A DNA stretch of 64,000 nucleotides from Phoronis australis (taxonomy: Eukaryota > Animalia > Phoronida), in NCBI GenBank assembly GCA_002633005.1, contig NMRA01000168.1:499129-563128 (forward strand), given 5' to 3'. The notes under the pieces were generated by a model, which saw nothing but the letters and a program-made list of their open reading frames with translations, ran no database searches and had not been told where the DNA came from. Positions 1 through 64,000 of the stretch are shown in pieces. The position numbers and the translations under genes were made by a program. How positions within the stretch are numbered: position 1 is the stretch's first letter; the number at the start of each line of letters is the position of its first letter.

Positions 1-387
1 CATTGGATACACTGTACATGGCTTGCTCATGTGTCAAAACAAATGCTTCTTCTTCAAAGATGAACCGAGACAGTGACTTTCAAAGATGACAATGCAGTAC
101 ACTGTATGTCGTTAATGAACTTTAAATGTACAAAGCAATGCATACTGAATTATACAACCTCCGCTCTACAATGTAGTCTCCGCATGTACTTTACTCGAGT
201 TGCATGTGACTGCCGAACTTCGGAAGCACTGACTAGTCGAGGAATGCTCAAAGCAAGCGTGGGTCAGCAGTATGCCCCAATAGCAATTACATGTACTCAA
301 TTTTGGTAAAACTGAATTTTTTCTACTAACTGTGGAGAAATCAATCGTGAGCATCTTTCGAAACACTGAATAAACATAATTACGTAC

Positions 388-3300
388 CATATCCAATTCC
401 ACAGCCACAATTAGTAACAAAACAGTTGTCGATGTCCTTTGTCAAAGATGAACCCTTCACAATCTTGCCGACGTCTTTTTTAAATTTCTTGACAGCCTTT
501 TCTCTTACATTTTTCGTGTCACCACAAAATCCGGCTTCTTCGTTGGAACAAGAACTGTAAAAAAAAGAAAACAGATTTCAAAATATTACGATAGCCAAGC
601 AAGAATCAGTTAAACGCTTATAAAAAACAGGTTCAATTAGACCTCATTCGAAAAGGTTCAGGCTCTGGCAGTCCAAACGAAAAATCAATGCTTTGAGATA
701 ATTTATAACACAAATGCTCACCGTTTCTTCCAAAAAAAAAATTAAAATCGATAAAGCATTGTGTAGCTCACTGGTAGCTAATGGTCCTTACGCCAGTCTG
801 GCCTATACAATCAAATCTTGGTCGCCTAATGCTATTCAATGTGAAGCTGAAAGTGATGCACAGCATGCAGCATACTTACTGTAAGCTCAATACTTTTCAT
901 TACAGGTAGACGTGCCCGGGTCCACAAAAGCATACAGCTGGAGTTCAAAGAGTTCTACCATTTTATGCTCATATCTAAGCAAATATTGCAAGTTTACTCA
1001 AGCCTATCTTCAAATTCACAAAATGGAAGTTATGTCTGTATTACATGTACATGTAGCTTGTCTATGCAAAGGTTATAATTTGTCTATGCATGTCTGACTA
1101 GTTCACATATGGTTGACCAATTAAACTCACTCATAAAAGTACAAAAATCCGTTCCCACCAACTGCAGGTCTGATTGCAAGTATTGAGTTCTCGTTTCTTT
1201 GGGGTAATGTAGTTTTAAGTGGCATATGTGTCTTAACAAAGCTCATTGTATCAATGACATATTGAGTGATAATGCTAAGTCACATGTCATTCTGCATCCT
1301 AAACATAAACCTTTACTCTGCTTACGAGCATTTGTCTTCCGCGCGGCCATTTTTCGTTTTAAAACAGAAAAGTCCACGTTAGAATAAGGGGATGACAAAT
1401 AAAATCGTCAGATGGAAGGAGTAATAGTCGTTATAACAACTATCATTTGATGGTGCAAGGCCAATAAACTTGAAATAATCTCACGTGGGTAAACATTGAA
1501 CAATCAGTTTGGTAAATATGCAAGGGTAAAAACATAAAATAGCCAATAAGAAACACAGCGGTGATGAGATTCGTCCAGAAGTCATCGTCGTCCGTTGTGG
1601 TATTTCCAAATTTTGGGAAGATACTCCAAGAGATCCAGCTGCGGACGCTGATGAACCCAAACTGCGTCCAGAATATGTATAGTTAGGGGCATAAAAATGA
1701 TTATTTCAAATTCCCCAAAAAACGTGTGCAAATGGGATTATGGTGTTTAAAGGCAAAGGCAACCTTTTTTCATGTCATTTTTAGCAAAAATTAGGTTCGT
1801 TGGTTATCCCAGACATATTTTCAACTTAATTACAGCTTTTCGTAATTTAACTAAATATTCGTTCTCTACTCCGGAAGTGACGTTTTGGGAGGCAAGCATT
1901 TCCCGCCAATTTCTTTTCATATAGTCTGACTATGAGAGCTGTCGCCTCAGTCATTGATCTACCTCCGTTGTGATAAGTTCGGTCGTCGTTTGCTTTTGTT
2001 TACGAGTCAGTCAACATGCCACACTGTTGCTGCGTACCGGGATGTACTCATTATGGCCCAAAGCTTGTAAGCAGCCCTGCTGCGATGTTGAGTAGTGGGA
2101 GTGAATACAGGTCCAGTCAGTGAAGAGTACAGTTCATCGTTCAATGACCAGATCGGTGAGCCAAACTTTGATACGTTTATTGTGGACTTGTTTAAAGTAT
2201 TGGAGCTATTTAGATGGTGCCAGGTGTCTGGCGAGGGAGTCACACGGCGGGGTGTAAGCAGTTTGTGTGCTCAGGTCACTATCCAGTGGGAGTGTTGTCG
2301 CGGTACACTCGGGCAAATGGGACAGTTGTTCCTATGTCCGTGAGACAATAATGAGTACATCCCGGTACGCAGCAACGGTGTGGCATGTTGACTGATTCGT
2401 AAACAATAGCAAACGACGACCGAACTTATCACAACCGAGATAGAACAATGATTGACTCGGCAGCTCTCACAGTCAGACTATATGAAAAGAAATTGGCGCG
2501 AAATGCTTGCCTCCCAAAACGTCACTTCCGGAGTAGAGAACGAATAATTAATTAAATTAAAAAAAGCTGTAATTAAGTGGAAAATTTGTCTGGGATAACC
2601 AACGAACCTTATTTTTGCTAAAAAAGACATGAAAAAGGGTTACCTTCGCCTTTAATGTCACATCTCTAGAGAAAGGCACAAGAGCCAAAATTCCGGTGAC
2701 GAAAAAAATACACGAAAAAAATGTGTCAAAGAGTCATATTAAGTGAATATACGACCTATGATTTGACAAACTTCGCAAAAGATCTATTGAGTGAAGTTGT
2801 TAGCGCAAAGTGACAGAGTCTTTGGTCTGGAAGTTTGAATTACCCATCTTTATCAGACTGCTCAGTGATGAAATAGAAGTCTTCTCCAAACGGAAGGTCA
2901 AGGCAAGCTCTGGTTGAATTTACGGGGTCGATAAGTGCTCCTCCTGTTGACAATGTATACTTTACATGTAGACACATCCATACAAAGAAGGTAACAATAA
3001 AAGGAATTAGATGCAAAAGATATAAATCAAGACTTCGTGAAACTTTTTGTAAAACATTTTCCGACGTTGCCGAGCCAACCGGCTCCTTCTACTGGGCATT
3101 GATGACTGACTGTTTCCCTCAAAAATTTCGACGCTCTCTGCCAGTGTTCACAGCCAACAACTCCAAGGTCATGAACCACGAGTCGTACATACTGAAAAAA
3201 GTTCCCAGCTTTAAACCAGGCAACCTCTCTGACATCTCGCTCAAACAAAAAAATCTCTCTGTCCAGTACTCCCTCCAAGTCGACTGTCTCAAACTAGTGT

Positions 3301-6300
3301 CCTGCGCCACAAAATTGAACAAACACTATTGAGACTAGACCACTGGCATTTGCCCTGCGAGGCTGTGCTATGTGTTTTTTAAGCGACCATTCGCTATAGC
3401 TGCCTCTCTGCGAGGATCTGCCTAGAAGTTTAAAGTGGAGCGCTTGAGAACAGCGCTCACGCCCGTTGACACACTCAGGATTAACTTACTGCACGTCAAG
3501 CCAAACCTCAGCGTGGTGATGTCGGTGGAATTGTGTACCACATTATCTGCGATTGTGACGCACGTCACGATTCCTATGTGAGTATGAAAGTGTATGGCAC
3601 AACACCGCAGGGCAAATGTCAGTGTTTTCAACACCACAGTGCTTGTTCACCTTAGTTAGACGTGACACTCGTTTGAGACAGCCGGCGTGACGTTACTAGA
3701 CACAGTCCTTGAATTGAGTGGGGGTGTTAGTGAGGCTGTCTCGGTTAAATCCAAAAACGCTTCTTTGAATTTCTGTGAATAGACACGGAAGGATCAGTTT
3801 TAAGTTGTTTGACTCAGGTGTTCGCCTAGGGCCTTACAGATCTTGTCTATGAACAAAGGGCAACGATTTTCTTTTTCGCAGGCAGGCATCAATCCCCTGT
3901 AGAAAGCCCTGGATGACTCTGTAACGCCCGGACAATTATTTTACAGTAAGTTCCAGAAATTGTGATTTATTATTTTTCGTATCTAGTTATTCACCTGGGT
4001 GAATAGTGATGTCCATCGCCGAATAATACATGCTCCTCTCAAATACGTATTTGAGCCAATAGCAATTTTCAGTTGTGCTTATCAGAGAGTGGAAATGTTG
4101 TTAACGCAACTTATGACCTTGCCGCAACAAATACTCTTAATTCGCAAGGTCCATCACAATTTCTTAGTCACACAGCAAAATTTCTAAGAACGTGATCTTG
4201 AATCAGAAGGGGTATCTATGTATGATTGAAAGATACGTAGATGGAATTTTGCATATTTTGTAATCAAAACTCCTCGTAATCATGCTCGTTTTACCTTCGT
4301 TGATCTGTGTTGCAAAAGAGTTCAATTCCTTATACCATGGTGCACCTTCTGCATCCCATACAGTAAGCCTTCTAGATTCACCGACGACTTGAGGACGCAT
4401 GTCAAGATAGACTCTTTCTTTGTGAGCACCAAGTCCTAAAACCATTTGCTCGAAGTTAAAAATGGCGAGACAGCTTCGAGTCGTTTCTCTTGCCAGATCC
4501 ATCAAGTGTTTCGAACTCTTGGTGTGTTGCAGTTCCACGGCTTGACCACTTTGAAAACGGAAATTTTCTTGCACATGCCTTCTTGTAATATCCTGATTAT
4601 TGACTGAGTAAGTTCTATAAGCCGATTTATCCGCTATTTTGAAGTCCTGGAACCTGCCGCGAAGAAGTTCAAGACATTCCAATAACTTATCATCAAGTCT
4701 AAAAAAGTGTTTTCCGGGGTAAACAAAATCCTTTACAGAAAAGTGTTCTGAGAGTTTCTTATTTACGTCTCGCCCGTCTAATAACTTAGTTGTCCTTGTC
4801 TCATTTTTAAGTTCTTCGGGGTATGAATATTCGTGAGCCATGTATGTGGGTACATCGATGGCCAGAAGTTGTGCTTTTGGAAAAGATACCATTTCCCCTA
4901 GCTGTTCTTCTTGTGGAAGTGCGCATACCTCGAGAACGTTGTTAGCTCCCATTTTTACATAATCGAAACCCGCGCACTGAGCTAAAATCGAAAGTTGTCG
5001 CAAATCCTCCGCGGTAGCGTTTTCCAGCTTAAGCTTTGCTGCCCTGAAATAATTCAAAATATCAATATGTTATTGATTGGAAACAAGGTTTAGCACGAGA
5101 AGAACATAGCATTACCTGGGGTCGTAACATGTGGAACCACCAACGCCTCCGAGTCGTTGTGGTACAGCTACTCGCGATTAGATAACGCAGAGTGACCACG
5201 CAGAGAGACCACATGTAGATACAACTATTGACTATGGAAATATCAGCATGTTCATGAATTTTCGAAAACCAGAGGTGCTGCGGATCACGCTGCAGAACTA
5301 TCTTGTCGATATTCACCTGCCCTCATAATGTAGTGAACCGTCTGGGAACTTTCCCCACGAGTGTCTACTGCTGGATGTTTTTTCACTCCAAGCATCTTGA
5401 ACTTGAACTCGGCGACCGTCTGTAAAAGAGAATAGCCATTTCTTCGTAGATACAGATGCGACATCAACATGCAGTACGTAAAACTCAGACCAAGAAAATT
5501 AACTAGCAAAATAAAATGGGGAAATGTAGATTCACGCTTTCTGCTGACCAATTAAACTGCATTTTCAATTAACTTTGTTTCAGATTCAAACCAATGTCAC
5601 CATCGGCATTGCAGCTTCAATGAATCTCGAAATGTGCTTGGACAGACTACTAACCGAAGATTTACTCATATCAACTTCAATACATTCAAGCCATCAATAG
5701 AAAAAGATGCAAAATTTTCCACAATAATTCGAACCGAGTCTTAAATACTTAATGACTTATATTGCTCAGTTTCTTAAATGGGAATATTTTCAACGAACCG
5801 AAAAAGTTTCAACGACAGGCGGATTAAAAGCTTGTGGTAACACAAAGTAAACGGGGTTCTCATAACGAGGAAAAATGTGGTTACCACTCCATTTCTGTGA
5901 TGCCAAGCTAGCGAGGCGTCTTAGGCGATATGCAAGACGAAACGACATCATCCTGTCCGCACATCTATCCATGACGCCATCTTCCTCACTGGCATCGTCG
6001 CATGAGTTGCAGTGCTCTCCGTGTAAACCACACCAGCTGTCAGTCTTCTCATCGTTAATGAATAACACGTCATCGAAGATATAATAGAACAATCTAAAAT
6101 GCAAATAGTACGCGAGTATGACATTACAGGAATAAGCCCTGTACCCCCGATACCTGTACTCGAGTTTTGCACGGTTCATATTAACTGCATTTACAAGTGT
6201 TCTAACATAATTTTGAAGTACGTTTTACGCCGATCGAGTTATGAGTCTACAGCAACTTGAAATGAAATTGTGCCACGTCGTTGCACATAAAATAGTGAAA

Positions 6301-9300
6301 GCCCAAAATTAACAGCTGAGTTACGCAAGTACAAGCTGTTTGCGAACGCGATGCATTGAACACTTAAGATACTCTTTCGTAAGTTCTTGTCACTTTAAAA
6401 TAAAGAACGAGCCTACAAAACGCATTGAATCAGACAGTACCACTATATCCGTGGTTTCCACGAGTTGTTTGCCTTAAAATGAAACCCAAATGTTCCACAG
6501 CAAAACATTAACCAAAAAAGTAATAGCCCGGCATGAGGCTTCAAAAGAAATACGCACTGCGAGAATCTTTCATCACTTCTTTTCACAGGGTAAACGATTG
6601 GTTTGCAAAATTCTTCTTCTGACTTCGGGTCCCTTGAACTCTGACCTCTATTAAGAGCCGCAAAGTCATCCCCACACCACTCTATAGAGGGCCAATCACC
6701 TGAATTACAGAATTATTGCGAAGATATTTACCATCATAAGTGATTAGTTCGAAATTTTGAGCATTTCATACGCCGATAAAGTTATTGTCACTATTTCGTT
6801 TATTTTTTTTCAAAATAAAGTAGCCAACTTAAGAGGTGGTTTCTGCCTTCATTGATATTTTGGAGACACAGATTTCGTTACACGACACATAAGAATTTCC
6901 TAAATGATCAAAACTGTATCGTTGCTAAGATCTAATTTACATGGTGATCTTATTTGAGTTGAGGCAAAGAGTAAAGGGCTAACGGCTATTGAGTTCCATT
7001 GACACACAATTTAAGTAATCGAAATATGTCTAAGTTACTGGTTACGTAGTTTAGGGCTCTTTTTCATGAAATGGGAATTTCGACTAAGGTCAGAAATTCG
7101 ATCTTACGCTCTACAGAATTTTCTGGAAAAGGCCCTTTCAAAGCCTCGAGTATTATACATAATCATATTGACATAATTTGTAAAAACTATGTCTAGGCTT
7201 CGGTGTGGGATATAACTAAACTTTTATTCATGAATTCTCAAGTGGGGGCGTGAGACCAAATTAATGACGTAATTCTTTTTAAGTCACTTTTTAAGAAACA
7301 GACGCCAGGCTCCGTTCCCGGAATGCCACAAAAATGGCAGGGAAAGCAAAGGAAATTTAATCCTCAGTGATAGCGTTTACCTCCACTGTTCGGGCTAGGC
7401 CCAGAGCTTTCCGTGCTCCGCTTTCTTCTAGACGTAGAGTGGGACGTGGTTTCTATCTCATCTGTCTCGATACTTATTTTTGAAGAAGAATGGAGGTTTA
7501 GAACAATCATGTTGATTTTGTTCACAGCGGGTGCATGAGTGAAAACTGCTGAGCCCGTGCTTTCAAGGAAGTCTAACTGCTTCTTTTTATCGTTCGTTAC
7601 TCCTCGTCCACAGTGATAACCCGACTGGGGTTTGAATGTTACGTCGCCACCGGACTTTCGCACACTATTCAGTTTTAGAGCTTCTTCCAAGATTTCACAC
7701 CTTGGATGTCCATAACCTGCGTTCCAAGGATCTCCCGAAGAGATGATTACGCTTGGCTGAACTATGTTCAGAAAGTCAACTGAGTTTGCAGCACTACCTT
7801 TGCTACCGTGATGAGCAAGTTTGTATACATTGGCTCTAGCGTGACGTCTTTCGATTTTTGCAACCGTAGTTGCTCCCTCAATATCTCCGACAAATAGCAT
7901 GCGCAAGTTTCCGTACTCTAGTCGAAGTACAATGCCATTGTTATTTTTATTGCTAGTTGTCTGTGAAGCAAGAAGTACACGCATCACGGCAATAGTAGGT
8001 GCTGTACAAATTTGGTATGATCGGCAACTGTCCTGGCACTTTTCAATGGGTACGTACGTAAAGTTTTTTAGATTATCCTTTAAAGTCCGTTCTTGGGGCC
8101 GTGGATAATAAAGCTTTATGTTTCCTCGTTTCGTTTGCGGAATACGACGACCGATGAAGTTAAAATGGTCGGAGTCTGCGTGGGTAACAAATATGTGTTT
8201 GACCTTAGACATCTGTTTATTGTTAATGAAACTGTCTAGATTACTTTGAGAGAAGTAGCCCTTCGTTTTTGCGGATCTCGAACCCAAATCCACGAATGTT
8301 AAATCTCCACTGGGACACTGTATGACAACGGCATCCCCTTGTCCTACTGGAAGCTCATATACGCGGACAGCGTCCGGTAGTGGCCTTTTCAAACCTAGAA
8401 AAACGAAAACGTATTAGCCAGTATGTTAATTTACAGATATTTCAGTATCCTCGAAAAACGTTAAAGGCACTTTGCCTAAAACACATTGATGAAAAATACT
8501 AGTTATTGGTGGAGCAAAACATCTAATTGTCACATTGCAACTTCTTTATCCTTTTATCACCTCATTTTGACATTTTACAACGTCACGTGGTTAGTCCCGG
8601 TTATTGTACAAGACAAACGCATTCGCGATATTAACATTCGCAGTGTCAATTTACGTGTACTAACACAAGAACTATCATTTCAACTACACAACGATAAATA
8701 ACTCACAACGTAACACCTTGACTCAGCAAATCTGTGAATTATTTCCTGTCCTAGTTGCAAACTAATACAGTAACTGAAATCGTTACCTGAAGCTCCACGC
8801 TTAACATGTATGTTTATGTCTTCTCCGCTTAAAAATATGGGTTAAAGGTTTCTGAAATCATGCAGTGGTATCAGCCAAATATTTAAGTGTGCCAGCAAAC
8901 TAAAAGTTATTTAAATATTCAATGCCCAAGGTCGAACACCCCAATCATTGATTAACCGCACGTTTGAAGAAAAGCCAAAGCTATTTAGTTCTTTGCTCCT
9001 TTCTACACGTATAAAAAATTAGCAAATTGGGCACAACCATATGCCTTAATATTCATGTGAGCGATGAAACAGTTTCGTTTATTTTTGCATGGTGACGACA
9101 GTCAGGACATTGCTTCTTCCCATTGTTCGGGTGTAAGAAAAAAATAACATTTTAGGACCACGCGCATGAACATTACAGCAAAGGTTGAATTAACTCAAAC
9201 TTCAGTTGAGTCAAGTACAAAAACATAGTAATATTAACTTTCTTAGCATAGGCACATGTATCTCTATAATGAGATCAATTGGGCTTACTTCAAAATAAAC

Positions 9301-12300
9301 TCTTGTCTTTCATTGATTCAAGACTTGTCTAGTAAAATTGTATTACCGCCTTTTTCTCCAGACAAATGTGTTTCATGAGCAACCACAACAAACTTGGAAA
9401 TAAAAAGGAAATGAAAAAATGCTAGTCGGTGTTAAAACTGAAGTCCGACTCGCTTGACTGCTATCATTATATACCCGACGCCACCGTCAAAGAAACAGTC
9501 GTTCTGAATTTTAGGAACATCTTACCTATAGGTCTACATGTAGGTGATAAAATTGCCTAAGCTGCACATTAGAAAGATATGGCGGCAATATGCAGGCACA
9601 AACTTATATGTGGGTGCAAAATACAACTTTATATTTTCGTAACACACTCATCGACACGCCACTTTTGCAGTTTTTAAAACTATAATTATAATATAAGTGA
9701 TTCGTTGATTAGGGACAAATGTTACCCTTAGTTTAGAACAGCCTCCAGCATCCATTAATAATTTTCAAGTATATTGCATTGGAATAGTTACGTTATGTTG
9801 AGACTCTCCAAAATTAAGTGTCTGATACACTCGACCATAAATCTATCTGACACCCACTGCCAAAGGAAATAAAAATTTTCCATCATTCATCCAATCCATA
9901 CACACGACCAAACATCGCTCTGTGTGTTTATCTACATTTCAATCGGTAAAATACCGGAATGATAAAAGTCAGTGAAAAAACCAATACCGTTTCATACTCT
10001 TAAAGAGGAAGGCGACCATTATATACTGTCATTCCTAGATAAATAATGAATAATACTTTCTTACTCATCCCAGTCACTGTTCAAGTTAATTAAACTACTC
10101 CAGATTCTAATTAAAAGCATACTAAGCGCAGTTTTAGCCAATTAACAGATATTAACAAGGATTTCCCCATCCCGCTCTCTAAAACATTAGTTTTGTCACT
10201 CTCATAAATTCAACCCTCAAATGTTTGTATCAAGTTTAAAAAAACGCCTTATACAGAATAAGTTATTGCCCAACAACAAATCAAAAGACTGACTTAAACA
10301 AACCACAACATCCATTCTCTGACACAGTAATTATGTGTTTTTCGCCTTTATTATCCAAGTGAAACGCCAGTGGTCCATTAGCATGTGACTCAGCCAGGAT
10401 TGATTGAAATCACCAACACAGAGTTTAATATCCCTTTAAATATGGATTTGTCACTCATTTGTGACGTTAGTGGCCGGAACAATTCGCTGTCCTCTTGGTT
10501 ACGCTTCATAGTACACACCTGTTGATTGTATATTACTTTCCATTGCCGCAATCATTTGGTTTCGACAGGTACTCTTGAACTACCCTACATTGAATTAGAA
10601 CTAAGTTGAGTGGGAATTAGCTAGTAGCAGGGTACCACAAGTACACGAACCACATGCATAGTAAGGCCTGCTGGTTGTTAGACAATGACCATCGTCTCTG
10701 TCTGGATAGAGACAAAGGTCATTGTTTAGCTGGTTGTGGGCTTTAGACAATGCGGTGACTGTTCACACGCACGGGTGAAACCATATTCATAGCTCTGAGT
10801 TACCTACGTCAACGGGCAACGGTTCATTCTTGACAAAAACGATCCTATCTCGATGGACCTTCCTTAAGATATCGTTAAAATACTTTATTATACTCTTTAA
10901 GAGCTCCTGGTGCTGCCATCTCGCTGAGACCCAGAGAAAGACACATAGCGGACCAACGTGTTATAAGTTTACGTACACAATGATGCATATGATGTCAAAC
11001 CCATTATGATGAGCATATAAACAACGGAGAATGATTTGAGCCCCTAGTGTTAGTTTGGGAGTTACACATACATGATTAAATAGGAGCTGGGGGAATTTAA
11101 TCAGATTGAAAATTGACCATCAAACCAAAATTGAAACAAAAAACACTTGCCTTCCGCTTTAACTGATTCAAGGGTACTTACTTGTCATGTACATGTTTGC
11201 CACTGTATTCTGTTTTTTAGGTTGACTGGTCACGACGATTTTGTCTTGTCGTTTTTCCACATCGCAAAATTCAGCACAGTTGGCCAATTTCTTCAATTTG
11301 GCAAGAGTCTCTGGGCTGTTGTCAGCAGTGTTCGAATCACTACCAGTAACACCTAATTCTACTTTATAATTCCCTTTGCTTGAAGGTCTCACTAAGAGTT
11401 TACCTGAAAGTATTAAGTGAGTGACTTAACAAATCATGAGTTTTCGCATGAACACAAAGATGTTCGATAAATGTCAAGCTTGGAAACTCAGAAAGCAATA
11501 TATTCCAGACGATTTATCCAGTACTCATTCGCTCGCTTTGACCGATTGAAGGTAACGCATTGAGCATCATAACGACAGCTTCATACACAGAAATAAATGT
11601 TCGTTGACATGACCATTCGTCCTCTCCATAACGGATGCAACTTTCTTGGTTCCAGCACTGTAGCCATTATCCAAACAACAAAATTACCAAGAATTATCAT
11701 TACCTAGAGAATATCGAGTCAATGATTCTCCCAAATTACATCAATGGTTTACCCTTTTCCACCCAATCAAAAAACCCTTGACTTTCTCTTGCCCCTAATT
11801 TTCCACTCCAAAAGTCTTCCAGAGTATGATCATATGAAATAATTGTTTTGACATTGTTCGCTGGTATGCTCACGTTGATACTTTTACTTACGCCTGCTCC
11901 ATCCATCTTCGCGACGAACTACATCAACGAAATTACGAATTCTGTCTAATAAACTGGGGTCTACAGACGTTTGTTCATTGCCATCCCATATGACGTATGG
12001 TGATAGAGAGGAGGTAGATGACCTTCAGGAAAACCAGCAATAACAACAAATCAACAAAGTTGTATATGTCAAGCCAGCTTCATAACATGCATCTTATCTT
12101 TTTTGAAAACATCACTGATTAGTACAAGGTAGCCTACAAAGATGCACCACAGCAGCTCCGCTACAAATGTGGGGAACATGCGTTTTTGCATAAATGATCC
12201 ATTTTGTTTAGTTTGTATATAGGCAAGCATGTTACAATTGAAAAATCGTCAGTGACAAATTATAGGCCAAGGTTCATTCATATACATATACATATACACA

Positions 12301-15300
12301 TACATATATAAATACATACATACACACATACACACATACACACATACATACATACATATATGTGTATTTAAACATCGCATTTGACAAACTTCGCATAAGC
12401 CCTCGTGTCGTGCAAATACGCAAAATGAGTTTGACGTTGGACAAAGAGATTGTCATTTTTTGTCTTCTGGTTTGAACTCTTGATTTTCACATGAATGCCA
12501 CTCTTCAATGTTTCTGATAAGTCTATCAAAAGCCGAGTTGTATCATAATATTCTCAAGTTACAAGTTGTCTAACTTAGCCCATCAAACATGTTACGTTCT
12601 TGAAATTGTTGTGAGATGGAGCCTTTGGATGGAAGAATCTTACCGGCTGTAACATCTACGAGACTGCTCCAAAATGCACCAGAAAATTGTTCTAATTTCC
12701 ATACAGATACGACCATAAGCAGCAACGCCGTAATTCAAATTTGACTCGACACTCACCGTTGGTGACGACGTTGATGGGTTTCCCGTTTACGGCATTTGAT
12801 TTGAGGAGCAACTGGACAGACCAATTTTTCATCCGAAGCCAGATTAAAAGTATTCACACCAATCGTGTCTCCAAATGCCCATTTATACAACTCGTAGTTC
12901 CTAGAATTATCATTTGACTAAATTGATTGAGCAAACGATATCAAAGGTTGAATATTTTTGCTAATTTGAGAATCACCATAACGTACATGCCATATTATAA
13001 TGACAAACAAAAGAATATTTTTGTCCTCCGGAATCCAAAAAAAAAACTAAAATGAGGACATGATCATGCAAGAAATTTCAAAAAATAAGAACACATAAAA
13101 TTTGTCTAACAGGTTGCAAACTATTTCGTCAACGACTCTGTGCATTGTAGCGTGTAGTATAACACTTTCAAGATGAAATAATATATCAAGGAATTTATCA
13201 ACTTTTGACAACATTTTAACTGTGTCAAACTAAGAACTTGTTACACGTAATCAATTATACTCTTACTTTTCCATTTTGAGGAGTGAGATGGACAGCCTCG
13301 CTTGACGTATTTCGTACGGTACACCAATGAAAAGATCCGCCTTGAAAGTTCCAAGTGTGGCTTTTCCCATAGCCGAATGCAGTTGGTATGATAATTTGAG
13401 GACTGGCTTTAATCTACAATTTATACCGGATCTCTTCAAACAGCATCTCAAATCTCATTAAAATAACACTCAAATAAAAGCGCTAGGTTGGAGCGACACC
13501 TGGAGAAATGGAATGAGAATTGTTGACTACGACATCTGGACCACGCTCCAGGCTATGATGATGACGCTGGCAGCAACACGAATGTTGCCGTCAGCAACAC
13601 AATGCCTGGATAGTAGGTCAACAACGACCACAACAAAACTGAATCGCCATAATGGTATGTTTTCATGATGCCTATTTCACGAAATGAACAAATGAAGGAG
13701 AAGCAGCATTTCAAATTGTCCATACCTGTATTGTTAAAACTGTAAATGCGTATTTGAAACAGATTGTCACACGCACTGACTATTGAGATCGTTGAAAATT
13801 TATCGTATAAATAGCAAAATTGGCTTATTTTGGCAGGTTTATCAGGTAAATGATAACTTTGATGCTTTAAAGAGTGTCAAATAATTTTTTTTTCGAAAAC
13901 GCATTATTTTGTAAGGACACATGAAGAACATGAAAAACCGAAGTCATCGCAAAGGTTATACATGCGTATGGATCGGGTATTATGCTTCAAGTACTTACCG
14001 GAACAAGGCAAAATTTGTTACGAGATATAAATAACATAATCAAGAAAGACCTGGGAATCACCTAGCAACGACAGTTACTGTAATCTGACGCTCCAACAAC
14101 GACGAAACACTAAAAACACCACATCTCTTTCACTGAAGATGACGCAGCGGACGGCAACATCGGCGAGTCATCAATGTAAAAGAGACGAGTTTGATGTTGA
14201 TACCGTGACAACTGCCAGTGATGATGCCATCAATGCTGGCGTTTACATTCAACAACTACATGTACCAACGCTGACAAGTGGAAAGCACACCCGGCAGCTA
14301 TAGTTGGCACTGTACGGGAAGACTTCAGTCGCAAATTGCCAAAAATTAAATACTAAGAGCAGGTAATTACTGTATGAGCGCACCTCAGTCAAGAAATAAT
14401 TTATAAGAATTATCTCAGTAAATAACGGTTATGCGTATATTTTTAGAAAGTGCACTTTGCTTATATGAGATTGAAATATTTTTCAAAAATAGTCATGAGT
14501 CACTCAGTGTCAAGAAACAGACCTCTGGTTTGTGTTTATAATCATAATGAATATATACAGTACTGTTATGTTTTTGTGACATGAAATGATAGCTTTAATC
14601 TGTATTCTGTTATCAATCTGATGCTTCAATGAAAGTATACGTATGTGGCGTCCTTTAAACTACTACCTGCATGGTCACTGATGTTCAAATGGCGTCAACA
14701 TGTTGTAATTGATAACGGGTATCAGTTGACAATGCTCGATAGCAGTGTCAACAATCAGCAATGAAAGTTGTACCAGGTAAATGGTGACCGTTCTGAGCGA
14801 GGTGGCGGCCTAGAAACACTTCATAAGCGAAATCATTTCAAATCGAAAGTTTAATCTATTGGCTGCTCATGACGAAGTTGTGATGAGGACCGTCATTTTA
14901 AAATTTTTAAATTTTAAAATCATTAAAATGATTACTTTCGCTGAACTCGCAAACAGTGTGGCTAGGTGTTGCACGTAAATGTACGTGTAACACTAGGCAC
15001 AGACCTACGTATAATTTCATACTTTCAAAATGTTCAACAAACTAGTCAAATCCTACTGGTTGAGAACGGCAAGAACTTACCCAATCGCAAAAGGCTGCGA
15101 CAACACAATGTCCAGTGCACCGGCTTTTCCCCATCCTATTCCGACTGCCACTTCGACCTGAGACGAAAACATGTTATGAACAAGAAAAGTCGCGTTTTAC
15201 AGCTGCTCCTTTTACAGTTTAATTCAGTTTATTCATTGGTTTAATGTCTCAATATTTTGCACACTTAAGAAACACAAATAAACTCACTGTTGCTTTCACA

Positions 15301-18300
15301 AAATCATATACGTGCAGACAAAGACCCCAAAATTGTTTTTACTGGGTCCTAGATCTAGAGAAGAAAATCAACTCGAATAAAGCAGATGGTAGTATGCACT
15401 GCTTTCAGCCATAATGTATACGAATGGAGTAGATGCACAGTGTACTGGCGTAGTCACAAGGGGCGCGGTGTGGCACAACCATCAGCTTCTAGTTCCAGCG
15501 TTCATTTTTCTAAAAAGAAATTGCTCATTTCATCCGGTGAACAATCATAGGTGTTCGGTTTTCACCGCTACCAATGAATAATTGTGGCTACGCCGGTGAA
15601 TAAATCACGAGATTCTTTTTATATAACCTCAAATCATTTCACGGGCGTCTTTACACAGAACACAATTACGTACTGAGATGAATCATGATAATTTGAAAAA
15701 CATCAAACCTTCGGATGCACGCTAATTGACCCCAGAACATCTGCACCATAATCAATTTTTGACCTGTGTCGATTGGCATTGAAAATGGGATCAACCTTCA
15801 CCTTCATTTGCCCATCAGCCTCCATTCTGTTTGCTGTAAATGTAAGGGTAACCCATGTCATTAAGTTTGTTTTATGTGTCTTTACTGACAGTTGACGTTT
15901 TCTTTCAACACAGTGGGATCAAGCAAATCGTCCATCGTAATATGTACAATATATCCTATTCAGTTATTTTGTGTCACCTATTGTTGCACTCAACACATAC
16001 TGTCGTTCGTGTGACAATTTATATGACGTGAAATTAGACACCTGTTGTCGCACGCCCGAAATTTTTTCGAGTGCAACAACATATGCCACAACAGTTTCCA
16101 AATGTGCAGTAAACACCGGCACATTGTGTCGTACTTAACTGTGTGGTTAAATTACCAGGGTTTTGTCGTATAAGCAAATCCAGAGTCAAAAGGAGACACA
16201 AAACTGTGAGGAAGTGTAATAGAAATTGGTGGAAGGGGAACAGTTCCACGAACTGGTTGGTGAGGATGATAACCATCCCTGATGACAACCTCGTTTGCAG
16301 AAGAGTTGCTTTTACAAAAAGGTAAATTAAAAACATATTCCCTTCAACTTCCGTTAGTCTCCCACTCAAACTCCTGATTCAAATGTCAACCCCCTTTAAC
16401 ATACAACTCTTCAACTAATGTTTGTATTTGCCCGTGTCGTCACTCAGGCCTACGCACAGAATCGTACAACCATATTAGTAAACATCCATGCAGATGCTTT
16501 TAGTTGGACGATCACATGTGCCATCACGCCGCGACAACACATATCGTCATATTCGACACATGTATGTCGAGTATGATAATACACGTCACCAAAAAGCTGT
16601 CTTGCATTTATTTCTTCTAATGGAAACAATACATACATGTTCAGTTTTTAACACCTACAAGCAAGTTCCCGTGTGAAGCACAGTGTTGTAGCATATATTT
16701 TCGCACTCTGTATATATTGTCCCACAGGCGACAATAGTACAGAGTGCTTGCTGCAACATATACCGTCCACATCGACATATACGATCTCCCGCCCAAAAAT
16801 CACAGATTGCCACTTGGTTTTAGTTAAACTTGACCAGTCGTTATACATGTATGGCTCGCTTACAGGTAACTTTGCAACCGACAAAGTAATGTTCACCCAA
16901 CTTAATTCCTAGTCTATTTAATTTGCGTGCTGTGACAACAACCTTTTAGTGCATTCAAATATAATTTTTACCGGCCCTACTGGGGATGACATGGATCTGA
17001 TAGGAATGATGATTTCATTGAACTGCACTTACTGACAGTGATGCTTCCAGTGGCGTCAAAACCAGTCGTAAACGACACTTCTCCATTTGATTGTATTGAA
17101 GCGTCAAGCCAGAGCTCAGGTGTTAGTTGGACATCAATTTTTATCCCGAGCACCAGCATTATTTCGAATTTAACCGGTGTTGGTAATTGCCACATTTTTT
17201 TGTTGTACTTCATGTTGTACTCTCCAGTGATGGTGAAGGAGAGATCATAAAAGATTGATGCCTGTCCACTGAGCTGCAAGATTAAAATGACAAGAAATAT
17301 GTATCCATGTATAGTTGTCGGTCAAGACAAGTACGTGCTTGTTATTCAAAATTTAGAGGGAAATACAAAATGCAAGCCAGCATACGTAGGGCCTGGAAAG
17401 GAGTACATGGCCACTCGTCTTGATTCGATCCCCTAAACTTCAGTCCTGGACAAGCAAACACCATGATTCCATAACTGCTTCGCGCCTTGATTCCATACAT
17501 GACGCGATAATACCCCGTATCTGGTAACGACACACCATACTCAGGAACCATACTCCAAATCCGGGTATCATCACCGGTTTAGGGTATTACCGGTGCGTGT
17601 ATGGCTTGGGAAGTGTATGGGTAACACCAGTCTGTTGTTTGCTGGTCCCGGTCGATGCTTTAAGTAAGGGCGTCCTAGCTGAATTTTAGAGACACCGCCA
17701 TGGAATGGGTTCTCCCCTATGGAACAGCTTTTACATGTAGTGCATTTCATCCATATCAAGCAACATACAGTACATGGCAAATATCTAAAAGTAAATGTAT
17801 TCGCATTTTCGCATTTGTTTCATGGTACACGTCCAACTCATACTGGGTTGTAGACCACAGGAAGCTTATAAAATAACGTCTTGTTCTGTTTTTAGTAAAC
17901 TGAAACAGGGAAAGGATTTGACAAATCTCTAAGCCATCCTAAATCCGCCTATATAATGACGAATTATGCCACTCTGGCAGTTGTATCGGTTTGTGCAAAA
18001 GCAGGGGACGAGGTTACACTCAGAATATAGAGAATTTCATATTTGTACTTGTTACCTGTAAGATATATTTCTTTATGTCTGGATAACCCTTAGAGTCCCG
18101 AGACATTTCAAGTTCGCTGGAAATGAAGTAAATATAAGTTACTTTTATAAAACTACGTAGATGTGTAAAACAGAAACAATAAGAATCAAATCGTTTATGT
18201 ATCCATCATTACTATAAGTAGGTTATACATATTAACTAAAACACCTTACAAGGAACTTCTTGCTCAAATACACCATAGAAGTTACGGCACCAAGTTGAAT

Positions 18301-18883
18301 CAGATTTTATTTCATGCGCTCGTAATAGAACATCAACCGGCAGATAGTTAAATCGTTGTTACGAACCGACATACCTTCATAAAGTTTCCAACACATGAGT
18401 TCGAAAAAAATTCCAATCACATTTCCCCATGTTACGTATTGTTTTGACTATTTCTTATTTGAAATGCAATAATGGAGGTGAGTATCCACTTCTGGAATTT
18501 GATAATTACACGGCGTTCAAAGCATTTCAAGTTCCTGTTCCAGATAAAGTACTTCTGAAACGTCGGCGCATAACTCATAAGCCACATAATGATAATGTCC
18601 CCTTCAGTTAGTGCCTCAGTTACAATGCATACCTCAAAGCCAACTCAGGGTCACCTTAGTAAAAGATTACATTAACTTGCATTACGGTTGCCTCGAGCTC
18701 ACCCCAGCACCACGTTACTGCTGAAGTGGTAGAAAAATCAATCGCCATATACGATTACTTATGAAGAAGCACTTACAAATGTATTGTTAATTTTTCGTCA
18801 TTGTTTATACGCAAATCAATATTATATTATTATTTTCAGTAGTAAAGTTGTTATTTTTGATTTTATTAAATAGTATTGCTATC

Positions 18884-18942
<59 letters not shown>

Positions 18943-19064
18943 CGTTATCATTGTCATTATCATCATTGTAGTTGTTTTTGTCATTGCTGTTATTTTTGTT
19001 GTTGCTGATTTTGTCATCCTCATCTTTTATCATCATCATGATCATCATCATCATCATGATCATG

Positions 19065-19096
<32 letters not shown>

Positions 19097-22000
19097 TGTC
19101 CTCATCATCATCATCGTCATCGTCATTATCGACGATAATGATAATAATGCAGCTCGCAAAACAATGGCTCGCCAGTGACCAGTGATTTTTTGTGTGAAAT
19201 AAACCTTGAGGCCTTTGAATCCTATTGCAAGTGACAAGTTTTTCAGTTGCAGTACCTCAAAAAGTTAACCGCTTTTGTTGAAAGCGGTTATGCACAAATA
19301 ATAATTTCGTTATCAATACTGATTGCAACGTCATTAACTGCTTTTCTGTTATCCATTTTAAAAACAATGTCCACCAAAATTTTCTTTTTATGTTGTTCGA
19401 AAAATTATAATACCATACGACTTTTTACAAATGTGACTTCTGTTCATGCCTAACACGAAAATACTTAGTAATAGTTACCTTTGAAGGCTATTGATACAAC
19501 TAATTTTTCTTACAAAGACCCCGTTCCCTCGTCATTTTAGAAAAAGACTTCATAGGATAAATTTCATCACAAGGCAATGACAATCATTGAGATGGCAGTA
19601 TTTTCTCAAAAGGAACAAATATTCAACTTTATATGTTTGAACTTTTGGTGGTATCAAAATGCTAAGATGAGTTTAGTGGCAACACATAAACTAATAACTT
19701 ATGACAGTGGTAATTGCAAATAAACACAGGGTCAGGATGCACGAAATAACCTATTTTAGTGTTTTCGTTTGATTTATGGAACCGATAATAGGATCTAATT
19801 AATTAAATCGGGGGTAAAAAAAAAGAAAAGGGAGTTTTTAATAGAATTAAAGACTCTGGGAGCATTCAAATCATTCAAACTTAGCTTGCAACGTTGTGCT
19901 TTCACCTAAATGTTTTATAATCCAGTAACTGAACTGAATATGAAACAAACATGGGATCAACCTCAAAATCATTAGCAACAGTTCTTTAGTCACATCCAGT
20001 TTGTTCTCGTCAAAAATATATCAAATTAACCTTCATCGAAGTAATTCTTGGTGAAGGAATGACAGATCGCTATGATAGTGAACACCTAGAAGAAAGGTAA
20101 ATTATAACTATTCCGTTCATGCTTCAGAGCGTTTCTGGTCACTTTCAAATAGATTATTTCATGTTCACAATATAGGTAAATGGTATTTTCAAATAGTTTT
20201 AAGGGCAACGCCGAATTGACGAGTCTGGGAGATAATAAAATTACATAGAATTGTGTACGTTGCTTGTATGTACAGGCGACCTAGCTGTGAGAACTTGGAA
20301 AAATACACTTGTTTCTATATCTTTTAATGTTTTTGGAATTCAGAAACACTCGCATTACCTAAATGCGCATTTATTACACTGAAAAACGCAAAACAGCTTT
20401 AATTACCGTTACTTCACGTTACGGTGACGCCAAGGTGACCCTAAGGTGACACTAAAGTCACCATAAGATACTTCGAGTGACTCATTTGCGACAATTCGAC
20501 AATTGTGTAATTCTAAGGAAGAACTCTTTACGGTAACCTTGAGTAACAGCTCGCTGTAACTTAGATGGGTTCGCCCCAGGAATGTACCACGTAAAAACAA
20601 CAGCTGCAATGGCAATGACAATACCGGTATTTGACCTATTCGTACTACTGAACCTCTACAGAAGAAATGTGAACATCCTTGAGTTAAAACATTTTGGCAT
20701 AACACAAATACTCACAAAATAACACTGGCATCAAATGCGAAGTAGCATGTCGTGCATTCTAGTCTTGACTTCACAGACCCTGTACTTTCTAACCTGGAAG
20801 TCTTTGTTTCGACAGTTTTTTGATGCTGAAGCAACGTTTTTGTCACTGTTTCAAAACCGATATCTTGTGTCTTCCCCATGCTGACCACGAACGTTCCAAC
20901 AGCACTTTTCGTGTCTGGGTCATAATTTACACCCACACTTTTGCCATTGCTGAAATTCCATTCGACTGGAAAAACCAGTGATAAGGGGTCTTTTATAGCG
21001 CCAACGATATTTTCCTTAATGTCATTTATAGTGTCCAAACGATCGGAGATCCAGCCTCTTCTTTGGCGGACTTTTGAGTATGACGAATAAGTCTTTGGTT
21101 CTTTTTTCGCTGGTACGCGATGGTAAAAGATCTTGGCGTGCTCAAATATATCATAAAAACTGAAATATACAACTCAAACTGCAAATGATATTCACACGTC
21201 ATCATTTTATTCTTCGAGATCAGCTCAGAGAATAAAGACGACCATTGCTTGACACTCCTTAGACGCTTGAAATTTGTCACGAGAAAGGCGAGTGCTTTAC
21301 GAATATGCTCATAACAAAATGTCCACTGAAGTGAGTGACTGGACAGTGACGGCGGAATGTTGAAGGATAAAGCTCATTGAAAATATTTCTGTCTGCAATT
21401 ACATCGCCTTGTTTTATTTTGCAATTTGACAACGCTTAAAATAATTTAAACCTGTCAGATATACGAAATGATAATTATTCATGACTTGAATTATCTATAT
21501 TTTGTTTCTGGTATAATCATGTACCACCGAGAAATGATGAATCGCTTTCTAATGATGTGACTCTTACGCAACCGCGGAGTTGAGAAGACTTTTAGTCACA
21601 GTAAGCGCCATAGCAAGAACCAACATAGCAGCAAACGATTTCAAACAAACGCCACGCATGCACGGGGCAACCTCACCATCGCAAGATCGAAGTTGGCATT
21701 CCGGGGCTGGAGTTCTATGTTAGAATTCCGAGTCTAGCTATACATCGGGCGCTATCAAAATCGGGTCATGATAACCAAGAATAACACGATTCAGCAACAC
21801 CTCATAATACACTGTACTTCATAGCGAGGTGCAGTGATGAAGTAAATGAATGGATTTGCAAACAAAAACTAAATAGATTAAGAGGTTGAATCCACTAGGA
21901 AGTCCAAGTACGTTACCTTGCTTCGGAAGTAATGACCTCAATGCGCTTGCTATTTACTTTTTTAACCGAACTTATCTTTCGGAATATTCCTTTCTCAGCG

Positions 22001-25000
22001 GCATGTGACAACCCTAGAAAAAACACTGTGTAATTAACGCAAGGCTGTGACAATACAGTCTGATTTAGTTTCTGTTAACCAGGAATGAATCACATCCATG
22101 TACTTACCTAAAACTATCAACAAATGAGCATAGCTTTTGGCTGGGTTATGGCTGCACAAAGCTGACCAAAGAGTCTGATTGAAATCGATAACAAGTTATA
22201 TTTCGTGTTAGTTTCATAGAAGGAGATCTGCTCATGAAATAAGCCTGTTAATAACCGATTGGCTTAAAATAGAATAAAATACAATTGTGTCCTTCAAAGT
22301 TGCTGGAATCGAGTTTGTCCAATTAGGTTGGTAAAGTTTAAAGTAAACAAATTGCTTTTAGTACATTGAAACGAACCTATCATTCAATAGTTGTCCTGGG
22401 TGTAGTATAATCCGAAAGCCTGGTGGTCTTACATTCTGTATTAATAACCCCGGTAACATTTAATTGGGGTCTCCAAAAAGTCAATCAAATGGTAGTATTC
22501 TCCATTAAATTCTGTCTAAAGCGTGCCATATGGTTGTTAAGCCATCGCCTATTGCTCACCTCTCATCAACAACAAGTGCTCGCACAAACACAGTAATTAA
22601 CAATTCTGGGCACGAACCATCATTTTCGCTACACTTCGGACCATGCATGTACATGTAACTGTTTCAGAAGTGCCAAGAAACAAAGAAAGGTCCCCTCAGT
22701 GGACATAAAAGAAACTTAGGCCATTTATCATACTATTCATTTCTGTGCCAAAAGCTGTCCTACATCTCATGTTGTTGCAGAGCTTCAAATCATTGCCGTT
22801 GCTCAAGGAAATCACCTAAAGTTCTTCTTAAGTTACGTCTGACAACATCTTGGATTTCCAAACAAACTAACTATCGAGAGTGCTCGCGAATGCTCTCATA
22901 CTGTCGCCAGCACTCGCCTGCTAAAAACTGTCCAAGAAGCGAGCGCTCACAGACACCCTCCTTTTTGATCACGCGTCTGTTTGATGTTCTATCTAACAGT
23001 GCAATAAACGAGACCGAGAGACGTCCACTTGTAGGTCATCAGAGAACGAATGAGTGAACAAACGTTGTACAAGAGAAAAGACAGTGGAAAGGTGATAATT
23101 GGAAGACAGACCAAAAGATGGAATGCTCCGCGGCAATTGCTGGACAAACTGGACGTTAAAACAACCAGTTACCAAGCCATTTTTTCTTAGACCGGCGAGG
23201 TCAACAATTGAAAACAACGAGTTACTCTGGTATTAACACATGGAACTCGATCGATCGTCGACGTCAGCAACATTTCAGTTTCTACCTCCTCTAGCTTAAC
23301 CGTACTCTTTCATTTCTCGGACCTCTAGTGCCTCACACGCTCCTTATCCTGTGAGTTGCTCGATCACGATTTAAGTAGCATGATCTCTTCTCTAGGCATG
23401 ACTGGCGTACCATTACATGCGTGTACATCATGCAACCATTAGTGGAGTGTAGAGTTATAAGTTCTGGGTCCATTCTGGGAAATATAAATCCCCGCCATGC
23501 CAATACATGTATTATCTATGAACCGTAATCAAAAGACCGCATACTTTTGTCAAAGTTTATTTTATCCATTAAACAAAGACAGGCTAGTTGATAAAATTCA
23601 AAACTTTCTGAAAACTCTAGTTTGAATTCAAAGAGCAGTAAAAAGAGGGAGTTAGTAACTTTACAACCATGTTGTCTTATTCTTGCAAAAATTCCCGGTT
23701 TTGCTTAAAATCAAAGTGAAGATGACCAACAGGTGGCCTGTTACACTATAATATTGAAAACACGAATTTAACTCGCGGCGTGCAAGTCTGTTAATCTTCG
23801 TTTTTTATTTCAGTCACACTATTGAAAAACAGCATCATTGTTAAAACAAACCCTGTTGGCACTCCCATTGGTCATCGCCCGTAATGACGTCACCATTGGC
23901 CCACTCATTAGCAACGTGTGCATCTTCAAATATGAAAATTAATTTGTTGCTGATGCAGACAATCCTCTGAAATAGAAAAAAAACCCCGTTCAGGTCGAAA
24001 TGAAAAGCATTACCACGACTAATGAGAAGCGTTGTATGAATGTTGAAGTAGAAAATATTACCCAATAGGAAAGAGCTGTCAATCGGCCAGACTGAGGCTC
24101 TTAGCTAACTAAGCAGCTGCAGTAACAGTATCGACAATGTTCATTTAAATGTGGTAACAGTGCAATTACGATATTCTTGGGACAAAACTTTGTCATGGAG
24201 TCTCCTGAGATAAAGCATGCTGAAACCAGTTTATCAAAATCTGCAAATAATAAGGTTTTTCAATGAAAGTCAGTGGGGGTGTTTTTGGTGATGTGCCAAA
24301 AATATTCATTTTGAGATAACATATATTTGGTTGTCATGTCAACATCAATATTACGTAAAACCCATAGGTCCATGAGAAACGCTNATAACTCGTATACGTG
24401 TGGACATTTTTTGATACATTTCTCTTTGAATTATATTAGAAACAAGGATCTATAATGTTACGAGAGAAAAGTCAAAAAATCTTTACCGTTATCTTTAATA
24501 CGCTTCTGAAAATTGGATTAAATCGGAAAATTTCATTTTTCAAAACATGTTTTTTATGTTGAAATTTGGAAGAAATGTCCTAGAAATTTCGTAGATATAC
24601 ACGTAAGTACATTCCAAGCCAATTTTCATGAAGTATACCTCAAACACAAATATTTTCAAATCTAGTCTGCACGTCACCTTTTGGCTATATCACATGACCT
24701 AATGAATGTGGCCAACAGGTGACCTTTCAGTCTGTGATACATAATATTTCCACGCCTGTTCAAGATTTACATATTAATACACTTCTCGAAAAGATTTTAT
24801 TTATATCATTTCTTATCAGAAACATGCACGCTTTGAGAAACACAAGAATGAAAGATAGCAATGCATTTCCATGTTGCATCGCAATATACTTCATATAAAA
24901 TGCAGTTTTGATGCCATTTTAAACAAAATTTAGTCAATCTCCATTCTAGAACAGCGGTATGCATGTTGTGTCAATACGTGATTTCTGGTGGTCAACAGAG

Positions 25001-26893
25001 CTTGACGAGCGTTTGCCGTCCTTTCGAACTATTTGGGCAGCGAGCCCGAATTAGATTATTCATCGCCTCACTGCTGTTTTGCGTTTTCCTATAGTATGGC
25101 CCCAAGTTGTAGTCAGTGAGTACATGTAAATTATTCAGAGGGCGCATCTCAGTAACTACGGGTGCGTGATTATCATCAACAATTGGTGGCGACTGTGGAT
25201 GGGTGGGAACTGGCTCAGCCAGCAGAGCGTTTACGTGTGACGTGAGAATTTCAGGTTTGATTCCACGTTCGGGTTATCTAAAAAATCACTCCACCAGTAA
25301 GGTCTTTTAACAGAAGTTGAGGAATTAGCGTCAGCTGGCTGTAGTGAGTGAGAATCAAGTTTTGAACATTTTTAATGGGTTACCGATTTTAATCCAGTAA
25401 AAGCGGAAATAAACCACATTACATCACAAAAATAACATTGACTTGGACCACTCACAATGATAAAATTGGTCTCAAATTGTCCCAAAGTCAAATGAGATGA
25501 TATTAATGTTTCTAAATAACTGACAGTTCATTGTTGATTGATACCAGCCTCCAGATGTTAGCTTGTCCCGGGATGCCACTTCATGTGTCGAGATTGGTAT
25601 ACACGAACAATGCAGGATATAGACTTTGATGGCCCGTGTCATTCAATGAACAGGGGGGCCTCATTTAGCAGTACAGGTTATGAAAAGTCAAGAAAAATTA
25701 TGTTTCTGTAGAAAAGTGCTTTCCCTACAGTCTGGTAATTAGTTTTGAACTTGCCTGGAAACAAAATACAGGCTATGCTTTATAATGCATTTTGTAATCA
25801 AGGTTATGAGTTACCGTGCAACCGAATAGATTTTGGCCGAACAATCAAAAGCAGATATATTTGTCATCTCTGTGTCTGCAGTATTGTGTTCTTGCAGTCA
25901 AAACTTTCTCTTGAGAGTTCAGGGGACTCTTCATATGAAGTGATGTGCACCGATTCCTCGCCTTTGTTGTGTAAGTAGGGGTAGTTCGCACATTACAGCT
26001 GCATTTTTCACGCCTGTTTTGGACAAAATTCTCATCTGAGCCCGGTGGCATCAACGAGAATTTCAACTGTTGCAAGACTTTGAGTACAACAGTTACTACG
26101 CGTTAGACCTCGCATTAGCCACATTGGCCAAATGATCAAACGTCTGAATGGACCTTTTCGGTTTCAAAGTGTGCAGTGGCGTAACTTTGGGAAAAGCTGT
26201 CGGCCGCTGTAATTCCTGATCGCACCCTAAATGTGAACCCTATTTTCACCGTGAGCAGAAGAGCCTTCCCAGGAAAAGGGGGGACCATGGAACAGTGGCC
26301 CATCTGACGTAGGAGTCCCTTTCGTCATGATGAAGGTATTGCATTCAAAGGTGGGCCCCTATAGATGGGGGTTCCGGGGCAATTCCCCCTTTTGCCCCCC
26401 TACATATCCCACGCTGTTAACAAATAAAGAACATTTAGTTCTTTGCAAAGTCAGAAATCACTTTTTTCACTTCTCACCATTTCTGTAGTGGCAAATGGTC
26501 TACTTATCGCTTCTCTCACGAAGACATTTTCTAAAAGTAATCGTTCACGTTCTCTATCAACGCGACGTCATCTACATGTAAACCAGATTAAGGCCTTAGC
26601 ACAGTGCCACCATTTACCTGTTGATCAAGCACATAGACAAGAGGTCGTATTGTTGCAACTAGGGATATCCATTGTCCACTCACCTTCAATCCTGGTACAT
26701 TCCTAAGGTTTATCAAGCTTCGAAGTTTGCCATGGGTTTTCAGCTTTAACAATTCACCCGTGTCAGGATGCGCGAAATCAATGTCCCGACCAAATTCGTG
26801 GTCAGTGAGTCTTCCCTTGTATTCTATCGCCCCGGATTGTGTAATAGATATGGCAAGTACAACAGCGACAACGCATATTTTACAGCAACACAT
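388..26893 (-). CDS. Gene L: multi-exon secreted multidomain protein (signal peptide, DUF7029/7223-like, degenerate Hedge, ComEC-type MBL, Hedge, inactive M15A-like, Cys-rich); 3' end unresolved or beyond the window start
   Basis: Hand-spliced GT-AG exons: 26684-26893 (MCCCKICVVAVVLAISITQSG signal peptide), 23852-23966, 21917-22013, 20716-21159, [20031-20085, contains TAG], 17033-17273, 15709-15833, 15081-15157, 13267-13413, 12757-12900, 11892-12022, 11182-11403, 10804-10923, 7381-8394, 6558-6699, 5885-6093, 5317-5419, 4295-5043, 2844-2943, 388-554. Exon phases are consistent along the chain; about 4.6 kb coding. Confidence 0.75.
1751..2651. mobile_element. Non-autonomous Kolobok-like DNA transposon with ~300-bp terminal inverted repeats
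   Basis: 1751-2054 is the near reverse complement of 2348-2651; termini AGG...CCT; TTAA on both sides (1747-1750, 2652-2655). Confidence 0.85.
3341..3624. mobile_element. Small MITE-like element with ~30-bp imperfect inverted repeats
   Basis: CACTGGCATTTGCCCTGCG at 3341 pairs with CGCAGGGCAAATGTCAGTG ending at 3624. Confidence 0.5.
4295..5043 (-). CDS. Gene L exon: C-terminal part of the Hedge domain plus a peptidase M15A-like (D-Ala-D-Ala/Hedgehog fold) pseudo-peptidase domain
   Basis: LSILAQCAGFDYV matches Hh LARLAVEAGFDWV. LSEHFSVKDF...LDDKLLECLELLR...SAYR...N...RFQSGQAVEL...GLG....VYLDMR follows the M15A pattern. Acceptor TTTCAG before 5043, donor G/GTAAAA after 4295. Confidence 0.85.
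5317..6699 (-). CDS. Gene L exons (6558-6699, 5885-6093, 5317-5419) encoding the N-terminal two-thirds of a Hedgehog-signalling (Hedge)-like domain
   Basis: Spliced translation ...KRSDERFSQL...VLFINDE...CADRMMSFRLAYRLRRLA...QKWSDGRRVQVQDAW...SLHYEGR aligns by eye to Hh SRNSERFKEL...IIFKDEE...ADRLMTQRCKDKLNALA...QWPGVKLRVTEGW...SLHYEGR. Confidence 0.85.
7364..8394 (-). CDS. Gene L exon: ComEC/Rec2-type metallo-beta-lactamase-fold hydrolase domain
   Basis: 342-aa ORF with VGQGDA, VDLGS, THADSDH, NNNGIVLRL, LFVGD, KLAHHGS and GYGHP motifs. Acceptor TTCTAG before 8394; internal donor GAG/GTAAAC after 7381; stop at 7364-7366 if unspliced. Confidence 0.88.
11182..12022 (-). CDS. Gene L exons (11892-12022, 11182-11403): degenerate second Hedge-like module
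   Basis: YVIWDGNEQTSVDPSLLDRIRNFVDVVRREDGWSRRKLLV...LAKLKKLANCAEFCDVEKRQDKIVVT parallels the Hedge copy at 4900-6699; canonical splice sites with matching phases. Confidence 0.6.
12278..12364. repeat. (TACA)n/(CA)n compound microsatellite
   Basis: Direct reading of the sequence. Confidence 0.9.
12757..23966 (-). CDS. Gene L N-terminal exons: beta-rich extracellular region resembling DUF7029/DUF7223
   Basis: IVCISNKLIFIFEDAHVANEWANGDVITGDDQWEC...IFRKISSV...IEVITSEASFYDIFEHAKI...RQRRGW...LECTTCYFAFDAS...LPTPVKFEIMLVLGIKIDVQLTPEL. Exons are open and phase-consistent except 20031-20085. Family name is from recall. Confidence 0.6.
15443..15598. mobile_element. Short MITE, hAT-like termini
   Basis: TACTGGCGTAGTCACAA ... 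TTGTGGCTACGCCGGTG, a 17-bp imperfect terminal inverted repeat. Confidence 0.55.
18885..19146. repeat. (ATT)n/(ATC)n compound trinucleotide microsatellite
   Basis: Direct reading; it generates the spurious poly-I/H/M/N ORFs. Confidence 0.95.
25204..25275 (+). mobile_element. Degenerate tRNA-derived SINE head or tRNA relic
   Basis: A-box-like TGGCTCAGCCAG at 25211 and B-box-like GGTTTGATTCC at 25254 with tRNA-like spacing; no intact cloverleaf. Confidence 0.35.
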
Positions 26894-26910
26894 TTTAGTC
26901 TGTATGGCAG

Positions 26911-29900
26911 CTATTAACAACAAAATGTCCTGAAATCCATCGGAGTTTGTCAGGTGCAGAGCCCCAACGATACGATGAGCGGATGTGTACATTTTTACCT
27001 CTGAGCGAAGGCGGAAAATCACTATAAGGAGATGTCGGATTCTTACGCGACACTCGTCAATCAAAGATAAGTCATGGCTTACATCCAACATCAGACGCAT
27101 CAAGATTTTCATTTCTCTGACTTTACTCTAAGACAACACAATAATTATCATATAAAGCAATGTACTGAAACTACGTTTTGTGTTCCTCGAGATACATCTA
27201 TTAATAATGAGGCAGTATGATTGGCCCATCTATCGCAAGTGATAGATACATGATACCTTTACACTCTACTCTATGCTGTCAAATTTTCTACGTCAACGGT
27301 TGTCGGTAATAACAAAACATGTATGAACATAATAAAAACACATCATCATTTGTCAATGTTTACCTGTGGTTGGCGAGTGGAGGTGGCGGTGGTAAAGGGT
27401 GGGGAAGTCAACATTGAAATACTATTTTAGTCTACATCATAGGTAAAAATTGCTGTGGTTTGTTCAATGAATTTCAGTGCGTTGTTGCTGATAAAGGATA
27501 CTTTACTTTAGCATACCTAAGAGGGAATCTCCGGACGCTTGGTATAAACATTTGTCTATAAATGCATGACCTTAAGAAACGATTTCTATATCGGCATAAA
27601 GAATTCAATTTAACAATTAGTCTGTGTCTACTAGAAGTGAGATTTCACGATTTGCAATCACTTTAATGAACGGTGTGCCTAATTTTACAATTTGCTTAAT
27701 ATTTGCAATTAATGGTTCAACAATTGCAAATTTAGTTTTCCGAAATTTGTTATAGGCTCGGAACAATGGGATGAATTCACCGGTTTCAGTTGTTTAAAAG
27801 CCTTACAGATGCTCGACGTGACTACATAGTTTGGCGAATAATGCAATCAAAATTTAATTTCAATCAAATTTTCATGTACGTTTCATCGGGACCAATCACC
27901 ATCTGTCGAAACAGCGTGATCTTGCATTCTCTGTCAATAATCTCACAAAGATTTAGTCGATGTCCACAGAAGAAGCCGTGGTCGTAAGGTCTGGTACTTT
28001 ACTTACTTGGTCGGTTAAAATAGACGTGTGGCAAGAGCCACTTTTGAGTTAAATGTCGTAAAGGTTGTTCATTGCATCAGTTCTAAACAATTCCAAACCA
28101 GTGAAAATGGATTCACCAACTTCGTAATTGGCTATATTGTATATACACGACTTCTTTTTTAAACCATAGCAGCACAGGTTCTTACTTCCTTTTACGCGTA
28201 GGATCGATCCTTATTGCATTAATAACGAGAGCTGCTTTTGATAATTATTTGCGTTAGGGGGCATGTCCCACTGCGGTAAAGATAGAATGTACTTCTGTAA
28301 CATTGCTTGCTCCCGATTTGGGCGACCGACAATTTAAAGGATATGCTTGTTTTTCGACGACAGAAGTGCAGCATTAACGACACCCAAAATATTCTAGTAG
28401 TTGTAAACGACGACTAAAGGTGACAGACGAACCATAAATGACCATCTTCCACCCAACGTGTAAACAACCAAAGGGTAATTTTTAAAAACAAGTAGGTTAG
28501 TTGAAGACATCATTACGAGGAAATAGGACAATTTTTGTTTGCACAGTTAGGGCCAAAATGATAACCTAGATTAGTTAATCTTGTGCAATTTGTCTTTTCT
28601 GTATTCGGGTACTGAGAAATGACATAAGAATAATATCTCCTGGGGAGGAGATAAGGCTCTATTTTGTGGATACCACTAGGACAAGATTCCGTGTCGAGTG
28701 ATAAATTCGGGTTTTATGGTGTGCATGTCAATTGCACTTATCTCGATACGCGCGTAGAATCAAAATTTAGTGCACAATAAAGATAAGAAAGCACCTTCTT
28801 GTCTCGGCACCTCATCGATTGGATAAACATTGCGTTGTTTTGATCGGAACGTTAGCTACTCAGGTGAAATTCAAACATAGCTAGCATTACAAATCAACAA
28901 ATTGAATTTCAACTTTAATGCCAGGCTACAACAGTTGAATGGCACTGAACTTTTAACATTTTCTACAATTTTATTGAAAATGCTAATGAATGAAGGGCTG
29001 TAAAATTCCATGCAGGGTTATCTTCATGTTTTGGGACGTAACTCCTTGTCTTGTTCTTTACTACGGTGAATAAGCGTTCCTAAATACACGAGATATAACC
29101 TTCAATGTCCGGATGGACTTCTGTTGGTTCTCACTGTAACTTTAAAACGAAGACGCATCTCTGCTTACCGGACTCATTGGTTGACGATTTGGGCTTAACA
29201 TAATAAGCGTTTCGTTGGACTTAATATGCGAAATATTACTACAGTGTATTCTGTAGTGATGCTTTTGGTACATGTATTCGGGTCTTCTGTAGGGCACCTT
29301 TGGCCACTGAAAATAGTACAGGGCAGCGGTTATTGGCAGGAATGCATCAGTTCGCATTTTGATCATATTTTCATGGCTTGTTCCGTGTTTTGATGAGTAC
29401 GAAAGACTATGAAATGCTTTGGGAGCATAAGTTCCATTGTCCGTGAATAACGGAGACAAAGTTAATGTGTGAAAACGTCTCGTTTTGAGAATCGACAGAT
29501 AAGAAACACACTGGGCATCATAGAGCCAGCAAAAAATAAAAAAAAAACAAACCACTAACGCCTATGCAGTGGAGATGATGCCCTTCATGGTTCCCCACAT
29601 TATGAAGCCTTATGAACGTTGCGCACTTAGGTGCAGTACGTTATGCGAATCTTAATTAGAATTGTCGCGTTTCTGCTTCAGATCTCATCGCCGAGGCATT
29701 TCAATTCGTCATCTGTGTGCTAATATGATAATAGATCGATAAAACACGGCGTGTTTGTGTTTCTCATTGGAAGTTTGATAATGAATCAACAAGTCTATCT
29801 GGTATGCAGATGAGATACGTGCTGAGAGTTAGAACTTGATATTATGAACTGCCGGTCAAAATTAGACTCCTCCTTCTTTGTCTTAGTATGGTTGTGACCT

Positions 29901-30041
29901 CAGTATCCAATGCCATGGTTCTACCCTTTTAACCAGTCGGATACGCAGGAACTTTTTTCACTCGAAAGTAGTTCGAGGTAACCCCGTAATCACTGCCTGC
30001 AGTTCACCACCTATAGGAAATGGAGAACAATTTGTCCTAGG
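26911..30041. promoter_or_regulatory. Divergent intergenic region holding the promoters and 5' UTR exons of genes L and R
   Basis: The two ATGs point away from each other about 3.15 kb apart. The gene L ATG exon has an acceptor at 26911-26912, and there is a minus-strand CAG/GTAAAC donor near 27363, implying a non-coding first exon. Confidence 0.5.
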
Positions 30042-33000
30042 ATGGGATCAATAGTTGCTCCTTCTTTTTTTCTTCTAACTTTTTTATTTGGTCAAATCAC
30101 AGGGTATGTTGTATTCGAAGATGGCTATGATTATTGCTACACCTACTCTTCTGACTCAGACATCATTGGCAGACACAATATATCAACGATCATAAAGGTA
30201 AGACTGAAGTGAAGATTTCAAAATGGTCTGCGTGTCACAGGCGTGTAACATTGGCCTCTTTGTCACTAAAACGTAAACTTTAGGCAGTACTTTAGTTGGT
30301 AGGGTTACTACACTCTTGAACCATATGTATATGTAGACTGTGGACGTACTTAAATTTATACAACACTTGTAGGTTCATTGTGCTTGTTTACAACACTTCA
30401 TCCACATTACATGATCGTTTTTAGATAACCCCTTTCAGTATAAATTCAAATGGAAACGTGTACATGCATTGCAGGGCGCGTTTTCCTTGTTAGCCTATGA
30501 CCAGCGTTTCCGTTGCATTAGCATACCGTATATGATTCATTGTTGACGTTAATTGGAACAGGCGTTCGAGTGTTTGTGAGGTCGGCTAAGTTATTCATAT
30601 CTTCTACATGCCCAAATTTTTGCAGATCTTTTTTTCGTTACTAAGTGAAGTTGCGTTTCTTTCAGATTCGAATACGACATGTGAACAAGACAGGCGACAG
30701 TGACTTGAACCAACTCATTGTAGACAGTTTTTTTCAAAGAAGTCAAGATGGATTTGGTAAGATTTTGTATAGCCGTACTTGATAAAGAAATAGATAGCTC
30801 AATTTTTCTGTACTCTTTGGCACTATTTTTACACTGTAATCAGTGATTTGCACAGTCCTTGGAAAATGTAGCTCTATTCAATGTTGTTGCAACACGAAAC
30901 AAGACCGGTTACATTGTACATGACCATATCGGCTGCAAAACAAGTGTTAAACAAAAGGGAGGTGTAATAATGTCGAAACGTAATTTTTACAGTATATGGA
31001 ACTTGAAGCTAACTTGTATTAGATGCTAATTAATCAAATTGCAATATGTTAAGCATCAAATGGACTTTTAGACAAATTTTTGTTGAATCAATATCCTCTA
31101 GCATTTCGGGATTTTCTACTGCCATGTTTTTTCTTTAGCTGCCAACAACCCTCTAAAGTGGAGACTTCACAGACCGTAAGTTATTTCTACTCCATAGCGA
31201 AAAACGCATGATAGATTAGCCGTAATTAGAGTCTATTTGAACACGCGCTTTTTGACTTCGAGCATTTTCGCTCGCAAACATTTTTGTTGAGGCTACTACC
31301 TTATGGCGGATAACACCCCAGACACCTTAAGATGATCTTTTTATCAGGTCTCAGTATTTAGCCAAATATTTACAAAACTGTAAATTTTAAATCTATAAGT
31401 TTATGTTTTCTCAAAGTAAAAATCTCAAAGAATTTTATTTTGGACGTTTCACCACGTTATTTTGCTAAATACACATTCTTCTCGATAAGATCCACCGCAA
31501 CCTTAAATTAGTTTTAATGTTTTCTAACTACAGTTCTATACTTATCTATCGCAGGTTTCTTTTTGAAAGGAACAAGCTAGGAGAAATCACGGGTGTGCAT
31601 TTTCACGAAGACGATGAACATGAGTTGGTAAACTTGAAGAAAGCCCTCTCGGGGATCTTCTCTGTTCACGTCAAGGTATTGGAAACGTATGCTAAGATAG
31701 ACTAAAAAGAGCAAAACCAGTCTCTACATCGTATAAAAACGACAGGAGGATAGATAAAACGATGATATAAGCCATACACCTGTAACTTGTATTGAAAACT
31801 TAAAAGACCAACAATGAACGTGCAGTGGTACGCCGTAACATGTGACAATTTCATAAAATGTAACAGTTACATTTTACGTTGCTAAGCCTCTCCTATATTG
31901 TAACACGTTGTTACATTTTAGGTAATTGTTACATTTTACGTCGGGTGCTCATGCGAGAAATGTACCATTGTTACAGTTCATGAAACCAACGTCATATTAC
32001 TAAGAAAATGAATAATATCGTGAACAAGTGGTATATTACACGGCCGGGGGTACTCGAGTATTTTGGACGAGGGGCCCACCCGAAAATTTTGGATACCAAC
32101 CTATTCAAGAGTGGCTGGGACAAAAAGGAACACTTAGGGAGTGATTGTTTTAAAAATTCACATTTCCGCATGATTCAGTTCCAGAAATTCGGAAAAGATA
32201 CCCTTTTAGATAGTATTTTATTTAAAACGGCACCATTTTGGAGGGCATTTTTTTGCTGTGGAAAAAACCCTTTTGGGCGGCACTTTTCATATACCTCTTC
32301 TATAGGCATACTCTTCGGGTTGACAGGGCATGAATTTGGCTTTCCATTATCATTTTATTGCTATTACATTATTATTACCACTATTACTGCTGTACTTTCA
32401 ATGCTATTACTCGTTATTATTATCATTTTTATTATTATATTTGAATTTTTTTAATGACGACACTGTACAATACATCACGGTAGACCTAATTTTTGGAAAC
32501 GATTAGGCTGAGATTCAAAATCTTGTTTAGACTTGCGCCAACTTAAAAAAATTCAACACTATTGGCAAGCACTATATCCTTCTATAGTGTGCCACGAAGA
32601 ACTGAATTCAGACTGTTATCTTTTACTTGGGACTTACATCTAAACTTGAGGATACTCAACGTGTTGTCATTTTTGTCCCTTGTTGAAAACATTCCTTTTC
32701 AAAGAACTGGGGATGGTTCCATGATGATGCGTATGTTAAAAATTACGTTAAGTTGAATTCTGGAGGCAGATAATTTTTGAGAACTGGCGACTAATCGGCT
32801 ATGACTGCGGTCACCAGATCATTAGAAAAGCTTGTAACGGACATACTAAACACGCAATAATTGTATGTGGAACGGTCCCTATATTCTTAGAAGAACACGT
32901 TGATTTAACTCAGTGATTTGAAAGTGGATTTTATGGAGCAATAACGGACAACGTGGAAGTCAGTGGTGTTTAATATGCGCTTTTTATGCGATGCATCAAA

Positions 33001-36000
33001 AGGGTTGATATACCAAATAGCCTTATCCAACTACAACCACGCGTGTTGTTGACAGGGAGCTGAAATCCTAAAAATGGCACCTACGAGCCACGTGGCTTTA
33101 CGCCCATTAATAGTAGTCTATTCAATCTTTGTATCTAATTATATGTGCTTCGGACAAACGAGCAAAATAGCAATTTTTATTGATATTTTATCTCAAAAGA
33201 TAATGAAAGAGAAATTGCATGTTTTTGTAGTCCGAAAAGGCCGACAGCCAGCTTTTTTCTATTGCCCCTTTAAACTGTCGACCGTGATCCGGTTTCAACA
33301 AAATGATCATGTCCTTTCGGAGAGCCAAAACATTTTTTTATTTCCCCAGCTAGGCCACCCATTTTTACGATTACATGTCACGGTTTGATTTGTTGCTACC
33401 ACCAATATTTCAAACAGGTTTGACGCCATAGGAATGATGATACTTCTTTCAGTTTTTAAGACGTTTAAAACACGGGACTATGTCGCCACTGTTTTAAACT
33501 ATTGGCTCGCCCTTCTCAAAGGCGACCTTTTGCTGTTTCACTAGTGAAAATATTTCGACATGCTCTCATCTAAATGCGTGCTTTTATTTCATTTCACCGC
33601 AATGTCTTTAATAAATTCGCAACTAAGTTGGTAGACACAAACCGTCACCACCAGAAATTTTGGAACAGGGCAATTATTGCATTAGCGATGACTCCAAGGC
33701 AATGAAACACCGGCTGAAATAAATCAAACTATCGTGGTCTAAGACCGGTGTTTTCTCTATTAAATTGGCGTCTGAAATTGAATTCTTGGTAAAACATATT
33801 GTCGTTTGTTTCAGAAGAAATGCGATAAATATTAGCCAAAATACGATGTCATTGTATCTCTTGTTTTTACCAAGGGAAGTGTGTTTACTGTAATGCCGGA
33901 TAGACAATTGATTTATGATCTGTGATCGCCAACAAAAGATTGCAAGAACTATTTAACATAAAAAAACTTGTCTCTTGATCATGGAAACTCCTTTCGTCTG
34001 GAGTTGAACCTGCCTACATTTTTACTATGCCGAGAAACTATTCATGTAAAAGAAAAACAAAACGATGGAAAGCACATAGGGACAAATCTATAAATTCGAG
34101 CAGGCACATTTGACAGAATTTAATTCAAACAATCCGAGTAAGAAACTGTTAAGTGTGTGAGTCCTGTGTGGCAAATACTATGCAAACTCATGACGTCGCT
34201 TTCGTAAAATGTAACAAAAGTACATTTCTCGCATGTGTATTCGGCGTAAATTATAACAATTACATGAAATGCAACAAACTGCTACATTTTAGGAGCGGCC
34301 TAGCAACATAAAATGTAACAATAATGTAAAATGTAACAGACGTTATCGATGTTACAGTTTACGAAATTGTTACATTTTACGAATTTGATACATTTTATGG
34401 CGTATCGGTGCAGCATAGCTGAGGAATACACACTGAGTGCTTTTTCATGGTAAGAGAAGTCTTGCAGACACACTACTAAATCGCAGGTGAGACAAAAGTT
34501 GACATGTAGGCGAGATATATGCAGGTTAACAAACGTTATCGACACGAGCGAGATTGATGCTTTTACGGTCGGGGATGTGAAAACGATAAATGTTGTCAAA
34601 ACTAAGCTGAAACCACATCCCTGTCTTTTTGAATGGAATATAAAGAAACAAGGGTCCATTTACCACTCACACTATCAGCAATTGGTAGGCATACGAGTCA
34701 GTTTCATTGACTTTGCAAATGACTAGACTTTTGAATTTCACTGTTGGAACACCGTGTACTTTTCTATTGCCATTGATTGCTCTAAACAACGAAATATTCT
34801 GTCACCTACTATCATCTTTAGTATCCAAAACTTACTGCTAGTTACATAATTGTCTTCGTCACTACGTAAAACAATGGATCTTCTCTCAGGAACTACATAT
34901 CAGTTGCTGATATGTATCTGCCTTGTACCTCTATATGGGAGTCATCGAATTGTACATTACAGCCGGATTTGGAGAAAGTGTGGTCGTATAATGTTAATGA
35001 AACAGATCACAGCGGAACAAAAGAGCACAAGTATTTTGCACACCGACAAGATGACAACAGTCTCACTCTCAAACGTTATCACCACAGTGTGAAACAGATT
35101 GAGAGACGTCACAGTCAGGTTTGTTTTAGATTACTTATTAAGGTCATCTCAAACGTTGTTCTTAAAAACTGACCTATTTTTGCAATATCCTACTTATGTC
35201 TAGCAAAATAGCACATCTTCATTCTCGGGAAACATCAAATACGAAATAATATAACATTTACATGTAGAGAGAAAAATGATTTTGCAGAATCATCTTTGAC
35301 TCATTATTTAAGTTCAAAGGTTGCAGAGCAGTCACTTTTTAGTTGAATCTCCCAACCAGGCATGTACAATTCCGTTGTACCCAGAATTAACAGTCCATCT
35401 CTGTTCAGTGTGTGACAGACTATAATAATCAACGAGGTGCACATAAAGAAAGATGCCGCGGAAAACGAATACAAAAATTACACACGACCATTGATAACTT
35501 GTGAAGTATCTAGGGTCCAATAAACTGTTCCCCCTTTGACAAATGAGAACATCTGACTACATGACAATAAAAAGTAACCTAAACGCGCTTCGTTATTCTC
35601 CTATTTTTGGTTTTGTCACAACTCATATCATGCTTTCCGCATCCGCGGAAGGATATCAAAACAAGGTTGAACTAGTTGAATTGTGAAATAACATCAAAGT
35701 TCTAAATATCAGAAAAATGGTACTGTTGTGTGCAGTTCCTCTCGTTTGAAACGATTTTTAACTGACTGAATATGTTAGTAGCAAATCGAACATTATCTTC
35801 CAACGCTAAGTGGTTATTGTGTTGTGCTCCAGAAACGTTCGCAAGCAGGCATGCAGTTTCCAAGCCGAGGTGGGTTTGGTGGGATTGTTTACGAAAGTCA
35901 CGCATCAACATTCCTGCATAGCTCCTAAAAACCGGTTGTGTAGTGGGCCTCTCATGGGGTTCGTTGGCAACGAAATTTGTCTCCCTGCCATGTGATGAAT

Positions 36001-39000
36001 GATGCAAAATTGTTTAGTGCATTTTCTTATAATTTTATAACAATTTCTAACCTCTATGTATCTTTTCTGAAGCGTATATAACTATTTTTTGTATTAGAAA
36101 AATGTTGTGGATCATGTACAAAATATCACATTTTCGTTACGACTATTAACATAGCATTGAGTCGAAGCCTAAGGGTCAACAAATTCAAACTTAGTGATTT
36201 TTGATTGAAATCTACTATTGCAACAAGCACAAATGCTACAGTGGCGGATCTAGGATATCACAAGGGGGGGCCCAACATTTTGTCCGGCTGTAAGCATTTG
36301 CGCAAACTGAACCACGATTGTAGGTGCGCACAGCACCGAATGGGGGGTGGTCAGGAAATTTTTCTGTTTTTACCTCTAAAAATCAAGCATTTTCCTTGAT
36401 TCCTGAAGTATTATCCAAGAAAAAAAGGCAAACAAATACGGAGAACGTGTCAAACAGGAAAAACTCCATGTACCAACGACTAGAAATCACGACCTGGTGG
36501 ATAGAGCGCGCGTGCGTTACCACTACATCACCACGATTTAACTACTAATCTCATACTAAGAGACCTACTTGATTATGGTCCACAGCGTTTGCGCGCGAAA
36601 CCTACTTCTTTTTGTAATGCTTGTTACACGTTTTATATTTTGTGTCATCAATTCTTAACAAATTTGTTGTATTTAAAATAGTCTTCAAATGCCCAAAAGA
36701 CAAATCCGTTTTTCGTGTTGGCAATAATGACGGGATTGCTTTGGAAATCGTATTAAGTTAAGGTTTGACAAAGAGACAATTGCGAGTTTCTGAGTGATTA
36801 ACTAAGGCTTCGATTAAAATTCACATCTTACCAGCAGCTTTTGTTTTTTCATCGTCACTCAGGTTAAATTTTCTTTAAAAAATGAAGTAAATTTTGTTCA
36901 TTGCCCAATGGAGCAGACGACGGAAACGGAGTCGTAGTGCGCAGCGCCACTGCCGGTCGCCTGGGATATCGCGGGAGAGCCTATACTTACCAACCAACAC
37001 TAAAACTGTACACATTTAAATCTTTTTTCATCCGTATTTTTAATTACCGGGGTTAAGTACTAAATTCAACATTTCCCTACGCTCTTGCTGTTTTATTTTT
37101 TGCGGCAGCCCCCCTCTAAATCCGCCTATGTGCTAAGCTGAATCTGAAATATGACTTCAGGGGATTGCTTTCATTTATATTGATTTTCTCATGATTTGGA
37201 CTTTTAAAAGTGCCCCATCGGTCGACATATAACAAAAGAGCGAAATAAGAAACACTTGTTTGTGCTTATAGGTTGTGTATATAACACCATCAAAGGACAT
37301 GCAAAGTGTAGATGCAAGCGACCATGTCATCATAAAGAACAAGTTTAATGAACAGGCTGAAAGGTGATTTTAATTTCAAATAATACTAGTTGAACGATTT
37401 GGGCCTAGAGTTAATGGTTTAGTTTCTGTTGCTTTCACACTGACTTGCTACGGCCCCAATCTCTTTGCTCATAGCAAAAGCTCGTTATGGTCCATCATGC
37501 ATGGCGGTGTGTCAAAGGCATCTGAGTCGCTTCTTTGATTTGGTTTTCCACCATGATCAAAGGATACAATATTGTTTGAAGGTCTTATTCGTATTGAATG
37601 ACACAGGCAAGAAATTCAGTTTTTGGTGCTCAAAAACTAAACACCTACAATAATATAGGTAACCTCGCTCTTCGTTCGCTTTCTTTCGGGGCGTTCTATT
37701 TTAATTTAAGCAACTTCAGTTGTGAAGCAAGAAATTAAATTTTGTGCTTGTCTAATAAGGTAAAACTGTTGGAACACCAATTTAAAGTATTTAAAAAGGC
37801 AGCTAAACAGCGCCTCTGTATTGTGCTTCTGTTCATTACTGTAATACTAACGTTAATGGATGTGGCGCCTGTACATTATTATTTATTTATTATATTGACA
37901 TAAATGTGCCAGTAAATACAATCTCAAAGACAGAATATTCACCACACTCCCCCAGCCTCAATGGGATCACTCAGTCACCTAATAACAATTAAACCATGAC
38001 ATAACATGTTGCACACACTCAAATATGACCACTTCAGACTAGTTTATAAACAAATAATTAATTCTGACCTGAAAAGCGTCTTGAATGAATTTCGCTAGAC
38101 CTTTCATGTAGGGACAAATGAAAAAAATGAGAATGACATAATGACCCTCTTACCGCCGCCTTGTTCATATTGATGTCGGCTAACATAAAATCGACAATTT
38201 TTTGACAGAAATTTTGACGTTATGTTATTGACGTACGTGACTTTTAGCTTCCTCCTCGTTTACTAATTTTCATTTGGGTCAAAGATTGTGGTTGTACTTA
38301 AAATATGCTGTCTCCTTCATTCACAGAAGACCTGAAGCTGGAGAGACCCCAATACGACACACCAGCAGTGGAGGTATGAAATCAGTCATCTTTCGTCATC
38401 ATCGTTATCGAAAATAGTCGTCATCGTCTTCGCCGTTGTCATCACCTGTAATTACCATCTAGCATCGTCAAAATCACCTTCGTTTTCGTAATCATCAATC
38501 ATGACTGTCGTCTTTTAACTTTGTTGTCATACTCGTGGTCGTCCTTGAAATGTTATTCTTCATCGTCTATTTCCGATCCCAGTTTTCGTCATCATACCCC
38601 CATTTATTACCATCCACTTCATCATAATCAATCACCATCGTCAATAATTATTATTGTTTGTCTTCTCATCACCATAATGAATACATAAAATGCAACGAGA
38701 TCGAACGAATAATGTTGAGTGGGACGCTATTTCATTTACTCCAATTGAGGTATGTTTTGTATTTATATAATACGCTTCGAATTCTTAAATTGCGTTTATT
38801 TTTTGACTCAGACTGTTCACGTGGCAGATCACAACCTACAATGTACTTGCTCGTTAAGTTACAAGTTTACTCTAGTAAAAGAAAACAGTATTAAATGTAA
38901 CGAATTCTTACCAGAAAACGAAACAGCAACGGTAATTGTGCATTTAACTTTTAACATTTTTGAAAATAATTAGACAACAGGAATACTACATTGTACACCT

Positions 39001-42000
39001 GTAGTTACCGACGAAGTTGCACCTTTCTGACTTGCAGACGATAATATTTTAGCAAATAAAACTGCGACATAACAGCTATACAAACCAACACTTTTGCACC
39101 AGATGTTATGTTTGTGTCCTGATTGCATGTTGAGTGCAAATTATACTACTGTATCGGTTGAAATTATTTTGGGAAAGTCTGAAGTGACTGAACCGGTTAC
39201 TGACATCGAGTCGATGTTGACCTACCTTTTGTACTTTTCATGTCCGAGTATAGAGGACACTGTTAAAAGTAGTCCCGGGAGCACAATACGGAAATTAATA
39301 TCACGTAACCGTATTGCACTCAACTTATTCAACGCGTATGTTATAAATTACAATCACTCATGTTGAACAATTATCGTTTAACCTGACAATCATCAATCGT
39401 TTTCAAAATCGTCATCATGCCAAGTTGTCGTACCTACCACCACCACCACAAGCTTGTCTTCATTGTTTTTCATCCGCCAGATGTCTCTGTCCAGAAGTTA
39501 TTTGTTTATTTTTGAAGAACTTAACGCTATTATTGTGCCTCCCCAAAATCCCATCCATTGTCAGGAGAGGTATATCATAGGATTACTTAATCTATTTGTA
39601 TACTTTTGGACTTAAATCCCTATCATAACACTCCCTCCCTGCGCAAATACGGGGCAGCCTTTCATACAAAGAATTATAAAAATCCTAAAATTCGCTACAC
39701 AAAACAGGTACATGTACAAGAAATGGATACACTTGCTGAAAAGTTTGCCATCGTTCAGGTGTAAGTTACTGACATAACTGGACACCCACTTCCACATTTG
39801 GTCACATTGTCTACTTTCATTGTGCTTCCGGAAATTACATTATTAGATACAATGAGACTTTCAATCATTCAATAACCCCCCGGAAAACCTTTCCTCTCCT
39901 CGTTTTTGGGAAATCTGAGACATGGGATGTATCCAATTAATTGTGTAATTAATTGTTGCGCAGTCGGCAGAGCAGTCCTGACTTGGTGGGAGCTGACATG
40001 TTGTTTTTTGACCAGAACAGCGCTAGACAGGTTCAGGATCTGAAACGTGAGATTTAGATTAACCACTATACTGCGAGGGATCGATTGAGAGAGTGGTGGT
40101 TTAGTGATCGGAGTTGGTAGTCCACCTCGAAATGCCGTTCATGAACAGGTCACTGATTGAGACGTAGTAGGGACGAGTCATTGACATAGTTTCCTCAAAT
40201 TCTGTAATTTTTATTTCATACCAGAAGTGGATAGCATTTGAATTTAGTGTTTTCATAACTCATTGCAACTCTTTACATTATAGCCCCTCCTATAAAATTC
40301 AGCTCTTCAGCCTGATCTACTGTACACGACCCCGGTAAATCCCTTGATAGTAACACCTCCTCTTTTGGACATACACTATCTTTTGTCTCCCGCTAATATC
40401 AAATCTCGCATACAACTAGTGGACATATTTTCACATACGTAATCGCTGAATTTGATAAATACATATATTTTTAGATATTCCTGTCATTCAGAGCAAGTCT
40501 ACAGTAAAAGTAGTGCTTGGAAGTAAACGGTAAGTGTTCATGGGTTGCCAATTTCGTTTCAAAGTCAAAATGCATGCGCAAATTCATATTAGAACGTAGT
40601 TACATCTTTGTTTTTATTGTCATCTTTCATACCGACGAGGTGTGCTGTTTTTATGGCCAACATAATATTACATAATAAAACGGAAATTTGTGCTCTAACT
40701 AAGTAGATTTGGACCTGGAGTCGAGGTTCTGTATCAACTCAACTCCAAAGTTGACCAATTGCATGGTGCACTTTAACCCGTTTGTACTCGGAACATGCGG
40801 CTTGATGGTGGATGAAATTCGAGTCCGAGTCTGAATTGAGTCGGAGTTCGAACTTCAGATCGTAATCTATGATCACGCAATGAGTGCAATAGCTATAGGT
40901 TTACACTTTTATGAAAGACTGAGCACTTTTGAAAACAAACGTCCAAAACGGTTGAATCGTTGTTGATTGAAGATATAAAAAAATTGTCATTAGTTGATGA
41001 CCACTTGGCGAATCATAGAATCCTCGAGAAAATAAATGACAGCTGAGATATAAATGTCGCCCAACACCAAAAATGCAAGACCTCAGTACAATAATGTAGT
41101 AATTAACATCGCAAATTTGTTTAATTTGAAGGTTCCATGGCGAAACGACATCTCATCACTGGGGTTTGAAAGTGGATTCTATTGTTTCCATTCCGGTAAG
41201 GAGAACGGCAAAACATTTTGTCTAAGATTATTGTCTTGCAGTTCACAGTTTAAATAATATAATAATAATCATACCAAAATTTTATGCATAACTTCTGTTT
41301 TTGTAGCCACCCCCTAGCCGTGTCCCGTTGAAAAATGTTTCCGCTGAGATAGACGTGGCATTCAATTGCATCGAGAAACACACAAACAAATGTAAGTATG
41401 TCACTGTCTTTTTTGTTTAAGCTAGATTATTTCATCTTTGTGACTACGTTTCAGTACGGAGGGTCAAGATCTTAAAAATGATGTTGCACTCGCCTCTGTC
41501 ACGGGATTGTGTTTGAAACCTTATATGTACTGTTGTACTAAAACGTGTACCTGGAATTTGCTGCTAGTGTATAATTGTGTTATTTTATTCCAATAGCAAA
41601 ATTTTTATTTCATCTCTGTTACTCTGCCATAATATTTATTAACACTCATAATGTTTTTTCTTGGAAAATCCAAAATTTTATTATTAATATTGTTGTTATT
41701 GTTATTACTGTTCTTATTGTTATTATCATTTTGATAATTGTTATCGTTATAGTTATTGCTATTATTATTATTATTATTATTATTATTGTTACTGTGATTG
41801 TTATTGTCATTGTTGTTATTTTTGTACTTACGGCATCATAATTATTACCATTACCATTATCAGCATTATTAGTAAGACATGTTTTCAGTGTAAGCAGGTA
41901 GTGTATACAGCTGGTGGTCTCCCACAAACGGAATCAAGACTCCTTCTTCCTTCCCCATTTCATTATATGTATTAGGAAACTTACATGATCATCTTCGAAG

Positions 42001-45000
42001 ACCTAATTGTGTTCGTGATAGGCGAATGATTATAGTTTGGGTCATTCTTGCTAAATATGAAAGGTGCCAGACAGGATATGCCCAAACATCGAATCAAACG
42101 CCAGAACCATTGGACCATCCACTTGAACCAGTGACTCACGCCTACAGTATGCCCTAGTGGCAATGGTGTTCTCTACCTCATTCATTCTTCTGCTTTGTTG
42201 CCGGAACCATCTCAAATCAGATGTCCGCCAGAGTGACCCCATAAGTACCTTTAAATCCTGGTAATTATGGAATGTTTAATTGTATGACCCCTCACATTGG
42301 TGTTCCAGTCTTTCTGTTACCGTTTATATTTTAATTCTATTTTTCCAAATGCCATTACGTTATCCAGATTTGCAACATGCTCTTTCACATTAGAACCCTA
42401 CAGGAGATCAGTACCCTTTACTGAATAGTTCTTATCTTAAATGCATCTCACTAATAATATTTTACTACTACGGGGGTGTTTTACAACAAACTGGACGACG
42501 AAATTTGTTTTACTTACGTGAACCGTAAAAACGATCTTTCTTCCAAAATCGACGTTTCTAAAACTTTCAACCACATTACGCAACTTTTTTAAAAACGCGC
42601 TTGAGCATATGAAAATTTAACCCAATTACTTTTTGTTAATAATTTTATTTAGACTGAACAATTGTTATTATCTTTTGTAGCAAACGTTCAAGTTAAAATG
42701 TAATAAATATTCTTTGAAGCTGAAACATTAAAAATTAACACGTTTATAAATAACAGTCAGCACTGCTTCCCAGCGAGTGAGCACTGAATTGACATTGAGA
42801 CAGCAAAGCTAGTCAGTCTCACCACGTGGTTTCCTGAATTGGGCGTTCGTCTGCGTTTCTAGAATGAACGTGGATATGGCCGCCGAAGATGGATCCGTTT
42901 GATAAAATAGTTTGCACGTTCTTCCGGCTAGGAGTACATACCGTTGCAACAACCAAATTGTCAATCATAAACTTGTCACCTTCACGGGATTCCGGCATTA
43001 TTTGGTTGTTGTTATTAGTGTTTTGCAGACAATAAAATATAAGGCGTATAGATTTCTACTTTGTACTACTTTGTGATTCACCCATGTAGCATAAAAAATC
43101 ACGTACTCGGTGTTATTCAACAGTCGTGTCGTAACGCATTCCATTTCCTATGAGAAATATCCGTTTATATTCTTATGGAATGGTGGGTAAATCTGATGCT
43201 GTCCCACCCACTTTGTCAAAATATTTACAACTAACTGTGACGGGCTATTTACGAATAAAAACTTAGTGGCTAGGTCCATTAATATCACCATAATTTATGA
43301 GCAAATTTCGATGAAAATTCAATTTTATCCGCAGGGACTAAATTGTCAAAAATGCCTGGCAGAGATTTGTCGAAGTCTGTCCACTTTATTTTGAGAACTA
43401 CAGAGCGAACCGCAACATCGTACGCAAAAATCATGCCAGTACAATAAACCGAAAGCCAATGCTAGAATTAGTTGAGTATCGTGCGTCCAATTGATTTTCT
43501 ACCGATTAAAGTCCTTCTCTCACGCGTTGTTAACCCTTATTACATGGTTAGAGGATGTTAAAAGGATCCAAGAAGTACCTACCCCATAACTAATACACGA
43601 TCCGTACTCGAAAAAGTTTAAATGAACGCGCCACTCACGATTCGCACCCGAAGAACCACCGCTATTTTGAACTTGCCGCGAACCCGGAAGTACAATTCAT
43701 TCAGGAACCCAGGCCGAGAAAACGCCGTCAGTACGACTGGAACAGTGCCTGTACTGTTACCAGCCAGCAAACGGGGATAAAATAATCGACAGCGTGCCTT
43801 AATTTTAATATCAAACTACGGACAAGTTTATCGAATTTGCTGAAGAAATGTGGCGAATAAATTTTGACAGAAATTATTTTGCCTGACTCGGGACCGCAGC
43901 CTATCGGACCCGGTGCATATCTAGACCAGACACTGGCTAACGGTAAATGCTTGCGGTTGCAAGCTGTTTTGTCGAAGTAAAATGGTCAAATCATAAATGC
44001 TGCACATATTCAAGGGTAGTTTCATACACTTGCATGAATTTTTGGGAATGTCTATCTTTTACTATAAGATTCAGTGGGTATGTTCAGAGCTATGAATTGC
44101 AGACGCTAAATTTTGGAACTTCCTGTCTTCTAGTGGAATATTGTCTCATTTTCTACTTTTTCAAAATTCGTGCTTCTGTGACTGAGGCAGACCTTTTTCC
44201 AGTTCTCCAAAAGGGGGCTCGTTCGAGCTCATAAGTATGACAAGTCCAATACAAAATGTTATCATTTTTTTATTCCTTAACCCAAAATGATTCAAACTTT
44301 TAACATAATAAGTAACTTAAAATGCACAATACTTTACAACATTTAACATTACAAACACTATTCAACAGCAACAGTTTCCATGATATGAAAGTGGACATAC
44401 ATGGTGACGGAATAGTGTTTCCTTACACCAGAATTTGACAAGCATCATTTAAAAAATATAAAGTTGCAAGGAATAAGAATTAAAGGCTTTAAGCTTCACA
44501 ATCCAACATAGCTTATTTCTCAAATTAAGATTATTCAAATTGATGACTTGATAAGCTGAATTAAGAAGCAATGTTACAAAACATGACATGAAAGCAATTG
44601 AGACTTAAAATTTAGAAAAATATGAATCATTTTGTGACACCGAATCAAGTCTTGAACAGCAGCTGACAGTCAAACAAAAAACCATTTCAAAATTATTTCA
44701 ACTATTTTTTAGCTTAGTGTCAGATCACCTGAATGGGAAATTTACAGTAAAGTAATTCGAATACATCTTATATTTTTGCACAAAAAACAGGAAAATTGAA
44801 CAAAATTTCTTTTTTTGTAGCAACGTTTGTCAAAATGTATCAACGTTAAATCTTCACAAATTACAAAGTAGCCGATTGAACATGCCTTTTAGTTCAGCAA
44901 AAGTCGGTGCCGCCAGAAAGGATACGAAGTCCAAAGGAAATTGTGAGCACATTTATCACTTAATGAGTAACAACTGCGAGGCTGAAATTTGGTGAACACT

Positions 45001-48000
45001 GTTAAATCGTGGCCGACTCGATCCAAACAAAGTGACCCAAATTTCGCAACAAAACTTGCAATAACGATGATAGCAAAGCACTTTTTCAAAACGAGAAAAA
45101 AAATAATAAAACGGAAAAAAAATGGTTCGATCCATATTGGTTCCTAGGTTCGACCGGCCTACGTAAGGAACTAAACAGCAACGCTATTTTAACATACTAA
45201 GTACGCGTAACATTCAAAAAACATCAACGACCACTAAACTACAAACTATAAATACACTACATATGCAAACGAATCACGAGATATTACTAACAAAACATAA
45301 TAATGAAGACTTTTCGAGCAAGCGATAGCACATTCAGTTACAAGGAAAAAATGGCGGCTTTCAGGACAAGTTCCTGAACTGATGAGCCGGAAATGTGGGT
45401 ACGGAAATAACCGATGACAACCGGTAATCATACGCTCAGAGAGAAGGGTCAAATACTGTTCAAAAATCGCTTTTGGGCAAGAAAGGCGAAAAGAATATAA
45501 AGTTAGGGTGTCGAAAATAAGATTTTATGTAGTAAGTATTTTCGGATACTGGAACCACATGGGCAGTTTGAGAGAAGGACTTTAATTTTGCGGTTGGCTT
45601 GCACGATATTTGTGCGTAGTTATTAGTGATTTGTATGTATGCTGTAATAACGTTACCGTATGATTCAGTGGTTCTGAAGTATGAGTCGAAAGTTTGTTGT
45701 ATGGGTGTCTGGAACACTTTATTACATAACTACATACATGAATACCCTCTCGCCATACCCTCTCTCACAATAACGTAAGAGGACGCCAAACCGTCTCGTT
45801 ATCTTTTCGCCCAACCTGCTTTTTCACAGTTATTATCTGTCTTGACACACTTCCTCACTGAGTTAAAACATGTCTTATTTGCTCGCTGTTTTTCCGACAC
45901 TCGCCGATAAACGTACCCAATGTCTTTAGGAACGCTTGGTGGGTACAAAGAATTAATAGTTCCAAGTTTCCTTCAAACTTTTGAAGGCTCATTATCGTTG
46001 GTGGTAAGTATTTTGTGAGAGTAATTGAGCTTTGTAATAGAAATGANCTGTAAACATTTGCGCAAAGCACAATTGTAGATGCGCACAGCACCGAATGGGG
46101 GGAGGTCGGGAGGGGGGTTTTCCCAGGATAATTTTTCTGATTTATCCTCTAAAAATCCAGCATTTTCCTTGATTCCTGAAGTATTATCCAAGAAAAAAAA
46201 CGGAGATCGTGTCAAACTTGAAAAACTGCAATTACCACAGACTCGAACTCACGGACAGAGCACGCGTGCATTACCACTGCACCGGCACGATTTAACTCGT
46301 AATATGATACTAACTAAGAGACCTTCTTGTTTATGGTCCACAGCGTTTGCGCGCGAAACCTACTTCTTTTTGTAATGTTTATTGCACTTTTTATATTTTG
46401 TGCAATCATTTCGTAACAAATTTGTTGTATTTAAATAAAATAGTCTTCAATTGCCCAAAAGACCAAATCCGCTTTTTGTGTTTGCATTAATGACGGGATT
46501 GCTTTGGAAGTCGTCTTAAGTTAAGGCTTGACAAAGAGAGAATTATGAGTTTCTGAGTGATTCAAAAAAGGCTTCAATTAAAATTCACATCTTACCAGCA
46601 GCTTCTGTTTTTTCATCGTCACTCAGATTCCATTTTCTTTCAAAAATGAAGTAATTTTCTTCATTGCACAGTGAAGCAGACGACAGAAACGGAGTCGTAG
46701 TGCGCAGCGCCACTGCCGGTCGCCTGGAGTATCGCGTGAGAGCCTATACATGTACTTAGCCATATTTCCGTTACGATTGCGCCGCGTTCCGAATTTGACA
46801 CTTGAAATTGGATTTGAACCCCCCCCCCAAACACACTAAAACTGCACACATTTAAATCTTGTTTCAGCCGTATACTGTTAATTACCGGGGTTAAGATTTC
46901 CCTACGCTCTTGTTGTTTTATTTTTTTGCAGCAGCCAAGGGGGGGGGGGCTTGCCCCCCTAAATCCGTCTATGACCAAATTGTCTCAAAACTGTCTTGCT
47001 TGTACCTTTAGATGCACCAAATCGAACTGAATGCGTCAACACACTAAAGAGCCATCTGACCAAATTAGACCCAGAAGACCTTTTATCTGTCGCTGAAGGA
47101 TTCTTAAATGCCACGTGCACAAATGGGGACGAGACATGCTTTGATAAACGCTTCCTGGTAATTGACATGTTGTGTCAAATCGCTACCCCCGAAGCTCAAG
47201 ATCTGGTTGTGAAAATCTTGGAATCAGATGACGCACACGAAGAGGAAACGAGACGAATTCTGTTTCATTTCGTTGGATTGAAGAACCCCGTTCAGGTATG
47301 TTGGAACTGATGTCTTTGTGCTCACTTTGAGCCGAAAATTGGTGCAGCGTTCAGTAGAACCAGACATGAATTCTGTAGACGCGAGAACCTCACTAAAACC
47401 CACGACCACATTGGATTCCACTGGGAGATTCTTGGTTCAACGGACGTTAGCCCGATTTTTGAGAGTATTCGCAATCGGAGACTTTGATATTGCGTTAAAG
47501 TTAGACACTTCGTTGATGAAAAGACTCAGCAGTTCTTTTTGAATCCACGTCGTCAGTTTTGTCCAGTATTTGAATTTAAATACAAACTGATGATTTCTGT
47601 TATTTACACCATATGATGTTGTGTATGTTAATAGGGCACTGTCGACGCTGTGCACAACATGTGTGTAGGCAAGAACAAGCAGAATCACGGTAAGCTGTTT
47701 TTGTCATACACTGCAGTTATTCCTACACTATTTATCATATTCGATGAGTGCTTTTACTTGGTTAAACATACATGTACATTCATAATGTACATTTGCTATT
47801 CCGAGTATTTTCAGTCATCGTCATATTGTTTGTGTTCGGCGATCATTCAACATAATATAATCTTTGAAATCTCTGTTCCCAGTTAAGCAGGTCTCATAAA
47901 CAACGCCGCATGAATATTTTCAAATCATATTTGATCGAAAATGAGCTCATCATTTCAGTAAATTACACCATCGAGGTGTCACAACTGTGTTAAAACCTTG

Positions 48001-49245
48001 TCCTCTCTACTGGTACAACCGTTGCCTTTGGGGATTGCATTCTGGATTTGTGTTGTTAGTTTAACGCTAAAGTGGTCAAACCGAATAACAAGAAATTTGC
48101 AGCTGGTTGCGAAATTTAACTTGGATTGTCTAAACAATTTTAAACAGGAAAGCACAATCATACATCGCAGACTCATCGCGCATGCCTCACTCTTGGGGCT
48201 CTAGCCAGGACAATGTCAGCAGCCAACGAAAGCAGGGCCGAAGAGATAGTAGATGACTTAAGTAGCTGGTTAGGTAGCCACGATGGAAGTAAGTGTCATC
48301 AATAACCTCTGAAGTAGCAGTTCTGTACAGTTTTAGAAGTTTCATTCTATTAAGTTGAAGTGCAGTGCTTTCGCAGTGGAATTAAGAGGTAGGAATCAAT
48401 CCAGGTAATGATAATGCAACTTCAAAAGTACTGACACTGGTGTTGCTCGCAGAAACACTAAGGCATGAAATGATGCGGAGCTACTGCATTTTTAAAAAAT
48501 GTTATAATCATATAACAAAAAATACGAAAGTCACACCTCCATAAATTGAATGTTATTTTTAGGCATTAAGTGAAATCGACCAACATAGTTTTTGGCATCT
48601 TAAGAACTTTAAGTATTGAAGTATGTTGTGGGCAGTATTACGTAGTTGAAAACGGCGCACGCATTTTTTTTGTTGCGCCTTTGCATGTTGTTACACAATG
48701 TCGTGCAATTTGGGCACACTGCCAATTACTGCTTCTCCAGATAAGATGGAACACGGGAGACACCGCATCAAACGAGAAATACCGCCTTGTAATGAGACGC
48801 ATGAGAAATACAGGTTATCCAAAATGATACTTATTGAAGCACTTGGAAACACCGGTCACCCCAAGGCTCTAGGACACATTATATCCTACACGAGAGCTAA
48901 TATGGGTCACTCTGCTTGGAGAAGGTCTGGAGTGAATGCCCTCAGATGGTTTACTTGCAAGAAGGTAACTATTTTGCTCATTGACCTGAAATATGCTGAA
49001 CGTTACAGGTGTAGTTACTGAAGCTCCCATTTTCTTAGTTGTCAAGTGACTCAAATGGAAAATACAACACCGTTACGTATTGTAGAGTTTTATTGTTCGT
49101 CCTTCCTTTAACAGAGCGCCCAAGTACTCATGGATACTGCCATGAACGACGACTATGACACCGTGCGAGAGAAGGCATACCGACTCTACAAAAAGCATCC
49201 TCAAAGAAAAAACATGACAACAGAAGAAGTGAACATGGTGTTTTC
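30042..49245 (+). CDS. Gene R: Vitellogenin_N / LLT module (N-terminal beta region plus alpha-helical repeats)
   Basis: FEDGYDYCYTY, GEITGVHF..DDEHELVNLKKALSGIF, NETDHSG, ATPEAQDLV, ACLTLGALA, LIEALGNTG and RRSGVNALR match LLTP (Vg/MTP/apoB) N-terminal motifs. Confidence 0.75.
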
Positions 49246-52200
49246 GTGAGTTATGCCAATTCGAGGAGGCCTGCGTGCTAGTGTATATAATGAATTGCTC
49301 TACCATCTCGTGTAGCGATGTTTCATTCCACGCATTCCACGTGTGTGCCACCAGGTTTTTCACTTTTGGCTAAAGTTTGCTCCTTCTCGCCGAACACAAA
49401 ATACTTTCATGTAGTGCCAACGTTGCCTTCCTTCCTCGTAAAATCACAGTCACATTTGGGCCTACACACAATAACAATGAATGAAGTCAATTGTTTGCTC
49501 ACCAAACATTTTCTGTTTGTCCAGGTTCCCACCAGGAAACAGACTAATTAGCGGGATTTGCATTAACTATTTTCTAAGAGGTCTGTATTTTCGACCTTAT
49601 TCCTGATTATCTCGTTATCAGTCATCATACTTTAAAGCACTGAATGAATCATTTAGCCCAATTACGTTTATAAAATTTGTCTCAACTGCTCTGTATTCAA
49701 AACAGGTGTGAACTTGGAAAGAACTGGAATTATTTTTGACTTCAAACAGAGCTTATTGACTTTCAGGTCACGACTTAATGTTTTACGAACTTGGTCTGAA
49801 TAATGAGAGTTTCTCTCGATTCCAAAGGTCACTTCGAGACCGCGTAAGGAGAAAAACTAGGCTCACATGTAGAAGGTCAAGCCGCTTAAATCCAAACTCG
49901 TTTATTACAAAAGGCTCAGGCTTACTCCCCCTTCAGTTTTTCGGGATTCATCTTATATTAAATCACATATTTCGCTAGGCACCCATCATCCATTTTCTGC
50001 CTACACACTCTCTGTCGCATTAGAAAATTCAACATTTGAATGAAACTATAATAAGTGAATAAGTGAAATTTAAAATGGAATAGATTTACTGCAAGTGATT
50101 GTTAAACGTTGGCAAAACGGTCTGCGATCAAGGAAACAAACTTTTCCTTTAGAACACTGTGAAACCGATAAGGTGTTCCACATTCAAATGAAATTTTGAT
50201 TTCTTGCGACTATGCCCGCAGTTTCGAGTCAACATAATGCAATAACAACGTGTTAGTTCTTCCTTAGACATGAAACCAATTTCCCCATTTGGTAACACAT
50301 CTTGCAATGTTTGCTCACACATGGAAAGTTTGATATCACCTGTAATCAGAGTAAAGAACACGTTGAACTATGTTTTTATGGGTAAGTTTCCTAAATCAAA
50401 AGTTTGATCTTTCGTGATTGACGGGTTTATAAAAAAGATAAATAATTATAGTAAAACTGAATCTGGAATTTGTTTACTTGAGTTAGCGACGTTGCGTCCG
50501 TCTCCCACGGACATTAGCTTGGCTATAGTGATGTTATTATTATTCTGGCTAATAGGTGGCGTTTTAACCAGACGGTGTGGCATTGAGGTCGGAACGCAAT
50601 CCCATTAGTATGACAGATGTAACCTTAACCCACCTCGTTTATTCAAATAGAGACTCTTGATGCGTTTATGGGGGTCTGTAGTAGCTAAACCCGGACTTTG
50701 ACTGCAAACGCGACTCAACACTTTCAAAAACCTTTGATACAAAATATTTCTTTGTAGACCTTCTCTGATCCTTAATAACTGATCTAACATTGATAACTCC
50801 TTACAAAATATATTTAGTCGGCACGCGTGACTAACGCTTCGAGCATTTTAATGAACTACCATGCGAGAAGCCTCGCCTCTCTACTTTCAAAATCCATAAA
50901 GTGAGGACAGAGTTTTAGACGAATAACGATTTCACATTGACTGTAAAGAAACAGACTCACGTTGCCTTAAGAAACGTAATGTTAATGGAATGATAATATT
51001 TTAGGCACAAGTACACTTATCCAGTGGTAATGAAGGCCAGATCGAGGCGTGGACTTGCACACCTGATGGAGTTACTTAGCTTCAAACTGGAGCTTCCTGG
51101 CATTGATTGGGTGAAAACCATTGGCTCTTCAGCAATCGGGGCGAGTTTTGGAATAATAATTCGCAACAAGATGGAATTAGAACTAAGTAAGTGAATTTCG
51201 GAGGGAATAGGAAGGCAATCGTTCCCATTGTCCCTTTTGGTTATAATACGATTTTGGCTCATACTAGATGCATTTTCAAGTAAACGAAATTGTGATGCTT
51301 GGAGTGACGTTTGCGGCCTGAATCATTCCCCGACAGTATTGTTTGCATGCACTCTGTACCACGATACAATATTGGTCATTTTCCGTACGACGTTATGACA
51401 TAATACCGAAATCAAATTCGCCCCCAAATTAAACGTTCTTCTTTTTTAACGGAATTTCAATTGTCTTAAATCATACAGGCGTATGCATTGAAGATTAAAT
51501 ATCTTCCCTGCCTTTTGATCATTCACCAGTAATTTCACTGTACGCCGAAATCAAACAATCAATACACGAATTTTAAACTATTTAAACATACTGAAGCTCC
51601 TTGTCATTATTCAAACTCGGGAGAAACCCGTTTCCACGCAACGCACATTTCAACCAATCCTATTAATGGCATAACTTGAAAGTCAGAACGATTGAACATT
51701 TTCACGGCATCCTGCTTTCACTGCACTAAATCTCAGAGCGAAGTTTGGCGTAGACCTTAAAGCGAAATGTTGCACGTTAATGTCAAACGAACGCGCTATG
51801 AAACTTATGGATGGTTGCTGTCAGACGATAGTCTGTGTGATTTTGTTTAAAAGGTAGCTATGCTTTGAAGTTGTGCGTAGATGGAGAGTGAATAATCAAA
51901 TCCAGTAATTAATTTACTATATGATAACCCCTAATTAGACAAATGAAACCTATTGTTAATTAAGTAATCAACTACAAAGAGAAACTACGCTAGCGCCCTC
52001 TTTAAAGATTACTTTTAATCAAACAACCAAACGATCAAATGTCTTATCTGCTATCCAAGCTAGGACTCTCCACTTGTTGGATGTCTGTCCTGTTGGTGAA
52101 TCTTCGAACTACACACACTGTATAGCGACAGTGTACTTGCTGGTCACCGTCTCTGGTCATGCAACACTTGCAGGCAATTTCTTCTTCCCGCGACTCTTCT

Positions 52201-55200
52201 TGCTGGTCACAGTCTCTGGCTGATGACGCAACACTTCAGGTAGTATCTTACTACCCACAATGCAAGTGACAAGCTCTTAGTTAACTTCCGGTTCGTTAAC
52301 CCTTGCCCTTGCCAAGATCCTTTCTAGAATCTTCCACGAGATGGCTCTGTCGTACAACTGCTTCTGTACACTGTAGCAAGTCTTTATGCTTCAACTACTT
52401 TAGCGCATCTGATTATCTTGCTGATTTCAGCCCATAATATAACATTTTACTTATTTAGTGATTGGCTAATGAAAACCACATGATCATATCCACTCATATT
52501 ATTGGCTGTTACAATTTGTTCTCAGAATATTCTAGAATCTCTAGAGTACTTTGACCCCAGAACCCAAAGCTGTAAACACCATCTAAAAATAGATTTTGAC
52601 GTTAAAATACATGTCAACGAGTCTGACCCCATGATTTAAAAGTACATATGCACAAATTTTGGGCAACTTAAATGGATCTATTCTTACTTAATCAATATTT
52701 ATTCTGACAGTTGCCCAAAGACCACTTCGCCAGCGTAAGCCATTTTCATGGCGCCAAACAGCAAAAGGTCCCGTTTTGATAAAACGGGACCGTTATTTTA
52801 ATTTTGAAACAAGTAAAACTTCTGCTGTGGGCAGCATATTAGAAAGCCACTCAAATAAACACTTTTGTGTTTTATTTGGTAGGTGTTAAGTGCACATTTG
52901 AAGAATTGTTTTTTTTCAGAACCGCTCTCGGGGTTTTTCGAAATTGACATATTCAACACTGCGTTTGTGATTGGAGAAATTGGTTACGTCGACAAACAAG
53001 TTGAATTTTTTAAGGCGCTGGCGTGCTATCAAGGATTTATAAGATACGACCTAAATGTCCTTAAGGTATGTTAACATGGTTATTTTTTCAAATTGTTTGC
53101 GTCATATGCGTTTTGTAACTGTTGGTAACGTAAGCCATGTTTTAGTTTGAAATACATCACAAAGCAGAAGTAATTAGCTCATTGATATACCAACACATAT
53201 CTTTTTTCGAACAACATTAACTACAGGTACATTAACTGAACTAAAAATTTATTGCAGGACTTTGGAATAAACGACATATCTGACCTTGCCAAATTGTTTG
53301 ACAAAATGATTGGTTCTATTCGCGACCCCATAGAAGATGCTGTCACTGCATTCAATAAAATTATCACGCTGTTCAAAGGTACGTTTTTATCGCGTTTTTA
53401 ACCAGGTAATGCGAAAAAGCCCTTCCTTTGATAGTCACTTGAATTACCTTTGGTAGACTTTAAAATAAGTCCTTCAAGTTTAGAACATAGCAATATTTTC
53501 ATCAACAAAACGACATCGCAAAAATACATGAACATGTGGGAACAGTTTATTCACAAATGAAAGTACATGAAGATGTTGGCACACGTTTAGCAAAGCTCGT
53601 TTATGAATGGCAGCCGTTATATTTCCCTTACTTGGCAAAGTTGAACATATTTTGATTATTATATAGATATTTTGAGAATTTCAAATGTTATAATTGGTGA
53701 CGCACACAGATGAACAGAATCACAGAAGTTCTTCCCAGACAACACCGAAACAGTTGTAAGAGCTTTTTTAATAAACAGGGTTTCTTACGGGAATGTATTT
53801 TTCTTAACTTTACTTTCTCAAAGATCTGCGCTGCCAGTGACCCTCAACTTCTGATAACGACTTACTCGCCAGTTTAGACATACAACAACTTTGGGTAACG
53901 TTCACCGTGGAAATTTCATACGTTAAGAATTTGGCGTTTGGGAAATCTTTTTTTATAGTACAAAATATAAGTTGTACTTGCAGCAAAAAATTAAGTCCCT
54001 GAAAGATTGTGATCCGCCATCTTGTGTTCCTTCTTTGTTGTTTCAAGTTCTGTTTTGTTTTTCATAGTTATGCTGACAAGCTAAAAAATTCCAGGATCAT
54101 ATCATAACACTGGATATAGAATACGCGTTTGAAACACTATTTTAGTTAAAGTTTCAAATCAATCGAAAATAAGCATGAATGTCAACCTATTTCTGGAAGA
54201 CTGGAGAAGAATGCAAAGCTAACTGAGCAAGCTCGGTGTGTCTGGAAATGTCCAACTTCTCTTGTGTGAGAGTTCAACGCTTGATTTCGTCCCCAGTTGA
54301 ATATTTTTGAGAGGTAACTCCTCCAATGTACTTTGGAACCTCCCTTCTTTCCTTAATATAAACTCAGGAGTTCAGCCCTTGGTTTTTTTCCATAAAAGGC
54401 ACGCTACACAGCTCGCGTAGGCCATTTTCACGGCACCAAACAACAATGCAGGTGATGCTGCCGAATTGATTTCAGTTACTTTGACTGAAATTATGTCTTA
54501 ACAATTTATTGTAAAACCACATAAAGCATGTTTTTTTTGCTATCTCGACTCACGAAAACGTTTCAGTCAATTGAAGTTGACCAACCTCAATATTGGTTAT
54601 TCGAAAATTGCGCACAAATTCATTGACTGTGCGTTGGTAGTGTAAAAAGAATCGTATCACGGTTAGAAATGTTATGGGACCGACTTTAATAAAGTAAACG
54701 GCCTAATTTGTCGCTTGTTTTTTAACCAGCTAAACAGGAAAAATGTAGCATCAAGCATCCTTTTGCTTCTCAGCTGGAACAAATTCCGAACTCTAAATGA
54801 ATAGCAAGAAACTCGACTTCTCCAATTGCAGGGAAAGGTCTCAAAGGAATTATTAAAGATTTCGTTACAATCATCCAGGAATTACCCAAACGACTAAAAC
54901 ATTTGGTTGAGAACATCATCAAATTTGCCAAAAAGGTCAGCGATTACGGACGATTGCCATGGGTTAAGGCAATCAAAAAAGTCATCTACAGAATTAAGCA
55001 CTTCATTGAGGACGTCAAAGGAGATATAATGGATTTTTACAACGTAGGTATAATTATGAAGCCTTGCCGTTTCGTGACAATTGTAGGTCATAGTTGCGAC
55101 ATGGTAGTACGCTTATTGTGGGGAACATTGACACCCTAAGAGTAGGCCTACGGCTACGAGGTGCGCACTTAAAAGGGATCAAGAGTTAGAGTAAGGGCTA

Positions 55201-58200
55201 TTGCAAACACACACACGGAAGCGTGTGTTGGCCAGACGCATCTTCACAATATGAACGCTTGTACCTTCAGGACTACAGTGTCTCGCTGTATGGAACAGTA
55301 ACACATTGGGATTCAGCATTGTTTCTTAACTTTTCACCGCATTTTTGGACCAACTGTCCTTTTTATGCTTTTTTATTCCTAAATGAAGTTTTGGATTTGG
55401 CATACGCTGAAGGTAAACTGCATGTTGAATTTTCAAACTCTGACTGAAAATGAATAACGATCGGTCCATGAAACGCCTTGATATAAGAACTGAGTATCTA
55501 ATTATTGTATGTGAAACAAGGGCCCAATCTAATTTATACTGTTATACATTGTCAATTGCCGAAGAGGAGTTCACAATGAAAATAAAACATTGAAAAATTT
55601 AACATTTGTATTTAAACAATCGCAAAAAATACGCAAAAAATTTAGGGACATTAGATGCGTCCCTAGTTGTGTCTTTTTAATGGAACAAGGAACTGAACAC
55701 CCAACTTAGTTCAAATAAGAAAATCTAAAGGTGTATTCCATTCTCGTTTGTGTTGTTTAAAAATCGAATGGTATGTAGTTTAGTTTATCAGTTTAAAAAG
55801 AGCTACTTTATGTTTGGTGTATGTTTTATTTCTGTCCGCATCTCTGTTCTCCAAACCGATTGAAGAATTACGATGCCAGGTCAAGAATGTGTTTTTTATT
55901 GCGGAGAGCATAGCCGACTTGCTTCTCGTAGTTGGTATTGTATTTGGGCTGTAGGCACTGCTTTGTAACGCATCTAGATCTGTCTTTAATTCTTGTTCAC
56001 CTTGAATCATGGAGACGTTGTAACGTCTACGAAACAGGAGCTGAATTAACATTGTCAACAAAACGAGCGTTTTTACATTTCCTTTTTGTTTTTATTTTTC
56101 CATTTTAGAGCATTGTAGATGCAATTACAGTCACTCTACCGTATGTGGGAAGGCGTATCATCGATGCAATCAAAATGATAGTGCACGCCGTAAGAACATT
56201 GATGAAGAATCCGATGCAGTCAATATCTTCGATAATGGATGCAGTCATGAAGTGAGTACTCATGGATATTTGAATTGATGCGCACTGACAGTGAATGGAA
56301 ATCTAAGTTGGTCCTTAAAATCTTTAGTGGGATTTCAAGAGAAGGGCTAGTACGAAATAATCAAGTTTTCTATTATGCAGCGCAACTAAGTAAACTCCTC
56401 GTGGCTTGGATTTTGAAATTGGTAGTCGATAAGTGAACATATGCCATCATGGTATTTCTTCTTAGATGTTTACACAGTGCTACAGGTGAAACATTTATTG
56501 GAACATCGTTACTTATTTAGGCACGTTTTCACGTGACTAGGTCACCTAAATGAGGCAATACATGAATAGTGTTTTGTTTTCGGAGCATTATTGTTTAGCA
56601 CCGGAAAGTTAATCTATACCTCTTTCGAATCGTGCTACTTGCGGTGACAATTCACACTAAAATGTTAACCGAAGACGTCTAAATAGGAATGCTTTTCTTG
56701 CAAACATTGGTAATTTTTTCAGAGATTGTAGTTACTCCAGATAAATAATAGGAAACAAGTATTCCATGGTCTCTGATTTAGTCATGAAAGAAGGTAGTTT
56801 TAATGACACCAACTTAGACTCATATTTATTTGTCTCTTTTTTACCCATATTAGCGCAAACCTGTATATTTAGTACACAGCTTTGTGCTAAGGCTAGGGCA
56901 GCCTTTGGTATGCGATGACCATCCCTTTAGAAGACATCTTTGTCAAAGCATTGAACAACCAGGAGCCATACAAAAAGGGATGGCGAACCTTTTCCAGCAC
57001 TGTGGAAAACATTAAAAAACAGGAACGGCTGATACAATGATAAAATACAATGCAAACTCTTCACAATATGGCACAGCAATATGCGATAGGCACTCGAGGT
57101 CCCAATAGCACGTCACTTGCATATCAGCCAATCAGCGAAGTCAGCATTTCAGTCCTTTGATAATAAAAATGAATGAGCTTTTGTTTAGTGCTCAACTTGG
57201 GCAAATTTGAGATTTATTTGTATATTAGCACATGTTAACTGCTGCTTTATTTTACGACAGTCCCCTTTTAAATTTCAAGAAAGTGATATGATTAATTTGA
57301 TGTTAGTTTTTGACTCCAGTTTTGTCTTAAGTTGTGAAGTTACTGGATATATAGAAATTTCCAAGTTTGGAGGTGGAGACCAATCTTAGACATAAGTCAA
57401 AAATATCCAAGAGTTAGTTTCTTGGAACGGTCCCCAGAAGGTGTTTTTACTATATGTAACTACAATACGAGATAGGCACCGCTGCTTTAGTAAATGTGTC
57501 TTAGATCGTAATCTGACCTTGAACTTAGGCAAGCGTAATTCACTTGAGACCTTATTTCTTCGACCGCTTCATTAAAATGAATCATTTCAGCATCAAGATG
57601 GCCATATCCATGGTTATAGGTGCCAAACAAAAAATTGAAGAAAACTGCTTCTTTTTGTGGGGTATGTATAGAAAGAGTAGAATCGAACGCAAAATCGATA
57701 TTTGCTTAGGTGTGTCAGTCAATTCGTAGTGAAACTGAAAACTCTGGAGTTGAACTCATCAGGCTGGAGTTCAGTAGCTGTAAACTAGAAAAAATCTAGG
57801 AAACCACCTGCTCTCATTTAAAATACACGGCAACACCTCGCGTAATCTCGCGATGTCCTGCCTTTTTAGCGAGGTGCTAGCAACGTCCTAACGTTACTGA
57901 AATCTACCCTGGCTTCACTAACGTAAGAGAATTTAATTACAAACGTGAACATTGCCCCACAGAATTCGTCTGTGTCCCCATTTAATATAATAACCCTAAA
58001 TTCAAGAGTAAACAGTCATACATACTATATAAATGATATAGTTGCTTGAACATGAGTTATGTTTGGAGTCGTTTGCATCGATGTCCCATTAAACATACTT
58101 CATTGGAAATCAGCTGTGTTGCTTAATGTAAACTCGCATTTATATGTTAAAAGATGAGAAGAGACCCGTGAGTTATTCCTCAGACCTTATTGGATGCTAA

Positions 58201-61200
58201 TAGTTAGACCCACCAAATCGTTATTTTGAACAATGCCTTTCGACAAATGCAGGCTTTTTTATTATAGACTTGAACATTTTTTGACTTTTTCTTATTTAAA
58301 AGTTGTGTCTTCAGCAACGTATGTGTATTTGTAACTTCAGGGGAGTTGCCGTACTGGATGAACCCTGGGGCGGAACTTAAATATCTCGTGGAAGACATAA
58401 AAGACGCCATTGCGGAGGTTGGGAAGTTTTTGAAGCGCTTGGCAGTAAATAGAAACAGAAACAGAACTCCAGTAAACTTGCGAATTGGTCCCGAAGACGG
58501 AATACTTTCACAGGTATAGTCTGTCCAAAGTGTACTTTGGAAGCAGTTAACTATTTTGGTTTATTGTCTGAGGCGAATATTTGCATTATAATCTGTAGTA
58601 GCAAGCTAGAATACTTATCTCTATACAATGTGCTATTTTGAGCATAATCACCAATAAAGAGCGAGAACCTTTTGATATATGGAGCTCCCTATGACAGCAG
58701 CAAACGAGACAGAAAATCTGGGTGGTATCAAGAAAACTCATACATGTATTTAGTGTTTGTAAGGAATTTTCTCCCTCAACATGTTTCACTTTCCAAGTAA
58801 AATGTTCTATAATTTGTACGTTAATCGTATGATAAAGGATCAATTTAAATGGAATACTAAAAACGGTGCACGAAGACAAATTTATGCTTTGTCATTGGCG
58901 GCCACATTAATCGATGTTATCGATATTAATACAACCCGAATCATTCAAATTTAATAATTGTGTTTCAGGAAGAGCAAGAACGTAAAATTGCAGAGGAGTT
59001 TGTTAAAATGCTACGAGATACACTTAGTCCATTGAACGAAATGCTACAATTAGCCAGGCCTTTCATGGACGCGTACAATTCGGTCTTCGACACCATTCGA
59101 GGCGTAAAAAAAGCGTACCTTCAACTGACTTCGGTGTAAGTATTGCATATCTCACTCTGTTCATGTTGAAACTGTTGCCAAGCAATTCTACACATTGGCA
59201 GCGGTGAGGTCTTGTGATTAAACACCACAATAACACCACTTTGGTCTGGTTGGGGTCTCGCTGTTGTGGCGAGTAACAGTTGCCCAGTGTGGGTAAGGTT
59301 TCATTTGAATTCTGTTTTTGACTGGATTTTCTCACAAAGACAACGAGTTGAAAAGCAAACTAACCTACAAACTATAGATGCAACAACCTGTCTGAAAAGA
59401 GGTGTACTTCCTGAGGCTGCTTAGTATTGCAGCCCTATAAAATGGTGTCATTATCATTGCACTATGCTACGATGAACTTGCCTATTTTATTAAATTCGTT
59501 GTCAACATTCGTGTTCTAGGGTTCAGAAAAGCAGGGCATTGGTTCAAAAAATCTTCGGCCCGAAGTTTCACATCGACTTTCCAACTTACCGTGTGGATTG
59601 CGAGGAAAGCGCCTGCGCGTGCGGCACATTTCCATCAGTGGTAAATGGCAACTTTCCAAAAGGAGTTGATGTTCGAGCCAATAAACATGCCAAGGTGAGA
59701 TGGATGGAAAGATTTAGTCAGACTGTAACGCGGCTATGCACTCGCGTTCGGTCAAAGAAATTAAGTTTACATTGAGACCACTTACTGCTGCAAAGTTGAT
59801 CTCAGAGAAGAGAGTGCTTCTGGGCTTAGGAAACAATAATGACATCGCTGTTGCCTGAATCCATGCTCAGTGTAGAAAGTAATCCGCCGTGACCATCTTA
59901 ATTATATAGCCTAGTCTCAAGCAACAACAACGTCAGTTCTGTTCAAGCCCTTTCGAACACCTCTATTCTAACTGAGGAAACATTGAGACCAACTTCATTA
60001 AGCTTAAATAAATGATTCCATTAAAAAATTGGAGTTTTTCACGGAAGTCGGCTTGAAGCCATTTGTAAAGAAGCCGAAACCTATTTACCGACATGTCTGT
60101 GATTATACTTAAGCTCATAAGAAGAAATGAAAATTTTGGCTTACCGACAATCAAAATGTAATGAAAAGGTGTTGTGTCAGGTGCTTATTACGGACTCGGA
60201 GAGAACAGTATCGCTTTGAATTTATGTTTGTATAAATCTGCTTGAAGTGTTTTTCTGTGAAATATTTTTTGGAGATGTTGTAAAAATTAATGACATATTG
60301 GATGATTAAGTATAGTTATCATTCTTGAAACGACAGTTAAAGAAACCCACGTTATGAGATCTACTTTTAATGGTGAGAGGTATGACCGTGTTGAATTGTG
60401 GTTGACCTTATGGAGGTCACCTTTTGCTACACTTACTTGCATTGTTGTCTTATAAATTTCGTGTTTTTCTGTTCAACAACTCAATTTTGTCCTGTGCAAC
60501 GTTTTCTGAATACTTGTGAGCTTGAATTAATGCTTCGAACATGGCAGCATGGAACAAATTAATTTCAGGTTGTGAATCCTACCACTGGGCTGGTAAAGAA
60601 ACGAAACAACAACGAAGTTCTTATCATACCAAGCGAAGGTGACTTTTTTGAGTACGAAATCGTGATTTCCAATATCGAGCCATCGGGTAAAGTAACAAGT
60701 GAAGGAAAAGTGTTCCAGGCTGGCGAAAAGATTGGAAAGGTTGCTAAATCGCAGTGTAAGCCGTCATTTATTCACGTCGCGGTTAGAAAGAAAGCAGAAG
60801 CCGATGAGGAGTTTTCAAACGATGACGACTATTCGTACATTGATCCTCTGCCGTTTCTTGAGAGAGCCTTTCCAGTACCGCGATGGATAGAAGATTGCAA
60901 AGAATTCTCCCTGGTGTACATTGGACAGACTGCTGACGCTGGCGAAATCGGGGATGACGTACAAGAAACTATAGACGATGTTAAACGTAAATATGAAGAT
61001 CGCATGGAGAATCCCGAGTTTGAGCTCTCTGAACCTGATCCCGATTTGACCTATAGGCCTCCAGGAATGGCAGAAGGATCATCCAAGTCGCTGCAGCAAA
61101 GTTTCCAAGGCGCCCTCGATAAGTTTAAAGATGTTAAATCTCTGTTCAGTGTAAATAGGTAAGGTTGAGGGAATTCTTGCATGCCGAAATTTGATGGTTT

Positions 61201-62075
61201 GAGACATTCTTTAGTAATTTATTTTAAAAACTAGAGTGAGATCGAATTGGAAGAACATAGGAAAAAGAAATTTATGGGAAAAACCTAAGCATGGTCAAAA
61301 CAGATACATGTAGACAAGGCATAATTTGTATTATCAGCTAAACGCTGCGTTTGGCATTGTGTTTCTGGATAAAAAGGAACTTAGAATTAGCCTGTTCATT
61401 ACTCCTATGAAATCAGTCTCATAATGTTCCTTTCCGCGGTACGGTTGAATATCTATTACAATTAGCAACATCAAAAATATAAGGGACTCAATAAAAAAGA
61501 AAAAGTTTTAGACTTAATTAGGGTTGGCCAAACATAATATTTAGAATTGGAAAAGGGCGTATATGTACATTGTTTTCGACTTGATTGATAACGGAACTAG
61601 TATTCTGTCATGACAATTATGAAGGCGATTACATGCGAGTATAGTCTTCATTCGATTTTCGTTTTTTGCCAGCTTAACACAGCGGAATGCAGAATGTTAT
61701 GGTACACAAACTTGGACACTTATTTTCCTGGAAAGCACAAACGTTTATTCTTTCTAGGTGTAATTTAAGACAGCTAATTTCAGTTGACCGATGTGTATTT
61801 CAGCGGCGCTCCAAACATTCTGGATAAACTGAATGTCAACGAATTTTCCATGCGACGTATTCTCGATATTCTTGTAAAGGCAGCCGAAGCTGACATAAAA
61901 GCAAGATTGGACGACATAATTAATAAATTTTCGACGTATTTACGCGCACAGCCAGTACAGCATCCAATCACGTTTAGTCCAAACGAACTTCGGAGCATGC
62001 TGAGGCGAAAAAATATCGAACCAAGAGGATCTTTGGAACAGATGGCGCTTCAGTATATCAGATATCCTGCTGGAG
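30042..62075 (+). CDS. Gene R: multi-exon secreted large-lipid-transfer (Vitellogenin_N)-domain protein with helical region, LECT2/M23-like domain and SAP-like motif; no stop found, probably continues past the window
   Basis: 26 phase-consistent GT-AG exons with no stops: 30042-30197 (MGSIVAPSFFLLTFLFGQITG signal peptide), 30666-30756, 31139-31175, 31555-31675, 34963-35118, 37272-37363, 38327-38373, 40475-40529, 41132-41195, 41307-41391, 47012-47295, 47635-47689, 48148-48288, 48741-48964, 49115-49245, 51005-51186, 52920-53065, 53258-53378, 54832-55043, 56109-56251, 57591-57661, 58341-58513, 58969-59135, 59520-59694, 60569-61158, 61804-62075. Confidence 0.88.
36239..37130. mobile_element. Non-autonomous DNA transposon with hAT-like termini and a 5-bp TSD
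   Basis: CAGTGGCGGATCTAG ... CTAAATCCGCCTATG termini; TGCTA at both 36234-36238 and 37131-37135; second copy at 46048-46973. Confidence 0.8.
38395..38670. repeat. Degenerate (ATC/GTC)n low-complexity tract
   Basis: Decayed CATCGT/CATCAT runs. Confidence 0.6.
41682..41870. repeat. Degenerate (ATT/GTT)n microsatellite
   Basis: Direct reading of the sequence. Confidence 0.9.
46048..46973. mobile_element. Second copy of the 36239-37130 element; left end cut off at the N at 46047
   Basis: Shares long blocks with the first copy (GCGCACAGCACCGAATGGGGG, TATGGTCCACAGCGTTTGCGCGCGAAACCTACTTCTTTTTGTAATG, GGAGTCGTAGTGCGCAGCGCCACTGCCGGTCGCCTGG) and ends CTAAATCCGTCTATG. Confidence 0.85.
51819..52709. 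mobile_element. Solo LTR (Gypsy/BEL type), 891 bp
   Basis: TGTCAGA...TCTGACA termini; 5-bp TSD GTTGC at 51814-51818 and 52710-52714; internal short direct repeat CTTGCTGGTCAC(C/A)GTCTCTGG; no coding remnant. Confidence 0.75.
59520..61158 (+). CDS. Gene R exons (59520-59694, 60569-61158): LECT2-like / peptidase M23-like domain with an incomplete zinc site
   Basis: C....CACGTFPS....FPKGVDV.......VVNPTTGLV...AGEKIGKV.......SFIHVAVR...IDPLPFL is colinear with LECT2/M23 CD..GCGQY...HQGVDI....VYAPFTG...KGEKLG...SHVHIE...DPTAYL. Confidence 0.75.
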
Positions 62076-62794
62076 GTACATGTAAATTGTAGATTTCTTC
62101 ATGATACCAAAACGCCTACAAACACATGTTCTGTCCAAGAAGCGAACGTTTGATCTAGGCCTTTTTCCGCGACAAAATCTGTGTCAACTTGTTCTTGTCT
62201 CAGACAAGAAGTGATCACCCGGTTTTCAAAGAAATGTCAGTTCGTTGTTAGTTGAGATCTCGGCGCCTTAAATGAAGCGCTGTAATTGTAGCCAATGTGT
62301 GGAGCTTTGGGTCTGTTGAAAAGTGACTTAATACGTTAGACAGGCGTTTGGTCCTGGGCTCTCATTTCACAATTACTGAATACAGGTTTAACCTTGCAAT
62401 TTAGCAAATCACAACCTAGAAGGAATTTATCCAAAATATTCCCTGCAACTAGAAGTAATGGGTGTATTTTCATAGACTTTGTACTTTTGCTTAAGTGGCC
62501 GGGATTTAAATATTTTTTGGAAATAGTTGTATAGAGCGTAAAACCAAAATTCTGACTTTTTTCACTTATTGATGGATCAGACCAATGGTCTCAAGCGATG
62601 ATGAACAGCCGGTTCTATCAAATCCCAGATAAAAATTGAAACCAATTCCATTACAGTGTGTAGTCTAAATTGAACTTGTTTTTATAGCCACTTAAAATTT
62701 CAAACTTTTGTATAATAACTGACCTCTTTCTACTAATGTCACTAACGACGACGACGCGTCTCACCAGATTGTCTCTAATTATCACACAGTCCTG

Positions 62795-63195
62795 GGCCCG
62801 GTCTCTAATCTTTGTACTCGAAACGAACTCGAAACTATTTTTGGCAATTTCTCTGCACCTTTTGTGTGAACTTAAGACAATTGGTTATCAGACTGTGCTC
62901 GAATACATTATAGTTTATGCATAGGAGTTTCTAGTTCAAGTTTGCCCTTGAAGACCCTTATACTCGTGCTACAAACTCGAGTAAAAACTCGAAATTTCGA
63001 GTTCAAACTCGAACTTATTTCTTTAATATTGGGTTTACAAACTGTGAACTAAGGGCAATAAATTATCTACGTAAGTTACTGTGTACTCGAGCATAGAATA
63101 ATAGATACTTATCTTGAGTTCGCCCAAACGTAGAGTAGAAAATGCCAAACCTAATTTCGAGTTCCATTTCGAGTAAAAAGATTGGAGACCGGGCC
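62795..63195. mobile_element. PIF/Harbinger-type MITE
   Basis: GGCCCGGTCTCTAATCTTTGTACTCGAAA ... TTTCGAGTAAAAAGATTGGAGACCGGGCC imperfect TIR of about 60 bp; 3-bp TSD CTG (62792-62794, 63196-63198). Confidence 0.8.
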
Positions 63196-64000
63196 CTGTT
63201 TGAATCATATTTTAGTTCACTGGCTTTCGCCTCTGTATCGTTAGAGATCATTGAAGTTTTTGATGTGCGACGACACCTTCTCGTTTTCGGAAGGATTAGA
63301 AGCACGCAGTGGCTATTTTTACTGTTTCTGGCGTCCTACACTCCATATACACGCAGACTTAACCACTGTTTACGTAAATTGATCAAATGTGTGAATTCTG
63401 GGAAAAGTACATATATTTGAATTACTCCGACAACTGTGGTGTCTCCTATTGACAGTTGTGTCTACGACTGAATCTCCGAAACCTTCTGCAGGATCTTGAG
63501 GAATTTTGAAAAGCGTATTCTGTGAAGACGACGAATTTTGGAAAGATCCGAATACCACTGTGTATGCTAGGGCATTTTTTCATTGTTCTCTTTTCCACCG
63601 TATCGGTAGGTTTCCACGATAGACTTCGTTGATTTTGGCGAACATGTTTTGTTAACGATGTGATAGCACCGCCATGTTTTCAGATGCATTAGGCATAACA
63701 TACGCCACCTGGAGGCCATTTTTTATTTTGTGTCGATATTGAGGGCGCATCTCTTTATCAGCCAAATCACTGTAAGGACTATTGTGAAGTTTGGCAAATT
63801 TATACGTATTCCTTCTACATGTATGGCGCACCATAGTGGCAGTTTTTTTGTTCGCAGATATTTCTCAAGGAATGTTTTGGCATTTGGCAAGACTATTTCT
63901 ATGAAAGTTATAATTCTGGATGACAGATTTTCAAGTTTATCTGCTGCACTCCTTAGTAAGAATCATATTTTACGTTTTCTGCTTTATCTTCTTAATTCCT

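Follow-up and report, generated by a model that had tools for sequence, protein, structure and literature searches.

Accounts of the origin of the Hedgehog domain weigh Hedgehog itself, Hedgling and the bacterial Hedge peptidases (PMC6027127). Five HH_signal domains have been counted in Lingula and three in molluscs (Lingula genome paper and supplement). Other folds considered here have described relatives as well. CD38 has Glu226 as its catalytic residue (PMC5700923), and the closest fold to the ComEC nuclease is Pce, a teichoic-acid phosphorylcholine esterase (PMC12455585). Hexaxilin, a silica-skeleton protein, is the nearest described animal kin of the MBL domain reported below, and the main text of that work treats the flanks of Lingula XP_013422193 only as long insertions (PMC10772126).

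We compared with these systems a locus of the phoronid Phoronis australis. The whole stretch of DNA analysed, called the window here, is 64,000 nucleotides long. It contains gene L on the minus strand, which encodes at least 1499 aa in the window, and gene R on the plus strand, which encodes at least 1305 aa in the window (Table 1). Sequence comparisons indicate that the conserved unit is the Hedge-M15-CD38-fold core of L and not the L/R pair, and a two-gene system is hypothetical. The L-type family is apparently undescribed and is the novel part of this locus; no description of the family or of the pair was found in a literature search that covered few subscription papers.

Table 1. Features of genes L and R, with positions counted from the first letter of the window.
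Feature	Position	Strand	Evidence
L exon 1: start codon, signal-peptide-like segment, start of N-terminal domain (predicted)	26684..26893	-	hydropathy peak aa 1-19; homology
L beta-rich N-terminal region, aa about 70-550	12757..23966	-	RNA joints, open frame, GT-AG sites, homology
L beta-rich region, predicted exons	23852-23966, 21917-22013, 20716-21159	-	open frame and GT-AG sites
L beta-rich region, RNA-backed exons	18056-18116, 17033-17273, 15709-15833, 15081-15157, 13267-13413, 12757-12900	-	RNA
L conserved furin-type RQRR in beta-rich region	21057-21068	-	
L degenerate first Hedge module (remnant), exons 11892-12022, 11182-11403	11182..12022	-	
L ComEC/hexaxilin-type MBL-fold domain, single phase 1-1 exon	7381..8394	-	Pfam PF00753, 9ic4, TIGR00361
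L furin-type RRKR closing the MBL exon	7418-7429	-	
L full Hedge (ShhN-like) domain, exons 6558-6699, 5885-6093, 5317-5419, start of 4295-5043	4900..6699	-	RNA joints, profile
L M15A (Zn D-Ala-D-Ala peptidase)-like domain	4295..4900	-	Pfam, PHROG, model of relative
L exons 2844-2943 and 388-554: linker and first helices of C-terminal domain	388..2943	-	RNA joints, profile
Intergenic stretch between L and R start codons	26894..30041	.	sequence
R exons 1-9 (predicted): signal-peptide-like segment, LLT-like beta region	30042..41391	+	picked by eye; one open frame, GT-AG sites
R exons 1-9, singly	30042-30197, 30666-30756, 31139-31175, 31555-31675, 34963-35118, 37272-37363, 38327-38373, 40475-40529, 41318-41391	+	
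R LLT-like alpha-helical domain	47012-49245	+	RNA joints, Pfam, Atlas
R short beta-sheet segment	51005-53378	+	RNA joints
R furin-type sites RIKR, RSRR	48764-48775, 51039-51050	+	
R long amphipathic helical region, aa about 650-960	53258..59135	+	RNA joints
R M23/LECT2-like domain, exons 59520-59694, 60569-61158, then acidic helical stretch	59520..61158	+	RNA joint 59694-60569, Atlas
R last in-window exon, SAP-like motif by eye, ends at GT donor	61804..62075	+	RNA joint 61158-61804

Both genes are spliced and expressed. Stranded RNA reads support 14 junctions of gene L, from 554 to 18056, and 12 of gene R, from 47295 to 61804. The divergent start codons, at 26893 (minus) for L and 30042 (plus) for R, leave 3148 bp between them. 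N-terminal hydrophobic segments and furin-type sites are present in both proteins, in line with what the original prediction had read from the sequence. The head-to-head layout stays a prediction, since the 5' exons of L (20716-26893) and R (30042-41391) are predicted from sequence, with homology in addition for L (E 7e-41), and the RNA joints lie elsewhere. Positions 388 and 62075, the limits given for the pair in the original prediction, are splice donors, and both genes run past the window edges. An end of L at the in-frame stop near 380 was rejected because 388 is a splice donor. One RNA contig of L has 190 bases beyond its placement in the window, L relatives are about 200 residues longer, and R likely continues past 62075. 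In three raw RNA runs from a single study, junction reads in X2 and X3 were 306 and 162 for L and 128 and 68 for R, so the ratios are nearly equal (1.89 and 1.88), and X4 had none for either gene. The proposed co-expression is compatible with this on/off pattern, which both genes share in X2, X3 and X4, but X1 contigs contain L without R. There were no Rfam or tRNA matches in the window, and 24 other ORFs had no Pfam match.

From its N-terminus, L consists of a signal peptide, a beta-rich domain, a Hedge remnant, the MBL domain, a furin site, a full Hedge domain, an M15A-like domain and the start of a CD38-fold domain. With a GTGAGT donor for exon 1, the E-value against the mollusc N-terminal profile fell from 3e-33 to 7e-41. 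A longer exon 1, to 26618, was rejected with worse homology. The beta-rich region is homologous to mollusc orthologues and to Lingula XP_013422193. Two Hedge-like modules had been proposed for L. The second is a full domain, but the first is a remnant of which the family Hedge profile covers only the 38 aa from 626 to 663 (E 8e-5); relatives have a full Hedge domain at this position.

The MBL domain of L has six cysteines and intact metal motifs (THADSDH, GD, HHGS and GHP), all of which align with those of 9ic4 (E 8e-14). This agrees with its earlier description as a ComEC-type domain with a complete metal site. The exon has three listed RNA variants, all of them outside the motifs. The match to TIGR00361 (E 3e-17) is restricted to the MBL domain and, at 62 bits, lies far under the cut-off of 190. 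A homologue search with the exon, among proteins of 612-2000 aa, returned bacterial ComEC only (up to 32%). The tail of the domain matches Lingula P0100 (0 of 10000 shuffles). The Lingula orthologue shares the MBL domain with one motif broken, QY in place of HH, and the long mollusc orthologues lack the domain. Because of this absence and this broken motif, the MBL domain appears to be a lineage insert and cargo rather than the core effector of L, and the earlier idea that it is the effector of the system is weakened. Judged by its motifs, it is likely to be of an active phosphodiesterase type. It may instead be structural, since hexaxilin motifs are decayed and the Lingula copy is altered. 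Horizontal transfer straight from bacteria into L was provisionally rejected because an animal hexaxilin-like clade exists.

The full Hedge domain of L matches the family profile with E 1e-54, and the Hedge of relatives matches PF01085. In a structure model of the oyster relative P0108 (pLDDT 88.9, pTM 0.74), the Hedge domain lies within the chain and packs against other domains. It has the ShhN fold (Z 18-19, 30% identity, rmsd about 2 A), and Shh-chondroitin and Shh-heparin complexes are its top fold matches. The M15A-like domain was also recovered, with Pfam (E 0.07) and a PHROG endolysin (E 2e-4) in L and with 1lbu in the model of P0108 (Z 10.2, rmsd 2.4, 117 aligned). As originally proposed, every LAS zinc site is incomplete. 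The Hedge of L keeps a His, with Lys for Asp and Glu for the last His; the M15 site has Phe for His, Glu for Asp and Tyr for His; and in the M23-like domain of R, HxxxD reads PKGVD and HxH reads FIH. The loss is family-wide for Hedge and M15, with complete triads in 0 of 33 Hedge rows and 0 of 45 M15 rows of alignment A1.

The CD38-fold domain was overlooked in the original prediction, and only its first helices are within the window. Residues 1426-1494 of L match the family C-terminal profile (E 7e-9). In the model of P0108, the C-terminal domain has the CD38/ADP-ribosyl cyclase fold (Z 10-11.8, about 200 aligned, rmsd 4-5, Foldseek E 2e-4), with 11-13% identity to CD38 and cyclases. The link to CD38 is structural only, because the profile from A1 retrieved Hedgehogs alone from the PDB by sequence. 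L is thus predicted, on the basis of a model, to end in this fold. At the position mapped by eye to Glu226, 30 of 30 rows have Leu or Ile, and the positions mapped in this way to Trp125 and Trp189 are not Trp. The Glu146-like position is acidic in 19 of 28 rows.

The L family comprises 62 matches in our homologue search. Members were found in Lingula, seven mollusc genera (long form), Owenia, Asterias, Anneissia, Glandiceps, Saccoglossus, Branchiostoma, Oscarella and a choanoflagellate. Predators, namely octopus and sea star, are among the organisms represented. Many short-form members have furin sites before the C-terminal domain. The family M15 domain links to a phage endolysin family and to stand-alone M15A proteins (PF08291) with intact sites, one of which has a peptidoglycan-binding domain. 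The choanoflagellate member has an extra M15_4 with intact motifs and endolysin matches. The sponge member has trypsin and PLAT domains and an extra stretch matching a cyanobacterial peptidoglycan-binding protein (E 7e-4). Two bivalve members have a common insert that is lysozyme-like by eye; for the oyster insert, Pfam, PHROGs, PDB and phage tblastn all failed to support this reading, which was rejected.

Gene R had been described as carrying LLT and M23/LECT2-like modules. The M23 assignment comes from Atlas (0.91-0.92), where 10 of 10 best named matches are of one family, yet with only 146-152 shared features. Pfam and PDB sequence searches with these exons were blank, and a single-sequence model had pLDDT 42. 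The M23 domain of LECT2 is likewise degenerate. The LLT assignment is tentative. A single-exon query matched Pfam Vitellogenin_N with E 0.042 (profile 478-508), Atlas called the alpha-helical domain HEAT-like only (0.94), and PDB sequence searches with single R exons gave no match. The region encoded by exons 1-9 resembles what we take to be an LLT beta region, and the hydrophobic moment is 1.2-1.9 in the long helical region versus 0.5-1.0 elsewhere. A homologue search with R exons found nothing among proteins up to 2000 aa, which is weak evidence. No SAP domain was matched by Pfam in the last in-window exon.

L is expressed and spliced with the domain order given above, LAS ligands are lost family-wide, and the MBL motifs are intact in a symmetric exon. 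We tentatively favour the idea, at somewhat short of an even chance, that L is a scaffold, secreted and cut by furin, which likely attaches to bacterial walls and bears interchangeable enzymes. L would be secreted and cleaved at RQRR and RRKR, and this would yield an N-fragment with the beta domain, Hedge remnant and MBL and a C-fragment with Hedge, M15 and the CD38 fold. The zinc-less Hedge and M15A folds would likely grip bacterial cell-wall material in mucus, with the peptidoglycan stem peptide as the putative ligand. The scaffold would bring lineage-specific enzymes to this material, in this case the MBL, of phosphodiesterase type and likely active, which may cut DNA or phosphodiesters of bacterial wall polymers. 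R would encode the N-terminal part of a separate giant protein, lipid-transfer-like and bearing a dead M23 domain; it is made in the same samples as L and may serve the same secretion. Retention of the LAS folds despite loss of the zinc ligands (pLDDT 88.9; Z 18-19 and 10.2) supports a scaffold. Also in favour are the links of the family M15 domain to endolysins and stand-alone M15A proteins, the alignment of the MBL motifs with the ComEC nuclease and the on/off pattern common to L and R. Peptidoglycan binding is suggested indirectly, because other family members have added wall-linked domains; on the other side, glycans of the matrix can also be the ligands of dead LAS folds, the family includes predators, and X1 contigs lack R.

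Another reading, which we regard as possible but doubtful, makes L, and perhaps R, structural matrix of mucus, cuticle, tube or shell; the dead folds would then attach to glycans, or to one another, rather than to bacteria. All enzyme folds in the L core are degenerate, and expression of L and R is tissue-restricted. Precedents exist in hexaxilin, where the same MBL clade turned skeletal (PMC10772126), and in Hedgling, whose motif is likewise incomplete and whose body is of an adhesion type (PMC6027127). However, the MBL in the window retains all its motifs, cell-wall-enzyme domains recur as add-ons in the sponge and choanoflagellate members, and the Lingula genome paper and supplement, searched for these domain names, gave a domain count only. 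A conserved, co-regulated pair whose products join in a single secreted lipoprotein-like complex, with R as lipid scaffold, is unlikely. The close divergent starts, the signal and furin sites in both proteins and the matching X2/X3 ratios with zero in X4 are what such a pair would show, but three runs of one study cannot tell co-regulation from shared tissue. R is also about half as abundant as L and absent from X1, no L-R fusion occurs among the relatives examined, and a gap of 3.1 kb is more than one would expect of a shared promoter.

Two further ideas concern single domains of L. The C-terminal domain could be an active, furin-released NAD glycohydrolase or cyclase that Hedge and M15 target to microbes or cells. 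The modelled fold spans the whole domain and occurs in bacterial toxins (9ro8, 8ka2), and the furin sites of short-form members and the acidic Glu146-like residue fit, but the apparent loss, mapped by eye, of Glu226 and both Trp and the low identity to CD38/cyclases make this very improbable. We give hardly any credence to the idea that Hedge acts on Patched/Hhip-type receptors, be it as a decoy or as a signalling ligand. It is similar to ShhN, and Hh of the fly lacks the zinc motif and still signals (PMC6027127), but the family Pfam scans contain no Hog domain, Hedge is internal and packed, and the L family is older than animals. A wider reading, which we consider rather improbable, extends the favoured scaffold to a pre-animal family of disarmed, bacteria-binding Hedge, M15A and CD38-fold scaffolds. 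This would be a third home of the Hedgehog domain, with bacterivory or defence as its original context and with lineages adding wall- or DNA-attacking enzymes; here L would be co-transcribed and assemble with R, possibly through its beta-rich domain completing the short LLT module of R.

The L family offers an explanation for the additional HH_signal domains counted in genomes of lophotrochozoans. It also allows the brachiopod 'hexaxilin-like' protein, tied to silicification, to be re-read as an exon-shuffled insert in an L-type scaffold. A widespread third Hedge architecture, which a choanoflagellate and a sponge already have and which is linked to folds of cell-wall peptidases and NAD enzymes, provides a testable route and a context for the origin of the Hedgehog domain.

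Compared with known systems, L shares the ShhN-type Hedge fold with Hedgehog ligands but lacks a C-terminal Hog/Hint, no Hint domain being found by Pfam scans in 21 relatives, and has M15-like and CD38-fold domains there. Hedgling of sponges, cnidarians and choanoflagellates, like L, lacks the full H-x6-D / H-x-H motif and Hog. By contrast, Hedge in the L family is internal, in one or two copies, and joined to M15A-like and CD38-fold domains; Pfam scans of the family revealed no vWA, cadherin or membrane anchor as in Hedgling. As with peptidase M15A (1LBU) and rusticalin (PMC6339383), L has an M15 fold, in an animal secreted protein as in rusticalin, but of the M15A and not M15C type, without its zinc ligands and within a multi-domain chain. 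The predicted C-terminal fold is common to CD38, BST-1 and Aplysia ADP-ribosyl cyclase, but in the L family it lies behind LAS folds and, by the by-eye mapping, seems to lack the catalytic Glu. R may resemble large lipid transfer proteins (MTP, vitellogenin, apoB) in its signal, beta region, HEAT-like helices, sheet segment and amphipathic helices; its putative LLT module, however, is short and followed by M23-like and SAP-like parts, with no vWD seen in the window. Compared with LECT2, the M23-like domain of R has also lost one zinc His. The THxDxDH, D, HHGS and GHP motifs of the ComEC nuclease (9IC4) and Pce esterase align with the MBL of L, which, unlike ComEC, has no competence channel or OB fold and sits in an animal protein predicted to be secreted. 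Hexaxilins have a ComEC-type MBL with six cysteines, as in L, but are stand-alone proteins of about 350 aa with decayed metal motifs, whereas the MBL of L is intact and within a long chain (PMC10772126). Lingula XP_013422193, described as a hexaxilin-like MBL protein in the same work, is an orthologue of L with the same N-terminal domain, MBL and then Hedge.

The conserved unit in this window, judged from sequence comparison, appears to be the disarmed Hedge-M15-CD38-fold core of gene L, with swappable extras. The window has the composition of animal DNA (approximately 38% GC). Stranded reads from RNA runs X2 and X3, compared over positions 1-18400, gave a minus-strand gene L transcript with 14 junctions (13 from the joints table, one from a separate table), and seven of those 13 were also present in contigs from the RNA source X1. 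Joined, gene L is a single open frame of 1499 codons; four exons at its 5' end were predicted by eye. The original prediction ended the gene pair at 388, which is a real exon edge but not the gene end. This position is a splice donor, 190 bases of an X1 contig lie past it, and relatives have approximately 200 residues more than the in-window part, so gene L leaves the window.

Gene R is a plus-strand transcript in X2 and X3, with 12 junctions among those listed (RNA compared over 46800-64000). Three further joins that the gene model requires, all canonical and in frame, are absent among the junctions listed. Its open frame of 1305 codons includes nine 5' exons picked by eye and ends at a donor. 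Between the two stretches compared with RNA reads the 5' exons of both genes are predictions, as are the start codons, 3148 bp apart. The two genes that were foreseen are real, spliced and expressed, but the proposed boundaries are not gene ends. Homologue searches with gene R retrieved no relatives. Neither the first zinc His nor the catalytic one is present in its M23-like domain, which is supported by Atlas. A strongly amphipathic region spans residues 650-960, and motifs together with weak tool support suggest an LLT (lipid-transfer-like) module. A minus-strand transcript, seen in X2 and X3 with no reads in X4, is a convergent or antisense gene overlapping the last in-window exon of gene R. 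Its on/off pattern matches L and R, and its ORFs had no Pfam match. RNA reads differ frequently from the window exons, with several substitutions per exon and in-frame indels, reflecting high polymorphism.

Coordinates of features in the window
Feature	Position	Remark
Stretches compared with RNA reads	1-18400; 46800-64000	
Gene L splice donor	388	minus strand
Gene R joins	49245-51005; 53378-54832; 59135-59520	plus strand
Gene R donor	62075	plus strand
Convergent or antisense transcript	61724-62297; 63446-64000	minus strand
High-copy inverted-repeat elements (two)	1747-2655; 62794-63196	MITE-like, intronic, many loose read ends
Dispersed intronic repeats	36288-36986 / 46048-46749; 31866-31995 / 34190-34319; 51900-52700	
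Microsatellite arrays	12279-12358; 18880-19126; 41678-41814	
In-frame indels in reads	11317; 58451	

Four RNA runs of one organism were listed, and junctions were counted in X2, X3 and X4, with likeness cut-offs of 90 and 92 for the two read comparisons. Summed junction reads were 306, 162 and 0 for gene L and 128, 68 and 0 for gene R, although repeats in 1-18400 are covered in X4. The X2/X3 ratios agree (1.89 for L and 1.88 for R; the libraries differ 1.12-fold). Co-expression is compatible with these counts, but X1 contigs contain gene L and no gene R exon. Since X1 depth on gene L drops toward the 5' end, 3' bias together with a lower R level may explain this. Coming from three runs of one study, the pattern is as compatible with a common tissue of expression as with a shared promoter.

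The M15 exon of gene L matched 62 proteins, a Lingula fragment best. Among the 30 looked up, long forms of 1327-1490 aa occur in Haliotis, Sinanodonta, Argonauta, Octopus, Batillaria, Saccostrea and Pecten, short forms of approximately 950 aa in Owenia, bivalves, Asterias, Anneissia, Glandiceps and Branchiostoma, and forms of 2.1-2.3 kaa in the sponge Oscarella and a choanoflagellate. Long forms run beta-rich domain, Hedge, Hedge, M15-like, C-terminal domain; short forms run M15-like, Hedge, M15-like, C-terminal domain. In a tree of 30 rows the window falls in the long-form clade (100/100), next to Lingula (92/80). Every named member is labelled 'uncharacterized' or 'hypothetical', or has an automatic name taken from its Hedge domain. 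A literature search found no description of the family, nor is it described in the available parts of PMC9695228, PMC6290081, PMC4595640 and PMC6339383.

Additional domains vary. The choanoflagellate member has C2 and an M15_4 with intact motifs, the sponge member has trypsin, PLAT and a peptidoglycan-binding-like stretch, and two bivalve members have a common insert. In these two, from oyster and pearl oyster (P0120, residues ~730-900; P0123, N-terminus), the insert splits the second Hedge domain; by eye it resembles phage lysozyme, a reading that four tools did not support.

The structure model of oyster P0108 (pLDDT 88.9, pTM 0.74) matched ShhN (Z 18-19, rmsd ~2) and the Zn D-Ala-D-Ala peptidase 1LBU (Z 10.2). 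For residues ~630-880 the matches were CD38, Aplysia cyclase and BST-1; Z ranged from 10.3 to 11.8 over ~200 aligned positions, with rmsd 4-5 and a Foldseek E of 2e-4. The last in-window exon of gene L matches the start of this domain (E 7e-9). The family's C-terminal domain is thus predicted to have a CD38/ADP-ribosyl cyclase fold, which lay beyond the original prediction. In short forms P0131, P0133, P0139, P0142, P0148 and P0150-P0152 a polybasic furin site directly precedes this domain and would free it.

The LAS zinc triad is H-x6-D plus H-x-H, according to the accessible part of PMC6027127. Alignment A1 comprised 44 of the 62 matches, two cluster members and the window exon; the 18 matches excluded were short or distant, and four of them are stand-alone M15A proteins whose sites are intact. 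Among rows with all three columns filled, complete triads numbered 0/33 for Hedge, where the last column aligns less surely, and 0/45 for M15. The Hedge Asp is kept in 1/38 rows, and in the column of the last M15 His 45/45 rows have Tyr or Phe. The claim of incomplete LAS sites holds for these domains and for the M23-like domain of gene R, but the first Hedge of gene L is a mere 38-residue remnant. Three small proteins, P0149 (a foraminiferan entry, M15 fused to M23), P0153 and P0157, have intact M15A sites and the sequence signature of the family's dead M15 domain.

Gene L possibly encodes a secreted bacteria-binding platform, a tentative reading that we favour because the core folds and extras have a bacterial-wall flavour. 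A purely structural matrix role is somewhat less likely, and an obligate L-R complex, with the matching expression ratios on one side and the X1 contigs on the other, is improbable. An active NADase would suit the fold matches, but 30/30 rows have Leu or Ile at the position that we matched by eye, through motifs, to Glu226, and we consider activity very doubtful. Glu226 is the catalytic residue of CD38 in the part of PMC5700923 available. That Hedge acts as a ligand is scarcely credible.

The original prediction made the MBL (ComEC/hexaxilin-type metallo-beta-lactamase-fold) domain of gene L the effector of a secreted complex. One by one, its motifs align with those of the nuclease domain of ComEC (9IC4); that domain is closest in fold to Pce, a teichoic-acid esterase (available part of PMC12455585). 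It occupies a single exon with phases 1-1, a pattern that fits exon shuffling. Among 69 stored relatives it is absent in all but a tail in Lingula P0100. Since an animal hexaxilin-like family also exists, the MBL is, on sequence grounds, probably a lineage insert taken from that family and not a conserved effector. Hexaxilin is a six-cysteine ComEC-type MBL from glass-sponge skeletons, and Lingula XP_013422193 was classed as hexaxilin-like with long insertions (both from the accessible part of PMC10772126). This protein is a gene L orthologue that shares the N-terminal domain, MBL and Hedge of gene L, but differs in that one MBL metal motif reads QY instead of HH.

Follow-up and report, generated by a model that had tools for sequence, protein, structure and literature searches.

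Hedge domains and M15 peptidases both belong to the DD-peptidase fold (PMC6027127). In Hedgehog (ShhN, IhhN and DhhN) the Hedge domain, PF01085, is combined with Hint, while the hedgling of the Nv 200640 type is described, in the available part of its report, as a large extracellular protein with an incomplete peptidase motif, in which an N-terminal Hedge without Hog is followed by VWA, cadherin and EGF repeats (PMC2362128). The Hint-less, non-catalytic Hedge proteins, including Branchiostoma XP_002599309.1 and Acanthaster XP_022111291.1, are called Hedglets in the only publication found to use that name (Jagers and Roelink 2021, PMC8052667); the accessible text of that work calls their distribution enigmatic, proposes an origin from Hedgehog, and describes the 105-residue domain only, with no architecture or function. 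The gene considered here lies on the minus strand of the window, a 64,000-nt stretch of Phoronis australis DNA, and holds a Hedge domain outside hedgehog and hedgling, as the first-pass annotation had claimed, but proteins of this kind are already covered by the name Hedglet. The Hedge fold, ADR and SLHYEGR are shared with Hedgehog, whereas in the window gene the domain is internal, stands behind a metallo-beta-lactamase (MBL) exon without an N-terminal Cys, shows eroded zinc and calcium sites and a Cys insert, and is followed in the same exon by an M15-like domain, with no Hint/Hog. With hedgling the gene shares the Hog-less Hedge, the incomplete peptidase motif and the large extracellular protein; the repeats of hedgling have no counterpart in this gene. 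Among the bacterial Hedgehog domains (bacHh, an M15A subgroup), the Chloroflexota members likewise carry an insert before SLHYEGR, and CAGFD, but bacHh, unlike the window domain, keep H, D, H and E and form their own clade. With the published amphioxus and starfish Hedglets the gene has in common RCADR, the lead-in GSLHYEGR and RAAKL, and with Hedglets generally the insert before SLHYEGR, the Cys in LAxCA, the lack of Hint, and a core of Hedge, M15-like and Cys-rich C-terminal domains. Rusticalin, as its available description has it, is similar in working, being a secreted invertebrate protein with Cys-rich parts and a domain like a bacterial cell-wall peptidase, but it differs in architecture, has no Hedge domain, and is likened here by description only (PMC6339383).

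The locus is a spliced and expressed animal gene, whose protein would reach roughly 1,700 aa in a model built from RNA reads and prediction. The domain order is a predicted signal peptide, a beta-rich domain, an eroded remnant of a first Hedge domain (Hedge-1), the ComEC-type MBL, RRKR, Hedge, a ligand-less M15-like domain and a Cys-rich tail (see the table). The first-pass annotation had been right about the Hedge part, but had missed the MBL upstream and the M15-like domain downstream in the same frame. RNA reads connect all four Hedge exons, the joining of which it had presumed, with 19 and 11 reads (runs X7 and X8, respectively) at the joint 6558-6093, 27 and 12 at 5885-5419, and 34 and 11 at 5317-5043; none of the Hedge-region joints was seen in run X9. 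The RRKR exon is joined to 6699 by 20 and 7 reads with 19 letters between the matched sides, which probably derive from an allele that carries an in-frame insertion of 9 nt.

Table. Features of the Hedglet gene in the window (positions counted from the first letter of the window).
Feature	Position	Strand	Basis and remarks
Predicted first coding exon	26618..26893	-	ATG at 26893; hydrophobic signal-peptide-like N-terminus judged by eye; outside RNA coverage
Beta-rich N-terminal domain and RQRR, nine predicted exons	12757..23966	-	GT-AG chain, one open frame
Beta-rich-domain exons	23966-23852, 22013-21917, 21159-20716, 18116-18056, 17273-17033, 15833-15709, 15157-15081, 13413-13267, 12900-12757	-	
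Eroded first-Hedge remnant, exons 12022-11892 and 11403-11182	11182..12022	-	RNA joints, 29/18 and 14/6 reads, two allele forms summed
MBL domain, ComEC-C-terminal-type, then Ser/Thr linker	7381..8394	-	Single 1014-nt phase 1-1 exon; RNA-joined on both sides
RRKR, convertase-type site between MBL and Hedge	7418..7429	-	Sequence; cleavage predicted
Hedge exon 1	6558..6699	-	N-terminal strands and helix equivalent to Shh RNSERF
Hedge exon 2	5885..6093	-	Calcium-loop equivalent, four-Cys Hedglet insert, ADRMMS, long helix
Cys insert	6038-5961	-	Sequence
ADRMMS	5960-5943	-	Sequence
Hedge exon 3	5317..5419	-	VQDAW strand, 8-residue insert, SLHYEGR
SLHYEGR	5336-5317	-	Intron splits the last codon; H140 codon 5330-5328
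Hedge end (RAAKL, AGFDYV, LEV) and M15/DD-peptidase-like domain	4295..5043	-	One exon starting at 5043
Linker exon, Hedglet C-terminal region	2844..2943	-	RNA joints, 42/21 and 45/22 reads; long-form profile E 0.009
Cys-rich C-terminal domain, start	390..554	-	RNA joint and loose ends at 386; long-form profile E 6e-8; exon 3' end approximate

The nine RNA-joined exons give an open frame of 944 aa with no stop, while the ten exons upstream, including the signal peptide, are predicted rather than RNA-joined: RNA loose ends (X7, 29 reads) link exon 12900-12757 to 12022, and the other upstream joints lie outside RNA coverage. Accordingly, we hold the exon joints from 12022 to 554, the domain order, the homology, the loss of zinc ligands, the intact MBL motifs and the family placement with high confidence, and the exons upstream of 12022 with the signal peptide as a well-founded prediction. 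The first six beta-rich-domain exons score 83.6 bits against the profile of the long Hedglet forms (best of 200 shuffles 3.9), and the domain is common to the window gene and the long mollusc Hedglets. The Hedge-1 remnant scores 14.2 bits against the Hedge-1 profile (best of 1000 shuffles 8.2) and stands in the position of Hedge-1 of the long forms, with neither the Cys loop nor SLHYEGR. At the other end, the gene is collinear with its Hint-less homologs up to the end of the window, past the left end of which the transcript extends; no solved relative of the C-terminal domain was found by profile, with only Hh among 25 matches. Of the listed coding variants, 19/31 are synonymous versus 26% expected (p 5e-5), so the reading frame is under selection. 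The insertion of A at 4700, found in 2/49 X7 reads and the X5 contig, would shift the frame and is either an error or a null allele. The head-to-head neighbour gene contains an M23-like exon (Atlas 0.91-0.92).

Against a profile made from 49 bacterial Hedgehog domains the spliced Hedge domain reaches 88.9 bits, compared with -0.4 for the reversed sequence and 5.4 for the best of 1000 shuffles, and its best pairwise E among the 49 is 2e-17. Single Hedge exons are weak alone, only exon 5419-5317 touching PF01085 (E 0.15), and against solved structures they gave chance matches only. The motifs reported in the first-pass annotation (ADRMMS, SLHYEGR, RAAKL, AGFDYV, LEV and the Cys insert) were all recovered on the minus strand where it had placed them, and its reading of the zinc site was borne out as well: H140 is kept, D147 is replaced by K and H182 by E, and the catalytic Glu is absent. 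Likewise, no CGPGR, Hint, VWA or cadherin was found before or after the domain, by the domain order and by Pfam on the window exons. In the alignment both the Cys insert and the zinc-ligand losses are traits of the whole family, with D147 kept in 1/28 homologs and H182 in 0/28, and with the four insert cysteines in 22, 23, 20 and 23 of the 28 (a count that includes row P0143 from Pinctada, the Hedge part of which looks mis-predicted and which was excluded from the core trees; P0142 and P0154 were excluded from the core alignment). The model of the Lingula homolog has a full Hedge fold, matching Shh with Z 19.9, rmsd 2.3 and 144 aligned residues; this fold evidence comes from a homolog with 35% identity, the window's own exon folded alone giving an unusable pLDDT of 44.7.

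The M15-like exon matches PF08291 below the cut-off (E 0.07), the phage endolysin phrog_894 with E 2e-4, and the M15 clusters of the Atlas at 0.93-0.94. Residues 282-475 of the Lingula homolog model match 1LBU (Z 10.1, rmsd 2.5, 119 aligned), and this domain also matches LysECD7 and ChiX. The positions of the zinc ligands are occupied in the window protein by F, E and Y instead of H, D and H, with Y or F at the third position in 28/28 homologs. Judged by the homolog model, the exon has thus an M15A-type fold that has lost its three zinc ligands. A vasohibin identity, suggested by weak matches (E 0.18 or worse; Pfam E 0.03), was rejected because the homolog model has the M15 fold. The word-based search with the M15 exon gave 0/2099 candidates and the metagenome scan confirmed 0/58 stretches, but both were insensitive, as the HMMER search yields 62 homologs.

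These homologs extend the resemblance beyond the Hedge domain. The Branchiostoma floridae row P0173 is, by eye, the published Branchiostoma1 stretch, and the 944-aa model matches it with E 3e-32 over 437 columns and the Asterias row P0149 with E 1e-44 over 480 columns. By its sequence, therefore, the window gene is a Hedglet, having a Hedge without catalytic zinc ligands, no Hint, and homology beyond Hedge. The seven listed Hedglets, with the domain at residues about 270-420, match by eye a short clade of 14 rows (100/98), in which an M15-like domain, Hedge, another M15-like domain and a tail make up about 950 aa. This clade is apart from the long one, which differs in having two Hedge domains behind a beta-rich N-terminal domain, and which unites the window gene, Lingula and eight long forms from molluscs (100/99); the nearest named row is Lingula (84/34, with SH-aLRT 88 and 90 in two other trees). 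Being outside the published short clade, the gene is treated as a variant rather than as a plain member of the Hedglets, from all others of which it also differs in the ComEC-type MBL. The holders with species names (22, among 28/30 looked-up representatives) are aquatic animals or a choanoflagellate, with no cnidarian among the 22; as no match exceeds 44% identity either, a coral as the host is not supported. VWA, cadherin and EGF were found in none of the 30/30 Pfam-scanned homologs. In the choanoflagellate homolog P0159 an additional M15_4 domain passes the Pfam cut-off (E 3e-10) and keeps H-x6-D and a second His, and in the sponge homolog P0156 trypsin and PLAT domains are added; the family thus takes up hydrolases repeatedly. 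We found no published description of the long two-Hedge subfamily (brachiopod, molluscs and the window gene), of an MBL insertion into a Hedglet, or of proteins with the Hedglet core from either a sponge or a choanoflagellate.

The inserted exon matches PF00753 (E 1.7e-6), the ComEC structures 9ic4 (E 8e-14) and 30bt (E 3e-12), and TIGR00361 (E 3e-17, under the cut-off of that model). Its metal motifs are intact and like those of the ComEC C-terminal MBL (motif II HxDxDH, motif III Asn, motif IV Asp, motif V His, and YGHP), but the ComEC membrane channel domain is absent, PF03772 (Competence membrane domain) giving no match, and the MBL is flanked by Hedglet exons inside an animal multi-exon gene. 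The ComEC domain is described, in the part of the source available, as a Mn-dependent phosphodiesterase and nuclease, with a teichoic-acid phosphorylcholine esterase as its closest solved relative (PMC8579336). By its motifs, the window MBL is quite probably active, as a metal-dependent phosphodiesterase or nuclease. The explanation that we prefer, giving it as a whole not quite an even chance, is that of a long-form Hedglet which is probably secreted and, at RQRR and RRKR, probably cleaved by a convertase into pieces that would act on bacterial material: for the zinc-less Hedge and M15-like folds the prediction is binding of cell-wall peptide with no cleavage, and for the ComEC-type domain hydrolysis of phosphodiesters or nucleic acid. 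All the modules that can be recognised belong to bacterial cell-envelope types, and the bacterial substrate with a feeding or defence role is put forward tentatively. In the structures, Shh binds proteins and glycans, and dead peptidase folds can bind anything, which speaks against a bacterial role; cephalopods and gastropods, furthermore, hold the family yet are not filter feeders. The disulphide-rich dead Hedge and M15 folds may instead be glycan-binding blocks of a mucus, cuticle, tube or shell matrix, with the MBL modifying matrix phosphodiesters. This is unlikely, though consistent with a large, Cys-rich, likely secreted protein with multiple basic sites, with the family-wide loss of zinc ligands, and with the binding of heparin and chondroitin sulphate by ShhN (structures 4c4n and 4c4m), since the model has no low-complexity or acidic matrix repeats, one family member, in a choanoflagellate, carries an intact M15 peptidase, and no such protein is named in the available portion of the shell matrix protein literature found.

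The MBL exon may also be a recent passenger, having arisen by exonisation of a copied stand-alone gene for a secreted MBL and playing no part in the work of a Hedglet that functions like the other long forms. It is a single intronless symmetric exon, absent from 62/62 homologs, and so cannot be the core function of the family; a basic site lies between it and the Hedge part, 3/6 listed variants within it change the residue, and a stand-alone secreted MBL, P0193, has the same cysteine pattern, which the bacterial matches do not. Direct transfer of the exon from bacteria is not supported, as its best matches are 29-34% identical and P0193 carries its cysteines. On the other hand, the reads at both MBL borders all join in frame and none skips the exon, while its metal motifs stayed intact as the adjacent Hedge-1 decayed, suggesting replacement under selection, and we consider the passenger rather improbable.

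This Hedge protein would more likely act on bacteria than signal as Hedgehog does. A released Hedge fragment that would serve as a decoy or co-factor, binding glypicans, Ihog/CDO or Patched and shaping Hh gradients, is improbable: the homolog model keeps the full fold with the helix and SLHYEGR surface, and Hedglet-bearing animals have Hh too according to the accessible text (PMC8052667), but the calcium ligands are partly gone (E90D, E126D, D129S and D131K in the bacHh-profile alignment, numbered as in PMC8052667), a 26-residue insert lies within the calcium loop, the lost zinc ligands are those which HHIP binding uses (PMC6027127), and the core is present in sponge and choanoflagellate, both without true Hh in the same partial source. 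The RRKR noted by the first-pass annotation does exist, just outside the region it had annotated and on the same transcript, about 25 residues before the domain; it is followed by Ser, not Cys, and the Hedge downstream of it remains fused to about 500 or more residues, so that cleavage there would not free a Hedge ligand as had been proposed. The only other R-x-K/R-R falls within the Hedge helix, and a basic site between both Hedge domains occurs in 2/7 long forms, with RRKR not conserved; that the window protein is cut by a convertase is nevertheless somewhat probable. A convertase-released, Hint-independent ligand that signals like Hh and marks a stage in how the Hedgehog ligand arose is very improbable even with RRKR in place, as the protein has neither an N-terminal Cys that could be acylated nor a Hint that could add cholesterol, neither a cleavage site C-terminal to the Hedge nor a counterpart of the N-terminal Ptch1-binding residues given in the available part of PMC8052667. 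In a Hedge-only tree (all trees being without Hh and hedgling sequences) 18 bacterial Hh domains group together with SH-aLRT 97, separate from 34/34 Hedglet domains, and Shh is closer to the bacterial profile, built from 14 of the 49 domains (E 4e-57), than to the Hedglet profile (E 6e-22).

The gene does bear on the evolution of Hedge, as the first-pass annotation had it, but as part of a separate old lineage and not as a precursor of the Hedgehog ligand. Since their core is present in a sponge and a choanoflagellate, groups without Hedgehog, the proposed derivation from Hedgehog is likely wrong, and there are three Hedge lineages to explain, Hh/bacHh, hedgling and Hedglet. While no new release route of a Hedgehog ligand is revealed, the gene makes a simple enzyme assay possible, and an intact enzyme domain on an otherwise dead-enzyme scaffold is a first handle on Hedglet function. 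It is conceivable, though we lean against it, that Hedglets are a third, pre-animal Hedge lineage, older than Hedgehog and independent of hedgling, which evolved as a secreted scaffold for handling bacteria, made of dead peptidoglycan-peptidase folds, to which individual lineages added live hydrolases, such as an M15 peptidase in the choanoflagellate, trypsin in the sponge and a ComEC-type nuclease in the window gene. If this is true, the Hedge fold would have first reached animals as a microbe-binding module.

The Hedge motifs reported by the first-pass annotation lie in four minus-strand exons of animal DNA rich in introns (GC about 38%), and the joining of these exons, which had been assumed there, is borne out by exact RNA joints in two read runs (X7, X8) and partly also by contigs of a third. 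The first mates are nearly all on the plus strand, which fits minus-strand RNA in most stranded libraries. In the run X9 of the same study no joint was found in the Hedglet gene and the reads were confined to a repeat, and from this contrast the expression of the gene, which is on in X7 and X8, is tissue- or condition-specific. Five additional exons are joined by RNA to those of the Hedge domain, giving an open frame of 944 codons between 12022 and about 390; the gene extends past both limits of this model, as unjoined RNA ends show. Splice signals predict ten more exons upstream, reaching back to an ATG at 26893, with RNA ties in only the last of them and the frame then open over 1520 codons. 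With a profile built from seven long homologs, the first six of these exons reach 83.6 bits, against 3.9 for the best of 200 shuffles. Judged against homologs (profile position 1205 of 1426), about 200 residues would lie past the window end. The frame is under purifying selection, with 19 of 31 coding variants synonymous versus 26% expected, among the 40 listed of 169 variant rows. Apart from this, a candidate exon fits the predicted upstream chain and leaves the frame intact, minor joints make an alternative exon near 3190-3490 possible, and a one-base insertion that would shift the M15-like frame is either an error or a null allele. In every run an intronic inverted repeat is covered by reads of either strand, and each of its arms has a short frame that begins like a THAP domain; the element is likely a non-autonomous DNA transposon.

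Features of the Hedglet gene and its surroundings, in window positions
Feature	Position	Strand	Detail
Hedge exon joint	6558-6093	-	19/11 reads in X7/X8
Hedge exon joint	5885-5419	-	27/12 reads in X7/X8
Hedge exon joint	5317-5043	-	34/11 reads in X7/X8
MBL exon, directly upstream of Hedge part		-	1014 nt, single exon; phase 1 at both borders
Hedglet gene, on in X7 and X8	4200-12022	-	
Minor GT-AG joints	554-3193; 2942-3489		3 reads each (X7, X8)
One-base insertion	4700		2 of 49 X7 reads; X5 contig
Candidate exon	16156-16203	-	48 nt, phase 1-1
Intronic inverted repeat	1747-2655		308-nt arms, 93% complementary, 293 nt apart
Neighbour gene (exons predicted)	~30100-62100	+	large, multi-exon
Lipid-transfer part of neighbour, Vitellogenin_N-like	48650-49018		PF01347 E 0.11
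M23 peptidase-like exon of neighbour	60563-61159		Atlas 0.91-0.92

The Hedge identity of the spliced domain is confirmed by a score of 88.9 bits, where the best of 1000 shuffles reaches 5.4. The profile used comprises 49 different Hedgehog domains of bacteria; they were drawn from 53 loci with 52 motif-bearing frames, after one outlier was removed and duplicates were merged. The zinc site is eroded as described, with H140 retained, D147 replaced by K and H182 by E; the catalytic Glu is missing and the calcium ligands are partly altered. The upstream metallo-beta-lactamase (MBL) exon is of the ComEC C-terminal type (PF00753 E 1.7e-6; ComEC matches down to E 4e-19; structures 9ic4 and 30bt) and carries all the metal motifs that PMC8579336 describes; RRKR follows it, ahead of Hedge. 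Directly downstream, in the exon where Hedge ends, lies an M15 peptidase-like domain with F, E and Y at the zinc positions. The predicted upstream exons encode a beta-rich domain, and between it and the MBL a first Hedge domain survives in decayed form, at 14.2 bits against 8.2 for the best of 1000 shuffles.

A Hedge domain outside Hh and hedgling, which had seemed a surprise, is already known: Jagers and Roelink 2021 (PMC8052667), who coined the name, give seven Hedglets from lophotrochozoans, amphioxus and a starfish, predict them to be non-catalytic, suggest their derivation from Hh and class two choanoflagellate proteins as hedglings. Their amphioxus and starfish Hedglets share RCADR, the insert ahead of SLHYEGR and RAAKL with the window gene, and one published stretch is, compared by eye, our Branchiostoma floridae homolog P0173. 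In the open-access literature searched, the word "hedglet" was found only in this paper and its preprint, and no description came up of a long form with two Hedge domains, of a Hedglet fused to an MBL, or of Hedglets in a sponge or choanoflagellate.

When the Hedge-end/M15 exon was used as query in a full HMMER search, 62 homologs were retrieved, none above 44% identity and some labelled "Hedgehog N-terminal signalling domain-containing protein" in UniRef. HH_signal matched 27 of the 30 long ones scanned, in which no Hint, VWA, cadherin or lactamase family was found, and the MBL profile matched 0 of the 62. The 22 species-named members of the 30 representatives are from a brachiopod, molluscs, echinoderms, hemichordates, a lancelet, the sponge Oscarella pearsei and a craspedid choanoflagellate, with no cnidarian among them. 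The traits first read as oddities are family-wide instead: the insert cysteines occur in 22, 23, 20 and 23 of 28 rows, the insert itself being absent from the choanoflagellate-type ones, while D147 is present in one row (sponge) and H182 in none. The sponge homolog also has two repeats at residues ~720-1320, where Pfam gives no match; by eye they resemble a degenerate VanY-type peptidase plus a peptidoglycan-binding-like helix pair. A stand-alone secreted ComEC-like MBL of 381 aa (P0193), with no Pfam match and a cysteine pattern common with the window MBL, suggests that a family of secreted MBLs has yet to be described.

In the core tree (28 rows, 477 columns, midpoint-drawn) the window gene shares a clade (100/99) with eight long forms from molluscs and with Lingula. 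Its pairing with Lingula itself is weak (84/34), which makes a lophotrochozoan host probable rather than certain. Separate from this long clade are a short clade of 14 rows (100/98) with lancelet, echinoderm, hemichordate and a second mollusc set, into which the seven published Hedglets appear to fall by position and by eye, a choanoflagellate-type clade of three rows (100/99), and the sponge. The sponge and choanoflagellate members come from assemblies that may contain contaminants; an animal contaminant is less likely for the choanoflagellate protein, because two further rows group with it. In a quick tree of Hedge domains, the 18 bacterial ones group together (97), and all 34 from Hedglets fall outside this group. 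The core tree covers Hedglets and the Hedge tree Hedglets and bacterial domains, not Hh or hedgling; in profile comparisons Shh gives E 4e-57 with the bacterial domains and E 6e-22 with those of Hedglets. Five Hedgehog-like proteins of Chloroflexota (L005, L012, L017, L026, L042) resemble Hedglets in the insert ahead of SLHYEGR, CAGFD and a C-terminal CxxC, but cluster with other bacterial domains. Many of the 53 bacterial loci are from Polyangiaceae, and bacterial Hedgehog-like genes are far commoner than the dozen reported in PMC6027127.

The closest homolog, Lingula P0121 (35% identity over 531 columns), has a predicted fold (50-row alignment) of mean pLDDT 80, with both domains above 90. 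Its residues 86-270 superpose on ShhN with Z 19.9 (rmsd 2.3 over 144 aligned positions). For residues 282-475 the best match is the Zn DD-peptidase 1LBU with Z 10.1 (rmsd 2.5 over 119 aligned positions), followed by LysECD7 (Z 7.2) and ChiX (Z 6.8). The cysteines of the insert would pair into two disulphides.

The Hedglet protein would be secreted and cleaved at RQRR and RRKR into the beta-domain, the Hedge remnant with the MBL, and Hedge with the M15-like domain and tail. We propose, with a chance just short of even, that it binds and digests material from bacteria, because all modules derive from bacterial-envelope enzymes, the choanoflagellate homolog retains a live M15 peptidase, the sponge homolog has an added trypsin domain, and the neighbour gene has an M23-like exon after its lipid-transfer part. 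This neighbour stands head-to-head with the Hedglet gene, and cell-wall-peptidase folds occur in both adjacent large genes. The product might instead be a matrix protein, which is rather unlikely; it is unlikely that the MBL is a passenger, a reading compatible with the others; and a decoy of Hh is quite improbable. A true ligand, released by a convertase as first suggested, is very improbable indeed, since the piece with Hedge would begin with Ser and there is no cut site behind the Hedge domain, and therefore no lipidation or release like that of HhN. Beside the possible digestion of bacterial material, the gene itself is real and expressed, a variant of the named but unstudied Hedglets, and the worthwhile outcomes are the Hedglet architecture, the nuclease insertion and the age of the family.

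Follow-up and report, generated by a model that had tools for sequence, protein, structure and literature searches.

A hexaxilin-like, ComEC-type MBL domain with an apparently complete metal site in a predicted secreted protein of Phoronis australis

A stretch of the Phoronis australis genome (64,000 nucleotides, hereafter the window) was found to encode a protein whose MBL domain belongs to a family that has already been described and named 'hexaxilin-like', after the glass-sponge axial-filament protein (PMC10772126, Nat Commun 2024). Judged from its sequence, the window protein appears to be a catalytically complete new member of this known family and not a recent import. We favor, with moderate confidence, the reading that this hexaxilin-like ComEC-type domain, which has a complete two-metal site and is part of an old animal protein predicted to be secreted, degrades DNA outside the cell as a phosphodiesterase of the Mn type.

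The domain exon and the gene that carries it

The MBL domain and a Ser/Thr linker are encoded by exon 13 (7381..8394, minus strand; aa 694–1031), as supported by splice signals, reads, Pfam and AF2. The exon is 1014 nt in length, in phase 1 at both ends and free of stops in its frame on inspection of the sequence, and is bounded on the minus strand by an AG acceptor (8396-8395) and a GT donor (7380-7379). It is the largest of 18 exons, the next in size being 749 and 444 nt, and its product has six Cys and a pI of 9.6. Sequence and junction reads thereby bear out a first-pass annotation, which had described an intronless phase-1 exon of 1014 nt, the largest in its gene, with THADSDH, GD, HHGS and YGHP motifs, added cysteines and a basic composition.

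Both junctions of the exon are crossed by RNA of a close relative. The downstream junction was found in 20 reads of run X2, seven reads of run X3 and one contig of X1, the latter having a 9-nt in-frame insertion there relative to the window; the upstream junction was found in seven and three reads of X2 and X3, respectively, with about 18–19% of each of these two runs examined. First mates at the exon 13 junctions lie on the plus strand only and, if the libraries are of the usual stranded type, the transcript is from the minus strand. Read depth in X2 was alike for exon 13 (25.6) and exon 17 (22.1), no reads fell on exon 13 in X4, and the gene was expressed in two of the three raw-read runs. 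Exon 13 is real, and is spliced and expressed in a close relative. That it might be an optional module, skipped in frame, as had been suggested, was not supported by the RNA of the close relative, in which no joint skipping it occurs among the 15 listed of 33, and by the presence of the same fusion in Lingula. Five of the 16 internal exons of the gene are symmetrical in phase, and symmetry is therefore hardly informative by itself. Exon 13 is not flanked by traces of repeats or transposons, and tblastn of the 1466-aa model revealed no second gene copy within the 64-kb window. Among 40 listed variants (there being 637 further), exon 13 has three changes, two of them synonymous, which is too small a number for a selection test.

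The gene model has 18 exons extending from 26893 to 2840 on the minus strand, encoding 1466 aa with no internal stop, and 14 of its 17 introns are backed by reads of the close relative. Exons 1–3 are predicted, based on splice signals and the match to a Lingula protein, not reads. Exon 1 (26618..26893, minus strand) holds the start codon and a predicted signal peptide (aa 1 to ~22) and matches the Lingula N-terminus; exons 2 (23966-23852) and 3 (22013-21917), both within 21917..23966 on the minus strand, align to the Lingula protein and have GT-AG signals that keep the frame. The model has a hydrophobic N-terminus in exon 1 and no further transmembrane segment, and the protein is predicted to be secreted. 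Exons 4–10 (12757..21159, minus strand), supported by junction reads and conserved in Lingula, encode an RQRR sequence (aa 194–197) and a beta-strand-like region (aa ~198–565), with a dibasic site near aa 565. No significant Pfam match was obtained for exons 4 and 6, and an Atlas search with the Lingula N-terminal region produced only leads under 0.9. Exons 11–12 (11182..12022, minus strand; aa 576–693), which are joined by junction reads, encode a spacer domain ahead of the MBL domain. The sequence of the spacer domain is possibly that of a decayed Hedge/M15-like unit, its match to the downstream Hedge-like part being not significant (E 0.42).

Right behind the MBL domain, the linker of ~25 aa, which is C-terminal to it and encoded in exon 13, contains RRKR (aa 1016–1019; 7418..7429, minus strand), a predicted furin-type site whose cleavage we infer from the sequence. 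The counterpart linker in Lingula holds KKR, and basic sites are at matching places in both proteins. Exons 14–16 (5317..6699, minus strand; aa 1032–1182) align to the HH_signal region of the Lingula protein and encode a Hedgehog-N-like (Hedge) domain that runs into exon 17. The Lingula region matched Pfam HH_signal with an E of 4e-4 and 20.6 bits, below the cut-off of 22.1, and SLHYEGRA and LA..AGFD resemble by eye the Hh motif printed in the accessible part of 10.1101/276295. Pfam returned no Hh match from single window exons, and PDB searches with exon 15, exon 16 and P0494 returned no Hedgehog structure. Relative to the H-x6-D / H-x-H zinc motif, as defined in that same part of 10.1101/276295, the Hedge-like HYEGRAAK keeps the His, has Lys in place of Asp, and H-x-H is absent. 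A search for PF01085 in four genomes gave no match and carries no weight. Exon 17 (4295..5043, minus strand) completes the Hedge-like domain and also encodes a region weakly resembling Peptidase_M15_3 (Pfam M15_3, non-significant with an E of 0.08); its single-sequence AF2 model was uninformative (pLDDT 40), and vasohibin matches in this exon were set aside as chance. The stop codon is in exon 18 (2840..2943, minus strand), which is supported by its frame and by 42 and 21 reads at junction 2942-4294.

Fold and active site

The domain matched Pfam Lactamase_B above the cut-off (E 1.7e-6) and its sequence matches in the PDB were six ComEC entries, the best ComEC MBL being 9ic4 (E 8e-14). The best NCBIfam match was ComEC_Rec2 (3e-17), with Avs1a, a DNase of anti-phage defense, next (4e-11); none of these matches reached its cut-off, and the score for TIGR00361 was 62 relative to a cut-off of 190. 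An AF2 model of the domain from an 87-row alignment (pLDDT 89, pTM 0.91) had the ComEC nuclease domain 9ic4 as its top Foldseek match (6e-15), and VIA-align gave Z scores of 24.7 for 9ic4 (rmsd 3.0, 243 residues aligned), 21.7 for CbpE and 18.8 for RNase J. The domain is closer to ComEC than to universal eukaryotic MBLs (RNase Z/ELAC, CPSF73/beta-CASP); CPSF73- and Integrator-type chains had Z scores of about 16 and ELAC1 a Foldseek value of 1.5e-7. Together with the presence of every ComEC ligand, the Z scores agree with the first-pass assignment of the domain to a ComEC/CbpE-type subfamily with an intact metal site.

THADSDH, GD, HHGS, YGHP and a motif III Asn make up a complete ComEC-type ligand set in the window domain. 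Motif II (T-H765-A-D767-S-D769-H770; 8165..8185, minus strand) is of the ComEC HxDxDH type based on alignment to 9ic4/30bt, and its counterparts in M. glycerini ComEC are H598/D600/D602/H603, whose roles are given in the accessible text of PMC12455585. The putative motif III ligand, N844 (7943..7945, minus strand), is invariant in all 87 rows, and motif III of ComEC has an Asn according to the available sections of PMC8579336. D864 (7883..7885, minus strand) aligns with the bridging Asp of motif IV (ComEC D700) and is present in 86 of 87 rows. H888-H889-G-S891 (7802..7813, minus strand) aligns with H725...S728 of ComEC, residues proposed to contact DNA, and H923 of YGHP (7706..7708, minus strand; 86 of 87 rows) is followed by a family-typical Cys (HPxC). 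Of the six Cys of the domain, three occur in 86–87 of the 87 rows, and one more is kept in at least 90%.

According to the portions of PMC8579336 and PMC12455585 available, the ComEC domain works with two Mn ions as both a phosphodiesterase and a DNase, and in those of PMC12455585 its nuclease activity is lowered by mutation of H598, D600, D602, H603, D700, H725 or S728, with D541 as a neutral control. All seven of these activity-relevant residues have counterparts in the window domain; the D541 position, where it has Pro, is the single conserved one that differs. ComEC/Rec2 (9ic4) is like the window domain in its fold, HxDxDH, Asn, GD, HHGS and HP, and also in its extracellular location, which for the window protein is predicted here. 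However, the two have only 22–24% identity in structure alignments, and the window protein is soluble, is encoded by multiple exons and has extra cysteines. Neither the competence domain PF03772 nor the OB fold PF13567 was found by Pfam in the exons scanned or in the Lingula orthologue, and no recognizable DNA-binding domain was found in the window protein. DNA binding by the isolated ComEC domain is described as undetectably weak in the same portions of PMC12455585. Literature also drawn on, as far as accessible, comprised PMC12642450, PMC12799240, PMC2362128, PMC6641155 and 10.1101/2025.01.14.632903; the terms 'lactamase' and 'ComEC' are absent from the available part of PMC4878875.

Family membership and origin of the domain

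Searches with the single sequence returned prokaryote-type ComEC proteins in 119 of 120 and 120 of 120 listed matches (22–34% identity, and 43% for one short match), the prokaryote-type label being based on Pfam or source names, with most matches unnamed. The sole animal-family exception was P0003, and an alien index from such a search would be falsely positive because all the rest of the animal family is missed. With a profile built from exon 13 and the cluster of P0003, 826 proteins were detected. Those listed, 120 in number, are mostly 340–470 aa in length and Cys-rich, 105 have a hydrophobic N-terminus, and the four named by taxon are from sponges (two from Amphimedon, one from Dysidea and one with an Em gene id read as Ephydatia). 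With an 87-row profile, 793 clusters were found at E<=1e-30 in a 50% library; of the 150 listed, P0532 at least is bacterial, as are probably another three. Ten clusters were looked up and the two that were taxon-named, Lingula anatina XP_013422193 and Bolivina argentea P309493, are both 'hexaxilin-like' in Supplementary Data 1 of PMC10772126. The hexaxilin-like listing in that study comprises sponges, three jellyfish, annelids, a brachiopod, the larvacean Oikopleura, five marine protists and bacteria, with the Rhopilema domain at residues 983–1258 of a longer protein, whereas choanoflagellates, molluscs and arthropods were tested in it and had no match. Thus, a subfamily that had been termed typically bacterial in the first-pass annotation includes a large eukaryotic family, with a few of the 793 clusters bacterial. 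Grouping with a vertically inherited pan-eukaryotic family, proposed there as a counter-test, was found in part: a eukaryotic family exists, yet it is patchy and not pan-eukaryotic. Pattern scans revealed ComEC-like loci only (21–30% identity), in four of 36 candidates from prokaryote genomes and three of 48 from viral contigs.

Among 556 fetched proteins the best match to the domain was that of Lingula (152 bits), compared to 103 bits for the best ComEC-like prokaryotic protein. XP_013422193 aligned to aa 9–1149 of the model (27.5% identity, E 5e-127) with the same layout, including matches to Lactamase_B and, below the cut-off, to HH_signal, and has the same MBL family, LPVGQGD..CP and Cys pattern. 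The MBL fusion is therefore old. The two proteins differ in that Lingula has QYG in place of HHG and the window protein extends about 320 aa past the end of the match. The hexaxilin-1-like protein P0447, an unnamed record used as a stand-in for hexaxilin-1 and recognized from its residue-35 match to the published N-terminal peptide pattern, matched the window domain with 84.7 bits and 26% identity over 339 aa, exceeding the 50-bit threshold of PMC10772126. The window domain is not hexaxilin proper (HXX-1 to HXX-8), as this identity is below the ~38% bound and the domain is outside the hexactinellid clade. Unlike the window protein, P0447 is a standalone protein of 360 aa that has lost its metal ligands: it reads SNPTEDH, SNHG and NP, motif II thus being lost, along with a single His from HHG and that of HP. 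HxD/HxDH, HHG and HP are kept in 181 of the 219 family rows of at least 300 aa, some of the failures being truncations or pattern misses. The finding that ligands are missing from the hexaxilin-1-like and Lingula copies and present in the window copy and most sponge copies is new here. At the position of S891 the family has Ala in 186 of 243 rows and Ser in 23, the window copy having Ser, and the family median pI is 7.0.

The trees used a subset of 144 clustered sequences and of matches obtained later, with L003 left out throughout and L010 left out of the 76-row tree. A quick tree of 71 rows separated the window domain and 34 family rows from 36 prokaryote/phage rows (SH-aLRT 100), and a careful tree of 76 rows (LG+G4) had a family clade of 42 rows (100/98). 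In the latter the window domain pairs with Lingula (100/97), nested with the standalone proteins L001, L002, P0464, P0282 and P0319 (100/96); long-branch warnings were raised among its prokaryotic rows. A tree of 34 rows had a eukaryote clade of 21 rows (100/98), which includes the window domain, Lingula XP_013422193 and Bolivina P309493, with window plus Lingula a looser grouping (90/86). P0447, P0509 and P0466 form a separate clade (100/97), apart from the window domain. Membership in the family is firm by sequence, whereas the exact sister group is unstable. P0527, P0537 and P0535, unnamed standalone MBLs judged bacteria-like by sequence alone, branch between ComEC and the family in the 34-row tree; a search of 151 genomes from a single phylum with P0535 (threshold 1e-25) gave no match and carries no weight. 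The family probably arose from standalone secreted bacterial MBLs long ago, a direction of transfer that is based on patchy eukaryotic and wide bacterial distributions, not a proven root.

A recent, lineage-specific transfer from bacteria in the form of an optional cassette exon is highly improbable. Such a transfer would fit with the near absence of other than prokaryote-type ComEC proteins in the single-sequence searches, with Atlas neighbors of the domain that are bacterial clusters, and with an exon that is intronless and symmetrical. However, the same fusion is present in Lingula, the eukaryote clade is well supported, and the signature LP[VI]GQGD occurs in 114 of 120 family rows and none of 239 prokaryote-type rows, a difference that is partly due to search construction. 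In addition, the GC3 of exon 13 (0.41) is close to that of the remainder of the gene (0.42), its depth is like that of neighboring exons and no skipping was seen among the joints listed. A 34-row tree that forced the window domain together with prokaryotic rows was rejected marginally (AU p 0.036). The recent-transfer reading is largely refuted, and what stands of the proposed horizontal acquisition is a bacterial ancestry, ultimately.

The domain being intronless appears to be a family trait that was inherited, because relatives in which the domain stands alone have it on a single exon that follows a phase-1 intron. In L001 and L002, an unbroken open frame holds it between a predicted phase-1 acceptor and the stop, with 16–17 codons from the acceptor to LPVGQGD (13 in the window), and the Capitella CDS in the table of PMC10772126 has 44 + 29 nt followed by a single 1067-nt exon, phase 1. 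On contigs, gene calls contain many sponge-type members in full, as would be expected if they are one-exon genes. The domain was likely shuffled in from an animal gene already resident; most simply, the domain exon was captured via its phase-1 intron before the split from brachiopods. The exon shuffling that had been proposed holds in a deep sense. Overall, a standalone secreted MBL of bacteria would have entered eukaryotes once in the distant past and expanded as one-exon genes, and the present gene would later have captured the domain exon through its phase-1 intron.

Possible function of the domain and its family

DNA would be the likeliest substrate of the window domain. In the proposed mechanism, the precursor would enter the secretory pathway, where furin-type proteases would cut at RQRR (194–197), the dibasic site near 565 and RRKR (1016–1019), freeing a ~450-aa piece carrying the MBL domain. 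Two Mn ions, held by H765, D767, D769, H770, N844, D864 and H923, would activate a bridging hydroxide for attack on the phosphodiester bond, and H888, S891 and a basic surface (pI 9.6) may replace the DNA-holding OB fold of ComEC. The conserved Cys would form disulfides, and the Hedge/M15-like modules, with their zinc ligands lost, would bind rather than cut. Potentially, such an enzyme would clear the DNA of microbes or biofilms from a mucus or gut surface.

It counts for the DNase reading that related defense MBLs are DNases. The anti-phage MBL pro-nucleases (Avs1a, HamM, Lamassu- and DRT-linked), with profile matches of 1e-16 to 1e-9, are ComEC-related DNases tied to proteolysis, although they are cytoplasmic zymogens cut within the domain, whereas the basic sites of the window protein flank its domain and there is no partner protease. 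Several observations count against this reading. Hexaxilin, the one member of the family that has been given a function, is a structural protein; QYG in the Lingula orthologue means that the fusion has persisted there although its site is damaged; most family members have no equivalent of S728 and the median pI is neutral; CbpE employs this ligand scaffold for phosphorylcholine; and the binding of DNA by a lone ComEC domain is undetectably weak.

An active secreted hydrolase of a phosphoester other than DNA, such as teichoic-acid or lipid phosphorylcholine (in a CbpE-like manner), cyclic nucleotides or another small molecule, is a less probable alternative that we nevertheless take seriously. 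Many bacterial matches carry PF23023, which we take to be the Apyc1 cyclic-nucleotide phosphodiesterase family, and the flanking modules descend from cell-wall peptidase folds. CbpE/Pce (1wra, 2bib) resembles the window domain in fold (Z about 21.6) and in the general arrangement of its ligands, is its second structural neighbor (Z 21.7 and 21.5) and matches the family profile at 1e-10; in addition, the ComEC domain has general phosphodiesterase activity according to the available sections of PMC8579336. However, CbpE/Pce has 13–15% identity to the window domain, phmmer with the domain alone found no CbpE at E<=1, and Pfam scans detected no choline-binding repeats in the window exons scanned or in the Lingula orthologue. 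Motif II is also of the ComEC type, with Asp in HADSDH where CbpE has His (PMC8579336, same sections), and both sequence and fold scores are higher for ComEC. The first-pass suggestion of a secreted nuclease or phosphodiesterase is plausible, and its phosphorylcholine part is the weaker one.

A chiefly structural or mineral-patterning role for the domain, as in hexaxilin, with its intact site incidental, is in our view rather improbable. Hexaxilin forms the glass-sponge axial filament, conserved silicifying roles are suggested for the Lingula and Capitella homologues in the accessible text of PMC10772126, the Lingula orthologue is without HH, and the Cys pattern is shared. Against this, P0447 has lost ligands and is in its own clade, whereas the window domain keeps every ligand, and the same text reports that no hexaxilin-like protein was ever obtained from demosponge or calcarean skeletons. 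No discussion of 'nuclease' or 'hedgehog' in connection with hexaxilin-like proteins was found in that text and 12 supplements of PMC10772126, although metal sites or domains may be taken up in its supplementary Notes 5–6. A literature search, outside of which most subscription papers lie, found no enzyme assay of a hexaxilin-like protein and no MBL-Hedge fusion.

Because the P0447 and Lingula sites are damaged and the window site is complete, we suggest an active ancestral phosphodiesterase, with hexaxilin-1 dead and the window copy live. Tentatively, and with more doubt than for the DNase reading, early animals may have had an overlooked family of secreted ComEC-type DNases, of once-only bacterial origin and directed against microbial DNA or biofilm. 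Hexaxilin would then be a dead silica offshoot of it, and the window gene would encode a furin-processed antimicrobial polyprotein that has a live nuclease and Hedgehog-N-like/M15-like modules for cell-wall binding.

The hexaxilin-like family has been named, but it lacks any enzymology: the one member studied builds the skeletons of glass sponges, and others have been read as possible silicifiers. Our results raise the question of whether the ancestral job of the family was the hydrolysis of DNA or other phosphodiesters, with hexaxilin a pseudo-enzyme. If so, the secreted nucleases of animals would gain a new class, descended from bacteria, and the source of a biomineral scaffold would be explained. 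The link to a Hedgehog-N-like module also bears on the use of that domain outside signaling.

Variation in the main gene relative to a close relative

Comparison of the main gene with RNA reads of a close relative revealed that exon 12 (11182-11403), which encodes part of the spacer domain ahead of the MBL domain, carries eight non-synonymous and seven synonymous differences, far outnumbering those of the other exons, among the listed variants, which are a biased subset of the variant table. This spacer may therefore be evolving fast. The relative's reads also have a 9-nt in-frame insertion at 7392-7393, within the Ser/Pro linker that ends the MBL exon.

Other features of the window

Just downstream of the main gene is an inverted repeat (1800-2602), whose arms of at least 255 nt are 93% complementary. 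Every read run covers it on both strands, with reads numbering in the hundreds. This element is probably a high-copy non-autonomous transposon. A second large multi-exon gene lies on the plus strand at ~46975-62089, although these limits are probably incomplete, with its start further to the left and its other end past the window edge. Its exons are helical, a Vitellogenin_N match is weak (E 0.11), and an M23/LECT2-like segment was recognized by eye near 59494-61159; we presume a likeness to secreted proteins with a lipid-transfer module. Trinucleotide microsatellites at 18791-19264 and 41575-41972 produce spurious long frames, and the window contains two N bases.

Other members of the hexaxilin-like family

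In one family protein, P0472, the MBL domain is accompanied by an immunity-type domain, a GTPase of the AIG1/MMR_HSR1 type, although the pairing could be a gene-model fusion. At the DNA locus L003 (24-1482), a gene resembling those of the family encodes a signal peptide but is split by a frameshift near 410, reflecting either a pseudogene or an assembly error. In the Amphimedon protein P0330 the MBL domain begins a second time, and contigs of identical length carry several members of the family; together these observations suggest tandem arrays in sponge genomes.
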